Source: Perkinsus chesapeaki ATCC PRA-425
Lineage: Eukaryota; Protista; Perkinsozoa
Length of the DNA stretch: 64,000 nt
Reading direction: 5' to 3'
Assembly (NCBI GenBank): GCA_013115145.1
Contig: JAAPAO010000105.1
Coordinates: forward strand, 12,262 to 76,261
The notes below the pieces were generated by a model, which was not told the origin of the DNA, did no database searches, and saw only the letters and a program-made list of their open reading frames with translations. A program made the position numbers and the translations under genes. Positions 1 through 64,000 of the stretch are shown here, one piece after another; the stretch's first letter is position 1; every line of letters starts with the position of its first letter.

Positions 1-2
1 TC

Positions 3-143
3 ACTCGTGCCGAAGTTGCCCGCGCTAAGATTGACAACAGCCGTGTGTTTGGTCGCCTAGAGAAGCTGCTCAAAGAAATCCTCCGTAGGGTTCGCCCGAG
101 AGAACGTTTAGGTGAAGAAAGGATGGGATGGTTACAGTCGTGA
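3..143 (+). CDS. 3' end of an unidentified gene entering from the left edge
   Basis: Open frame TRAEVARAKIDNSRVFGRLEKLLKEILRRVRPRERLGEERMGWLQS ending TGA at 141-143; its tail is duplicated at 3586-3664. Confidence 0.5.
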   Translation, partial: TRAEVARAKIDNSRVFGRLEKLLKEILRRVRPRERLGEERMGWLQS

Positions 144-591
144 GCTTGAAATTCAGGCCGTATCAAGACTATCACTGGCAGCTCGAGACCTGATCAAACC
201 CGTCGTATAGATAACCTCAGCTTATGCCCAGTTGTAACGCTCGTGTAGATGCCTTAACTTTCCGTTGCCTATGCTCGGCTTGAATAAGTTGGCGCGTTTA
301 TGGGACGGTTCAGCTGAAGCTTTCCCGCCGGCGACACTTTTTACGTCCAGAATATTAAACTATTCCGTTATCAGGATTACTACTATTACCAATAGACTCG
401 TGTTAACAAACAAGTACACAGTGAGAGTTTCAAACGGTGTATCCGAAAAACAGTCAGACTTGAGCAAAAAGAAAGAACTGTTAGTCTGTTGAAAGCATCC
501 ACGCTGGAACTACAACCGGCGGTTGTCGACCGCCGTGATATTGAGGTTATCATACTTCCCACCGAAAGCAGCCTCGACGAGGGCAATGGTC
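77..591. repeat. About 500-bp direct repeat, copy 1 (partner 3586-4073)
   Basis: Near-identical sequence from AATCCTCCGTAGGG to GAGGGCAATGGTC in both places, with a few small indels. Confidence 0.95.
481..591 (-). pseudogene. Remnant last exon of a prenol-kinase-like gene
   Basis: IALVEAAFGGKYDNLNITAV matches the last exon at 3980-4083; carries a 14-nt frameshifting insertion and has no upstream exons. Confidence 0.8.
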
Positions 592-1466
592 ACTGCTTGA
601 ATGGGATAGAGCACTCTATCCCAGTATCGAATGTGTAACTACCTCCTCTAATATTTGGCAATCAATACTAACGGAACTATGCAACTGAACACTTCTCTGA
701 TTTGAAAGGCCAAACGTCTGCTGACAAAAAACGCCGAAATCAAAAAAAGTCTAAAAATGAAGGGATACGTTATACTCACGTCTATCAACTGCTTTCGACA
801 GCACGATGATAGTGGCGATGAACTTTCCAATAATCTGTCGATTTAGAGGGTAAAAGTAAAATGTCTATAAGGAATTATCGAGGTAGAAGTATTAGTTAGC
901 CAGCGTGCAATGATGTCACGTGGCATCACGTGGTGAAACATCACGTGGTAAAAATAGTGGCATATAGGAATGTACCATTACAGAACATTCCATCACAGGT
1001 GTAACAACAGGGCTACATTTAATACAAGCCCAGTGATGACTGCAGATGTCTCGGGTGCGTCAGATGTGTACGGCACATCTGGGACTGATCTGGGAATCCA
1101 TTCAAACATGGTGAGGATGCCTCGACGCCCCTGAGAGAATGATATTACCAAAAAAACAACATAGAGCGCTCCAAAGGACAGGTTTCCATCAAGGGCGCTT
1201 CGATAAAAGTGATTAAAATTCCCAACGTGTTTCTACTGAATAAGATTGATGCTTGCAAGTATCGATATGCTCTATATTCAACTAGCTGGCGACTTCAAGT
1301 GATATACTGATGATCATAGCGCAAATGCACTTACCTCCATGTAATTTCCAAGTATATAGACGAATATTTTACCAGTTTCGGTATCCTCCCGGACCGTTAT
1401 ACCACTGGTATTATGGACGTAATACCTTGACAGGATGACGAGTGTATTACAGATATAGCGATTGAA

Positions 1467-2940
1467 TTAAAACATGAGCCAGCGAAAAGAGGAAGCCCAC
1501 TTTATCTCGGCGAGATTCCCGGTAATGCTCTCAGGTACAAGAACACCTTCGTTGAGGATAGCCTCATCGAGGGACTCAGATGTGACCAGTCCAATGTAAA
1601 TGCCAGCCGAGTCCGCAGGGTTAGACCTGACAAGGCAACAGTGATCTCCCACGACAAGTCAATTAACTCACCGGTGGAAAAGGATCAAAATATCTCCATT
1701 GGGCAGCTCGGCCATGTCCATTGGGAAGTAGCTATTTTGCGACTAAGAAATGGTAGGCAATCCTAGTACTAATTCGAATACTAAATAAGTTACTCAAAGT
1801 ATCTTCACCAAAGACGATCCCCACCATGGTTACGCTAATTTAACAAGTTTCTCTTACCTGCACATAAAACTGCTTATCTTCACCAGATTTCATGTCATGG
1901 GCCGAAACTGAAAAAGTCATGTGACCGGACTCGACGGAAGTCTCTTCAGGTTCCTCGCAGGCGATCAACAACAGATCATCTACCTCCGTTGAACCTGAGG
2001 AATTACATCTACCTAAAGCAGAGGCCGCGCACAGATCATTAGTACGTAGTTTTAGGATTGATTTGATTCCACCATTTTCTTCGCATTTCTGGGGTACACG
2101 TTGCTCACAGAGGTCTTCAGCTCTCCGGGATAATACTCCATCAGAGAATCTTAATGCACGACTTAATGCACGGAACAAGATGACTGGTCTTACTTCATCA
2201 CGCATCCCGTGTTGGCATAATTGACAAAGAGCTCTCCTCGGCCACCGCCCTCATATACACCATTTATAGTTAGACCCTCTGCATTACCTGAACAAGACTG
2301 TTTTATTAGGAGGAAGTCCAGATCAAAGGATATGTAATAGCAGCATCACATATACAATATCACAGTTCATATTGATCGAAAGAAAGTATCAGTTGAAGCT
2401 ATTAAATGAGTCACTTGAAGTGCGTGTGTCTAGAGATTCTCACCGTTAGGATTGCGAGGTCTTATCTCATTGCCGTTCACATCTCTCATGAGGTCCACGC
2501 GTGCGGTCTTAACATCGATTGGGAGCTCCGATGATGTACTTGAGGATAGAGGCATGGTTACGAAGGACCTGAAAGAAGACGTAGTGGATGCCGGTAAAGC
2601 AGTCTTACCCATCCTGAGAGACAGCTAGCACTTCAGAGCCATTCGTGGCGACGAGTAGAGACCGAAGAGAGCTGAATATCATCTGGGTGTTCCGGCGTGG
2701 GCTTGCAGGTTGTAGATCTACAGTTTGAACATGGGAGAGGGTACCTGTATTATGGATGAGTGGTGAAGTTGCAAGCATAGAAGTCGAATTCTTACCTTTA
2801 GATGTTAGGAACTTGGGATTGATGGGATCCGTATCGAACCATAGAGTTTTGGTTAGGACAGGGAATGCTCCAACAGTGCCAAAGTAGGATGACGCTGCCA
2901 GAAGAACCTTCAGAGTTGAACGCTTCAGTTGAGTAACCAT
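1467..2940 (-). CDS. Multi-exon secreted protein, possibly esterase-like phytase (Phytase-like beta-propeller) family
   Basis: Signal-like N-terminus MVTQLKRSTLKVLLAASSYFGTVGA; segments ENGGIKSILKL, LLLIACEEP and ELPNGDILILFHR resemble phytase-like motifs; GT-AG intron at about 1626-1671. Confidence 0.45.
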
Positions 2941-3479
2941 TGATAGCTTAAAAAGGGAAATTCTGTTGGTTATTAACAAGTGACGGCTTCTACGTCCCGC
3001 AGACCCTCCATGAGCCATGAAATGTGCGTTTTATAGACAAAACGGACTCTATGGAGCCAAACAGTAAAGGTGACGCCATAGGATTACAGTGCTGAAATAT
3101 TGAGCTCCATTAGCGCCATGGACCGTAGCGACCTACTGGTGGCGCGACATTATTGGCTCTATAAAGATAACGTGCGGGTAGACCATATATTACGCTCGCT
3201 TTGAGAAACTCAACATTCCACCCAACAGTAAGAATCGCAACGGTGAGTTATCGCCAATTTTGCCACTCTTCCTAATCTCGCAAAAGGCCTTCTTGGGCAA
3301 CATCAGCCGTGGAGCGAATTAAATGACGTCACTTGTAGACAAGGCGCTACAGAGCCCACTATGATTCTTTCATGTCACCTTGACGATAGAGATCCATGGA
3401 GCTTACTCTGTCTACAATGCTTCGGGTGACGTAGAAACAATCCTATTTGAGGCGACGACTACGCAAACCCGAAATGAGT

Positions 3480-3570
3480 TCAAGAGAAAATCTACTTTGA
3501 TGGTCACTGTACTCGAGTTCGAGATAGATCAGCAGTTCGGACAGAGCATCCAATCACCAATAACGACCAT
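3480..3570 (-). pseudogene. 3'-terminal remnant of a paralog most similar to the 8669-10205 kinase gene
   Basis: CACTGTACTCGAGT and AGAGCATCCAA.CACCAATAACGACCAT are shared with 8645-8710; reads MVVIGDWMLCPNC* versus MVVIGAWMLFPNY*. Confidence 0.65.
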
Positions 3571-3585
3571 TCTGCGATTCATTCG

Positions 3586-4073
3586 AATCCTCCGTAGGGT
3601 TCGCCCGAGGGAGCGTTTAGGTGAAGAAAGGTCCTTTGGTCGGATGGGATGGTTACAGTCGTGAGCTTGAAATTCAGGCCGTATCAAGACTATCACTGGC
3701 AGCTCGAGACCTGATCAAACCCGTCGTATAGATAACCTCAGCTTATGCCCAGTTGTAACGCTCGTGTAGATGCCTTAACTTTCCGTTGCCTATGCTCGGC
3801 TTGAATAAGTTGGCGCGTGTATGGGACGGTTCAGCTGAATCTTTCCCGCCGGCGACACTTTTTACATCCAGAATATTAAACTATTCCGTTATCAGGATTA
3901 CTACTATTACCAATAGACTCGTGTTAACAAACAAGTACACAGTGAGAAACAATCAGACTAAGATGAACAGAAACAACAGTTAGTCTGTTAAAAGCATCCA
4001 CGCTGTAACCACAACCGCTGTGATATTGAGGTTATCATACTTCCCACCGAAAGCTTCCACGAGGGCAATGGTC
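3586..4073. repeat. About 500-bp direct repeat, copy 2
   Basis: Matches 77-591. Confidence 0.95.
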
Positions 4074-4837
4074 GTGGCTACCTGAGAACTGGCAGCTCCT
4101 TCAAGAGTTGATGATGACATGAGTTTACCAGTGAACGAGCAAGGACTCCAGTGGGCGAATGCAAAGTCACGAAAGCAACGACGAGAACCGCAAGGGAGCC
4201 CATGATAGTCTTGGAACCGACAAACTGAGGGTTGAATCTGAGAGTCAAATTGGCCGCATTTCACTGTTGAATTTGCGGTACCGTGGAAAATTACGGGATG
4301 CCCACTTCCCGACAACAGCCCCAGCCGGGTCGGCGAAGAAGACCGGCGCTAGAACGATTATAGGCAACCTCAGGAAGTACCAAATCCTGAAGTATTCAAT
4401 GAGATATGGGAATAGAAGTATACTTACCCGACTACGACAAGATAGACGGTTATACCGATATCACCGTATATCCCGAAGCGCCAGTTAGGTATTCCTGGTA
4501 TGAGCTCCCAAGTCATTACAAGGCTCGAGACTACCAGCCCATACGCGAACAAACGATTAATGAGGTACCTGGCATTATTAAGTTAAATGCGGATGGAGCG
4601 GTTGTATAACTTTGTGTTTAAAGAGAGCATCAGCACTCCTGTCCCCGCATGGCACAACTTTCTTGCTGCAAAGCTTGAGATATGCTGCTCGTCAAACTAA
4701 ATACAATACAAGCATTTCGACGATCATTAAGAGGCAGGTCTTACCTGGAGGATAAGAAGGAAGAGGCCTTCCAAGGCCATAAGAAGTACACCAGTTTGTA
4801 TCGATAAATCTATTTCAGGTATAACTGGAATAGACAT
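3980..4837 (-). CDS. Prenol/phytol/dolichol-kinase-like (CTP-dependent, cytidylyltransferase superfamily) membrane protein, paralog 1
   Basis: Six exons spliced at GT-AG give FAARKLCHAGTG, FFADPAGAVVG, SKTIMGSLAV and LVEAFGGKYDNLNI, matching the RKxxH, DxxAAxxG, KSxxGS and E...DN motifs of VTE5/DGK1/Sec59-type kinases. Confidence 0.8.
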
Positions 4838-5069
4838 TATTTCAAATAAAAAACACTATAGAAGCCGCGGCGGCACGGCACACAATTTTGCACCACCTTC
4901 ACACTTATTTAAACGGGTTGGGGGGTTATGCCGTTCTCCACGGCGCCTCAGTGTCAGGCCGCGCTTTCGCAGCCTCGGCTTGCTCATTCCTGTCGTTTTC
5001 TTGAGTTACTATTAGTTAACTCGAAGACAATATACACAATGGATAATAACTCGAAGGGGTGGAAATGAA

Positions 5070-5953
5070 TCAGTTATGAGCGTTTAAAAACCAAGCAATA
5101 ATAACGACGGCTGCAATATTGAGATTATCATATTTGCCTCCAAAACCTTCCACGACAGCGGTAACGAAAGCAACCTGAGACCACCTCGTTGGTATAACGC
5201 GCTCATGACGTGCGCGGTACTCACCATAAGGCGCGGTAGAAAAGTAGCTGGAGCGTGCAGAGTCACGAAGGCTACCACGAAAACGGCAACTGATCCGAGT
5301 ACTGTCTTTGTACCGATCCATTTGGGGTTGAGACTGAAGACAGGGGATACAAATTAGAACAAATCAAATGCTCAACTGGGTACTTTGGAATGTTCCTTGA
5401 AGCCCATTGACCGACGACGGCACCCGCTGGGTCGGCAAAGAACACCGGGGCTAGAACAGCTATAGGCAGCTCCATGAAATACCAGAACCTAATCAATGTG
5501 TTAATGCGTTCCTGTGTCTGGTTGCGAGATAACCTACCCAACGATGAGAAGGTATATAGTGATGCCAGGATCCTCGTAGGCGCCGAATCTCCAATTTGGG
5601 ATGCCGGGAATGAGGGACCAGGTCATAGTAAGGCTTAGGGCGACCACACCGTAAATGTAGAGACGATTAACCAGTAGACTGAAACACGCTTTGGTGAAGG
5701 AACTTCGGGGAATGCCGATTTACTGGGAGGTTAAGAACAACATCGAAAGTCCGCTGCCAGAATGGCAGAGCTTCCTAGCGGCAAATAGGGAGATGTGCTT
5801 GGTATCAAACTAAAGGGGGAACGGTTATGGCAGCTAAGAATTGATTGAAGCTACCTGCAGCAAGATTAGAAAAAGCCCTTCGATGGCCATTACGGCAAAG
5901 CAGGCATTGACGGGGAGATCGATTTCGGGGATAACTGGCAGAGCGACGGCCAT
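5070..5953 (-). CDS. Prenol/phytol-kinase-like membrane protein, paralog 2
   Basis: Same exon structure; AARKLCHSGSG, FFADPAGAVVG, TKTVLGSVAV, VVEGFGGKYDNLNI. Confidence 0.8.
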
Positions 5954-7188
5954 GTCTTGTAAAAACTGCCAACGGAGCTTTCTGGCCATCAAAGGACCGG
6001 TACGTTCCCGAGAGAGACGCCCTACAATCCCGGTTCACGTCTCCAATGCGGCGCGCGCGTATATTCAGTCTTGTCCGAACTTCCCAGAGTTACCACACTG
6101 GATTCTCGCCCCAATGAGCGCACGGCGGCGCGGTGACCGCGCCTGCTCGTATCATTAATTGGTATCAGAGAGCAGCCCCCAGCATAAGGAATCCACGATC
6201 ATATCCGCTCTCCCGCTGCTACAGGAGAACTGTACGCGCGCGTTTCTCAGGAGCGCTGAAGATATCGTCTTGCCCCTTTTCTTTTCATAAGCCTTGTATG
6301 CCTGCAGACTGCGCGGAGCGGGGACAGGCAGATTGGCCCCAAGTGTTGTGGGTCCCAGATTGCCTGCGAGTTTGCTATACCACCGGTTTTCTCACAACTA
6401 ATTAATTCCTGAAGCTTTTACTCAATAAAGTAAAACCTCAGGGGTAAATTACTGCAACTAACTCACCGGCACAGGTGACCACGATACAATGATTCTGCGA
6501 TCAACCCCTTAGACCTGATTGCTAGAGTACCTTCACAGCGCTGGTCTAGTACTTCCCCAAAGCTTCCGAACACTGGGATGCATGGCTAAGAGCTGGGAGA
6601 TTGGCCATGTTTTGCAGCATTCATGGAAATTCCGTGGCGTAATAATGCCCTTGGTTGTCAATGATCACTTGAGACTATCACAAAGTTCAACTTTAAAACC
6701 CCCGAGGGGTTCTCTCAGTGAGAGAACGCCGGCGAGTGACACTCGCCAGCGCCTCCGTGCACAGCTGTGCACTTGAACGCAGTTCAGTGAGAGGAGATAA
6801 TGGCTAGTTCCTTGAGATAAGAGCGAATCTGTTTGACACGTTTAAACCCTAGAATGGACAGCATTGTTGACCGGATTCCCACTAGCCGAATGGGGATGAT
6901 CTAGGCAACAACAAATACATAGCGAGTAGCAAGCGATGCTCCCCCGTTTGCCGGCGTCTCCATACACAGCTACTGACTCCAACTCAGTTGGCTACAAGTC
7001 AACAATGGAAGCCCCTTTAGATGCCTTGGGGGTACCTTGAAGACATAGTGCATCGTGGTTGGAATATTATAGGTGTTTTTTGAGCCCGTACCTGGCCTTA
7101 TCGCATATGTGAGAATTTAACATGTGCATTTGAAGTTATCGAATGTTATTGGACAATGTACGTTCGTATCAACTATCTCTATTCAGTT

Positions 7189-7710
7189 ATGAATATGTCA
7201 ATCAGGGTCATCATCACTCTACTAACCACCCTCTTCCTCAAGGAAGTGATATCATTCGAGCCGCTTGATGGAAGGGTCTTCTTCGCTGAAGAAGTAAATA
7301 CATGGGAGCACACCTTACAGATCATCATCGCATTCTCCCAAGTATCCGGAAGGCCATTTGCATCCGTGAGAGTGGAATATGCGGAGTACTCGATGTATTT
7401 ACCTGATTTACCCCATACTGTTTATATTCCTTACCACATCGATGCGAACGACCCGTCTTTGATTCACTTGGATTGGGGGAACCAGGACTATCGTCGTATG
7501 CAGTTCATCAACTACATCAACTTCATGGAGCCTGGTGGAGCTAATCCAGATAATTTTTTGACGGTAACTCGGCGCATGACCGGCGTGTCTGAGGTTCTAG
7601 ACTTATCAATGGGCTTGTCACCTTTCCCTCTGGTGTTGGACGAGCAAGACACAGAGGATGAACCATTTCATCAGATCTTGATCAATTTCTGTTATCTCGC
7701 ATCAAGCTGA
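7189..7710 (+). CDS. Intronless secreted hypothetical protein (173 aa)
   Basis: Uninterrupted ORF; hydrophobic signal-like start MNMSIRVIITLLTTLFLKEVIS; pyrimidine-rich CAG two bases before the ATG. Confidence 0.7.
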   Translation: MNMSIRVIITLLTTLFLKEVISFEPLDGRVFFAEEVNTWEHTLQIIIAFSQVSGRPFASVRVEYAEYSMYLPDLPHTVYIPYHIDANDPSLIHLDWGNQDYRRMQFINYINFMEPGGANPDNFLTVTRRMTGVSEVLDLSMGLSPFPLVLDEQDTEDEPFHQILINFCYLASS

Positions 7711-8668
7711 TTTACTGTGATTTCTGAGGACTTATCGTTCGGAGGATCTGTGCCGATGGTGACACCACAGCAGTTTCCTTCCCGGTAGCGCGTGTTGGTT
7801 TTACTAGGTAGTGGTTGACGAATACAGGTCTGTTAGACTTTACTCTCAGATCTTGTGCTACCATATCTCAGGAGCACCGAGCAACTTGTAGCATGATCGA
7901 ATGGATTCCTATACCAGTACCAAAACCCATTCATTTTACGCATACCGAGTTTCATGCACACAGTAGACTCTCAATTTGTCTCCATCCGCTCTTGATACCA
8001 GATTGCACGTTTCCCGATCACCCTTCGTATATCAAGGGGATTCTCAATAGGGTAATGAATTCAGAACCTCCGGCAATCGTGGTTCAGTCAACTTGAAACA
8101 GAGCAGACTTCCTCTCTTGGTGGCCACCTCACGACACGTTCCTTCTATATCGTTGCTTTGGCTTCCGAATCGGAAGTTTCGATTGAGGTTAGTGCTCGAT
8201 CAAAGGCTTCTATTACGCCTAACGTTAATTGCTTACTCTGAGGTATGTTCTGTACTGTCTACCAGTCTATCGATTCTCCAAAGAAACCATAAAGATTCGA
8301 GAGGTTAGAAAAATCAAGTATTCGGTGAAGGGAGCATTATTAGACGTCAGGCCCAGCAAGTATGGGTTGTTCGGCGATAAATTGGCATTTGTATTAGTTG
8401 AGAAAGGTCGATGACGTACGTTATACGTACACTACATTACAGAGACGAGGAGACTAAGGCCTCAAGGCTGTCGGGACGAGTCTGGCGGAATTCAGAGACC
8501 GAAGCCATCACCGCTCATTTCAAACCCTGTTATGAGACTGGCTCCCCATGAGACCATCGCCTACGGGCATCCCGATATCGGATTTCCATTGGGGACTTAC
8601 CAAACTCAAAACGCCCTTGGAGTGAGAAAACTTGAATTCATCATCACTGTACTCGAGTCTGGGGCATA

Positions 8669-10205
8669 TCAGTAATTCGGAAAGAGCATCCAAGCACCAA
8701 TAACGACCATAGCAATGTATAGGTTGTCGAACTTCCCACCAAAGCCTTCGACAAGCATTGTTGTTAAGGAGGTCTGAGGTAGTCAAAAGGTCGCAGGTTC
8801 GAACCTACCGAACGGCATCTTACCATGAGTCTTGGTATGAACGAGCGCGGTCTGTAAAGAGTAAGAAAAGTAACCACAAACACCGCCAATGAGCCAATAA
8901 CAGTCTTCTTGCCAACCCAAGCCGGATTATACCTGATGAATAACCGTGAAAGTGACTGTCCGTTACACACTATTATGATCTTCATGTGTATACCGCTATA
9001 GGAGATATGTAATTAGCAAGTCTTCTCGAAAAAGGGGCGGGGCTCGCGCGCCCTTCACTTGCGAGTGTTTGGAGAATAATGTCATTTCGCTTGTGATGAC
9101 TAACAGTTAACTATCGACCATAGTAACTCTATTAATAGGGATCCTATTTCTGTCCATTTAGTGCGACAAAAATGCCTGTGTCAAATCATACAGGCTGTGC
9201 TGTGCGAGGACAATGGGGTATGTACACTGTACAAGAGCAAGTGTGGTAGATAGTGCATTACTTGGGCATGTTCCTAGTGGCCCATTTACCGATAACCGCC
9301 CCGCTAGGATCTGCAAAGAATATAGGAGCGAGGACCGCTACGGGAAACTCGAGATAAAACCAAAACCTGAATATAGACGGCAATATTGACGATCATTAGT
9401 AGACATGCGCTCAAGGGGAATACATTATTGCGAAATAAGACAACACATTGAAATGACTTTTGGACCAGAGTGAGGCGAGTGGCTCGCTCGAGGTGAGCGG
9501 TTGAGTAGCAGAGTACGGTAATGTTTCCATTCGAAGATGCGCTTTCCAGTTGGAGACGACCCCACGGTGGTAGAAGGAGATGGCTGTTACTACCCAACTA
9601 TAGTCAGATAAACAGATATGCCAATATCTCCATAATCCCCAAATCTCCATTTAGGAAGGCCAGGCATCAACTGCCAAGTCATTATCAGGCCGACTACTAC
9701 TACAGCATAAACGTATAGTCGACAAATAAGGTACCTAGTACTAGAATGTTGAGGAGTTTGCGGAGAGAGCGGTATTACTGTGGTGGAAGAAACAACATCA
9801 TTAGACCGCTAAGCGAATGGCACATCTTTCTGGCAGCGAAGTCCGAGAAGTGCTTTGTATCGAACTGAAATAAACACAACAGTTGGTAGGCAACAGCTAG
9901 AGGTGTCAGAAAACAATTTATCTATGCAATTTACAGCACCAAGGTGACCTTACTAACAATAAGCCAATGGCTACCCAGTCAAGTGATAAAATTCGAGTGC
10001 AAATTTCACTAGCGGTATTTCGGCATTCTCTCTATTCGGGATGGACGCTTCATCCCGGCTTCTCCATTTAATGGCCAATATCCGTATTCTATAGATTAAT
10101 CCAAGTTCCGCCGTTGATACCGTATAAAAGCCTTCTTACCTGTAAAACTAGAAGGAATAGTCCTTCAGCTATCATAAGCCCCAAGCAGCCTTCTGGTGAT
10201 AACAT
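8669..10205 (-). CDS. Prenol/phytol-kinase-like membrane protein, paralog 3 (longer introns)
   Basis: AARKMCHSLSG, WRFGDYGDIG, FFADPSGAVIG, KKTVIGSLAV, LVEGFGGKFDNLYI; intron positions as in paralogs 1 and 2. Confidence 0.8.
8779..8817 (+). pseudogene. tRNA 3'-half relic antisense inside an intron
   Basis: AAAAGGTC-GCAGG-TTCGAA-CCTAC-CGAACGGCA inside the 50-nt intron 8774-8823. Confidence 0.5.
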
Positions 10206-10747
10206 GTCTCAAGAAAAAGAAGGTAAGATCGAAAACAATTTCAGCGGAGTTACTCCTCAGGGCGCGCGCTTTTTACGTAGAGTTCAACCAAATTAGCAAA
10301 ATCGTGGCAGATGCGTTCCTTTGCAATTGGGTCGTTCTCTTTGACTAAAGCATTACGGAATCGACTATAGTACGTTACCCGTTAATAGGTAAATTCACTG
10401 TAGCATTATGACGGTCATGACGAGCATTATGACCCGTATGATATTGACGTCGTTAATCGGTTACGTGTAAGGTAATACTGTTGTTGTCTAGGGCTATCGA
10501 TTGACCTATTAAATGTCTGACTTCTCATCTATTAGTAAACCCCCGTCCAACCAGCCCTCAAAGCCAGCCGAAGTAACCATCTCACATGCATACTCATTAT
10601 TTACTATTAGGCACAGCTCCGACTAAGGCTAACAGTTGACTCGTTTTTTGAAAGTGGCTCGTTAGCTGATTGGCCTCAACGACTGCCGGCTACCCTAGGA
10701 GAGTAAGACATCGTCATCATTCGTCTGTACTGCATTTCCTATCAGGC

Positions 10748-11430
10748 GGCCTCAGGACCGCAATGCCGCCACTCCCCTCGATCGGGGTAACCGACGCCGT
10801 AGAATTCGCGGGAAGGATCTTGTACTCAAACGACCTAAACCTTTAAAACTACTATCCCATCATGACGAGGAACCAGAGCTGCCTCAACCCGCTGGGTGTA
10901 TGGTTACGACGATAGAAGCTCCAGGAAGGCTGGTTAATGAGGAGAATCTCAACAAGATTGATTGCTCGGATGAACTACTAGACGATACCGCCGTTCACAC
11001 ACCCAGTGAGTGCTGCTCGTAATGTACACATCCTTTTCTTTTGCACTACCTACTCAACGCTGTTTTTGAGCCGTGAAGTTGTTCGGGCTATTCCTTGGAT
11101 ATTTGAGAGTTTATCGATGATTTACTGTGGTTCGACACATCTTGCCCATTTGGCGTCAGTCTTCCTTTCGACTGTGATAAGAACGAGTATGACTCGGCTG
11201 CGCGGATTGAACCAGCGACCTCGTCCTTCTTTGTCGATCGCTCCCCCTCTAGGCTAGTTTTCAGGTACGAGTACCGACTCTCCATTATCGAGCAAGGAAG
11301 GCGCCATCGCTTGCTCGATGCTAGAGTGCCTGCTCTTCGAACTATCGTCATCCTCATCAGCTTCCGAGTGTGGTGATGCGGACGAGGTTCTTCTTGACGG
11401 TTTTATTTCGGATGATGATGATGATGAATA
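10748..11430 (+). CDS. Hypothetical multi-exon protein with acidic C-terminus (partial model)
   Basis: Open exon RPQDRNAATPLDRGNRRRRIRGKDLVLKRP...AVHTP ending at GTGAGT; terminal exon ...GFISDDDDDE*. Confidence 0.35.
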
Positions 11431-11899
11431 ACACAAGTCGATTAATGAAATAGACTTATCTGTGCTGCTTCGAGGGGCTTATATCAGTATTATAGAGATT
11501 ACTACGAGTAGATATCGATTGAATTAGCATCATCATCATTACAGTGGTCGTCTAACGACTTGCCTCTGTTGGCCCTTTACGATTGTGTGTAATAGCCATT
11601 ACCTGAATACAGGTTACCATCAAATTTGCTATAAAACAGCAGCATTGTGCATATCTATCATTTTAATACTTATTGTGTTGTCTAGTATCCTTCACCCGTT
11701 AGAACTCATTCAACTCGCAGGCTTCAACAAAACACCCAAGTGCTGCTTCAACTAATCCTTGCTTTGCAATTTAATATTTGCAAATCGATTTAATAACAGG
11801 GACTTTGCAACTGCCCTACTGCACAGAGGGATTTCTGTATTATTAACATAACAACTTAACGATCAACTTAACACAGAGAAACATAAACGGAAATAGCAC

Positions 11900-12618
11900 A
11901 TGCTCATCATCGTTATCATTTCTTTTGCTTAGTAGACGATCCTTCCTTTTTCTGCTTGGTACTGGCAGTTTCGTATCGGAAATTAGCTCTGGCCCAACGA
12001 CCGTTCTTTCTATCCCAAATCACGCTGAACCTAATTGAAAGAAAGACGCTAATATTCCGACGACTCTTCCGTGGTGTACTTGTAATATCTAACGCAATTA
12101 CAAAATAAGTGTTCCAACCACGTCTACACTGAGGAACATTTGGCAGGAAGCGCCAGTCCCGTGGAGGAAATAGTAGACTGCAATTCTATACAGGAGCTTG
12201 CGCATTTTCCCTCATACATATTAAAATAACATAGTTACTGGTATGATAAATATAAACAGCAGTCCTACATAACCTACTTATATTGTCCATCTACAAATAC
12301 ACCATAAACCCGCCCCCGATCGCCGTATGTCATGAAGTACTCCTCCAACGGTTGACCAGACTTGTACGCGAATTCGATACGATTACCGAAGGCATGATAG
12401 CTGCTCTGTAACCTGACAAAAACACTGGTGACAATGCATAATAATAAAAGACCCGGTGGAGGCAGTAAGTGAAGGCGCCTTGATAACATTTCGATTGAGA
12501 TACACAGGAAGAAAGAGGATCTTTTTCGCTAATGCCCTTACCTTGGCGGCTTTATGTTCTTTCCATCAGACTTCATCCGTGATGCCAGTTTAACTTCTCG
12601 GCCTTTCACTTTAGACAT
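11900..12618 (-). CDS. Hypothetical multi-exon protein
   Basis: MSKVKGREVKLASRMKSDGKNIKPP followed by GTAAG; later exon SYHAFGNRIEFAYKSGQPLEEYFMTYGDRGRVYGVFVDGQY; 3' end uncertain. Confidence 0.35.
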
Positions 12619-12667
12619 ATCGAGTAGACCAGATTTTCCCTCTGAAACTGTTCGTGCTGGTTCACTT

Positions 12668-14360
12668 TTACTCCGCTTCACCTTCGTCTTTCATTTCTTC
12701 CTCCTCCTCCTCCTCCTCCCCGTCTTTGTTATCTCTATCGTTTACAAACCGATCGCTCCTGGTGGCCTCCTCCGATCTTGTGCCGTTCTTTGGCCGAACA
12801 CCCAGCGCCATCAATTCGCGAACGGCCGAGACAAGATCGCCTTTCTCGAAGCAAAGCTCTGCCTAAGCAACAGGGAGACAAAAACTATTCTTTAGAAGGA
12901 AAGTGGAAGAGTTGAAATGGCAGAATGCCGTGAACTCGAGGCGCCACCGCCGATGGATCAGTAGTGTGACCGTAAGGTAAATCGTACATGTAACGAGGTG
13001 GAACAAAAAGTCTATAAATTTTCCGTCTCTTCACAACCGTATCCATCCCTGTTTTCTCACCTTGCTGGCCATATCGCTGTCCAACAACCATTGTTTAAGT
13101 TCTGCAGCGGACCAGGATGATACCGCTTCCAGCTCTTCCTCGGTCGGTGGGACACTCTTGGTATCGTTTGATGACGGCTCTGCTAATTAAATGGCGCGAC
13201 AAACTAAACGAATGGAAGCTCACCGCTCTCAGCGTTGGCCCGGTTTGGTATTGTCAATTTCATGTCGGAGAGTATCTCGTATCTGTAAGACAACACTAGA
13301 CACTTCAAGGGTACAGCCCACAGCTCACGACAGTAAGGCTTCGGCGCGTTATATATTGACAAGTATCTCGCGCTTTCCATTTGGCGTCTATCGTTTTCAT
13401 ATTCTGCCCTGTTCCAGGGCCAGCAACAGTACTTCCAATCGTGGACATCGATACCCTATCTGCTACGAGCCTAGTAATTTCCAATAATCCTTACGTTAAT
13501 ATCGACACTACCGAAAAGCTGATGATAATTTTCCCAATGAATCAGTGCTTATCATCCTCTTACTGTTATTCACGCGTATCATCATTTTTATAAGAATATC
13601 CATTCTCCACAATGTGTCCTGCTATTGTTCATCAATACACTGATTCTCCCACCCTCGAGTATCGACCCTACCTGTGCTTCCGGTCATTAAAAACAAACCA
13701 AGGTTCAGCGCTGTTGGCCAATTCGAAAGCGTCCGAGCAATCAGGGTCATCCAGGAAAGCATAACATAAATTAGTATCTCGCAGTTGAGAATGGAGCTTC
13801 CAGTCATTGAACCTGCGCGGGTTCAGTAGAATACGATATGGCACTTTGAACAGTGGCCGCTACCTCGACACCAAAAACACCCCGCTTTCAGATACTACTC
13901 ACCACTACGCATAATCGAGATCGGAACAAGAAAATGTCATTTCCCCAGTTGATGAATGCGCGATAGCTGTGTCGTTTGAGATATATAAATGGTTAAACGA
14001 AATTCCCGCCCAAGTTATCAGAAAATTTCTGTGCCGAATTCCCAAAAATTGCCAATTTCGGTGGCCAACCCTCAAAATTTCTGCACTCAACAGATACTCC
14101 AGTTTTCTTTTCACCAACTCACCTCTCAGAGTAGTATAGGAACACAGGCCATCGATCATTGCCAGATATCCTTCTATAGGCAGGTCGGCCATTAAAAAGG
14201 CCAATACGTTTATATGTACCTTAACACTACAACTGTCACCAGGGCTACTTCCACAATTCTTACCATTTAATAGACCGGAGTGGTATGTATGCGCTGTAAA
14301 AATATCAACTATCGATCGACCAGCAGTAGTCTTGGGCTTACGATCTCGAGGATTCATGTT
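12668..14360 (-). CDS. Hypothetical multi-exon protein with C-terminal SAP-like motif and poly-Glu tail
   Basis: Spliced exons WISGNDRWPVFLYYSESYRAFINWGNDIFLF, FNDWKLHSQLRDTNLCYAF, WSAAELKQWLLDSDMASK/AELCFEKGDLVSAVRELM and DGEEEEEEEEMKDEGEAE*; 5' end unresolved. Confidence 0.5.
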
Positions 14361-14714
14361 CTGGATAGGAACGATGTTAAGTTAAATTATGAAAACGTTT
14401 TTATCCCAGCAAGAAGCACGGTAGTTGGAAAATAAACTTCATCAGAGCAGGAGTTATTATCGAATTGAGTATCATCGTATTAGACTGTCGAGATTCCGAC
14501 TGTTGTACTACGACATTATAACATTCATCATATGAATGCAACAATGAAATACAATCACTTGGACAGGGAAATGACGATTTTGATCACCAAAGTTTGGTGT
14601 AATCGCAAAGTAAGGCCCATTTCTCTATTTCTCATCTGGGAGTATCGGACCCGAATTCGGACGAAGCTTCGACGAACACAAAATCTCAACGAATCAATCC
14701 TGACGCGGAAATCC

Positions 14715-15984
14715 TTAGTTAGGCAGGTGGTGGCCCTAAAATTCAGAGTTCCAGGGATAGTGTGATTCAGCGACAATACACCCCAACACCGGTGACCACC
14801 CACCTCATCCGTGTATCTAGCATATGCCCTCCGAGTACTGTCACGCTCTCTTCTCCGCTCTCGTGGACTGTTATTTTTACGACGCTCAAATCTAGAAATA
14901 ATTCACTATTAAAGAGCAATGACAGCTGCTCACATGCGTTCCTCATCACTCTCATCATAGTAATCTTCCTCATCTGTATCTGACTGGTACTGCGCCCATT
15001 TATTATTTCCTTGCCGACGTTGAGTTCTTTTGAATCTAAATGGAAGAACAGAGATTAGTGAAGGAAAAGTGGTGCGCCACGACGATGGAAAATTTCATTG
15101 CATTTTTTTAAAGAAAAATTCAAGATTTCTTTATGGAAAATTTCGATGAATCTCCTTAATATTTAGAGAAAAAAACCCGTTTTTTTCCTGGAAAAATCCC
15201 GGAAATTTCTTCAAAAGGTTCAAATTTTTAAAAAATTTCTGTCATGACGCAGCCCTATACCACGCTCGACTTACTTGCTCCAAGCCTTCTCAAACTCCCT
15301 CTCATCGAACGCGAAGTCCTCCCCTTTCGGTCGTCCTGTTGACCACCACCAAGTTGTACCGCCAAACCCACCCGAACCGAAACCACCATTGCCATTAGTC
15401 GAAGAAGTCGAAGACGACGACGAAGACCTGCTGACAATTTCGTGGCGCGCGGTTTTCGCTCGACGGGCTTATTACGTATTGTAGTTCGGCTTTGCCGTCG
15501 ACGCGGCTCCACCGTCTTTCTTCTCTTTATTAATATGTTCGTAGGCTTGTTGTACCTGATCTTGGCAATGACGGATGGAGGAGGCGCAGGAAGAAGCAGT
15601 TCTTGGACAACTTATTCACCTGCTTTGACCAGCACAACAATAACGCGTTTTGTCGATAGACTAAAGTTCTGTACTTCAAGTCTTCAGTCTACTTCAGTAG
15701 CTATTTCCAGGTTTAAAGAACGACGTTAATAAGTTCGACTTGCCGCCCAGCGAACTCACTCTGACAAACTTATCATGATTCCCTCCAGCGTCCGGATGAT
15801 GCTGCTTGACGGCCTTCAAGTACGCCGCTCTGACCTCCTTATCAGAGGAGTGCTGGTGAACTCCTAGTTCCGCATAGCTGTCAAATCGGGGCGCAGCACT
15901 GAAGTGCCTTCGACGCGGAGCTAACTTGTACGGAGAGGCTCTTGGAAAAGGTCGACTTATTTTACAGCAGCCATGAGAAAGCAT
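14715..15984 (-). CDS. DnaJ (J-domain) protein with organelle-targeting-like N-terminus
   Basis: YAELGV...VRAAYLKAVKQHHPDAGGNHDKFVR/VQQAYEHI (HPD motif); G/S-rich linker; 3' end uncertain. Confidence 0.8.
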
Positions 15985-16343
15985 TCGCAAAGTACGAAGA
16001 AAGCTCAGCTACATGAGAAGGCGTAGAAATCCGAAGAAGTAAAGGAAGCTGGCGAGCAGATTGTCAATCCGAAGCTCATTTGAAGGAAAGATTCGAGTGA
16101 AGATTGTGCAACTGTCTCCCTCCTGGCATTGAGCTAACTCTAAGTCGAAGACCATTAACAGGAAGCGTTCGAAACGCTCAACTTCAGATTCCCTTTTTGT
16201 ATAGTCTAGAAATAGCGCTACCAATACAGATACGCGAACTCCGAGCTCGAGACTCGTCCGTGGTCGCGGTAAAATGACCTCTTTGTGATATATACTCATT
16301 AAGCCGCGGAAATAGGAATCAGCAAAAACTGATAGAAAAATCG

Positions 16344-17772
16344 TCAAATCATCGACCACACCCTTGCGGTGGTGGACTTTCGACTGACAACATGCCGACA
16401 CAGAGGACAGGACCCGTCCTTTCGCAACCAAGCTGTTATGCAATCCTGGTGGTAAATATGGCCGCAGACGAGGCGAGTGACGCTTTTATCAGGGGAGCCT
16501 TCGGGAGCATTGCTGTAGCCTTCAAGACAGATTGCACACTCAACATCATTGGGGACCTACAAAAATGCACTGAAGGCAGCCGAGTTCCCCCGCTAGGGCG
16601 AAATGATCAACTTGAGCAGATCAAACCCGATAGTGTACCCACAAATCTGTTTCACAAATTGCCGAGCTTCATCACTTCAACTATTAGAATTTGAAATGTT
16701 TAAGCATCTTAAATTACCCAACGCGGGAAGATTCATCCAACTCGACCCCACAGTAGGGGTGAACTCTAGCAGCTCGAATGGCTCACTTCAAATGTTGTAT
16801 GGGAGCGCAGCTCTTCGATATTATGCAGGGATGCCTTGCTGACGGAACTTATGGAATGCTGAACAGACAGTCAAATAATAATACCAGAATAATCGTAAGT
16901 CTGGTCCAGCTAACATTCAACACGCAAGTCATTCCGGTTTGCCGCTATTTTTGTTCCTTTTCGAACCACGGACTGCGATCTGCCGGGAATATATATCCCA
17001 TAAATTCCCGATACTCACAATGATCTCTATACCGCTCGCTCGTGTGGAATCTGTTCCAGTAGGAGAGGGACCGATCTAAAAGGCACTTTGATGCCGATGT
17101 GTCGGAATGACTTCTACCTCTAAATCTTGGATGTTTTGTTCAGCATAACGCCTAGCTGAAGGAGCGGCAGGGGAAGTCGCGGAGTTAACTTCACCTGAGT
17201 TCGCGATACATAATAAATACATCATGATGAAAATTGGAAATTTAATATATCATGTTAATAGAGAATTTCAATTAGAAATCTGATATATAGTAGCGGATAG
17301 GAATATAATGTAAATAATAACCGTGGTATTATATATAGTAAAGAATAGGCAATATAATGTAAATAATAACCGTGGTATTATATATAGTAAAGGAAAGGCA
17401 ATATAATGTAAATAATAACCGTGGTATTATATATAGTAAAGGAAAGGCAATATAATGTATTAAACTGGAGTGGAGCTTCTAGTGTATAATAGTAGATAAA
17501 AGGTTGAATTAAAACCTTCTGTAGTATGAGCATGCGCTCCTTTGGTACATTTCAGACCAAGTCTGAAATCTTATTTCAGAAAAAAATTTAGTCTCAAATT
17601 TAGTTTTTTTTAAATCTCAGTCTCAACTGAGCGAAATGTATTTACCTAATCTAAGATTGAGTCTAGGCCTGCCTCGACCCTCATAAGCCTTTCTCCTTGT
17701 AAATAAGTACAGTGCTAGTAATAATCCAACAGGAATTAACAATAAAAGGTATATAGCTGGTGTAACAACCAT
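16344..17772 (-). CDS. Transmembrane RING-H2 E3 ubiquitin ligase
   Basis: CAICLEGYS...VTRLVCGHIYHQDCITAWLRKDGSCPLCR; upstream TM exon MVVTPAIYLLLLIPVGLLLALYLF; may have further 5' exons. Confidence 0.75.
17302..17459. repeat. 49-bp minisatellite, about 3.2 copies, intronic
   Basis: Unit AATATAATGTAAATAATAACCGTGGTATTATATATAGTAAAGGAAAGGC starts at 17302, 17351, 17400 and 17449. Confidence 0.95.
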
Positions 17773-18194
17773 TACAGACAATTCTGATAGAAAAATAGTA
17801 AAAATAGAAGTGTTGTGATCCACCCATGTGCTCGCCTATTGCTCGCCAGCCTATTGAGCTGAAACTCTGCATAGGAATTTTCAGGCCAGTAGAAAAAATC
17901 TCGTGCATGACCACGAAAGAAAGTAAACTCCGTCGTGGCAAATCAAATTACTCGACTCAGTTAAGTGGAAGAAATGCCTCTCTTCTTTCACTGCGTACAC
18001 TACCTATCTTTATGTCAGGCATTCATTATGAACTGCAGATTGGCACAACAGCAGTACAGCACCAGCTAGTAACCATGAAGCTCACAGTTCTACATGGTAA
18101 TATCGATAATTAGCCTTATCATTCTTTATACTACTTATGCCTCCGCCAGTATTGAGAACACCAAAATACTCAAACTGTAGAAACGTACAATAAA

Positions 18195-21100
18195 TCACCA
18201 CTTCCATTTATCGATTGGTGGAAAGGCATTCTGCTTGGAGAACACGAACTTGTTGTGTTCGTATGACAGATAACCCTGAAATAAGGCGGCATTCATTCGA
18301 TTTCAACACAGACAGACGTGGACAAGAGTTTGGTAAGTGGGTTTGCTAACATCCTTGCGAAGTCTCATATCGGGATGAACAAGATAATAGTATTGTAATC
18401 CTCAATGACAGGAATGAGGGCACTTTACGATTATGAAGGGGTTCATGCACTTCCGAGCTAAACGCGAGCGAGGCAAGGTTAATGTTGGAATCTTTGCTGC
18501 ATCCAAAAAAACATACTTCTTTCAACTGAGGTACTTCAAGTTACCCATACGCTGCCGGGCGGGATGAGTATGGCGAATCCTTTGATTCGTAAACAATCCC
18601 ACTGGGACTGTCCCAGCTCCACATAAGCGTCGGTGAGGCCCTCTGATGTCTACAGTGTACTATCATTCTTGAAGCCACATAATCCCGGCTATATACTTGT
18701 GAACTATTTAACGTACAAGATAAAAGCGTGCTATTCACAAGGCAAACTATTTCAGGTGAAGAAGGGAATGACTATAATTTGAAATAACAGTGTCTTCCTA
18801 CAGCGCTCCTCCCACAGACAGCATAGACAATATACAACGGAAATTGTAACTTACTATCATCCATGCGGCGGCTTATTAGTAGTAAGTGTCAATACAATGC
18901 AATTATTTACAATGATATTATCTTATGTCATATTCGCTTGGAAGCACAAGTCCATATAGAGTATAATATATAGACCCAAATGAGCGGTCCTTTCGAATGG
19001 TATAAGTACCGGGTCCTAGCTCGTTCGCAATAAGAAGTTACGTGGGTGGGCCCTAGCTAAATGCACACCCTGTTTGAGGAGGATATTCAATCGACTTATT
19101 ACCGATGACTTCTTATTCCCTTACCTTGATCGCCTGTATATATATTAGCCCAGCTAGTGAGCATTGCACCTCGTCACTATCTGGACAGTGTACTTGATGC
19201 TCCTCACTCTCAACACTCATCGGTGAGCTACTAGCAATACTCACACTAGAAGACTCGACAATCTCAGGGGGCTTAGATGACGCAACTTGCCAGGCTGAAA
19301 GAGGCATGTCTCTCGGCCGTCAATCCATGAGTTCGTTGCGATGAGCCGTCGAGTAGTTCGCATTCTGCGGACTACATAAAATCGAAGACGCTTCAATTTT
19401 AGAAGTATCGATGCAAAACAAATCAACGTACTGATTGGAGCGTGAAGCAGGGGCGCTTAATCGACATTTATAGTACGAAGGCCGGCCCTCATGGTGCATT
19501 TCAGCACTAAGCAGTAATTAGGAATCAACGTACACCAAGAACATATAGAGAACATCTACATTTGTATCATCAGTATATAGGATTTATGCAAGATTTACGT
19601 TTATGACAAAATGGAGTTTTCATTCGACTGGTAAGTTAGTAGACTTCAGTTTAAGCAACTCAATGAAATTATCAGCAGCGATCCTATAGATAATCCATCT
19701 CCGCGTTGTTGATATTTCGTGATGAAGTATGTATCTTTGCTTCTCCCAGCTCACCAGTATCAAAATAATCCAGGTCCATTTTGTATCCACATGATGCAGG
19801 ATCAACCGTCAAGTACACTCGCTTTGCCAGGTTTCTGTATAACACCAACTAACAGAAAGAACATCGTCCTCCTAGCTCAGTTGGTTATAATGCTATTTCA
19901 ATAAGCAACAGACCCTAGTTCGAACACCGCCTACAGACTCACCAGCAACTTCTCCATCACCATATAGGTGCCGGCCTTCACATACTCATCGGTGTTGTGC
20001 TCCAAACAAATCTGATATCTGAAATAGCATCCACAGTACGAGCAGAACGAAGTTATTCTGTCCTTCATGAGAGACGGGCAGAGAAAGGATATACATACGA
20101 CTTGCGAGGACACCAAATAAATAATAGATATCATGGAGCAAAGATAGCTCGTTTCAAACCGTCTTTTTCGGGCAGTCCCAAATTCTCACGGAATGGAGCG
20201 AGGGGGTGCAGGCTGTGCTTAAGGGTTAAGATCTCAGTTTCTGTCGAATGCGTACAACGGAACGCCCTATGATGCTGCTAAATATATCAGTGGCTTCATA
20301 CAAATGTGGAATGTCCGCAATGATGCTACGCGTTTGAGGCACAGAGTTGCGAGATATTAGATATAAAACACCTTTCATTTGCTAAACGATTCACATCCAT
20401 CGAAAACCGCAAGTACAAAGCATGATCTCAATCCAGGATAGTCGCAAGTTCGAATCCCAGCAAAGGCGTTTTTACTCTCTAATATTTCCAACTCGAACAG
20501 CATGCAATATTCGTCCGTACTCATTCTCCAAACCATACTCTCTAAGCATACTCCTCTTCGGCAAAAAACCGCGCGCCAATAAATTACACGGTATCAAATA
20601 CTGCGCAATTCGTCTCCTGTTATGATTGTGTTCTTCACAGCAATTATCAAGCGCCCAGTTTAATCGCTCCGCAGCCTCCCCGAATCTCTGCTCCGTCACA
20701 AGATATTTCCCCCAATGGAAATAAAGAGTAACAGCAACAGACTTGGGGAGCGCCGTCGGAGTGAAATACGCCTTATACTGCTGCTCTACAGCGGCAAGAA
20801 TCGGGCCACAAAGTGCAACTTGGTCGAGCCTTTGGAACAATCGAAGCAGCTCGCTCGATAACCAACATGCTCCCGTCATTTTCCTCCGCCGCTCTTTCAA
20901 GAGCTTCGGGAATAGTTCTCGAGCCACCTCGACGAGCTTCATGCACCATCGGTCCTGGTCACTGGCGTTGTCCATGTAGATAGCAAGGTGACGAGTCTGG
21001 GATGTTATCTCGATAAAGGGAGGGACAAACCACGCAAAGGAGTCGCCCGAGGTGAAGTAGACATCATGGAGCTCCTCAGACGTCTGAAAAAACCATTGGC

Positions 21101-22398
21101 TTTAATGATTGGAGTACAGCGGTTGCCAGTGACGCTTAGAAAGACAGGTCAGGAATATTATCTTCGTTTCAGATCTTAGGTGACCCGATTTCGGATGATG
21201 TAGAAACCGCCGCAAGATACTCAATATTAATCAGGCACACGTTGCATGTTCTTCTATATTCTCTTAAAGTATACACGTACTAGAATTACACAGCTCAACA
21301 GAATGCGCCGCACGGTGAAGAGTACTGCTAAAATGATAACGAGCTATTAATACCACATTTCCACCAAATCATGCCCTCACCACATGCCTTACCTCCTCTA
21401 CACTAGAAAGCAGTTCGCTATTGACATATAGTTCCGTATAGGCTCGCTCAGCTGTTACCAAATGTTCTAGGGCAAGTGCCTGACAGAAGACATATACAAA
21501 TAGTATACGATTAACCATCGAGAAGCATCTGATCCATTGAGTGGCCAGCCTAAGAGATTCTGATATCCCTCCTCCCTAGACCTTCCTCGCAGCCAGCTTC
21601 CCCTAATTCATTTCAGCGACAGTTTTGATGAAGCGATGCCTCAATTTCAGCACCTTAGTCACGAAACAGTCCCCAGGGAGTACAAGGTTAACCACTCACG
21701 CTTGTTTCTCGTTAAGCTCCATCACAAGTGTTGATTTTCTGCTCAAAAAGTTTACGGGGCCTCACCGCAGAAGACGAGTTTCACCATGCCGAAGGTCTAT
21801 ATGTCATTCGCTGCCATATTTTTGTCAGGTGCCAAGAAGTAAAGCTTCATGCTTCTCGCATTACCCAATCATGATTCCTTCGAGCCTTTAAATGCAATAT
21901 GTAGGCCTGTACGAACTTTGACCACATTCCCATCTGTGCACCTTGCTTGATAAACGTTAAGTTGACCACGCCTTGGATACCAGAGTCAGCACGGTTCAGA
22001 CAATCGTTAAAACCTGACAAAGTAGCCCTCATCTCTACCATAGTTTGCCCGTCTAATTCCAATACAAGCAAATGTCTTCGGTTATTATCAACCTCGGTCT
22101 GGAAATTACACATACGCGGTCGCCTACATGAGTTAGGGGGAAAATTAAAATGTCGGACATAGTGTAAGTGTACTATTCTTGTTCCTTTACTCCGCTTGAT
22201 TGCCGAACCACAGCAGCAGTGCAATTCGATTCAAGATCGACACAAAGCGGCTGTCTCCCTGTGCGTACATAGTCTCTCATGTGCCTTTGCTAAATGCTTT
22301 CTTATAGCAGGACCATCCTCGAGTTTAACCAATGAAACTAGTTCTTCACACCAGTCGTAAAGGTCATCATTAACTTCCTTCGACTTAGTTGGTGCCAT
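18195..22398 (-). CDS. PCID2: PCI-domain protein 2 (Thp1/CSN12-like, TREX-2 subunit)
   Basis: VTLYFHWGKYLV...EAAERLNWAL..C...NRRRIAQYLIPCNLL.RGFLP; GTYMVMEKLL/LVLYRNL; C-terminus GYLSYEHNKFVFSKQNAFP. Confidence 0.8.
19866..19938 (+). pseudogene. Decayed tRNA-Ile(AAT)-like relic, antisense in a PCID2 intron
   Basis: TAGCTCAGTTGGTTA A-box, TCAATAA loop and GTTCGAAC B-box at canonical spacing over 73 nt; stems mostly broken. Confidence 0.6.
20396..20473 (+). pseudogene. Decayed tRNA relic with T5 tail, antisense in a PCID2 intron
   Basis: GTCGCAAGTTCGAATCCCAG-CAAAGGC-G-TTTTT; 5' half unrecognisable. Confidence 0.45.
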
Positions 22399-24174
22399 AG
22401 AACAAATAAGCTGCACATGAACTTGATAAAACGAAATCCCGCACAATTCAATGGCTTTTTGGACCCTTCCGCGATGACATCTCACGGCTCGACTCGGGAA
22501 GAACGGAAGCGTTCTCCTCAGACATTGACAATAAAAAACAAGTGTTCAACAGAGCAGCGCGGTGAAGTGGGAATTTCCTGACCTCATTTTAAATAGCTAT
22601 TGCCCAGAAATAAACCGACATTCTCCAGATGGGTGTTTGAAAGATGTTGAAACGCAGGTCTGCCAGATACGTCACAATGAAGAACGAAGACTTGGCCTGC
22701 TTCGCCGCTAATCTCAATTATTGTTTTCACGCTCCATTAATACCCCGCCAATCTCGCAAATTGCACCCTCTGATGATGAGAGTTGCCGAGCTAATGACTG
22801 AGAGGTCTGCATGGTGATAGGGACTACTATTTCGTTTGCGACTTCATCAGATTGTCCATCAGTGTCATTTGTACGACGAACAGCTCTTGCTCCAGACGAA
22901 CAGAGGCAAACTGCTACAGTTGACACCGATGCCGACGTCACCTCTTTCATACGGAAGAAATAGCTCATCTTGGAAAATGCGAAAATCTATTTCATGGTTG
23001 CTACGAGCGTTTGCTTTCATATCCTGAAGAGTCCAACATCGTAAATGTTAAGTTCATGATCGGAAGGTCATACTTTCAACGTCTACTGGGGCATTTTCCT
23101 GTCTTCAGGGGCTCAGCATCTTCATGCTACTGAACACCGCATTCGGCCTTATGATAAGGCCCTGTAGAATAGATTTTCTTCGTTGGAAAGTCGATCCCTC
23201 GCTTTGCTCGGCCTAGGCTCTTTGAAATCCCCAAAGCTTCCGACTGTCATCATAAGGGTCTTACCGAGCAGCTCCCAAACGATGCCTCGAAGCCTTTTAG
23301 TGGTAAAAAGGGATCAAAAGTTGAAATAAGAGTTGCCGACAACTTAGCTAGCTGATGCTAAAAAAGTCCCTCATGAAGGCGGCAACGCTCTCCCCTCCTC
23401 CCTATCCTCAATTACAACCTTCTTCCTACTCATGGGGTGTCAATAAGCCAGCCAGCGTAGAAAGCAAGACTGAGCTGAAGGTATTACGGGGGCACGAACA
23501 GACCGTAAAACTAATTTTCCACGAAAATATCACTTTTCTTGAGGGCACCGAGGGCATCGCTGTCTACATTGCTGAATATTATTCACAATCGTTCCTTGCG
23601 TGTAAGGAATTCGCACGGTGATATAAAGCAAATTTCGCCCGCCTCTAGGGCACGAACCGTTTCGTATTCGAACTTGTACTTTTAGTGTGTATTATTACGT
23701 TTTAAGCTTGTCGCCCCCCAAATTTCAGAACAAAACTCCTAAATATGGCTAAAAAATGAAATTTCGCGATTTGCCTAAAGAAATTGCGCGGTCCCTAGTA
23801 AGGCTATTTTCAACAGACACTGCTAAACAGCTGCGCATTTAGTGACATTTTCAGAGGAAATTCAGTGATTCGTGTCACTGTGACACGGTCAGGCCGCCCG
23901 ACCCTGGCGATGCCAATCATTGTGTCAACAAACTTAGATAACTGTTGGCCTAGGAGTTATCCAAGACTTATCCTAAGAGTCTTAGGCTATTGGTAGAACG
24001 CAAGATACTCATGACTGCCGACGATGACGGCCCATACAGATATAATATCTGAGATATTGCGGTAACAATTAACAACTTGGCTTTTCTCCCTGGTGGTGCT
24101 TCTGTCAGCTATCATAGCTGAGCTATAGGTCTAGGAGATACCGGAAAGACAGCAAGATATGGAGATTTGGGCTA

Positions 24175-25948
24175 CAGTACGCGTCATCTACAACGCGCGC
24201 TTCTTGACAACTCGGTCATTCACTAAGTACAACGAGTTTTCGATTAATTCCTTCACTGTATACCTTAGAAATACCCCTAGTTATGTAATCCAAGTTGCCG
24301 AGTCCAAACTCTCGAAATACTTGTTATGCATATTTTCGACCCTCTGCGCGCATTTTCATGCACCGTGCGCGCGGTATCACCGGCATTCAAGCACCCAAGC
24401 GATGCAACCCAACATAAGTACATCTGTTATACTGCAACATCATACGAATTATCCATGCCAGTCTACTCTAGCCATCCCATTGACGAGTTCTTGCCCCCCT
24501 CGCAGAGCTCGAATGGTACCACTGGTGGTAGTGCATCCGATGCGGAGAAAGACATAAGCTATTATCATAAGTCCACGGCCAAACCCTCCAAACGACGTAG
24601 CTCTGCTCGCCTTAAGCCCAGTACACCTACTGAGAAAGACCTTGAGCATGTCCACAACTACAATACTCGTCTCAAGCCCAATACCCCTGCACAAAAGCGC
24701 GCCTTTAACCGCAAGGACAAACCTAAACCGAAGGTGAAGAGACAGAGGTCTGTGTTGATGCCCAGGAAGAATTCTCGCCCACCTAGCAAGGCCGAGCAGT
24801 GCTTGCGCTTACAGAAGAAACAGGTGCGTGAGCAGGGGTTCGAGACCCTCTGGGAGACCTTGAAAGCTAGTAACCCTCTCGAGAGCATGTCGCTCATCAT
24901 GAAGAAGCGTCTAGCTGTCCACATTACTCTGACCCAGCTGTACGGTTATTCTGGCTGGGCATGCCGTAAAGACATAGAGGAGTTTGTGGCTGATATGCTC
25001 GAAGTAAGCCCACCCTCTGTCGCCAAGTGGTGTCGTGAATTTGAGCTCAACTTATCCCTAGAAGAAGACCGTCGTGGGAAGCACCCCAAGGTCAGAAGCC
25101 CAATATTTGACACGGAGTTCCAGCCCTTCCGGGACAGGCTTCGGGACCAGGTTCGTGAGAAGTCCATCGGGAAAGACGGGAACCCGAATATGACACTGCC
25201 TCTAAAAAGCAGGATGCGCTTGTGGAAATGCTTTCGGAGTGCGACGACTTTGCCAGTCAACAAACTCTTCTTCAAGAACAGGCTCTAGAGCGTGGAGATC
25301 GGGTTATCTACGGAGTAAAATTCCATCCAGAATTGGCTCCCATAGAAGCTGCCTACCGGTCCATCGCTAAAGCAATGAGGGTATCGAACTCCGCCAAATC
25401 TACTGCAGGATTCAAAGAAAGGGTTGAAGGCAACCAGCAGCCACCGGATCTGACGTTAGAATTGATACGGAAACACTTTCGCTCAGCAAGGGAGTATCTG
25501 CGGTACTACGCGGAAGGCTTCACTATGCAGGAGATCGAGGAGTTGCGAAAATCCCGAAGAAAGCACCGTGGTCCAGCTCCAGTACTCGGCATAGGACAAG
25601 GAGCTGCAAAGGGTGGCACTTACGATCGCCATAGACTGAATTAAACTATAATGGATTTTCTGTTATTTCTACTATTTCTTTCTCGTGATATTAGAAGCGT
25701 CTTCCTCATCACCTGTCTTGTGTTTTCTGTCATTCCTGCTGGTTAATGGACCGCGCACGGTGCATGAAAATGCGCGCAGAGGGTCGAAAATATGCATAAC
25801 AAGTATTTCGAGAGTTTGGACTCGGCAACTTGGATTACATAACTAGGGGTATTTCTAAGGTATACAGTGAAGGAATTAATCGAAAACTCGTTGTACTTAG
25901 TGAATGACCGAGTTGTCAAGAAGCGCGCGTTCTAGATGACGCGTACTG
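24175..25948 (+). mobile_element. IS630/Tc1/mariner-superfamily DNA transposon, internally deleted (1774 bp)
   Basis: 197-bp TIRs (24175-24371 and 25752-25948, one mismatch), 5'-CAGT end, TA duplicated at 24173-24174 and 25949-25950. Confidence 0.93.
24455..25644 (+). pseudogene. Truncated, frameshifted Tc1-like transposase
   Basis: HTH-like SPPSVAKWCREFE and RRGKHPK, then a frame change near 25195 into DFASQQTLLQE...VKFHPELAPIE (the terminal E motif); no segment with the first two catalytic Asp is visible. Confidence 0.8.
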
Positions 25949-27825
25949 TAACAACTCAATTAGCGCTCGTCCCTAACACGCGACATACCCCTCAAAGATA
26001 GACCCACAACCGTAAACGACAAGCAGTCAAACGGGAATGTTAAAACACTATTAGGAAATACCGACCTCATCATCTCTTTGCACCGCTCGGTAGTAGCGAG
26101 CCGCTACTCAAGACTACTGGTCCAGATCGGACAAGTTCTTGAGACAGTTTAAATCCTCCTTAAGCTTCTTCTTGAACTGAACCTCCCTTAGCTTCCTTCG
26201 CTGGCGACCACTAGTTGGCCTGGATTTATTGGTGCCATGGAAATATAGCACGAGCTGCCTGAAGTTCCGCATTCGCCGAAACAAGGAAAAAAATCCTTGG
26301 ATCAGGATGACAGCAAGTGCGCCAATCAAATGTCGTGAATGAAGAGTGAGTAGTGGTCTACTACTTACTACTACTGGAGCTCCGTACCGATAAACGCTTC
26401 TACCCAGATGGCTCAACCTCACCATAAGCCCTGCAGCGTAGTTGATAAGGTCAGGTGAAAGCGGAGCTAGTACAACTCGAGTCTGCCGTGCTGTACCCCG
26501 TGAACCGACAAGAAGCCTTACTCACGCCTCGTGGTCGACAAGCTGGAGACATGTCGTACTCATGACGACTCGTAGATGAGTTACTCATCATGTATCATCA
26601 GCATTGTACTCATCATGAGTACAATACTTCCCACAGAATACTAGCCTGTAGCTTCGGCCCCCCGTTCAGTGGGGCCCGCTGGCAAGGAGGAGGAAAGTCG
26701 GAGGTCCATCACAGGAGGCAAATGAAGAGGAACGAAGTAATGAGGAGGCATCACCGAAGGGGAGATGCCATCTCCGAGATGGAGGCTGCCCTCGATGGGG
26801 TAACTCTGTCGGCTTACGCAGCAGAGTTCATACCGAGACGGGCCGATAAAGCGAGTTATGATAACTTTTGTTATCATTATCTTGGCCCCCATAGAGGCTA
26901 ACCGACGATCTATCACCAATGGTATCGATACGAAAAGGCCAACTGCAGGAGGGCGATGGTATTAGCTTATCCCCCTCCATCAGCCGACCTTTAAGGACAT
27001 TCATCAACTCGTCTTCGATGAGGTAATCAAAGCACCGAAGTGTATCAACCTCCTACCTACCCCAAAACTTTCTGGCCATAAGTCCCGTATAAAATGGTAA
27101 GGGAACCCAGCTTACAAGTCCCAATCTGCCGGGAAAGCCGAACAGATATTCTCACACATTATGGGCCACACTGTAATCCCATGCAGAAAAGATGTTACCC
27201 GTCCGGTACTTACTAGCTCGCCAGGTGAACCTACTCACAGGGATCACTAATGCTAACGTATGAAGCGACTACATAAGCATCATCAGTAAGTTAGAACAAA
27301 ATCCCGTTATTATTTTTCACCCACAGGAGCCTATAGTTACTTAAATAAAGAGACTATGCGTGGGCGGGGCATCTTTCAATTACGGTAGCATCATATAAAC
27401 AAAGCAAAGGTTAATGTTGTTGAATTATGTGTAAGATTACCATTGAACTATTATCAGCCATACATGCACTGAAGGAAACCTTGAAGGAACTATCGCTACA
27501 ACTAACGGCTTGGCTCGTTCAACGACCGAAGTTGATATCGTTATGGCGACACCATGTCACATAAGACAGCAACTCACCACTCTTAAGCTCAAGGAGTAAG
27601 CCCACAGCAATGGCACCAGTCGGTACCAGACCGACATTAAATGATAACCTCACAGTGCGGGATATCGTGAAAGACCTGCTCACCGCTTCCCCCGAGGCCC
27701 TTCCCTCTTCAACCACGTTAAACTTATGGTGAATACTGAACACAATTGTTATCACGTCGTACAGCATCATCAACATTCTAACATGAACATAAACATCATC
27801 ATCATAAACAACATCATCACCATGT

Positions 27826-28776
27826 TCATTTCCGATCTAACTTCATCAGTTTCTTAACCTTCTCCCTCTCCTCCTCCTCCATTTTTCTCCTAACTTCTGC
27901 CCACACTTCCTCCCTAGTAGTCTCTCGGAGGCTCAAGGCTTTCAAAACGGATTCAATATCGCCCTGGTGCTTCGAGTAAAACTCACCCACCCAAAGGATT
28001 CCCTTTGTAAAACCCTCTGGCGGATTACTCGCGATGAACTTGAACAGAGCCATGCATCAGAATTCACTAGAATTTTTCTTCATTTCCTGCAACACCATCT
28101 TTGGAACATGTCCACCGAAATGATAAAATGGCCAAACACGATCCCATGGACTCCTCGATGGCCGGTACGCCCCCTTCCTCGTAGCTAAGTTTCCACTGTA
28201 GAGACATGTATCCAGCGGCGTACCTAATAATGAGGACTGAAGGGTGCCCGGATATCCTAGACTCACTCTGTTTTAAAGAACACAGCACTATCCTCCACCC
28301 CTTTCAGAAACCCGCTTGCGTGGTTCAGCATCTCATGGTCTTCTACCCGTACATGGACTTCTAATTCCAACCCTTGCCCTTTGAACAAACATTTTCCATC
28401 ACCCTTTTTGCTAACCCTCCCTGGTACCTGAGTCGATGCCAGCTCAATCTTCTGCAAAGCATATCACACTTCCCAGAAACTCGCCTCAGCATCATCATCT
28501 ATCTTCAAGTTTGCAACTGGTGCCACTCTGGAGAACTTCTGATGATGGCCCTCCTTCACCTTCTTAGATCCGCTAGATAAGTTAGCTACTTCCTTGGTGA
28601 TTCCCTTAAGTAATGTCTGATGATTACATTACCTTCTAAATGTACGAAGCTCGGCTTACCTTGATTTCCGTAACATCTGTCTCCAGTGCATCGAGCCGCC
28701 TATCAACGCTACCAACAGCTTCTTGCAGCAGGATAAAGCAGCGCAGAATAAGGACGGCTACCTTAAGGATGGCCAT
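27826..28776 (-). CDS. Secreted coiled-coil hypothetical protein, possibly a pseudogene
   Basis: MAILKVAVLILRCFILLQEAVG signal, VDRRLDALETDVTEIK/TLLKGITKEV; downstream frames interrupted by TGA at 28464-28466 and 28054-28056. Confidence 0.45.
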
Positions 28777-29138
28777 TCAGCTTTATGTATCTAACTCTCA
28801 ACTGCCGGCACGGTGCTACAAGCAATGTTACAAGAGCTGGGGTTCTCTCCCACCTTCACTTGGAAAATTTTTCTGCCCAAATACTGATGGTTTCGCCCGT
28901 ATTGGAAATCGATTATTTTGGAACATCACCGTGCTCGATTTCCTTTGCACCTCTCGATCGCCGATCTATCGCATCTCTCGGCATGATAAGATCACAACGA
29001 GCAGGTATGTGATGTTTACTCCCCCTCCCCATCCCGGCGTCCCTCCCCGTTATATAAACTAAAGCCCATCAAAGCCACGCAGTAACGAAACCTGTTGCTC
29101 GTGGTCGTCTTTGTCTCTGTTGGCAGCAATAATAGTAT

Positions 29139-32228
<3,090 letters not shown>

Positions 32229-32370
32229 AGTTGAGAAAATTTACACTCTGTCTTATTTTCATACCGACTTTTCCGCAAAACACAGAACTTTGAAGCAACA
32301 CCCTACGGTGGCAAGAAAAGCAATATCAGAAATGCTTCACCATGGTCATTAGAATATACGTCTTGCTTTA

Positions 32371-34007
<1,637 letters not shown>

Positions 34008-34383
34008 TTAAACAAGGCAAACTCTAAAACCGAACAGGATGTCTTCTGCCCCCACAAAAATGTGCGCCTCGAGGATCTATCACAAAGGAGCGGAGCTGAA
34101 ATGAAGTTGAACAGAATGCTGATTTTCCCGCTGGCTTCCAGATGTCAGTTAGTAATACCCTTGAACTCTGAGATACAGCAAACGTCCAATGACATCATAG
34201 AGCATAGAGACTTCGAACGCACCCTCAACTCAATCCCAAACAGATTTGCTTTTCTTGACAGAGTCATCGTTATTTGGGGAAGTGGTGTAAACGTACAAGC
34301 TCAGCGTAGTGGTATACAGTGGCATCTACTACTGAGACTAAGAAACTAGTTATCGTATATCGGACAAGTCGTCATCCAAGAGC

Positions 34384-37300
34384 TCAGTCATCCAAGCTCA
34401 CAACATTCTCATCGCCCGTCGGACTGGTCTCTACTGAAGGACTAGCTGCACCATTGGATACACCTAATCGACATCATTCATATCTTGCATTGTCGACATC
34501 AAGATACTACCATCAGTAGAAGGAGCAGAGTCAGGTGGTGGTGGCACGTCACTCGGTGGCTTGTCTTCTTCACTTTCACTTTCCTCACCCTCCAACTGAC
34601 AACGACAGGGATTCGTCCAATCTCACGGAGACAACCTTCGAAGCTCAATAAGCATTTCAGGTATGCCATTCCTAGGTATAAAGCCGAAGAGATTCTCAGT
34701 AAAAAAAATTCGGTAACATTTTGGATCTTTTTCCAAAAAATACTGAAATAAATTCCACTCGAAAATCTCGGCCCAGTAGCCGAAGCCTAAGCTTTCCCGA
34801 GCCTTACATCCTCATCAGGAAGGACCTCCCACCGGCCTTGCTCATCTAACCTCATCCGCTTGTTGAATGCTTCCTCCTCTTCAGAAGGCGCTGATACAAA
34901 ATACTAAAATTCTATCAGATAAGCGCGTCAGTATCGCCGCTACCAGTATCGGCATTAGCTCGAGCGTCCTTCAGTGCTTCCAGAGCGAACTTGTCCAATA
35001 CTAACTGATTCGGTCGGCAGGGTTTAGCACAAATCGGACATTGCCACCTAACGTCTAACATCACACCCCTTCCCCACCAAGCCTATGCTACCGTTTATCA
35101 ACATTGGCAGTGAGCTTATTAATATTTATATATGCTTTGGCATCGAACGTCTGTAAATGCTCGCAGTTGCACCCTAAGACAGGAGAGCTAAGACGAATGC
35201 AGGCGTAGCTATGCTACCTCTGGCGGGAAGGTCTATCTCACACAACGAGATCGGGCATCTAGTCTGAAGAATGTCATGAACTGCCCGAGTATCGATCTAG
35301 GGAAGAAGCCAATACTACAGCTACGAATTAGCATTTATTACTTGTAGATCATCGTCCTGTAATTCACGCGCCCTCTTCCGTCCAAGCCTGAGAATAGGTA
35401 TAAATCATGCCCGTCTGACCACATAGAGTTTCAGAACTGGAATGGCTATTTCAAGAGCAGGTTCGCCAGGACCATTTTTTCGGGCATGGCGGTGACTCCT
35501 TCATCAGAGTCTAGCCACAAAATCTAGGTGCCTGCTGAACCAAGCCCCCACATAACGCAGACCGCTGAACTCGATCAGGCTGGAGGTGAATCAGGTCGAA
35601 GAGGATATATTCTGAATTCTAATGATTTATCCATGATTACTGCCACCTACGAGTGTACGTGCAACCATATATATAGGAGGCTCCAAGGATATCGTCTGCT
35701 GGAGATGATTAATAAGCATATCATATCGAGTCGGTATTAATATGTTTAATAAAATAGAATTCATAATGTATTTGTAATATCCCTGTAACTTATCGAATAT
35801 CGTATTCTAGGATGACATTTCCCCTTAGCCCACGAAAAACTCCCTAACCTCGCTGATGAACCCATTTTCCCCGCCGAGCTGGGCTCTGCTCTTGATGTTG
35901 AGGAATGTCTGTGTACGTTAGAGAAGACCGTTTCGCAGATGTTGTTGTACTTGGGATGCGCATCCATTCACACGGTCATCACCGCTCTCCCAAGTGAGGC
36001 CCTCTAGGCACCTAGTTAGCCGCATTTCGTCAAGCAAGCTGCAAAATTGCGTGCAGAATGCGGCTTTTGATACTCACTGAGTATCACCCAATCAGCCGCA
36101 TTCGTTGTTGTAGCCAGTTTCATCTTGCTGGTTACTTAACTCCCAGACGACCGTCATCAGGCCGTTTTCGACTGATTTCCCGCCATAAAAAATGTGGCGG
36201 TCCACCATGTGGCGTAGGATAGTGGCTCCTCGGACATAATCCGAGTTATGGCTCGAGCCACGGCGTTGGGCTGCCCGAGACTTGATTCGCCGGATGGGGG
36301 TCCCCAACGACCAATGGTCGACAACCATCAGCTGGGTTCGTAACGATCAGAGGATTGAATCGGAAATATCAGACATCACAATTGGTATCGTTGAAAAAAA
36401 GGTTAATACACTTTTGAGGTCAAACTTCTTCAAAATTTTCTAAGGAACCCAAGCAGTTCCTATCCGGCTCACACCGAAGTTCGGTGACCGAACTTCCCAT
36501 TATTATCGTTATTACATTACAATATCCAAATCCTGTCTTCTGCATTTCTCCAAGGAGGGCTGAACTATATTTCTTAGTAAGTCCTCTGGTGAAACTTGTT
36601 TAGTAACAACAACGCCGAAGAAAAACCTGACAGCTAAACGATACCTACCAATCCCACAAGTAAATAACCAATACCGAGCTTAATACTATATATGGCAATA
36701 TCTTCACGGGATTCATACGAACCAGTGATTCATCCAACCTCGAATAGAGATGCGTTCCTCCAAGGCTGTTCCTAGTACCGACTATGACAAAGAACGTAGG
36801 CTCCTAGCGGTATAATAATTATCGTAAGCATCCCTTTTCAGAACACCCGACGGTGCTTCTTCAATTCACCATCATCCCCTCCCCGTCTACTACCTTGGCG
36901 GTTGAGATGCAGCCGATTGTGCAGCATGATTTGGGTCATATCCTGTCTTATATGTTATATGAACAACATTGTTGTTCGGTCGCAGGACATCATCAATGTA
37001 CTTACCTAACCAAACCACCATCTACCGACCCCCGCATCCCCCTCAAACCTACTCGTCACTTCTCGGCGAACATGACCATATTTCCCCGGAGATATCCGGA
37101 AAACATCCCGATAATTATTAACACTCGCCCGGAGCTCCAACGGCCACAGTGGCCCCTGGGTCACGTGACTCCTTTTATGTGCAACCGCCACACACCGAAC
37201 TGCAACGTTGTACTTCCTACAGCAACAAACCTCAGCACATTTGCCCGAGACACCTCCACTATTACTTCGCCTGCCAGTCTCTAATTTGATTGCTCGTAAC

Positions 37301-38274
37301 GTTCAACCGCATGCTCAGTGTAGACTCTATTGCGCTTGGTGCTGTCATATTACGAGCGGTGGCCACAAAGCCCAGGAGCTGAAGAGTAGGACCACATCAA
37401 GTCGGACCAACCTTCCAGGATAGACCGAGCAATAATGGTCATCAATAGTGTCAAAGAAGGGAGTGCGTCGAGAATTATAATTCTATAAGTAGCATACTGT
37501 AGTATATTTGATGATTAAATATTACATATATATGGATATTGATAATACTGAATACCATTTAAAGGAACTCTGAAAGGAATACCTCTTGGGCTTTCGGACG
37601 ACGCACATATCGTCGAAATATTCACCCTCTTGAGAAAGTTATTCAAAAAAGCATATTTTTTGGGGACACCCTGTATATTGATAATACTGAACTAAGTACC
37701 TTACAATATATACTAATGCTAGTATTATTTAGCACTACCAATACTATTACTAACTGCCCAGTATACGAAACTTAGAAGAGTCTACTAATATTTTCCACAG
37801 CCTCTATATCACCATAACGACACCCTCCCGCAGAATCCCTTTCACTACATCCAGACCAGGCTCGAATGGATCCATGTTCAACATTCGGCAAAATGGACAT
37901 ATAAAATCCGTAGCCTCAGCATCAGCTCGTACACACCTAATGAAGGTCAAATAATCCCCCCCCACACACACACACACATCCCCAAGGGACATTACTTGCA
38001 GTGGCTTTTCCGACAGCAAGACGCGCAAGTCACAAACTCGGAGTCGCCGACACCAGCGCCGCCAAAACAAATGCATTTCACCTGGAAATGTTTCGCATCC
38101 CCACATTTTCATCTTTCCTACCTGGGCGGTATTACCAACTCCAAAAGCAGCCTCCAGTCTAGCAGCTCCCGCTCCACCAGTAGTGGCATTCAACTGCTGT
38201 TGTGCAAGAGTAAGGCGACGCTGTCTCCCTGGTGCACTGGCTGACCCACCACCTAAATGCATTAGACCATCCAT
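34384..38274 (-). CDS. SIZ1: SIZ/PIAS-type SUMO E3 ligase (PHD plus SP-RING/MIZ)
   Basis: PHD CICFGG...CASCCRKSHCKCV...FICPFCRMLNMDPF; SP-RING TRCPISLCEIDLPARGCNCEHLQTFD...WQCPIC; SIM-like VVSLDD at the C-terminus. Confidence 0.82.
37553..37674. mobile_element. One-ended Tc1/mariner-like terminal fragment in a SIZ1 intron
   Basis: Ends ...TTTTGGGGACACCCTG-TA (reverse complement CAGGGTGTCCCC, a typical mariner/Tc TIR start); flanked by a 17-bp direct repeat. Confidence 0.5.
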
Positions 38275-38459
38275 CCATATTCCTTAGCCCTTCAAGTGCC
38301 ACTAAATAGCCAGTTCTCTGCCGCTGTTGAGGGAAGGTCAGATCCTACCCTCCCTATGCTCCTATCTTCATTACACTATATAATATCAGTTCAACTGGTA
38401 TACTATCGAATCAGCGACGACGTGCGAAAATTAACAAACATCGCCATGGCAAGTAAGCG

Positions 38460-41400
38460 TTATGCCTCACCAGCCCCACTGCCATGCAGTCCCTCAACTG
38501 TTGATCCTCCTCCTGCTGCTGGACCTCCTTCCAGCTGAGATCGGAGCCTCTGTGATTGGTCTTGTTGTTGCTGATACCTTAATGCATCGTTTCTACCCTC
38601 CCCAGTGTATTCCTACCTAATTTTAGCTGTAGCCATATCTTGTTTATATTGTCCACCAATAGCGAATGGTGCCACCCACTTCACACCTCTACCGTGAGGG
38701 TATTCAACCTGATGACACTTAATATGATACCCAAAACGTTATTCGTTTTTCAGCCTAATATACCAGTTCTAACTCAACTACTAAAAATTTCTACAAATCC
38801 CCATCTCTCGCGCTTTCGGTAAGACTGCCCAAGACCTTTCCAATGATTCCTCTTTCCTTTCCAAGGTTAGTGTTGAGCGATTACACTACTATCAATCATA
38901 TCTATCGATGATACATTTTCCCATCGTTTATGCTATTAACCACCAACCACTCATCTACCGTTTCGCCCAACTATTTCCAAGGCAGGCACGATTCAGACGT
39001 ACAAATTAATACACACCACTACTCATTGACATTCAAACCCCACCACCTAAGATGTTCGCGGACATGAACTACTATTATCCTTTTCATCGTCGTTTTATTA
39101 AAATTTACCAATATCTCGTATAGTCCAAGGTACACCGGTTTTGCAGTAGTACGACCATAGAAAGCATTTGACAATATCCAGGGTAGATGCGGCAACGGCA
39201 CGGCAAGTTTGTCTCCCGATATTACCTGGTACCGCTCCTTCCCATTTTCTATTTTATAGTCTAAGATCCGTACGGTAGAGGAGGACATAGGAACGAGGAT
39301 GGAGGCACAAGATAACTGATAGCTAAGATGGTATACTGCAACACAACACATATGATCAATAGAAAATACTCAAACTACTCCATGTTACCAGACACGTCAT
39401 CATATAGCCTAGTGGTAGAATTCATGCTTTGTAATCGCTCCACCCAGGTTCAATTCCCAAGTATAACAAGGTGAATCATATTAACTTCACAGCCTTCCTC
39501 AACCTCATCCATCACAGCCTCGAGTAGCCATCGAAGCACCAGAAACTTATAACCCTCAATCCAAACCAACCAGAAGAAGCAACAATACAAGTCGAGACCG
39601 TCCATGCTGACAGCCTCAAGACCCGAGGGTGCGCAGCCGGAAGAATTAAGATATCTTAGGTTAAAATAAAGATACTAGGAGACATCTCTAGAGGCTTATA
39701 AAAGAATCAGAAGGGACAGACTGCACAAAGCAAATATTTAACAGCAACCTTGTATCTGATATAGAAAAGTAGTAGCGAAGGCATTGGTGAAGATTACAAC
39801 TACGAACTTGCTCTTACACGGTCATTCAATAGTCCAATGCGTAATGGTTACGAATACCTCTCATTATATATATTAATATATTGATACTCATCCCTGTTAT
39901 GCGAACCATGGTGATGGCTGTCCTTTACGCACCAATTCGGGTTCAACATTTCTTAGCATGTGCGTCAACTATTCTGCAATTCATGCAATATAACAATTGA
40001 AAGAGCAGGCTCACTAAAACTCCTCGCAACCACAAAATTGGGCTAGAGAGCTCTAGGCAGCATCCAACCAACAAGAGATACGTCTCCCTATATATTATGC
40101 AGTATAAAAGACACATGAAATGCGGTCATCGTCCTCCTCCTCCTGTCCCGACGCTGCCCTACATCTGGGACTTCCTACTACTGCGCTCCACCGCCTCCAC
40201 TACTGCTACCACCAAAGAGTAGTGATATAACCTAAGACACTTTCAATGGAAAGGATGTCATTAACAAACTTACCGTAGTAACAATCATACAAAACATAAC
40301 CGTACTTGTCATCGAAAGGCTTGTGATCGAACTAAAGAGCGGTATGAGCAACTCCGACCCACTCCGACTCACTGGATGAAGACCGTCCACCACAGCAAAG
40401 GTGACGTATCGATACACGTCACAGAGGTATTTACCCATGTCATGCCTGATGATCGATCAACATATCCCGAAAGATAAACCCTACCAGCACATAACCAGCA
40501 AAATGAAACCGCCAACAGCAGTACTTCCAGAACAAACGCCCCTCTGAAAACGAGATAAAAAGGCGGAGCGAAGCGGACAAAATACTACTTGAAACTTTCC
40601 TCTTGGGAATAAGAATATACCAGAAATGTCGCTGGCCAGCCCAGCAAGATTCCAACTAGGCCGAAAGTTGAGCCAGGATACGCACGGCTACTACTACCTA
40701 TGGCCCAGAGGAGCAGCGGGGCGTCACAGGGAACTCCAAAGCCTCTGATGGCTGCTATGAGCAATGATCCATCGAACACCGTTAGCCCTGCCATTACACT
40801 CGGCAACCACCTATGGGGGAGAGGAGGTAGGATAGTAAGAACGTGGATATATAAGAAAAGTCAACGATAATACAACTACACAATAGGCTGCTATTACTTC
40901 GATAGTTGAACGATCAGAAGTATCTTAAAAGATACCTTATCTTCAAGCTAAGATACCTTTGATATTCAGTGTATTAAAGAGATGCTATAAATGCAATGAT
41001 GAAGCCACCAGAGCTAATAAATAGCCACTTGTGGATAGAATGCAAGCGATTAATTCCGCCTTCCTAACTACATGACGAAAACTGTGAACCTACTACCTGA
41101 CCTGTAGAAACCACCTATTGGGTTCATTCAAGGACATATGCTAAAATGCTGGACCAAGAAATGAAGCACTAGTGGTTCTATTAACTGACTCAGCTATACT
41201 AACCTCCAAATGGCACCAACGATTATGAAGGATAAGGTATAGGGATCGTTCAATAAACCGATTTTGAAATTCAGAATCGATTCCAGAACTGCTTTTTACA
41301 AGTGAAACGCGATGCTGGAATCGATTCTGAATCACAGAATTGGTTTAATGAACAATGGGATATATTTATAACTAATATAATCTAATAATCCATATAAAAT

Positions 41401-42465
41401 ATAAATTATATATCACTGAGCCTGGATAAATGTCGCCAAGTAGTAACCCTATATTACTCATAGAACTTCCTGCATCTCCCAGATAGCCTTCTCCCTATCC
41501 CTCCTTCCTCATCCTCATCCATCGGTTCCACAGTCTTCGCTATGTTAACTGCCCCACCACCATCAGAGCTGCTGGACGACGAGGATGATCTATGGGGACC
41601 TGAAAAGGATCCGAAAGTGCATCGTCTCGAGTTTGCGTCCTATCCAGTTTGGATACCATAATCAGCTTTGGTATATCCAGATGATCACCTACACGAAATT
41701 GCGATGGAAGGAATTTTCGAGAGCATTTTCCGTCGGTTCTTGCGCACACTGGAGAAGTATATTTTTCCTTTGCTGATCCGAGTTAGTCCAATCCTGGCCT
41801 CAATATAGCTGAAAATGCTATTGCAGGCAGGAGAGGGACACACACCAGTGGTGGTAGACACAGTCGACTCAAGAAGGGCATTTTACACGTGTGGAGAATT
41901 GAAATAGAAATAGGAAAATTAATGGATAAGAGAAGTTTGACTCGAACCACTGATCTGAGGGTACAAAAATAATACTATGAATTATTAAGTCTTAGTAAAT
42001 TGGAACTTAGGTACAAAATAGCAAGTTCTAGAATCGACAAGTTTACCTTCACCGAAGAAATCCGCAACGGTTTCACTTCGTTGACTCGTCTGAAAGATAC
42101 AAAATAGGTCAACTTCCGGTCTGGTGTATATTACTGATATCATGGCGGCTCCCACGAGTGGTGCCGCTGAAGGCATCATGCCTAGTTGGATAGGAACCGA
42201 TACAGGTGGCAACAGAGGATAGCTCGCCAAGACCCCAGGCTGACATATGAAGTATCTTACCAGCTTCAAGCCAAGATATCTTACATCAACCTTCCAAAAG
42301 ATATCCCATGCTTGCTGGAGGAGAACTATCCCGTCCTCCAGCCCAAGCATAAATTATATACCAACTACTTGGGCTGCCAACAAGAAGTCAAAAAGTGTTA
42401 CAGAAAAAGCGCGCGCCCGTCTAATCGATTCTAAAATAAGTACCGTGAGTGTGCCTTTGAACATT
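38460..42465 (-). CDS. Multi-exon, probably multi-pass membrane hypothetical protein (could be more than one gene)
   Basis: Series of minus-strand open exons with hydrophobic stretches (e.g. MMPSAAPLVGAAMISVIY, GAFVLEVLLLAVSFCWLCA); terminal YQQQQDQSQRLRSQLEG...GAGEA*. Confidence 0.4.
39398..39468 (+). pseudogene. Decayed tRNA-Thr(TGT)-like relic, antisense intronic
   Basis: TAGCCTAGTGGTAGAAT, TTTGTAA loop and CCAGGTTCAATTCCCA at canonical spacing over 71 nt. Confidence 0.55.
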
Positions 42466-42553
42466 ACACTGGTAATATGATTCTTATATGATACTTGTAA
42501 TGATATGAATGACCTCATTCGACCTTTATAAAGATCTTTTGACAGTTTTATAA

Positions 42554-44739
42554 ATGGTAGGGTATCATGAATACACTGCTATTCTTCTAGGAGGTACTGG
42601 TAAGCTGGGCAGCCACCTTGTCCGAAGCTTCCTCCTATCCCCTTTATGTGAGCATATCTTAGCTACCCGCTTTGTGGTGATATATCTACTACAGGCAATC
42701 GACTAGTATGTATTGGTAGGCCAGGACAAGCAGATAGACTGGAGAAGTTTATTACGGATAAAATGGGGGTAGCTGGTGCTAAGTAATCTTCATACCGAAC
42801 TTTTCTCGATTTCTCCTAGATTGTGGGGGTAACCTCTAGAGCAGTAATATCTGAATCTATTCGTTGGCCTTGCTGAGGCTGTGACAAGGGTATCGGACTA
42901 GTCGGAGAGTTGATTGTCTATCAACAACAGATGGACAACTGAGGATCGCATTTGACGCGCTAAAATCATTTACTTGTTAAAGCCTCTAAGGACGCCGATA
43001 GTTCAGTTGCTTCTGATTAGGTCCAAGCTGCAAGCCATAGATATCTCAGAAGACTTATCGGACTTAGCGGGAGCGATGAAGCAATATGGTGCAGGGGCCG
43101 AGCTGGCAGTGTCCGCACTTGGAGCGAGAGGGGGAAGGTAGTAGCTTTGGTGTAATGGTAGAATCGTCGATTTTCCATCCCGACGGCGTCAGTTCGATTC
43201 CCAGAAGGGGCTTGTCAGATACAATTTAGCGACTCCAGCTGACCTACTTCGTCTAGATGTAACCGAAAACCTTCGATTCGCGGAAACTGCCGCCCAGGAA
43301 GTCGGTAAGGCTCGAGGGTGTCGCCAGTAGAACAAGACTGCTGTTATCATCATCAGGTGCATCGCACATTACATTGATGAGCCATATAGCAGCTGATCAT
43401 AGCAAATGGGGGAAGGGGACTGAAGGGAAAGGAATGCCGAAGGGGTTCAAGGAGGCTAAGGGACTCTTGGAGTAAGCATTGTTCAGTGGGCGGTGAGACG
43501 TTTACTTGTAGTCGACTGGCTTCACTGTCCTGTTCACATTTAGTAAGTAGGTATTACTCTCGCGAGGGATAAGTACGATATCAACCCTTTAGGACTTGCT
43601 TATTATAGAAAACGGGCGGTATAAAAATCCTCTGGTCTTAGTTACGTAGTCAGTCAATAGGTTCATGAATCAACCTTGTATGAATCTTACATATCATACC
43701 GTCTTTAGATATCGCATAGAGAAGTCAGATGTGCTTAAGTCACTGGGTACCAGAGTTTCGATATTTAAGCCATCACTTATAATTGGGGAGCAGTCTGATC
43801 AATGTGGTAGGTCCAAAGGGCATCTCAGGTGACCGTCGAACGATTTCCGAAGCCCCTTATCAGTCTTGAAGACTTATCGTTGAATTACTAGTGCCGAATT
43901 CCTCCCGGTTCCTTCGTCTCTTTGTCGGAGGCTTTGAGGCGACAGCTCGTCGCCCATGAGCAACTTGTCCTGTGATAATAGTAATGCTTGCTTCCCTCGG
44001 TGCCTTATGTTGTAGCACCAGTAGTGGGAGCTCGTACAAAGCGTGGCACTGGTTGTAGGAAATGCCTTCCCGTGTGACACAGCTGCACGATTGGCTATAT
44101 CGGTATATTACCTAGTTTTCAGAACTGCCCGGCCTGGCAAGTGTCCCTATAAAGGAGAAGTTGGTTAATATAATGTATCCAATTCAAGCACAGTTTATGC
44201 TGGCGCAGTATAGAGAGATAAGTGCTGAGCATTTGGCCTTGGCGGTAATAATCTTGGCGGGAAAGGGTCTCGTAAGGAGATAATAGATTATAATTATATT
44301 GTTGAGGAATATGGACGGTTCGGGGCAAATAAGAGTGGCCGCCGCGCTGTCGCTAGTCCATCCTAGGGCCGAGAGCGTACTATAGTTCTTGGATCAAACT
44401 TTGTTATAATTCTCGCGCGCCTCGAAATGTGTAGAGTATTCTATTTTGCTGAGAGAGAGCGGGTATCTTGGGGCAGTTATCACGGTAATAGGGTTCGAAA
44501 CTGATAAACTAAATAGGAATGGATAGATTATTCCTTCGTATAGCAAGTGGTCCGGCTTGGACTTCGGTATTGGTAGTATTGTTACTTTGGGACATTCTAG
44601 ATGTCACTGGCGGGGATCGAACCTGCGCGTTCAGATACGTATTAATCATGAAATGTGTGTTCCCCCGGAAGGTGTATTGATGGAGCCTCTGGGATATGAG
44701 GAATGTATGAAATTAGTCGGCAAAGATGAAGCCATTTAA
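42554..44739 (+). CDS. TIP30/HTATIP2-like atypical SDR, NAD(P)-binding protein
   Basis: TAILLGGTGKLGSHLV (GxxGxxG), AVSALGARG, DLLRLDVTENLRFAETAA, VSIFKPSLIIGE, YREISAEHLALA. Confidence 0.7.
43141..43212 (+). pseudogene. Decayed tRNA-Gly(TCC)-like relic filling an 81-nt intron
   Basis: TGGTGTAATGGTAGAAT, GTCGA-TTTTCCAT-CCCGAC, GTTCGATTCCCAG and AAGGGGC at canonical spacing over 72 nt. Confidence 0.62.
44602..44640 (-). pseudogene. tRNA 3'-half relic antisense in a probable intron
   Basis: Reverse complement GCAGG-TTCGATC-CCCGC-CAGTGAC-A. Confidence 0.45.
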
Positions 44740-45158
44740 CGTGCTGCTGCTGCTGCTCCGCTTGCTGCTGCTGCTGTTGTTCAAGTAGTGTTTCTTCATG
44801 CCTTTGGTAGAACTGAGTTGGCCTCTACGGGGGGGGATTGCTCGTTCGAAGCCCCTTACTGAGTTGCATTCTATGAATATGTGGATAGCAGTAACAAAGA
44901 ATGTAGAATAGCAATATGAGGTTGTCTAGGAAAATTCGTGGGGTAGTTTGGGCTTTCATATTGGTCGCGGGGTGATGGAAATGTCCTTCCAGAGGAGGCG
45001 TATGTGGCGATGTGATGAAACTTTCATCACAGTGCGTGATTCCAGTTGACGCCGACGACGACGTTCTGAGAGCTGCGAGGTTTTGGAACTAAAGTGTATT
45101 TCATAGTTGATCGATTATTGTGTAGTTTTCTGTCCCCTTCTTTATTTGAATTCTCACT

Positions 45159-47080
45159 ATGCCCGGTCAACAACGAACTCTTCAGCCTTACGTCACTGGA
45201 GCATCAGTCTTGGCTGTGAAGTAAGGGCGGAGCGAAGCGATTCATGTATTACGTTTTCAGGTATAAGGATGGTATCATAATGTGTTATGATACTTTGGCC
45301 AGCTACGGTAGTTCGGCTAGGTTCACTGGTGTTGACAGGATTACTAAGGTACGATATAAGGAACAGAGAACGACGGAAAATTTTAAAAGTTTTTCGGAAA
45401 ATTTTCGCATCTGTTTTTCGCTTCTCGTGGACTCTGTGGCGATTGATGGCATAAATTGACGATTCACTTGTTCGTTAGTCTTCTTGGACTGCTTTTCATT
45501 AGGAGGCAGACGTAGAATTTTATTGATTACGAATTGCTTCTCGTCGTTGGAATATTTATTCGCCCCCTCAGGCTGAGCTCCGTTGGTGAAGCTCTAGGGC
45601 GGATGGAGATATTGAAGTGTTACACTCCAAGTATATTCCGGAAATTTTCCCGAAAATTTTTCCTCGTGGAGATGAAGGCATGATGTTTGTCACTGTTAGG
45701 TTGGCAACAACACTTTGGTGGCCGCGTCGGGAGAGGTTTCGGATTTCCAGTAAGTATCTTGGCTTGAAGGTGGTAAGATGCGTCTGAGGTTGAATGGCGT
45801 CTCTCAGGTACCTAAAGGATTCTCTGCAGGATCTTGAGAACGAAGACTGGCTTTGTGATGATGGAACTGAGTAGGTATCCTAGCTCGAAGCTGGGAAGAT
45901 ACCTCAAAGGTTAATTTAACATCCCTCATCTTAGGCGCGGCCCTTCAGAATGGGCCCAATACATCAGTCGTGTTTACTACCAAAAGAGAGGGAAGATGGA
46001 TCCTCTATATAACAATGTTGTTATTGGTGGTATCAATAAGAAGGGCAGCAGCAAGCAGCCATTCTACCTAGCTACTGTCGATCTTTATGGTACATTCTTC
46101 GAAGAGGATATCATCGCTACTGGTAAGTGGGATTTTCGTTTACGGTTTTTACCATCTTTACATCGGAACGAACTCTGTTCGCATGAATTGAGATAGACTT
46201 TAGGTTGACCGAGATATGAAGTAGCTCGCTATCGTCATATATCCCTCAAGCTCTGACGTAACCTTTGAAGGTTGAGGTGTTGTCATTGTTGTTGGTTGGA
46301 CACTTGTATGGTGAATGTTACTTACTATCAGTTCGCCACCTTGTGATAGCAAGTCTAGGTGTTCGTTTCAGATGTTTGGACGGTAGCATTATTACTATCA
46401 TCTTCATTGCTCATCGCTTTAATCAATTTCCTATTATTATTACTTTTCTAGGTTTCGGTCAGCATTTGGCTATTCCTATCATGCGTAGGAAGCATCGTAA
46501 TGATATGACTGAGGAGGAGGCCAAGGATATGTTACAGGAGTGTAAGTACCCGCCTTGGTGCGCATGCGTGCAGAATTATTGTGTCGCGCCGGTCGCTGTC
46601 TCAGGTATGCAGGTGTTGTATTATCGTGACTGTTATTGCTCTAATAAAGTTAAGTTCGCGACGATTACCCCTGAGGGGACAAGAATCTTTAATGAGGTGA
46701 GTTCTCTTCGATCGACTTGTGGACATTTTCTTACCACACCATCCGAGGCTCTTTGGGCATGCTCAGAGCCAGACTCCCCGTTGCACTGCAACTGTTAGGC
46801 CTGCTTCTTGTGACTTAGGAATAAGGCAATAACAATCTGATGTAGGATTTCACGACTTGTAAAATATTCAGTATAATATGGCAATAATGAGCAATACTCT
46901 TCAAGTGGGTGATGGACTCCGGCCTACGCAATTCTTGCCCGTACTGGAGTAGAAACTGAAGACGGTTTAAACGTATTTGTCATACTTGTGAATCAGGTAA
47001 CTCTTACTGGAAAGTGGGATTATCAGAGATGGATCACCCCGACTATTGAGATGTCACAAACACTTGGTTCAAGCTGGTAG
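45159..47080 (+). CDS. PSMB4: 20S proteasome beta7 subunit (PSMB4/PRE4)
   Basis: QPYVTGASVLAVK/YKDGIIMCYDTLASYGSSARF, DPLYNNVVIGG, VDLYGTFFEEDIIATG/FGQHLAIPIMR, VLYYRDC, terminal LTGKWDYQRWI. Confidence 0.93.
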
Positions 47081-47611
47081 AGCTAATATACTACTAGAGC
47101 GATCAGAAGCGTTAGGAATAATCATTTCTTAAGCCATCTTCTGACTTTGGTTAGTATTTATTATAAAAGAAAGGCGTTCTCAGGGCAAGTATCACAAGCA
47201 GGCTACTAGTCATTTCAACACTCGGACAATTCGTAACCAGGAAATATTGATTATAGTTCATCGAAGGCACCAATACAGATGGTTATTAACAGTTGATGGC
47301 ATTTCACGGGACTATATTGACTCCAGCCCCTTGGCGGTGGAGTAGACTGCTGCCCTGAACGACTTGGGTAATATCCTATCGTAGAGTAGTAACTGTTGGC
47401 CATCCGGGAGGTAGCTTAACAATAGAACAGGACAACGAAGACGATTTGAGCTAACCTTGCTACTGTTGAGATTGTTCCTGCTCGCCATTGCTGATTTCCG
47501 TCATTGAGCTCCCTCCCATCGTGCGGAGTAAAATTGCGACTTGTCAAGGGCGACCTTTGAGGACGGGCGGAATTAGTAGGATAAATAATACATTCTTGGC
47601 GAGGTTTTCCT

Positions 47612-49607
47612 ATGTCAAACATGTCACCAGCTCCATCTACAGGAAGTATCCACCGCATACTGCAATTGTTAACCCCACCAGCAAGACTGACAGGAATAGT
47701 TGCATCTGGCTTTGGAAGAGGTTCTAAGCTATTAGGCTTCCCAACAGCCAATATAACATCACAGAGCCCGGGGGTGGCTGAGTTCTTGGAAAATGCTGAG
47801 ACTGGTAATAAAGGGGAGGTAGGTGATAATGCATGGGTCCTCATTGGGATGGCCAGGAAGAATTTCCGAAGGATTTCTCTGTGGAGAAATTCTCTCGGAC
47901 GAACTTGTGATAGTGATTCTTATTTGCTAAATTAAATTAATTAAACTAAGTTAGAAACCACTTCATTCATCAGTAGGTTACTTCAACTATGTTCATAAAA
48001 GTATCCACTTTGATTCGACGTTCCTGAGGCTTTCCCGCACTCTGCATTTCGATGCTAGGCTCTTGCTTACTGTATGGCCTGTTGGAGTGTGATATCATTA
48101 ATACGGCTTCAATGAAAACGCTTGATCGATTTGTATTATAGAGATCGAGAGTGTCTAGCCCAAGCCGATGATCGGGCAGTTGAATTCGCAGACTCCCCCC
48201 TACTTGTTGCGAAGGAAGTATGAGATCCAAAAATATCACTTGGCTGCAGCTTTCATCCTCCTCCCCCTATGGCCATCCCCCTTTCGCCAATGCTTTCATG
48301 AGCGTTAAACTTGTGCAGATGTCTAACGGGCTTCATTTGAGTAGCCTTAGTACCCGTATCGAGGGTCGCATTAGATCTTTGCTTTGTAAAAAGTTCGATG
48401 GTGTCGCGCGTGGCGTTGGCTCCGTCTGCACCACCGTTCCGGTCAGCAGGCCAAATCGGGGATCTCGTCGTCAACGAGTCGTCGAAGAATATGATAGTCG
48501 ATGACATATCGATACTTCTCTCGATCTTCAGGCGTCTACCTCGGATACGCGCAGGTGAGGCCTCAGAAGGGCGTATCGATTTCAGCTGTGGATGGCGGAG
48601 TGTTCCCAACTGCCTTGAGTGTCGGTATTAACCCTAGCTTCAACGATGTTAAGGAGAAGTTGGTCGAGGCATATATCCTACATCAGTAATAATGGGATGG
48701 TTAAATCGATCATGTGATCGATTTGGGAAACTTAACTGCGAAGGATATTCTAAAAAATGGAACAGTTGCATTTCGACTTTTTGAGACGTTCCAGCGGCGC
48801 TCCCGAAGACTCCCCTTCAGCGATAATGTAACGCCCCGTTTGATTGTCCTGCTACTAACTCATTCGTAAAGTCCCGTCAACGAAGCTATCACTGTTTCAT
48901 TCCTGCGACACCTTTTCGTTTCCTTCCTACATCATCCGTAATACGCATCGTGACCCTACAATTGACTTAACAATCTCTTTGTATGGGGCTTACGACTAAA
49001 AGAACATCGGTAGTTTCAGTAAACTCATACGACAGTACATTTATAAAGTCTTCGTTGCGAAAACCGTCGGATGTTTCGGAAATATATCCATGTGTTCAGA
49101 TATCCCACGGACTTCTACGGTGCGGAGCTTCGATTGCTGGTATTGGGAAGATTCCGTCCTGAGTTGCCGTTCGAGTCTATGGATCAGCTGAAGGCTGAAA
49201 TGAAGGTGGCAAGGGTTTGCTTTTCATCAGCTTTATTACATTGCGCATCACCAACATTTTCAGCACTTGATTAGTAATTACTACTTTAAAATTATTAGTA
49301 CACTATTAGCATTAACTATACTATCAGTACTAGTAAATCTTCCGAACTTTTCTAGGACGTCCTCAAGAAACGTTGTGTGGAATATAAGCAAAAATGTAAT
49401 AAAGCATTCCCTATATTCCTCAAGGAATATATGCTACTAGCAAGGTGAATATATGCTGTTGGTAGTTTAATTTAATTTCAGATTGATTGTGACTTCACCG
49501 TCGGAGAGCTATCGAAAGATCCTCTGAGGAAGTACCGTGATGATCCTTTGTTCAAGGAAGATGTTTCTGGTAGCAGCAGCAGCACTAATCAAACTTGCTC
49601 TATGTGA
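47612..49607 (+). CDS. RFK: Riboflavin kinase
   Basis: GIVASGFGRGSKLLGFPTAN, GVYLGYA, SVGINPSFND...LVEAYILH, DFYGAELRLLVLGRFRPE. Confidence 0.93.
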
Positions 49608-49690
49608 TGAATCATTTGTCTTGGGTTCTAAGGAATTATCAATCGAGTTGTCATAGTCTTTGAGGGATGTTGGGGAGATCGAGAAGTCTG

Positions 49691-52600
49691 ATGATGGTTC
49701 ACGCGCAGTTGACCGCTAGATTGAAGAGGACAACTTCCCCTACCGACTTGCTGCACTTGCTGCACGAGAACAGTAAGTGAATCATACTATCGCGAATCGG
49801 CTAACTTGGCGGCGTTATAACAGCAGCCTCGTGCTTGCTCTCATGAACGTTTCAACGGTCATAGAGGATCATCAGATGTTACCAGAAAATACCCTTATAA
49901 GGGTTCTCTTATGTGGCCTTCTAGCAATCTGTTATAATGAAGGTTTCGATTCTACCTCGGCTACATGTGGGCAAAGCATAGAGCTCACTCACGGTTCACG
50001 GAATATCTTCATACCGTAACTTACGTAACGTATTGTAATTTCTGGGGTATGGCCTTGTCATGTAATTTAGCCCAACCCTAAGCTCAGAAGTTGGGGCGAT
50101 TGTTATCCCTCTACGGACGAACTCCCGTGAGAGAGGACGGTTCTCTGGTTGATGAATACGTTGAACTTGGCTGATAATATATTAATATTTACTCCACTGT
50201 ACTCGGTATTCAAGTGCTTTAACCGCGACAATCTTATATAAATGAGGGTATCTTATAGTCATATAAAATCACTTTACTATTCTGCGAGTGTGTTAAAGGC
50301 AAATGCTGTGCAGGTGTGGCTCTTCTCGTTGCATCAGTTTGCTCATGCCGGAATGCTGAAAAAGCTGAGGTTGGGGAACCCCGTGACTTAAGTTGCTTGG
50401 TAGAACTGAAGGTGTACCTATTTAGAGGCTTGAATACTCATGGCAATTTCCGGGAGATGTTGATCGATGTTTCCACTACCAGAAGTTGGTATGGAACAGG
50501 GACTTGGGAAATCTTGTTGAGTGATGAAATTGAAGGAACTCACGATATGAGAGCAATTACGGTGACGTGAGCTTAGTGCATTCTTTTTACTGTGGTTGTG
50601 TAGAATGCGTTGCAGCGACGAGTTAGTTTTCTAGGTGAGCTGGTCGGGGCAGTCCAGACAGTTGCGGCATGTGGTGCCTTAGCGAGGAGCATCGCTGATA
50701 GCAAACGGAAGGGAGATAGATTCAGTGTTGACTGCCCGGAGGAACTAACGAGCCTGATTGGTGAGCAGCGCATGCGTGCAAATCAGAATTTTGATTCAGG
50801 TAATCTTGTAAGTAAATTCACAGAGTCGGGAGAGATAACGAGTTGCCCACGATTGGTAGCTAATACAGCGTGGGCGTTAGCTCAGATGGATGGTGGCCAG
50901 AGAGCAGGAGGAGGAGGGTCATCAATTCAAGGTGACTGCTGATTAACCGTTAAAAGCCTTCTTAGGGATTTATTACCCTTACCAGTCGCGGGCTTACCGC
51001 CCCAGCCACATTTGTCGGCATATACATCATATCACTTCAAGCCAGGAGTCTCGCATACTGTATGTTTTGACGTAGAAAATTTGTGTGGGCATTCCCGCAC
51101 AATTTGTCAGCATCTACACTCTTTCGTAGAGCACGTCCTACTCTTATAGATACCAGCATAACAATCACTGGGAACCAAGACTTGAGAATTGGGGTTGAAG
51201 CGGATTAGGCTTTAGCAAAACCCTTTTACGAGGGGATGAATTATCCCCTATGGTTAACTCGCATATAAAGATGTAGTTGTGAAGAAGGAGGTACGTGGAG
51301 ACTAGATACTGCCACTGTACGTAACTTGGATGCATAATAGATCAGAGAAAAATATGCCAATTTAGATTTTTAGAATTAGAGGCACGCCTACTGGGTTCAC
51401 ACAAGGTTGACCTGTATTGTGTCTCAGCGCGGTTCATTTCATCATCAATAAAGAGTCTACCGGTGACAGTGGGGGATATGAACCCGCAGGAGATATCCCT
51501 GCTTTTATGGTCGATGGCGAGATGCTGTCAAAGACGGAATCGATCGAAGTTCGCGGATGGGCTGCATCCTACTCAGATAGCCGAGGTCACTGGATTGGCC
51601 ATTGAGGTGAGGGCATGGGAGAGATGTATCCGACACGTATGTCTCGGGAAATGGATCCTTCCCCGATGATCCGGAAGGGAAGTAGAGCATCGCTTGTCTA
51701 TCGTGGGAAAATCGAATAAATGCTGTTGGGTAATTCTGGTGAGTAATCACTTTGAGCGACAAGTGCGGATCGGAAGGCGAGTGTGTGTGTGTGTGAGTTG
51801 ATGGTCCAACGCCGAAATTGGCTTAGTTAGACTATTCATTCTATGCGCAGCTTCCATAGCGACTAACACTGGTAACGGCTGAATTAGCTGGTTGATAGGA
51901 GTTAAAAGTCTAACATAAGTGTGATGCATTTCCCATATCTCAGAACGGTATCCTTCATCTTGATACTGCATCTGACCCCCAGCATACATCTACTATATTC
52001 TGGGCTCTCGGTACCATTTTCCCTTCCATACCGGGACATGCCATCACATGCAAGACGGACATGCTAGTCAATGTCGTCCGGAGACTTCTCGTCGATTTCG
52101 ATACCATGCTAGAACTGGCTAATAGTGTAGCGATCGGCAATATTGCAGAAGGCTTGCTGAAACTGCAACGTGTTGAGGCTGCATTGAAAGAGGTGCTTGG
52201 CGGATTTTTTCAAAAAACTCATAAGTCATTTTCAGATATATTTGTCATCGGCGTTCGGGCGTCGAGTCCTGCAGGTGTTATCAGATATGTCACCATCGCA
52301 GGTGTGCGTCATTCTAGCAACGGTCGAGGCTCAGCGCCGCTGTGACAGTGTGGATGAAGTTTGGGAGGAGATTTGGCAAGCAGCAGTTGAAAGGATAGAA
52401 CTTCAAGTAAGATTCACGTTCCTCTTCAAGATTATCTGAGACTATGTTGTGTTACAAGTTCGTGTTTAGGCGGCAAACTTTTCACCGGGTGAGGTCTCGA
52501 TTGTGCTGAAGGCCATTTCGAATCTTACATTGGCTACCACGGAGATAGATCGACTGATCAATGCTTTGGCTCCGGAAGCTCTGCGGAAGGCGAAGGACTC

Positions 52601-52808
52601 GCCAAGTTGCGCTGTGACGCTGCTGAGTGCCGTCGCTACTCACAAGAACAACCCTGCTTGTACCGGTGAACTGATTAATTCGACGCTCGATTTGCTGCGA
52701 ACATATCCCGCTCATTCACTGAGTGGTGCTCAGCGAAAGTCCTTAACAGTAGCTTGTCGAGGCTTGAATATAGCTGTGACCGAGATTCTGGATTTCTCGG
52801 TCACGTGA
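49691..52808 (+). CDS. Helical-repeat protein of RAP/FASTK/HPR/OPR type (organellar RNA-binding-like)
   Basis: Repeat-like helices MNPQEISLLLWSMAR, LVANTAWALAQM, MSPSQVCVILATV and FSPGEVSIVLKAISNL across many exons. Confidence 0.55.
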
Positions 52809-53945
52809 TAGCAAGGATGGTGTTTTTACGTTTCATGCCAATTTTGTTTCTATGATGGTGCAAGTGTTTGATACGGTTAATGCAATACAGTCTAGTGAGT
52901 ATTGCGACACTTTCTCCACCACACAACACATTATTCAGGAATAATAAGGTAGCCCTTTAGTCAGGCTAGCTACTTGTGTTCTCCATAAGACTGTTAAAAA
53001 ACGACCAGGACGTTTCCCCACTATTTCGTGCAAATTCGCCACCCTTGACCCCTTGTTGATATACTGTATATGCATACTCCACAATAGCACAAACTTTACG
53101 GATTAACTTGCCTCATTGATAGTTAAATCTCCCGGAACATACCATGGTTGTACTTGGGCAGCTCGACACCCACACCTAACAGACCCACAAGAGGGAGTAG
53201 AATGTGACGCTTAGGAATATGCGCTAGTTTTCGGCTTTACGGGAAGCCCTTGATAGCGTGCGGCGATCACCTAACATACGAGTAAGCGTCCTTAAATACT
53301 CATTGGATGACCATGGTGAATGTCGTGAAATGCCGATGCCAAGAAGCAAGAGAAGGTTTCAGAACAGAATACCAAAATACATATTAAGGCGCAACGTCGT
53401 TACTATCTGTACTGTACGCAAGCACGAACCGTTTGCCTAGAGGCATGATTGTAGCTGTTTCGTAATGACTAGTTATGACTTAATGTTCAGTAGGTCTCTA
53501 TGATCAGATCCGGAGTCCGCCTGGTTTACTATCGTTGGTAACCTACCAACGGTAAGGGCTTCAAGTCTAATGCCGAATCCGGCACGGCTATAGCATCGCC
53601 GGCTGACTTGTTGTTTCCGTATATAAGCTATGCTTAAGTATTCAGCCTGAGTAACGTAAGTAACTCAGGCATTGCCAGTACAAGGATTGTGCAACGCAAA
53701 GCATGCGGAGGATGGCTATGCAAAGGTTGCATAGTAGGTAGCCTTTCGTAGCGCACGCAGGGCCGTAAAACTACAAATTCAGAGACTTCCTTACAAAATC
53801 CCAGTGACAGATGAACATTAATAGCTACAAGCAGTTAGAAGGACAAGAACAGCGAATATCATCATACAACACACAAGTGGCATGGCGGTAAATATTACGT
53901 GCTAGGATTTCGTTTGTCTTGGGCCGCTATCCTGGCCAAGGTGTT

Positions 53946-55495
53946 CTACTTTTTCCTTGCTGCTCGAAGAGACGACAAAGCACAGGGAGACGTCTTTATG
54001 GTATCCGCATAGATTGGATACTGATGGTATTCAGCAAGTAGGCCGCAAGTACCTGATATTGTAGCGGTCATTATATCAGGCGACTCGGCGACTGTCATTC
54101 CTCCAGTTATATAATCCTACCCCGAGGAATCGAAGTGCCAGTTCTTTCCAGTAACGCGAAACCTTTCATTCCCCAAGACTTCCCCCAGCTGTTCATTATC
54201 TTCCAATACCTGCAAAATACTGGTGATCACATCAATCATTGTCACTCAGCTAACTTACGGTATTCCATCTGAGGAAGTACCATAACCAACAATAACCACT
54301 GTATGATCAGGTCGTTGGTCACCACAGGCCGCGGCTGAATGGATGGGAGTTCAGATTTAGTTACCACCCAACACATTGTCGAGTGCTTCCTACCTCTAAT
54401 TATACCAGATTTGTATTTCTTGAGTGCTGGTGCTGTTCCAGTCACACTCGCTGTAACCGGGCCACTGGCGAGAGCCTTGATCATTTTTCGTTCGCTCAAC
54501 TTGTCCACAATGAAAGTTCGGTCGATGTCTCCGGTCTGCAGGAAACACGGCTTGCTAAAGCGTAAAGTATCTTCATCATACTCTAAGACACTGTAAATCG
54601 CGGTTGGTGATTATCGAGTCTTTGCAAGTGCCTTCTTTAGCTTTATAAGGATAAAACGATTCTCTGATTATCCCCTCCTTGCGAACGTACGCATACGAAA
54701 AACCTGGTTCCCCACTGATGCAGCCACTGAGGAGAGTTCATGACATAATAGGTGGCCGCCATCGTTTGTAACTTACTCATTCTTGTAAGATTGACTGCAG
54801 TCGATAATTTGTTGGACGGAAAACGGGACCACTTTTGGTATTCCTGTTCTAATCTTGAATCTAGTTTCCATCACGACTAACCGGAAGAATCAGCTACGCA
54901 ACTGCCTGCCTTCATGCCACTCAATCTACCAGCGGATCCTATTGCGTAGCATGCCCCACAATTATTAAGCAGAGTCGCTTGATTTCTCACTGGGCTGAGA
55001 GCACCAGCTTCATCCCAGTCGACGGACGGAGGTGAACCCTCGAATGCATCGACCGTATCGGACACTGAGGGCCACGCAATAATAGAGTGGAGAAAGGGTG
55101 TTATTCTTTACCTGATACATTACGACTCTCCATGGGACTGCCCCACATATCATGGCCTTGTTGAAAGCTTCCTCTGACATGTCGGAGTATTCATTGATAC
55201 CGACCTCATGTTTAATGTCACCTAGGAGAAGTTTCAAGTATATCATTTGCGCACGTCGCCCACTTCTCCTTCTCAGCTGCTTAACCTCCCTCATACTTTC
55301 CGCAAAAGCCTTCTCGGCGGCTTCGTACTCTTTTAGCGACTTATGCACTTTGCTATACCTTGCGAAGGATCGACGTGTGCTTATTACTGCTTTCCCAATT
55401 ACGGCTCACTTCATCGCGAAGTCCATATAACTCGACTCGGCATCTGGGGTAGCCCCAAAAGCAGTATAGGAAAGAGATACAAGGCGCACTTTCAT
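53946..55495 (-). CDS. Papain-family (C1A) cysteine protease, paralog A
   Basis: Signal, I29-like prodomain (KYSKVHKSLKEYE..., GINEYSDM), SVDW...VRNQATLLNNCGACYA, SVQQIIDC, GCISGEP, DHTVVIVGYG, YWKIMNSWG. Confidence 0.88.
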
Positions 55496-56964
55496 GTAGG
55501 CTCGTTAACTGTTGGCCGGAGTAAAATGAGCGGCTGCTGTTTGAGGCAAACAATCCGCAGGTTCGGATGGTCCAGGGAGTTCTAGTAAAAACCAGCGATC
55601 AGCTTAAAGGGTCATTCGTGGAGTTCAAGCTCCGCTGCAGAACCTAGCACTTTCAAGTATGGCATTGAGGCCAAGCATGCCCCTGTCGCGGTATATGGAA
55701 TTATCAATTTTGCATGATGACTCCCTCCAGAAATGAAGAACACTTACAGACCAAGTCCAAACCCATGGGAATTGACTATCTGCACGAGCACTCGCACGAA
55801 TGTGGTTCCATGACCTGGGCGAGCGCTCGTCATATTCTGAGCCATATGGGGTTTCCACGTGGTGTGATGCGTACAAAGTGATTCGGGGTGGCCTGATGCC
55901 TTGATCTCCACGATATCTTTGACTGCCGGCAGAATAGTAAGAAGGTACACTGAGTTTACTAAACTCAACAGAAAGAGTGAGTATAGTCCTCTTGACTCAA
56001 GAGTCTTGAGCACAAGGGTTTTGAAGAAAGTTTTTGAATGACGTGTGTTGATCAGTCAAGTCAGAGCCGCTCATCAATAACATCAAATTGCCTTGAACTG
56101 TTCAGGAGACTCGACCGTTCCTATTAAATACTTTGTCGTGCCCAACATGAAAGTGCTTGTTTTTGTAGCGTATGGTAACCATACTAAAGCTGGCTTGCGT
56201 TGACACTTATTAGTGTTTCTCTTTCCTCGCAGTTTTATGTTATCCGAGAATTCCAATTTACATCACAGCCACCTACTGGTTGAACTCCCGGGTACACCAT
56301 GAGCCACAGTACAAGCGGCGAATAACAGCCGCTTGCTAGTGTCCAAAGCATGGAACTTCCAGTGGCCGGGACAAGACATGCCGATACTTTGTTGTACCAT
56401 GCGACACGGCAGTAACATTGTGATCAGAACCGCATCAATCACTACGAGCAGGCAATTAGAGATCTCGGGTTCGCCGGTGGTGTTGACAACATGGGTGTCT
56501 TCCCCGACACAGGATGAAAAGATGTTGCAGGAAACTAGCATGAACGCTCAGCGAGAATCACTTTTCCATTTCACTGTGTGCCACGTGTGGTGGAGACTCT
56601 CACAGCTACGGAGGATGAAGTAGGGTGAGGGTAGAGTTCTGCTGACAGAGTCTGTGGCATATGTTCTAGGACTTGCGTGCAATTCACAAAACACAACATG
56701 ATTTCCAACAAAGAAAACGACCCAAGAGCAACAGGTTCTGCTCATAAAAAGTATCTAAACGGATGCGGAAGAGACAGTTTTAACAAGATTGGGGACGTAT
56801 AGCTCAATATGGTCCAACCTGAGAGATCTACTTCTTGAAAATGTCACGATGGACATTTCCGAGGTAACTATTAGATTGTAAAGATATCTTGACATATCGT
56901 TTATATGAGAGAAGCATATCGATAACAACAAAGTGGAGTGGACTGCTACAATATGCCGCAAGAG

Positions 56965-58555
56965 TCATTTAGCACACGGTGACGTCTTTATGGTATCCGC
57001 ATAGATTGGATACTGATGGTATTCAGCAAGTAGGCCGCAAGTACCTGATATTGTAGCGGTCATTATATCAGGCGACTCGGCGACTGTCATTCCTCCAGTT
57101 GTATAATCCTACCCCGAGGAATCGAAGTGCCAGTTCTTTCCAGTAATGCGAAACCTTTCATTCCCCAAGACTTCCCCCAGCTGTTCATTATCTTCCAATA
57201 CCTGCAAAATACTGGTGATCACATCAATCATTGTCACTCAGCTAACTTACGGTATTCCATCTGAGGAAGTACCATAACCAACAATAACCACTGTATGATC
57301 AGGTCGTTGGTCACCACAAGCCGCGGCTAAGAAGGGTAGTCAGTTAGCGTCGGACAACTCCCGCTCTGATTACGGGGATACTCTTCCCGGCCAGCAGTTT
57401 CGACAGTCCTCACTGCCTCCGATACGGCAGTAAATTGAGAAAAATGACTAGTAATTATCTTACCTTTGATGATACCGGACTTGTATTTCTGGAGTGCCTT
57501 GGAGCTGCCATACAGGCTGGCAGTCACTGGTCCACTGGCGAGGGCCTTCATCATCTTCGCCTCACTCAACTGGGTTACAGTGAAAACCCTATCGATGTCT
57601 TTTTTCTAAGATACGGAGCAGCAGAGCTCAGCCGACGACGGGTGATTACGATCAACGTACCCTGAGACATTGCTTCGCTGGGTCTGTTGTTATCGACGTC
57701 TTGCAAGTGCCTTCTTTGGCTTTGTAAGGGTAGCTTGATTCCCTGACCATGCCCTCGTATTGAGCGTACATATATGAGAAAGCCGGTTCACCACTGGTGC
57801 AGCCACTGAGCGTAGATCATCAGTTAAAGTGTTATCGATCAGCACTTACTCGTTCCTATACGATTTGCTGCAGTCAACAATTTGTTGAACTGAAAATGGC
57901 ACCACCTTTGATATTCCAGTCTGAATTTTGAAACGACTCTCCATTACGGCTGAACGGGAAAAAGCAAATGCACGGGCGTTGGATCATCCATCTTACCAGC
58001 AGATCCTATGGCATAACAGCTTCCGCAGTTATTCAAAAAAGTTGCCTGGTTCCGAACGGGGCCGAGGGCGCCCGCCTTGTCCCAGTCGATCGATGAAGCT
58101 GAATCTCCCGAATTGTCACCGTCCTCGAGGTCTAAAAGCGACGCTTAGTCAGTGGCTTGCTGTGAGGAATCAGCACAGGTTGTGTTGTCAGATCCAGATT
58201 GTCTGCTGTCACATTTCATAACCTCGTTGAAAACATCTTGGGGCATGTCGGAGAACTCATTTATATCGACTTCATGTTCAATGTCACCTACGAAAAATCT
58301 CAAGTGTGTTATCCACTTACGCGACTCACTCCTTGACCTCAGCTGCATAACCTCCCTCATACTTTCTGCAAAGGCCTCCTTGGCAATGTCGTACTCTTTT
58401 GGGGACTTATACACCTTCTCATACCTTCCAGAGGACCGGTGTCTCTTCGTCATTCCTTGCCCGGCTTACTTCACAATAAACTCCTTGAAGCTTGATTCAA
58501 TATCTGGAATAGCCGCCAGAGCAGTGTATGAGATACACACAAGCACTAATCTCAT
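56965..58555 (-). CDS. Papain-family (C1A) cysteine protease, paralog B
   Basis: MRLVLVCISYTALA, KYEKVYKSPKEY, SIDW...VRNQATFLNNCGSCYA, SVQQIVDC, DHTVVIVGYG, MNSWG; same intron positions as paralog A. Confidence 0.88.
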
Positions 58556-61500
58556 CGGTGAACTATCCAATGGAGTAAAACGCTTTTTGGGTAATCGGGA
58601 GTATAATTTACAACAATTCCTATAATTTTCATCGCTTTCCTCCAGGCATAACCTGCGCGTGGCGCTTGTTCTCAGTGTGGCGCGAAAGGCGTAGCCCCCA
58701 GTGGGGCCCCCACCCCTACACAAAACGTCTCTGGGAACAGTTTGCTATAAAAGATGCTTAATGTACACTCCACTTATGTGCTCAGACACGAGTCCACGAA
58801 AGTTGAGGCTCGTAAAGCCTGAGATAGGACTTAGAAATTGGAATTGTCCCAATAAAAGTTGCGCCTGGCACAATGAGCAACACATAAATCATAATGAACG
58901 TTTGAGGTGCTTTGCTTTTTGTGGTGCATGTGCTGTGCTTGGCCGTTCTGCTAATCATGGGCTATGATTCTATCGTTTTCTTAAAAGATCAAGCCTATGG
59001 AGCCTCGTGTAGCCACGACGATTCCCATCCCCTACTTCTTCGTATACACGTGCAGATTGTTCCGCATGTTGCACGCTGCGCGGGGTTGAATTACGTCGTA
59101 GTTGCTACGGCCAGATAGAGTCGCAGAAGTGGGAAAAGCAACCCGAGATGTATTGCGCGACATAAGACACTATCTCACTAACAGCTACTACAGGTTAATT
59201 CCTTACCACAGGGATCTGTACGTTTCCGAAACTTGATCTTTCGAAGCCAACTGTGACAATGTCTCAACAGAAGGAGTCGCACACACTGTGCGGGGTAACC
59301 GCACCTAGGTTTAGTGGATTTCCGTGAATGGCGACCTTTACGAAAAAGATAAGGATGGTTGACCGTCACTAAATGTAGCACAGCTGCGGAATGTGCATAG
59401 TGGCGAGCGAATCCTGAGGCCTTGTAGAACATACTTCTAAGATGGCAACCCTTAAAGGGTTACCCTTTGTGTGTTATTATCATTCATTGTGCGCCGCTCG
59501 CCCCATTCCACATGCGGGCACAGTGCTTTCCCTTGTGAGAGTGATTTCATTAAGGGCAACCATTGGTTTAACATAACTTTTTCTATGCTATACAGATGGC
59601 ACCGAATTAGGAACCTCAGAGAGATAAACAATAGCGCGCCATGAACAAGATAGAGTCTATCTCATGGACACCTATCCTTCCAGTTTTCCGGCATGTTTCC
59701 GCCGCTGCTGGCTTGGATCTTCACTCATTCCGCTTCGGCCGCGGCCAATTTATACTGCGGCCTATCGTCGCCATTCCCTGTATATAACAGCAGTTCCTTC
59801 CGTCTGGCATTGCAAGAGCAATATACCCTAGTTAAGAAACTGATGGAGAGCTATTATGAGAGGTCATCTCATCCGCCGTGAGTGGACTTGGTGCTACTAA
59901 CGAAACCCGATATCTAATCCTTCTTCGGTGTAGATATGAGATGTCAGACTTCGTTAGACTCCAACAGCTGAAGCGATCAGCAACAGCTATCGTAGCCATC
60001 GTATTTGATCGCATGAGAACGTCAGCTCTGGTCCAGGAGGAACTTGTGATAGACGCTTCAGGTGCGAGAGTGCGGGCCAGGTGATAGGCGAACACTCGGC
60101 TCAAAACTTGCCCAACTACGCCTCTGCAATAACAATCTACCAATGCATATTAGCTTTGTCTCAGGGGGCACTTGTTGTTAGCCGGTTAGTGTATGTGAGT
60201 TATCAGACTGAGGCCGAAAGCGTCTTAGACTATCCATTCTATGTGAAATTCAAGAGATGGTTTATGTCTATATTGTGATCGCCACTTTGAGGTTTACCGA
60301 ATAAACAGACGTATATGCTCCACATTTCTATCTAGCCCGAGCCGGTTCATTATCCTAGTATCTAGTACAGGGAACCATCGGATGTTCCCAGCGGGTAGGG
60401 AAGTATACAGGAAAATGCGCAATGCAAATTTTGCCAGAAAGTTATATTTCCAATGCCCCTAGACCGAAAGAAAGCATGAAATATATTTCTTCTGAAAACA
60501 ACCGATGTTTCTCTCCGGCCTTCTGATCTAGCAGGATCATTCGAAACCCATTTAATAGCGAATCACTGCCAGCTCAGACCTCTCCGGTGAGTTAATCCAT
60601 AACGGCTTTCCAATGGAGGAAGTCTCAAGTTTGATGAGCATGCTCGTTCATAGCACAGATTCAAGGAAGCTCTCTGAGGTACGAAAAGGTGATTTTCAGA
60701 AGCAGTTCTGAAAATGGTTACTTACCTATCCTAACCTAATACTAATTGTATAGGTTAGGTTCTCTCGCTGGTAATTGACATGGCAAGCTCCTATGCAAAC
60801 GGGAACCATTCTGAAACAGTTTCAACCTTCTTCACGAGTTGGCGTCATCAGAGAGATGGTGATGAGAGGCTCATGGAACATCTGTTCCTGCTCGACAACC
60901 CGTCGAATGAGGTCTGTAAGGAGCTCAAATAAACGTTACCAGGTCGCGTACAGCTACTGCGGGAATGGCGCATTCAAATATCTGCATACCCTAGTCAGGG
61001 AATGTCGAGCAAACCCCACTAAGTCAATATCATACCCTCTCAATAAGTGCGTTATTTGTATTGACTGGGTTGTCGTAGACAAATATTCGAAAGCTGAACG
61101 AATGAGTTGTGTATATCTTGCAGCTTCTGGTGGGTCCAAGCGAGCTTGAAAGTTCAGCGGATCTCTGTTCGCCATTCTCACGGTCAAGTTTGTCACCTCA
61201 CCTTATAAGGTGGTCGCAACACGGAAGACTTACGAAGAGTGATACTTACAGACCACCCAGTTCTTCTGCAAGTGCTAGGCAGGCACTTGTTTGGTCAAGG
61301 AGATGCACTCATTACTGGAAATTATTGGTCTTCATACTAAAGTGTCCCATGTCGGGATCACAGTAGGTTTCTCTGCCACAGGTGTCTCTGTTGGTCCAAT
61401 CACATCATTCAAATTTAGATTGGTTCTCAAGACAACAAAGATGACTGCCTGCCCAACTCCGATGATCTTAAAGTGTTCAATCCACTGCCTTGTCAGGAAT

Positions 61501-62949
61501 CCATTTCTAAGCATCTCAAGTATATTTATGATGGTTCCATCCAGCACCTCATAGCAGGGGAAGTAATGTTCGCGCTACCTGACTGATCCAGGAACGTTTT
61601 GCATAATATCATAACAATGACAACTGAGCTCGACTGTCAGCTGCACCGCGCAAGGGCGTCCGCTTGGTGCCGGACCATTTCCTGCTTCTTCATCACACGG
61701 TCGTGCGCTTGTTCAAATACTTTGATTTCAGGACTCCTTCCACGACATCCAAGCCGATATTTTGTACTTGTCTCCGACAGCTTTTAACTGTCAGGTAACC
61801 AATTCTCCCGCTTTGCGTTTCTATTGTGAATCTTGTTGAATCTTGCACTGTTCAGGACATGGAAGCCATCGTCCGTCGGGTCTCCCCGCGCATACAGTCA
61901 GCACCAAAGATTATTCTCAATACAGTTAACCCTCTCATTACTCCTCCTATCGATATCAGGCCGCAGTTCTTGTTGAAAAGTGAGATCTAGTCTTTGTTCA
62001 GTGGCAGGGAGAGTAGATTCTTGATTCAATAATCTTGACGGAAGTAGTCCGTCGCTCTTCTCTTGAAACCGTAGTAGTTGGGGCAACGAAGGGTTATTCG
62101 TTGAGCCGACCATTGAAACGACTATGCTCTTTCTCCTATTGCATAGATGCCACTGTTTTTCTGTTTTAGATCGAACCGTTTCAGCAATTCTGGATCATCA
62201 GTGTTCTTTATCGGGCCAGACCAAAGTGATGAAGATTTTAGGGTAGACCACTGGCTTTGGTCAGGCGCATCTGAGTTGGGCACGTTATATCAAATTGATC
62301 GGATCAGTCCTTATTCTCTACAGCTCTCATCATCGTCCCGCTGATATCATGAACTTAATAAGTCTAGCGCTTTTCATACGTAAAAAACTGTCAGACGAGG
62401 GTCGTTCTACAGCGGCTTTTTATCCCAACATGTATTCAGCGTGATGAACTTGTGAATGATATTTCTTAACGCACACCAATACTTGAAGTGCGTGAATCGA
62501 AGCTCAATTCATGCATCACGATTCGTAAGCAATTAGTTCTCTCCCGATCATGGCTTTCGGCTCTCTTCGACCGCGGCCTAGTTACTGACAACCAAAGTAG
62601 CTGAGGGGAAACTGCTACACGTCGGTGTTGGCAATGATCAGATACTCGTTACTGAAAGTTCGAGGTGCCCATGTGTGGTACATTAGAAATGATATCTTCG
62701 AACTATTGTTCCGTTCCCGAAGAGAATCTCAGCTAACCGATGAGGATATTCACAACGGGTGGCTTGTTGGGTGGTTCTGTAATCCCCTATCGAGGTAGTT
62801 CAGTATGCTAAGATACCAGGGTTGAGGTATCCCTAGGCATACAGATACATGTATGATGGCTATATGCATCAAGCATGCATCGACGACCTCGATTCACTGG
62901 CTACGCTCAAAACGCGTGACGACATCGCATTGCCTACTGCGGTTTTCTG

Positions 62950-64000
62950 CGAGTGGGAAATTCAGTCAGATAACCGAGAAAAGAATGCCCTTCTAGGTAT
63001 CTCGTTTCTCGTGGAGTGGTAAATGCTACTGGTTGTGACTCCAACATGACGGACAAGGCGAGCGCTGAAAAGGTCCGAAGAAAACTGCATAGATCTGATA
63101 GTAACGAACGCGGCTTCTCAGAAGAACCCAAGTCCCGCTGGAAACTTTTCGATGCTATACGGCAAGAGAGGTTGGGGGAACGATAGAGCTACCCACTCGA
63201 CAGCCGTTGAGTCTGTGCAAGAATGCGCTACGTACTGTGCATCCCTGAAAGCTTGTCAATGGTTCACATTCGACAGCACTGCTATGTACCGAGGTTGCTG
63301 ACTGTCAAGGGCTCAGAAGCTTACTTCAGGTATGGTGCCAGAATGTGCTGGGCATGGAGCAACGCGTACCCAGACGAGATCCGTGACGAAGAAGATGGTT
63401 GGATGTCCATGAATTGGACCGACTTCATTGCTCTTTCCCAATCAACCTACTCCAGTAATCACCTGATGAGTATACAGATTCCAGTGGAAGTCAGATAGCG
63501 CTTCAGAGAGTGGTGACAACTATTCCGCTCGCTTACTCCCGGCCTCTCGTATTCCAATGAGAGAGCGTATGGGTCAAAGGTAACGTACATGGCATCGGAC
63601 AGGAAGGAGCTTCTCAACTTGGTGGCTATTCAACTGCCAATCGCTTGCTCGTTCAGGTATGCTCTCATATCCTCTGGTAAAGGGCGCTGTGTCGATGCTA
63701 CTGGAGATTGTGAATGCTTCCCGCCTTTCCGAGGAATGTAGCCCCCACCCTGCCATTTGACGCTTTGGCACTTTCCCAGATATTGCTCGATGGTCGATGA
63801 TGGGCTCTCACTGGATGGCAAAAGACCTTATCGTGGGGTCCTACATTACCTTACGAGCAATCTTTCTTCTGATGTGGATGATCTGTCTCACAGTTTACCA
63901 ATTCTCTGGTTAGTCGGTCACGTGCAGTATAAACCCGTAACTTTTATACCTCAGGCAGCGTTGGAATGGCCGATATGATTACCCTGTCATTGTTTTCCAC
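62950..64000 (+). CDS. PAN/Apple plus EGF-like plus GT15 (KRE2/MNT1-like mannosyltransferase) protein, truncated by the window edge
   Basis: VESVQECATYCASLKACQWFTFD...MCWAW (PAN), SGKGRCVDATGDCECFPPFRG (EGF), YRGVLHYL...DLSHSLPILW/QRWNGRYDYPVIVFH (GT15-like N-terminal motif); 5' start unresolved. Confidence 0.55.

Follow-up and report, generated by a model that had tools for sequence, protein, structure and literature searches.

Relics of intron-resident tRNA genes in Perkinsus chesapeaki appear to retain a constrained B-box

Introns of Perkinsus chesapeaki, a parasite of commercial shellfish, contain remnants of tRNA genes whose B-boxes appear, from comparison with two congeneric species, to be held by purifying selection, and such relics are probably more than decaying debris. 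The analysis covers eight elements in one 64-kb stretch of contig JAAPAO010000105.1 (the window), namely one live tRNA-Pro gene and seven relics, none of which folds as a tRNA. We consider it reasonably probable, taking the explanation as a whole, that tRNA genes resident in introns or in a leader died, that their B-boxes were kept, that their position at intron edges stems from the terminator and that they likely persist as DNA sites. Relics occur in about one in ten of the mapped introns in the window; if the explanation is correct, a considerable fraction of this shellfish parasite's short introns carries a constrained Pol III promoter element, which would tie together the turnover of tRNA genes, the composition of introns and the biology of TFIIIC. 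In the literature we found no paper describing intronic tRNA relics with a conserved B-box in Perkinsus, and the window contributes a live-to-dead tRNA-Pro series, an old host intron position and a reason, the terminator, for the edge position.

The comparison species were P. olseni and P. marinus (both haplotypes for tRNA-Pro), giving ~210 kb of Perkinsus DNA overall. The gene and intron map combines the contig annotation with cross-species exon anchors and a few RNA contigs; the RNA evidence comprises two tiny runs, which confirmed three introns of a plus-strand gene and do not reach 43138-43218. An ab initio gene finder was dropped because its output was either a single chained gene or next to no genes, and a P. 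olseni locus (L002) found via a 251-aa gene was set aside as the wrong locus because synteny ends at that gene. Candidate sites were scored for A+B-box matches (17 specified positions at tRNA spacing, with local dinucleotide shuffles as control) and with a T-arm matrix (PWM) trained solely on other species (cut-off at least 14 bits, with shuffles as control). Eight elements carry either an A+B-box or a T arm with acceptor strand and oligo-T, in tRNA order and spacing and above chance, and two weak candidates, 15698 and 33377, do not. The features are as follows, with the Ile-, Thr- and Gly-like labels being the earlier note's own naming.

30679-30750, minus strand, intact tRNA-Pro(CGG), ARAGORN and RF00005 (49.5 bits), same orientation as its host
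30657-30800, minus strand, Rpt6 (26S protease regulatory subunit 8) intron of 144 nt that houses the tRNA-Pro, by tblastn
43141-43212, plus strand, tRNA-length relic (Gly-like) in host orientation, A+B-box 16/17 (43148-43201), PWM 14.5 bits
39398-39468, plus strand, tRNA-length relic (Thr-like), antisense to a zf-MIZ gene, A+B-box 17/17 (39405-39457)
19866-19938, plus strand, tRNA-length relic (Ile-like), antisense, A+B-box 15/17 (19873-19927)
11190-11263, minus strand, tRNA-length relic, newly found and absent from the earlier note (11203 below), antisense, A+B-box 16/17 (11203-11256), PWM 24 bits
20396-20465, plus strand, tRNA 3' tail (T arm, acceptor strand, TTTTT), antisense, PWM 21.3 bits
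8788-8823, plus strand, tRNA 3' tail (8779 in the earlier note), antisense, PWM 23.5 bits
44603-44631, minus strand, tRNA 3' tail (T arm and acceptor strand; 44602 in the earlier note), antisense, exact GGTTCGATCCC, PWM 16.9 bits
15690-15730, plus strand, weak relic of the earlier note (15698), rejected, 6/9 B-box positions
33377-33440, plus strand, weak relic of the earlier note, in the Arf-like GTPase intron 33323-33480, rejected

That these matches are a chance likeness to tRNA motifs is an explanation we regard as extremely improbable; it is refuted for the eight elements and stands for 15698 and 33377. Structure-based searches lend it some colour: ARAGORN at relaxed thresholds gave no excess above shuffles, RF00005 found no relic at E<=10 across the whole window and nothing in 100-nt searches around 19866, 39398 and 43141, and the tRNA-Pro alone reached the RF00005 gathering score and an ARAGORN call in the window. 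However, RF00005 was equally blind to the dead P. marinus tRNA-Pro, whose homology is plain, and this indicates that the model is unable to see such relics. Relaxed ARAGORN and simple motif counts (eight sites with a B-box alone versus 3.3 expected; five T-arm hairpins versus 2.4) have little or no power, whereas both the combined test and the cross-species matrix reject chance. Four window sites reached at least 16/17 A+B-box positions (the tRNA-Pro, 39405-39457, 43148-43201 and, on the minus strand, 11203-11256), compared with 0.05 (maximum 1) after local dinucleotide shuffling, and six sites reached at least 14 bits with the T-arm matrix (8788, 11200, 20439, 30687, 43183 and 44610) against 0.61. 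At 15/17 or better, there were six sites versus 1.75 expected, so 19873-19927 is borderline on its own. Thus, among the three tRNA-length relics described in the earlier note, 39398 and 43141 are well supported and 19866 is borderline if taken alone; among its 3'-half or weak relics, matrix recovery establishes the tails 8779, 20396 and 44602 as real, while 15698 has a weak B-box and is not present in the orthologous P. olseni intron, and 33377 has no matrix match and nothing in common with its orthologous introns. The same elements also reappear at orthologous places, which again speaks against chance.

The clearest view of how such relics begin comes from Rpt6. The tRNA-Pro reported as intact in the earlier note is confirmed by ARAGORN and RF00005 and lies wholly inside the Rpt6 intron, with its T-run within the polypyrimidine tract ahead of the acceptor. 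An intact P. olseni orthologue occupies the orthologous intron (L004:12719-12790), and in both P. marinus haplotypes the gene has decayed there, so an intron-resident tRNA gene can die in place; this live-to-dead series within one orthologous intron directly demonstrates the "graveyard" of the earlier note and shows that relics begin as resident genes. The dead P. marinus copy has already lost its B-box (GGCTCGA), and relic protection is therefore not universal. The intron position (..GSRM|VREL.., phase 0) is exactly matched in a haptophyte Rpt6 gene (L010); hence the host intron of the tRNA-Pro is old, which counts against intron seeding.

Retention of the B-box across species is the evidence on which the constraint argument turns. 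For five of the seven relics (8779, 11203, 20396, 39398 and 43141), a B-box is still found at the orthologous site in both other species or in the only one compared (P. olseni and/or P. marinus); of the sixth, 44602, just one of the two species, P. olseni, has a copy, a degenerate one, and it is missing from P. marinus. A same-orientation B-box with at least 8/9 positions was present in 8 of 13 orthologue comparisons, with ~0.5 expected by chance by our estimate. Neutral sites between these species are nearly saturated, since four-fold degenerate sites are 32-38% identical between P. chesapeaki and the others (0.44-0.48 as a fraction between P. olseni and P. marinus), with 26% for random sequence, and by this measure most relics are very old. 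Between species, B-box identity is 61/72 (85%) versus 51/104 (49%) at neighbouring T-arm positions (Fisher p = 1e-6) and ~36% at four-fold sites, a B-box figure inflated by registration of the sequences on the TTC.A core, without whose four positions it is 29/40. Of 16 relic copies from the different species, 14 match the B-box consensus GGTTCGANNCC, carried here without a functional tRNA gene, at 8 or 9 of 9 specified positions.

Individual loci bear this out in different ways. In the 11190-11263 relic, present in all three species, GGTTCAA is invariant; the P. marinus intron orthologous to that of 8788-8823 retains the same element; and the P. olseni region matching the 39398 relic has a B-box at L004:5279-5300. 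The truncated 20396 tail is common to the three species, so its truncation predates their split and its conservation is not due to tRNA function. The 43141 relic preserves both A-box and B-box in three species; its anticodon loop varies between them, which leaves the "Gly" label uncertain. Its intron has an identity of 0.64-0.65 versus 0.58 +/- 0.07 for 36 short orthologous introns, only about one SD above in a gapped-alignment set that includes the 43141 P. marinus pair itself. Longest-common-substring and gapped-alignment scans were too blunt, as unrelated 45-nt introns already give 0.58 identity, and a match of 44736-44801 to a P. marinus intron proved to be a trinucleotide repeat and a false lead.

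The position of the elements within their hosts follows a recurrent pattern. In an NAD-binding, HTATIP2-like gene, intron 43138-43218 (81 nt) is filled by the 43141 relic, and excising this intron joins the RNA-confirmed reading frame. The 8788-8823 tail fills a 50-nt intron (8774-8823) in which the tRNA trailer, reverse-complemented, gives the donor GTAAGA, and the 20396 tail lies at the 5' end of intron 20019-20465, where the donor GTAAAAA corresponds to the terminator TTTTTAC read on the other strand; the orthologous P. marinus (46 nt) and P. olseni (57 nt) introns are nearly all tail. The 3' end of the 19866 relic lies 7 nt from the donor GTGAGT of intron 19849-19942 in a 484-aa gene; no target-site duplication was obvious by eye there. 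The 11190-11263 relic adjoins the acceptor with its 5' end (intron 11006-11264 of a plus-strand gene), and 44603-44631 lies immediately ahead of the acceptor of intron 44245-44634 in the HTATIP2-like gene. The proposal that tRNA ends lie within 3-7 nt of the GT is thus borne out for 8779, 19866, 20396 and 43141 and fails for 11203 and 44602, which abut the acceptor. All elements in introns of 447, 390 and 259 nt are nevertheless within 8 nt of a splice site (joint chance ~2e-4, an estimate), whereas two further sense elements in P. marinus are not next to one. The statement that all elements lie in introns holds for seven; 39398-39468 is upstream of the conserved acceptor (39316) and ATG (39288) of the zf-MIZ gene, and lies either in a 5' leader intron or in a region removed by spliced-leader trans-splicing. 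The absence between genes reported in the earlier note is not a significant intron preference, as about two thirds of the non-coding DNA is intronic by the contig annotation.

We propose that the ancestors were tRNA genes resident in introns, with one in a 5' leader, of which the tRNA-Pro is alive and seven have lost the fold. In introns as tiny as is usual in P. chesapeaki (~45-50 nt), a resident tRNA gene would lie flush with the splice signals: in host orientation, its oligo-T terminator could double as the polypyrimidine tract before the acceptor, and in the opposite orientation, the reverse complement of the terminator could supply an A-rich donor, GTAAAA. Where an intron later grew, the relic would be left at one edge; a terminator serving as splice signal and a relic staying at the edge would together account for the hugging of splice sites. 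After the death of the tRNA, most of the gene would have decayed, with the B-box, the motif at which TFIIIC docks, kept by purifying selection since the three Perkinsus species split and the A-box also kept in one relic. These relics most likely still work as DNA sites. The sequence data show tRNA ancestry, age, decay in place and constraint on the B-box, whereas TFIIIC binding and its effect are inferred.

Two other histories would give the elements no present role or a different origin. A neutral nursery and graveyard, in which tRNA genes are often copied into introns and quickly decay into functionless, short-lived debris, seems unlikely to us, although some turnover exists and several observations favour this reading: the P. 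marinus tRNA-Pro decayed in place, the 19866 relic is confined to P. chesapeaki (the P. olseni and P. marinus introns there are 46-48 nt and relic-free), the window lacks counterparts of elements at P. olseni L004:17931 and P. marinus L007:708, a tail in the beta-7 proteasome intron is kept in one P. marinus haplotype and lost in the other, and in P. marinus five tRNA types together amount to over 500 near-identical copies (PMC3706591). Against it, B-boxes are far better preserved than their neighbours and persist in five relics, with the sixth degenerate, across an almost randomised neutral distance, and no newly arrived intact tRNA gene was found in ~210 kb of Perkinsus DNA, where the only other intact tRNA gene is a tRNA-Ser (L008) outside annotated genes. 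The high rate of birth and death put forward as one option in the earlier note is not supported, given the age of most B-boxes. Its other suggestion, the seeding of new introns, would have tRNA genes or cDNAs of pre-tRNA 3' halves entering exons and being spliced out with the reverse-complemented terminator as donor, which would make new introns in an introner-like manner. Several tiny introns, such as 8774-8823, 43138-43218 and that of 20396 as found in P. marinus and P. olseni, are indeed nearly all tRNA tail and show one arrangement across unrelated genes, running from a donor hexamer through a single nucleotide, an acceptor strand of 7 nt, the T arm and pyrimidines to CAG. The tails end in gene-type oligo-T rather than CCA. 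Yet every one of the seven introns with a relic also exists in each further species compared, the position of the tRNA-Pro intron recurs in a haptophyte, the 19866 intron exists relic-free in two species, and in paralogues of the 8779 host gene the intron lacks the relic. Flanks are not shared, near-identical copies are absent, and a cDNA could not have supplied the GT, which is not part of the Pol III transcript. We regard seeding as equally doubtful.

How the retained motif might act is a separate matter. A role in the host pre-mRNA, as splicing enhancer, hairpin or branch-site context, gains some appeal from the very short introns, in which the elements adjoin splice sites and most bases could matter, and from the ability of a reverse-complemented T arm to fold into a hairpin; we nonetheless hold it to be quite improbable. 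By reading of the sequences, T-stem pairing has not been preserved (1-4 of 5 pairs, no compensatory pattern), and some elements run with the host gene and others against it; these two observations favour a role at the DNA level. Moreover, the motif is not enriched in introns apart from the relics themselves, and the element in the P. chesapeaki intron of 447 nt has been kept despite lying ~400 nt from the acceptor. Relic B-boxes are best read as retained TFIIIC docking sites. More tentatively, they may form dispersed intragenic TFIIIC sites with a role in host chromatin, transcription or splicing, and the relic in intron 43138-43218, with both boxes preserved, may still be a Pol III unit for a non-tRNA small RNA.

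Several known systems resemble these elements in part. Extra-TFIIIC (ETC) sites of yeasts and mammals are likewise isolated, conserved B-boxes without a working tRNA gene, and the relic B-boxes are conserved above the neutral level when registered on the motif core; in contrast to ETC sites, the Perkinsus relics lie in short spliceosomal introns, visibly derive from dead tRNA genes and are candidate sites of TFIIIC occupancy without Pol III. Nested intronic tRNA genes occur in nematodes, flies and vertebrates, and the live tRNA-Pro in Rpt6 is an ordinary case, except that its intron is just 144 nt, that its terminator overlaps splice signals and that Perkinsus relics persist under apparent constraint after gene death. 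tRNA-derived SINEs similarly have a tRNA-like head, in which the A and B boxes survive as the cloverleaf decays, whereas the relics have no shared tRNA-unrelated body, tail or copy family, derive from different parent tRNAs and occupy orthologous places in three species; an all-against-all comparison of relics with 80-nt flanks revealed just 10-14 nt around the B-box and no common flanks, in agreement with the earlier argument against a single SINE family. In the introner elements of Micromonas, Aureococcus, dinoflagellates and Amoebophrya, a whole intron is likewise one element with its own splice sites, present in many copies that are near-identical, lineage-specific and bounded by repeats (PMC7789003); the relic introns are neither near-identical nor lineage-specific, and their elements are old, mutually dissimilar and in introns shared between species. 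Within the genus, Kojima and Jurka (2013) described amplified P. marinus tRNA gene families and the Dada transposons that insert into them (PMC3706591), a report on intact multicopy genes and transposons rather than on intronic relics or B-box conservation. With their unusually many copies, these families are a plausible source of intron-resident genes.

The window contains one live tRNA gene, four tRNA-length relics (tRNA-gene remnants with an A-box and B-box) and three tails (a tRNA 3' part, comprising the T arm and acceptor strand), named here by position:

30679-30750, minus strand: intact tRNA-Pro(CGG) gene
39398: relic, boxes at 39405-39457
43141: relic, boxes at 43148-43201
11203 (11190-11263): relic, boxes at 11203-11256, minus strand
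19866: relic, boxes at 19873-19927
8779: tail, T-arm match at 8788
20396: tail, T-arm match at 20439
44602: tail, T-arm match at 44610

The relics lack a tRNA fold. None matched RF00005 at E<=10 in a whole-window search, 100-nt searches around 19866, 39398 and 43141 gave no RF00005 match, and ARAGORN at lowered thresholds found no more matches than in shuffles. The failure of RF00005 is not evidence against tRNA ancestry, because RF00005 also missed a dead P. marinus tRNA-Pro that carries about ten differences from the live gene. We show the tRNA ancestry of the elements by two other tests. When the A-box and B-box were sought at tRNA spacing (17 specified positions, with local dinucleotide shuffles as control), four sites in the window matched at 16 or more positions, compared with 0.05 in shuffles; these were tRNA-Pro, 39398, 43141 and 11203, the last of which was missing from the list in the earlier note. 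With a T-arm matrix trained only on copies from other species, six window elements, including the three tails, scored at least 14 bits, compared with 0.61 expected. The observation in the earlier note was largely right: the tRNA-length relics and tails that it named were recovered by one test or the other, with 19866, at 15 of 17 positions, borderline by itself, and its weak relics at 15698 and 33377 failed both and had no counterpart in orthologous introns. Descent of the relics from one SINE family, which it had argued against, is ruled out, as they have no flanking sequence in common.

One ORF of the window matched a P. chesapeaki protein at 100%, and locus L001 and window 14455-36725 have identical sequence. 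Contig annotation covering 14.4-36.7 kb of the window gives the following genes:

to 17225, minus strand: RING/DnaJ gene
18195-22398, minus strand: 484-aa gene
24455-26725, plus strand: 251-aa gene
27519-28776, minus strand: 322-aa gene
29139-32228, minus strand: Rpt6 (26S protease regulatory subunit 8)
32897-34007, minus strand: Arf-like GTPase
from 34384, minus strand: zf-MIZ gene

For comparison we used syntenic loci from P. marinus (L003 with L005 and L007 with L008, each pair being two haplotypes with 91-93% identity at four-fold sites) and P. olseni (L004 and L006), which tblastx anchors showed to be collinear with window 8.7-49.5 kb. Window 22400-29100, with the 251-aa (+) and 322-aa (-) genes, is absent from L004, and in L007 and L008 window 15-22.4 kb adjoins window 40.2-47 kb; gene order has been rearranged between species. 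Two gene models are probably annotation errors: the longest P. olseni model at L004:10001-13972 merges the Arf-like GTPase and Rpt6 into one 524-aa product, and the zf-MIZ model of P. chesapeaki, which spans window 34384 to about 39700 and has 837 aa versus 548-672 aa in orthologues, probably begins before the conserved start codon. Another gene is present as three tandem paralogues (3992-4810, 5064-5920 and 8678-10202, minus strand), all of which match L003:19834-21337, a single gene in P. marinus, at 52-89% over exons; only the third copy carries a tRNA tail in the intron that they share.

About 70 introns were mapped from cross-species exon anchors with GT..AG shared between species or from RNA contigs; three of the seven element-bearing introns and three RNA-confirmed ones were added by hand because the anchors read through them. 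Seven of the roughly 70 (10%) carry an element. In the HTATIP2-like gene (+), RNA contigs establish splicing at 43304-43355, 43472-43708 and 43806-44121, and 43138-43218 opens with two in-frame stop codons; once it is excised, the upstream ORF runs on into the RNA-confirmed frame. The earlier statement that all elements lie in introns holds for seven of the eight; relic 39398 precedes both the start codon (39288) and an acceptor (39316) kept in all three species, which places it in a 5' leader intron or a stretch removed by spliced-leader trans-splicing. Since roughly two thirds of the non-coding DNA here is intronic by annotation, seven of eight represents no significant preference for introns in the window. 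Relics of this kind can also be intergenic: a B-box and T-arm-like element lies between two annotated genes in both P. marinus haplotypes (L007:5963-5984 and L008:5592-5613).

The proposed proximity to splice donors was borne out in part. In the antisense elements 8779, 19866 and 20396, the tRNA 3' end lies 7-8 nt from the donor G; reverse-complementing the terminator TTTTTAC gives the donor GTAAAAA at 20396, and the trailer likewise gives the donor GTAAGA at 8779. In the sense orientation, the T-run falls within the polypyrimidine tract that precedes the acceptor, as seen for tRNA-Pro in two species and for 43141 in P. olseni. P. marinus has two more sense elements that lie away from the intron edge, so edge-hugging is a tendency and not a rule. 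Most Perkinsus introns are reported to be under 100 bp (PMC3101222). Elements in three long introns (447, 390 and 259 nt) lie no more than 8 nt from a splice site, and two of these introns have tiny orthologues in other species. The edge position fits a model whereby a relic would have filled a tiny ancestral intron that later grew on one side.

The relics are old. At four-fold degenerate sites, our gauge of neutral divergence, P. chesapeaki is 32-38% identical to either other species, and P. olseni and P. marinus are 44-48% identical, where 26% is expected at random; ordinary orthologous introns, such as those with 44602 or in the Arf-like GTPase gene, are not alignable. Elements 43141, 11203 and 20396 are present in both other species, and 8779 is present in P. 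marinus, the only species compared. Relic 39398 is present in P. olseni with its B-box decayed in P. marinus, 44602 is degenerate in P. olseni and absent from P. marinus, and 19866 is absent from both, where a 46-48-nt intron without a relic occupies its position. Relic 43141 retains both boxes in all three species, 11203 has decayed differently in each around an invariant GGTTCAA, and the orthologous introns of 20396 (46 nt in P. marinus, 57 nt in P. olseni) are nearly all tail.

The earlier note described these introns as tRNA graveyards and nurseries, and suggested that tRNA insertion may seed introns. Death of a tRNA gene in place is demonstrated by Rpt6 intron 30657-30800: tRNA-Pro is intact in P. 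chesapeaki and P. olseni (46.2 bits), and in both P. marinus haplotypes roughly ten substitutions break the D, anticodon and acceptor stems and the B-box. No sign of a nursery or of seeding was seen, and the same intron speaks against seeding. Its position, in phase 0 with ..GSRM before it and VREL.. after it, is exactly that of an intron in a haptophyte Rpt6 gene (that of a bird is three codons off), indicating that the intron was already old when tRNA-Pro entered it. Each relic-bearing intron was found in each other species compared, and in paralogues of the 8779 host gene the intron occurs but the relic does not. Nor is fast turnover supported, the relics being old and recurring at orthologous places; some turnover does occur, in that P. 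olseni and P. marinus carry elements absent from the window and a tail kept by one P. marinus haplotype has been deleted from the other. P. marinus is reported to have >500 near-identical copies belonging to five tRNA types, which are targets of Dada transposons (PMC3706591). At L008:19958-20041, in a region without an annotated gene, lies an intact tRNA-Ser(GCT) that has an oligo-T terminator; it was not seen in L007, the locus of the other haplotype.

Comparison across species shows that the B-box of the relics is under constraint. B-box positions were identical to P. chesapeaki in 61 of 72 cases, compared with 51 of 104 neighbouring T-arm positions, a B-box figure inflated by registering the sequences on the TTC.A core and standing at 29 of 40 without those four positions. 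The T stems are not kept, both orientations relative to the host gene are represented among the elements, and the 20396 tail has an identical truncation in three species, which together indicate that selection acts on a DNA motif rather than on a tRNA or a hairpin in RNA. We infer that the relics most likely function as TFIIIC sites. Our literature search turned up no paper that treats tRNA-derived sequence in perkinsid introns or the conservation of B-boxes within them.

Strings unrelated to tRNA recur across species in the short introns 46542-46604, 45221-45260 and 40544-40588: GCATGCGTGC, which both other species have, one string of 18 nt and one of 11 nt. These may be other conserved intronic elements, or 45221-45260 may be a wrongly called intron. 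A long near-perfect hairpin at 41254-41348, whose weak match to a plant microRNA family in Rfam fell below threshold, may be an inverted-repeat element. In P. marinus, a dispersed repeat of 70-100 nt occurs at L008:19414-19510 and at four places in L007; its copies are 76-83% identical, and two flank the proteasome beta-7 gene.
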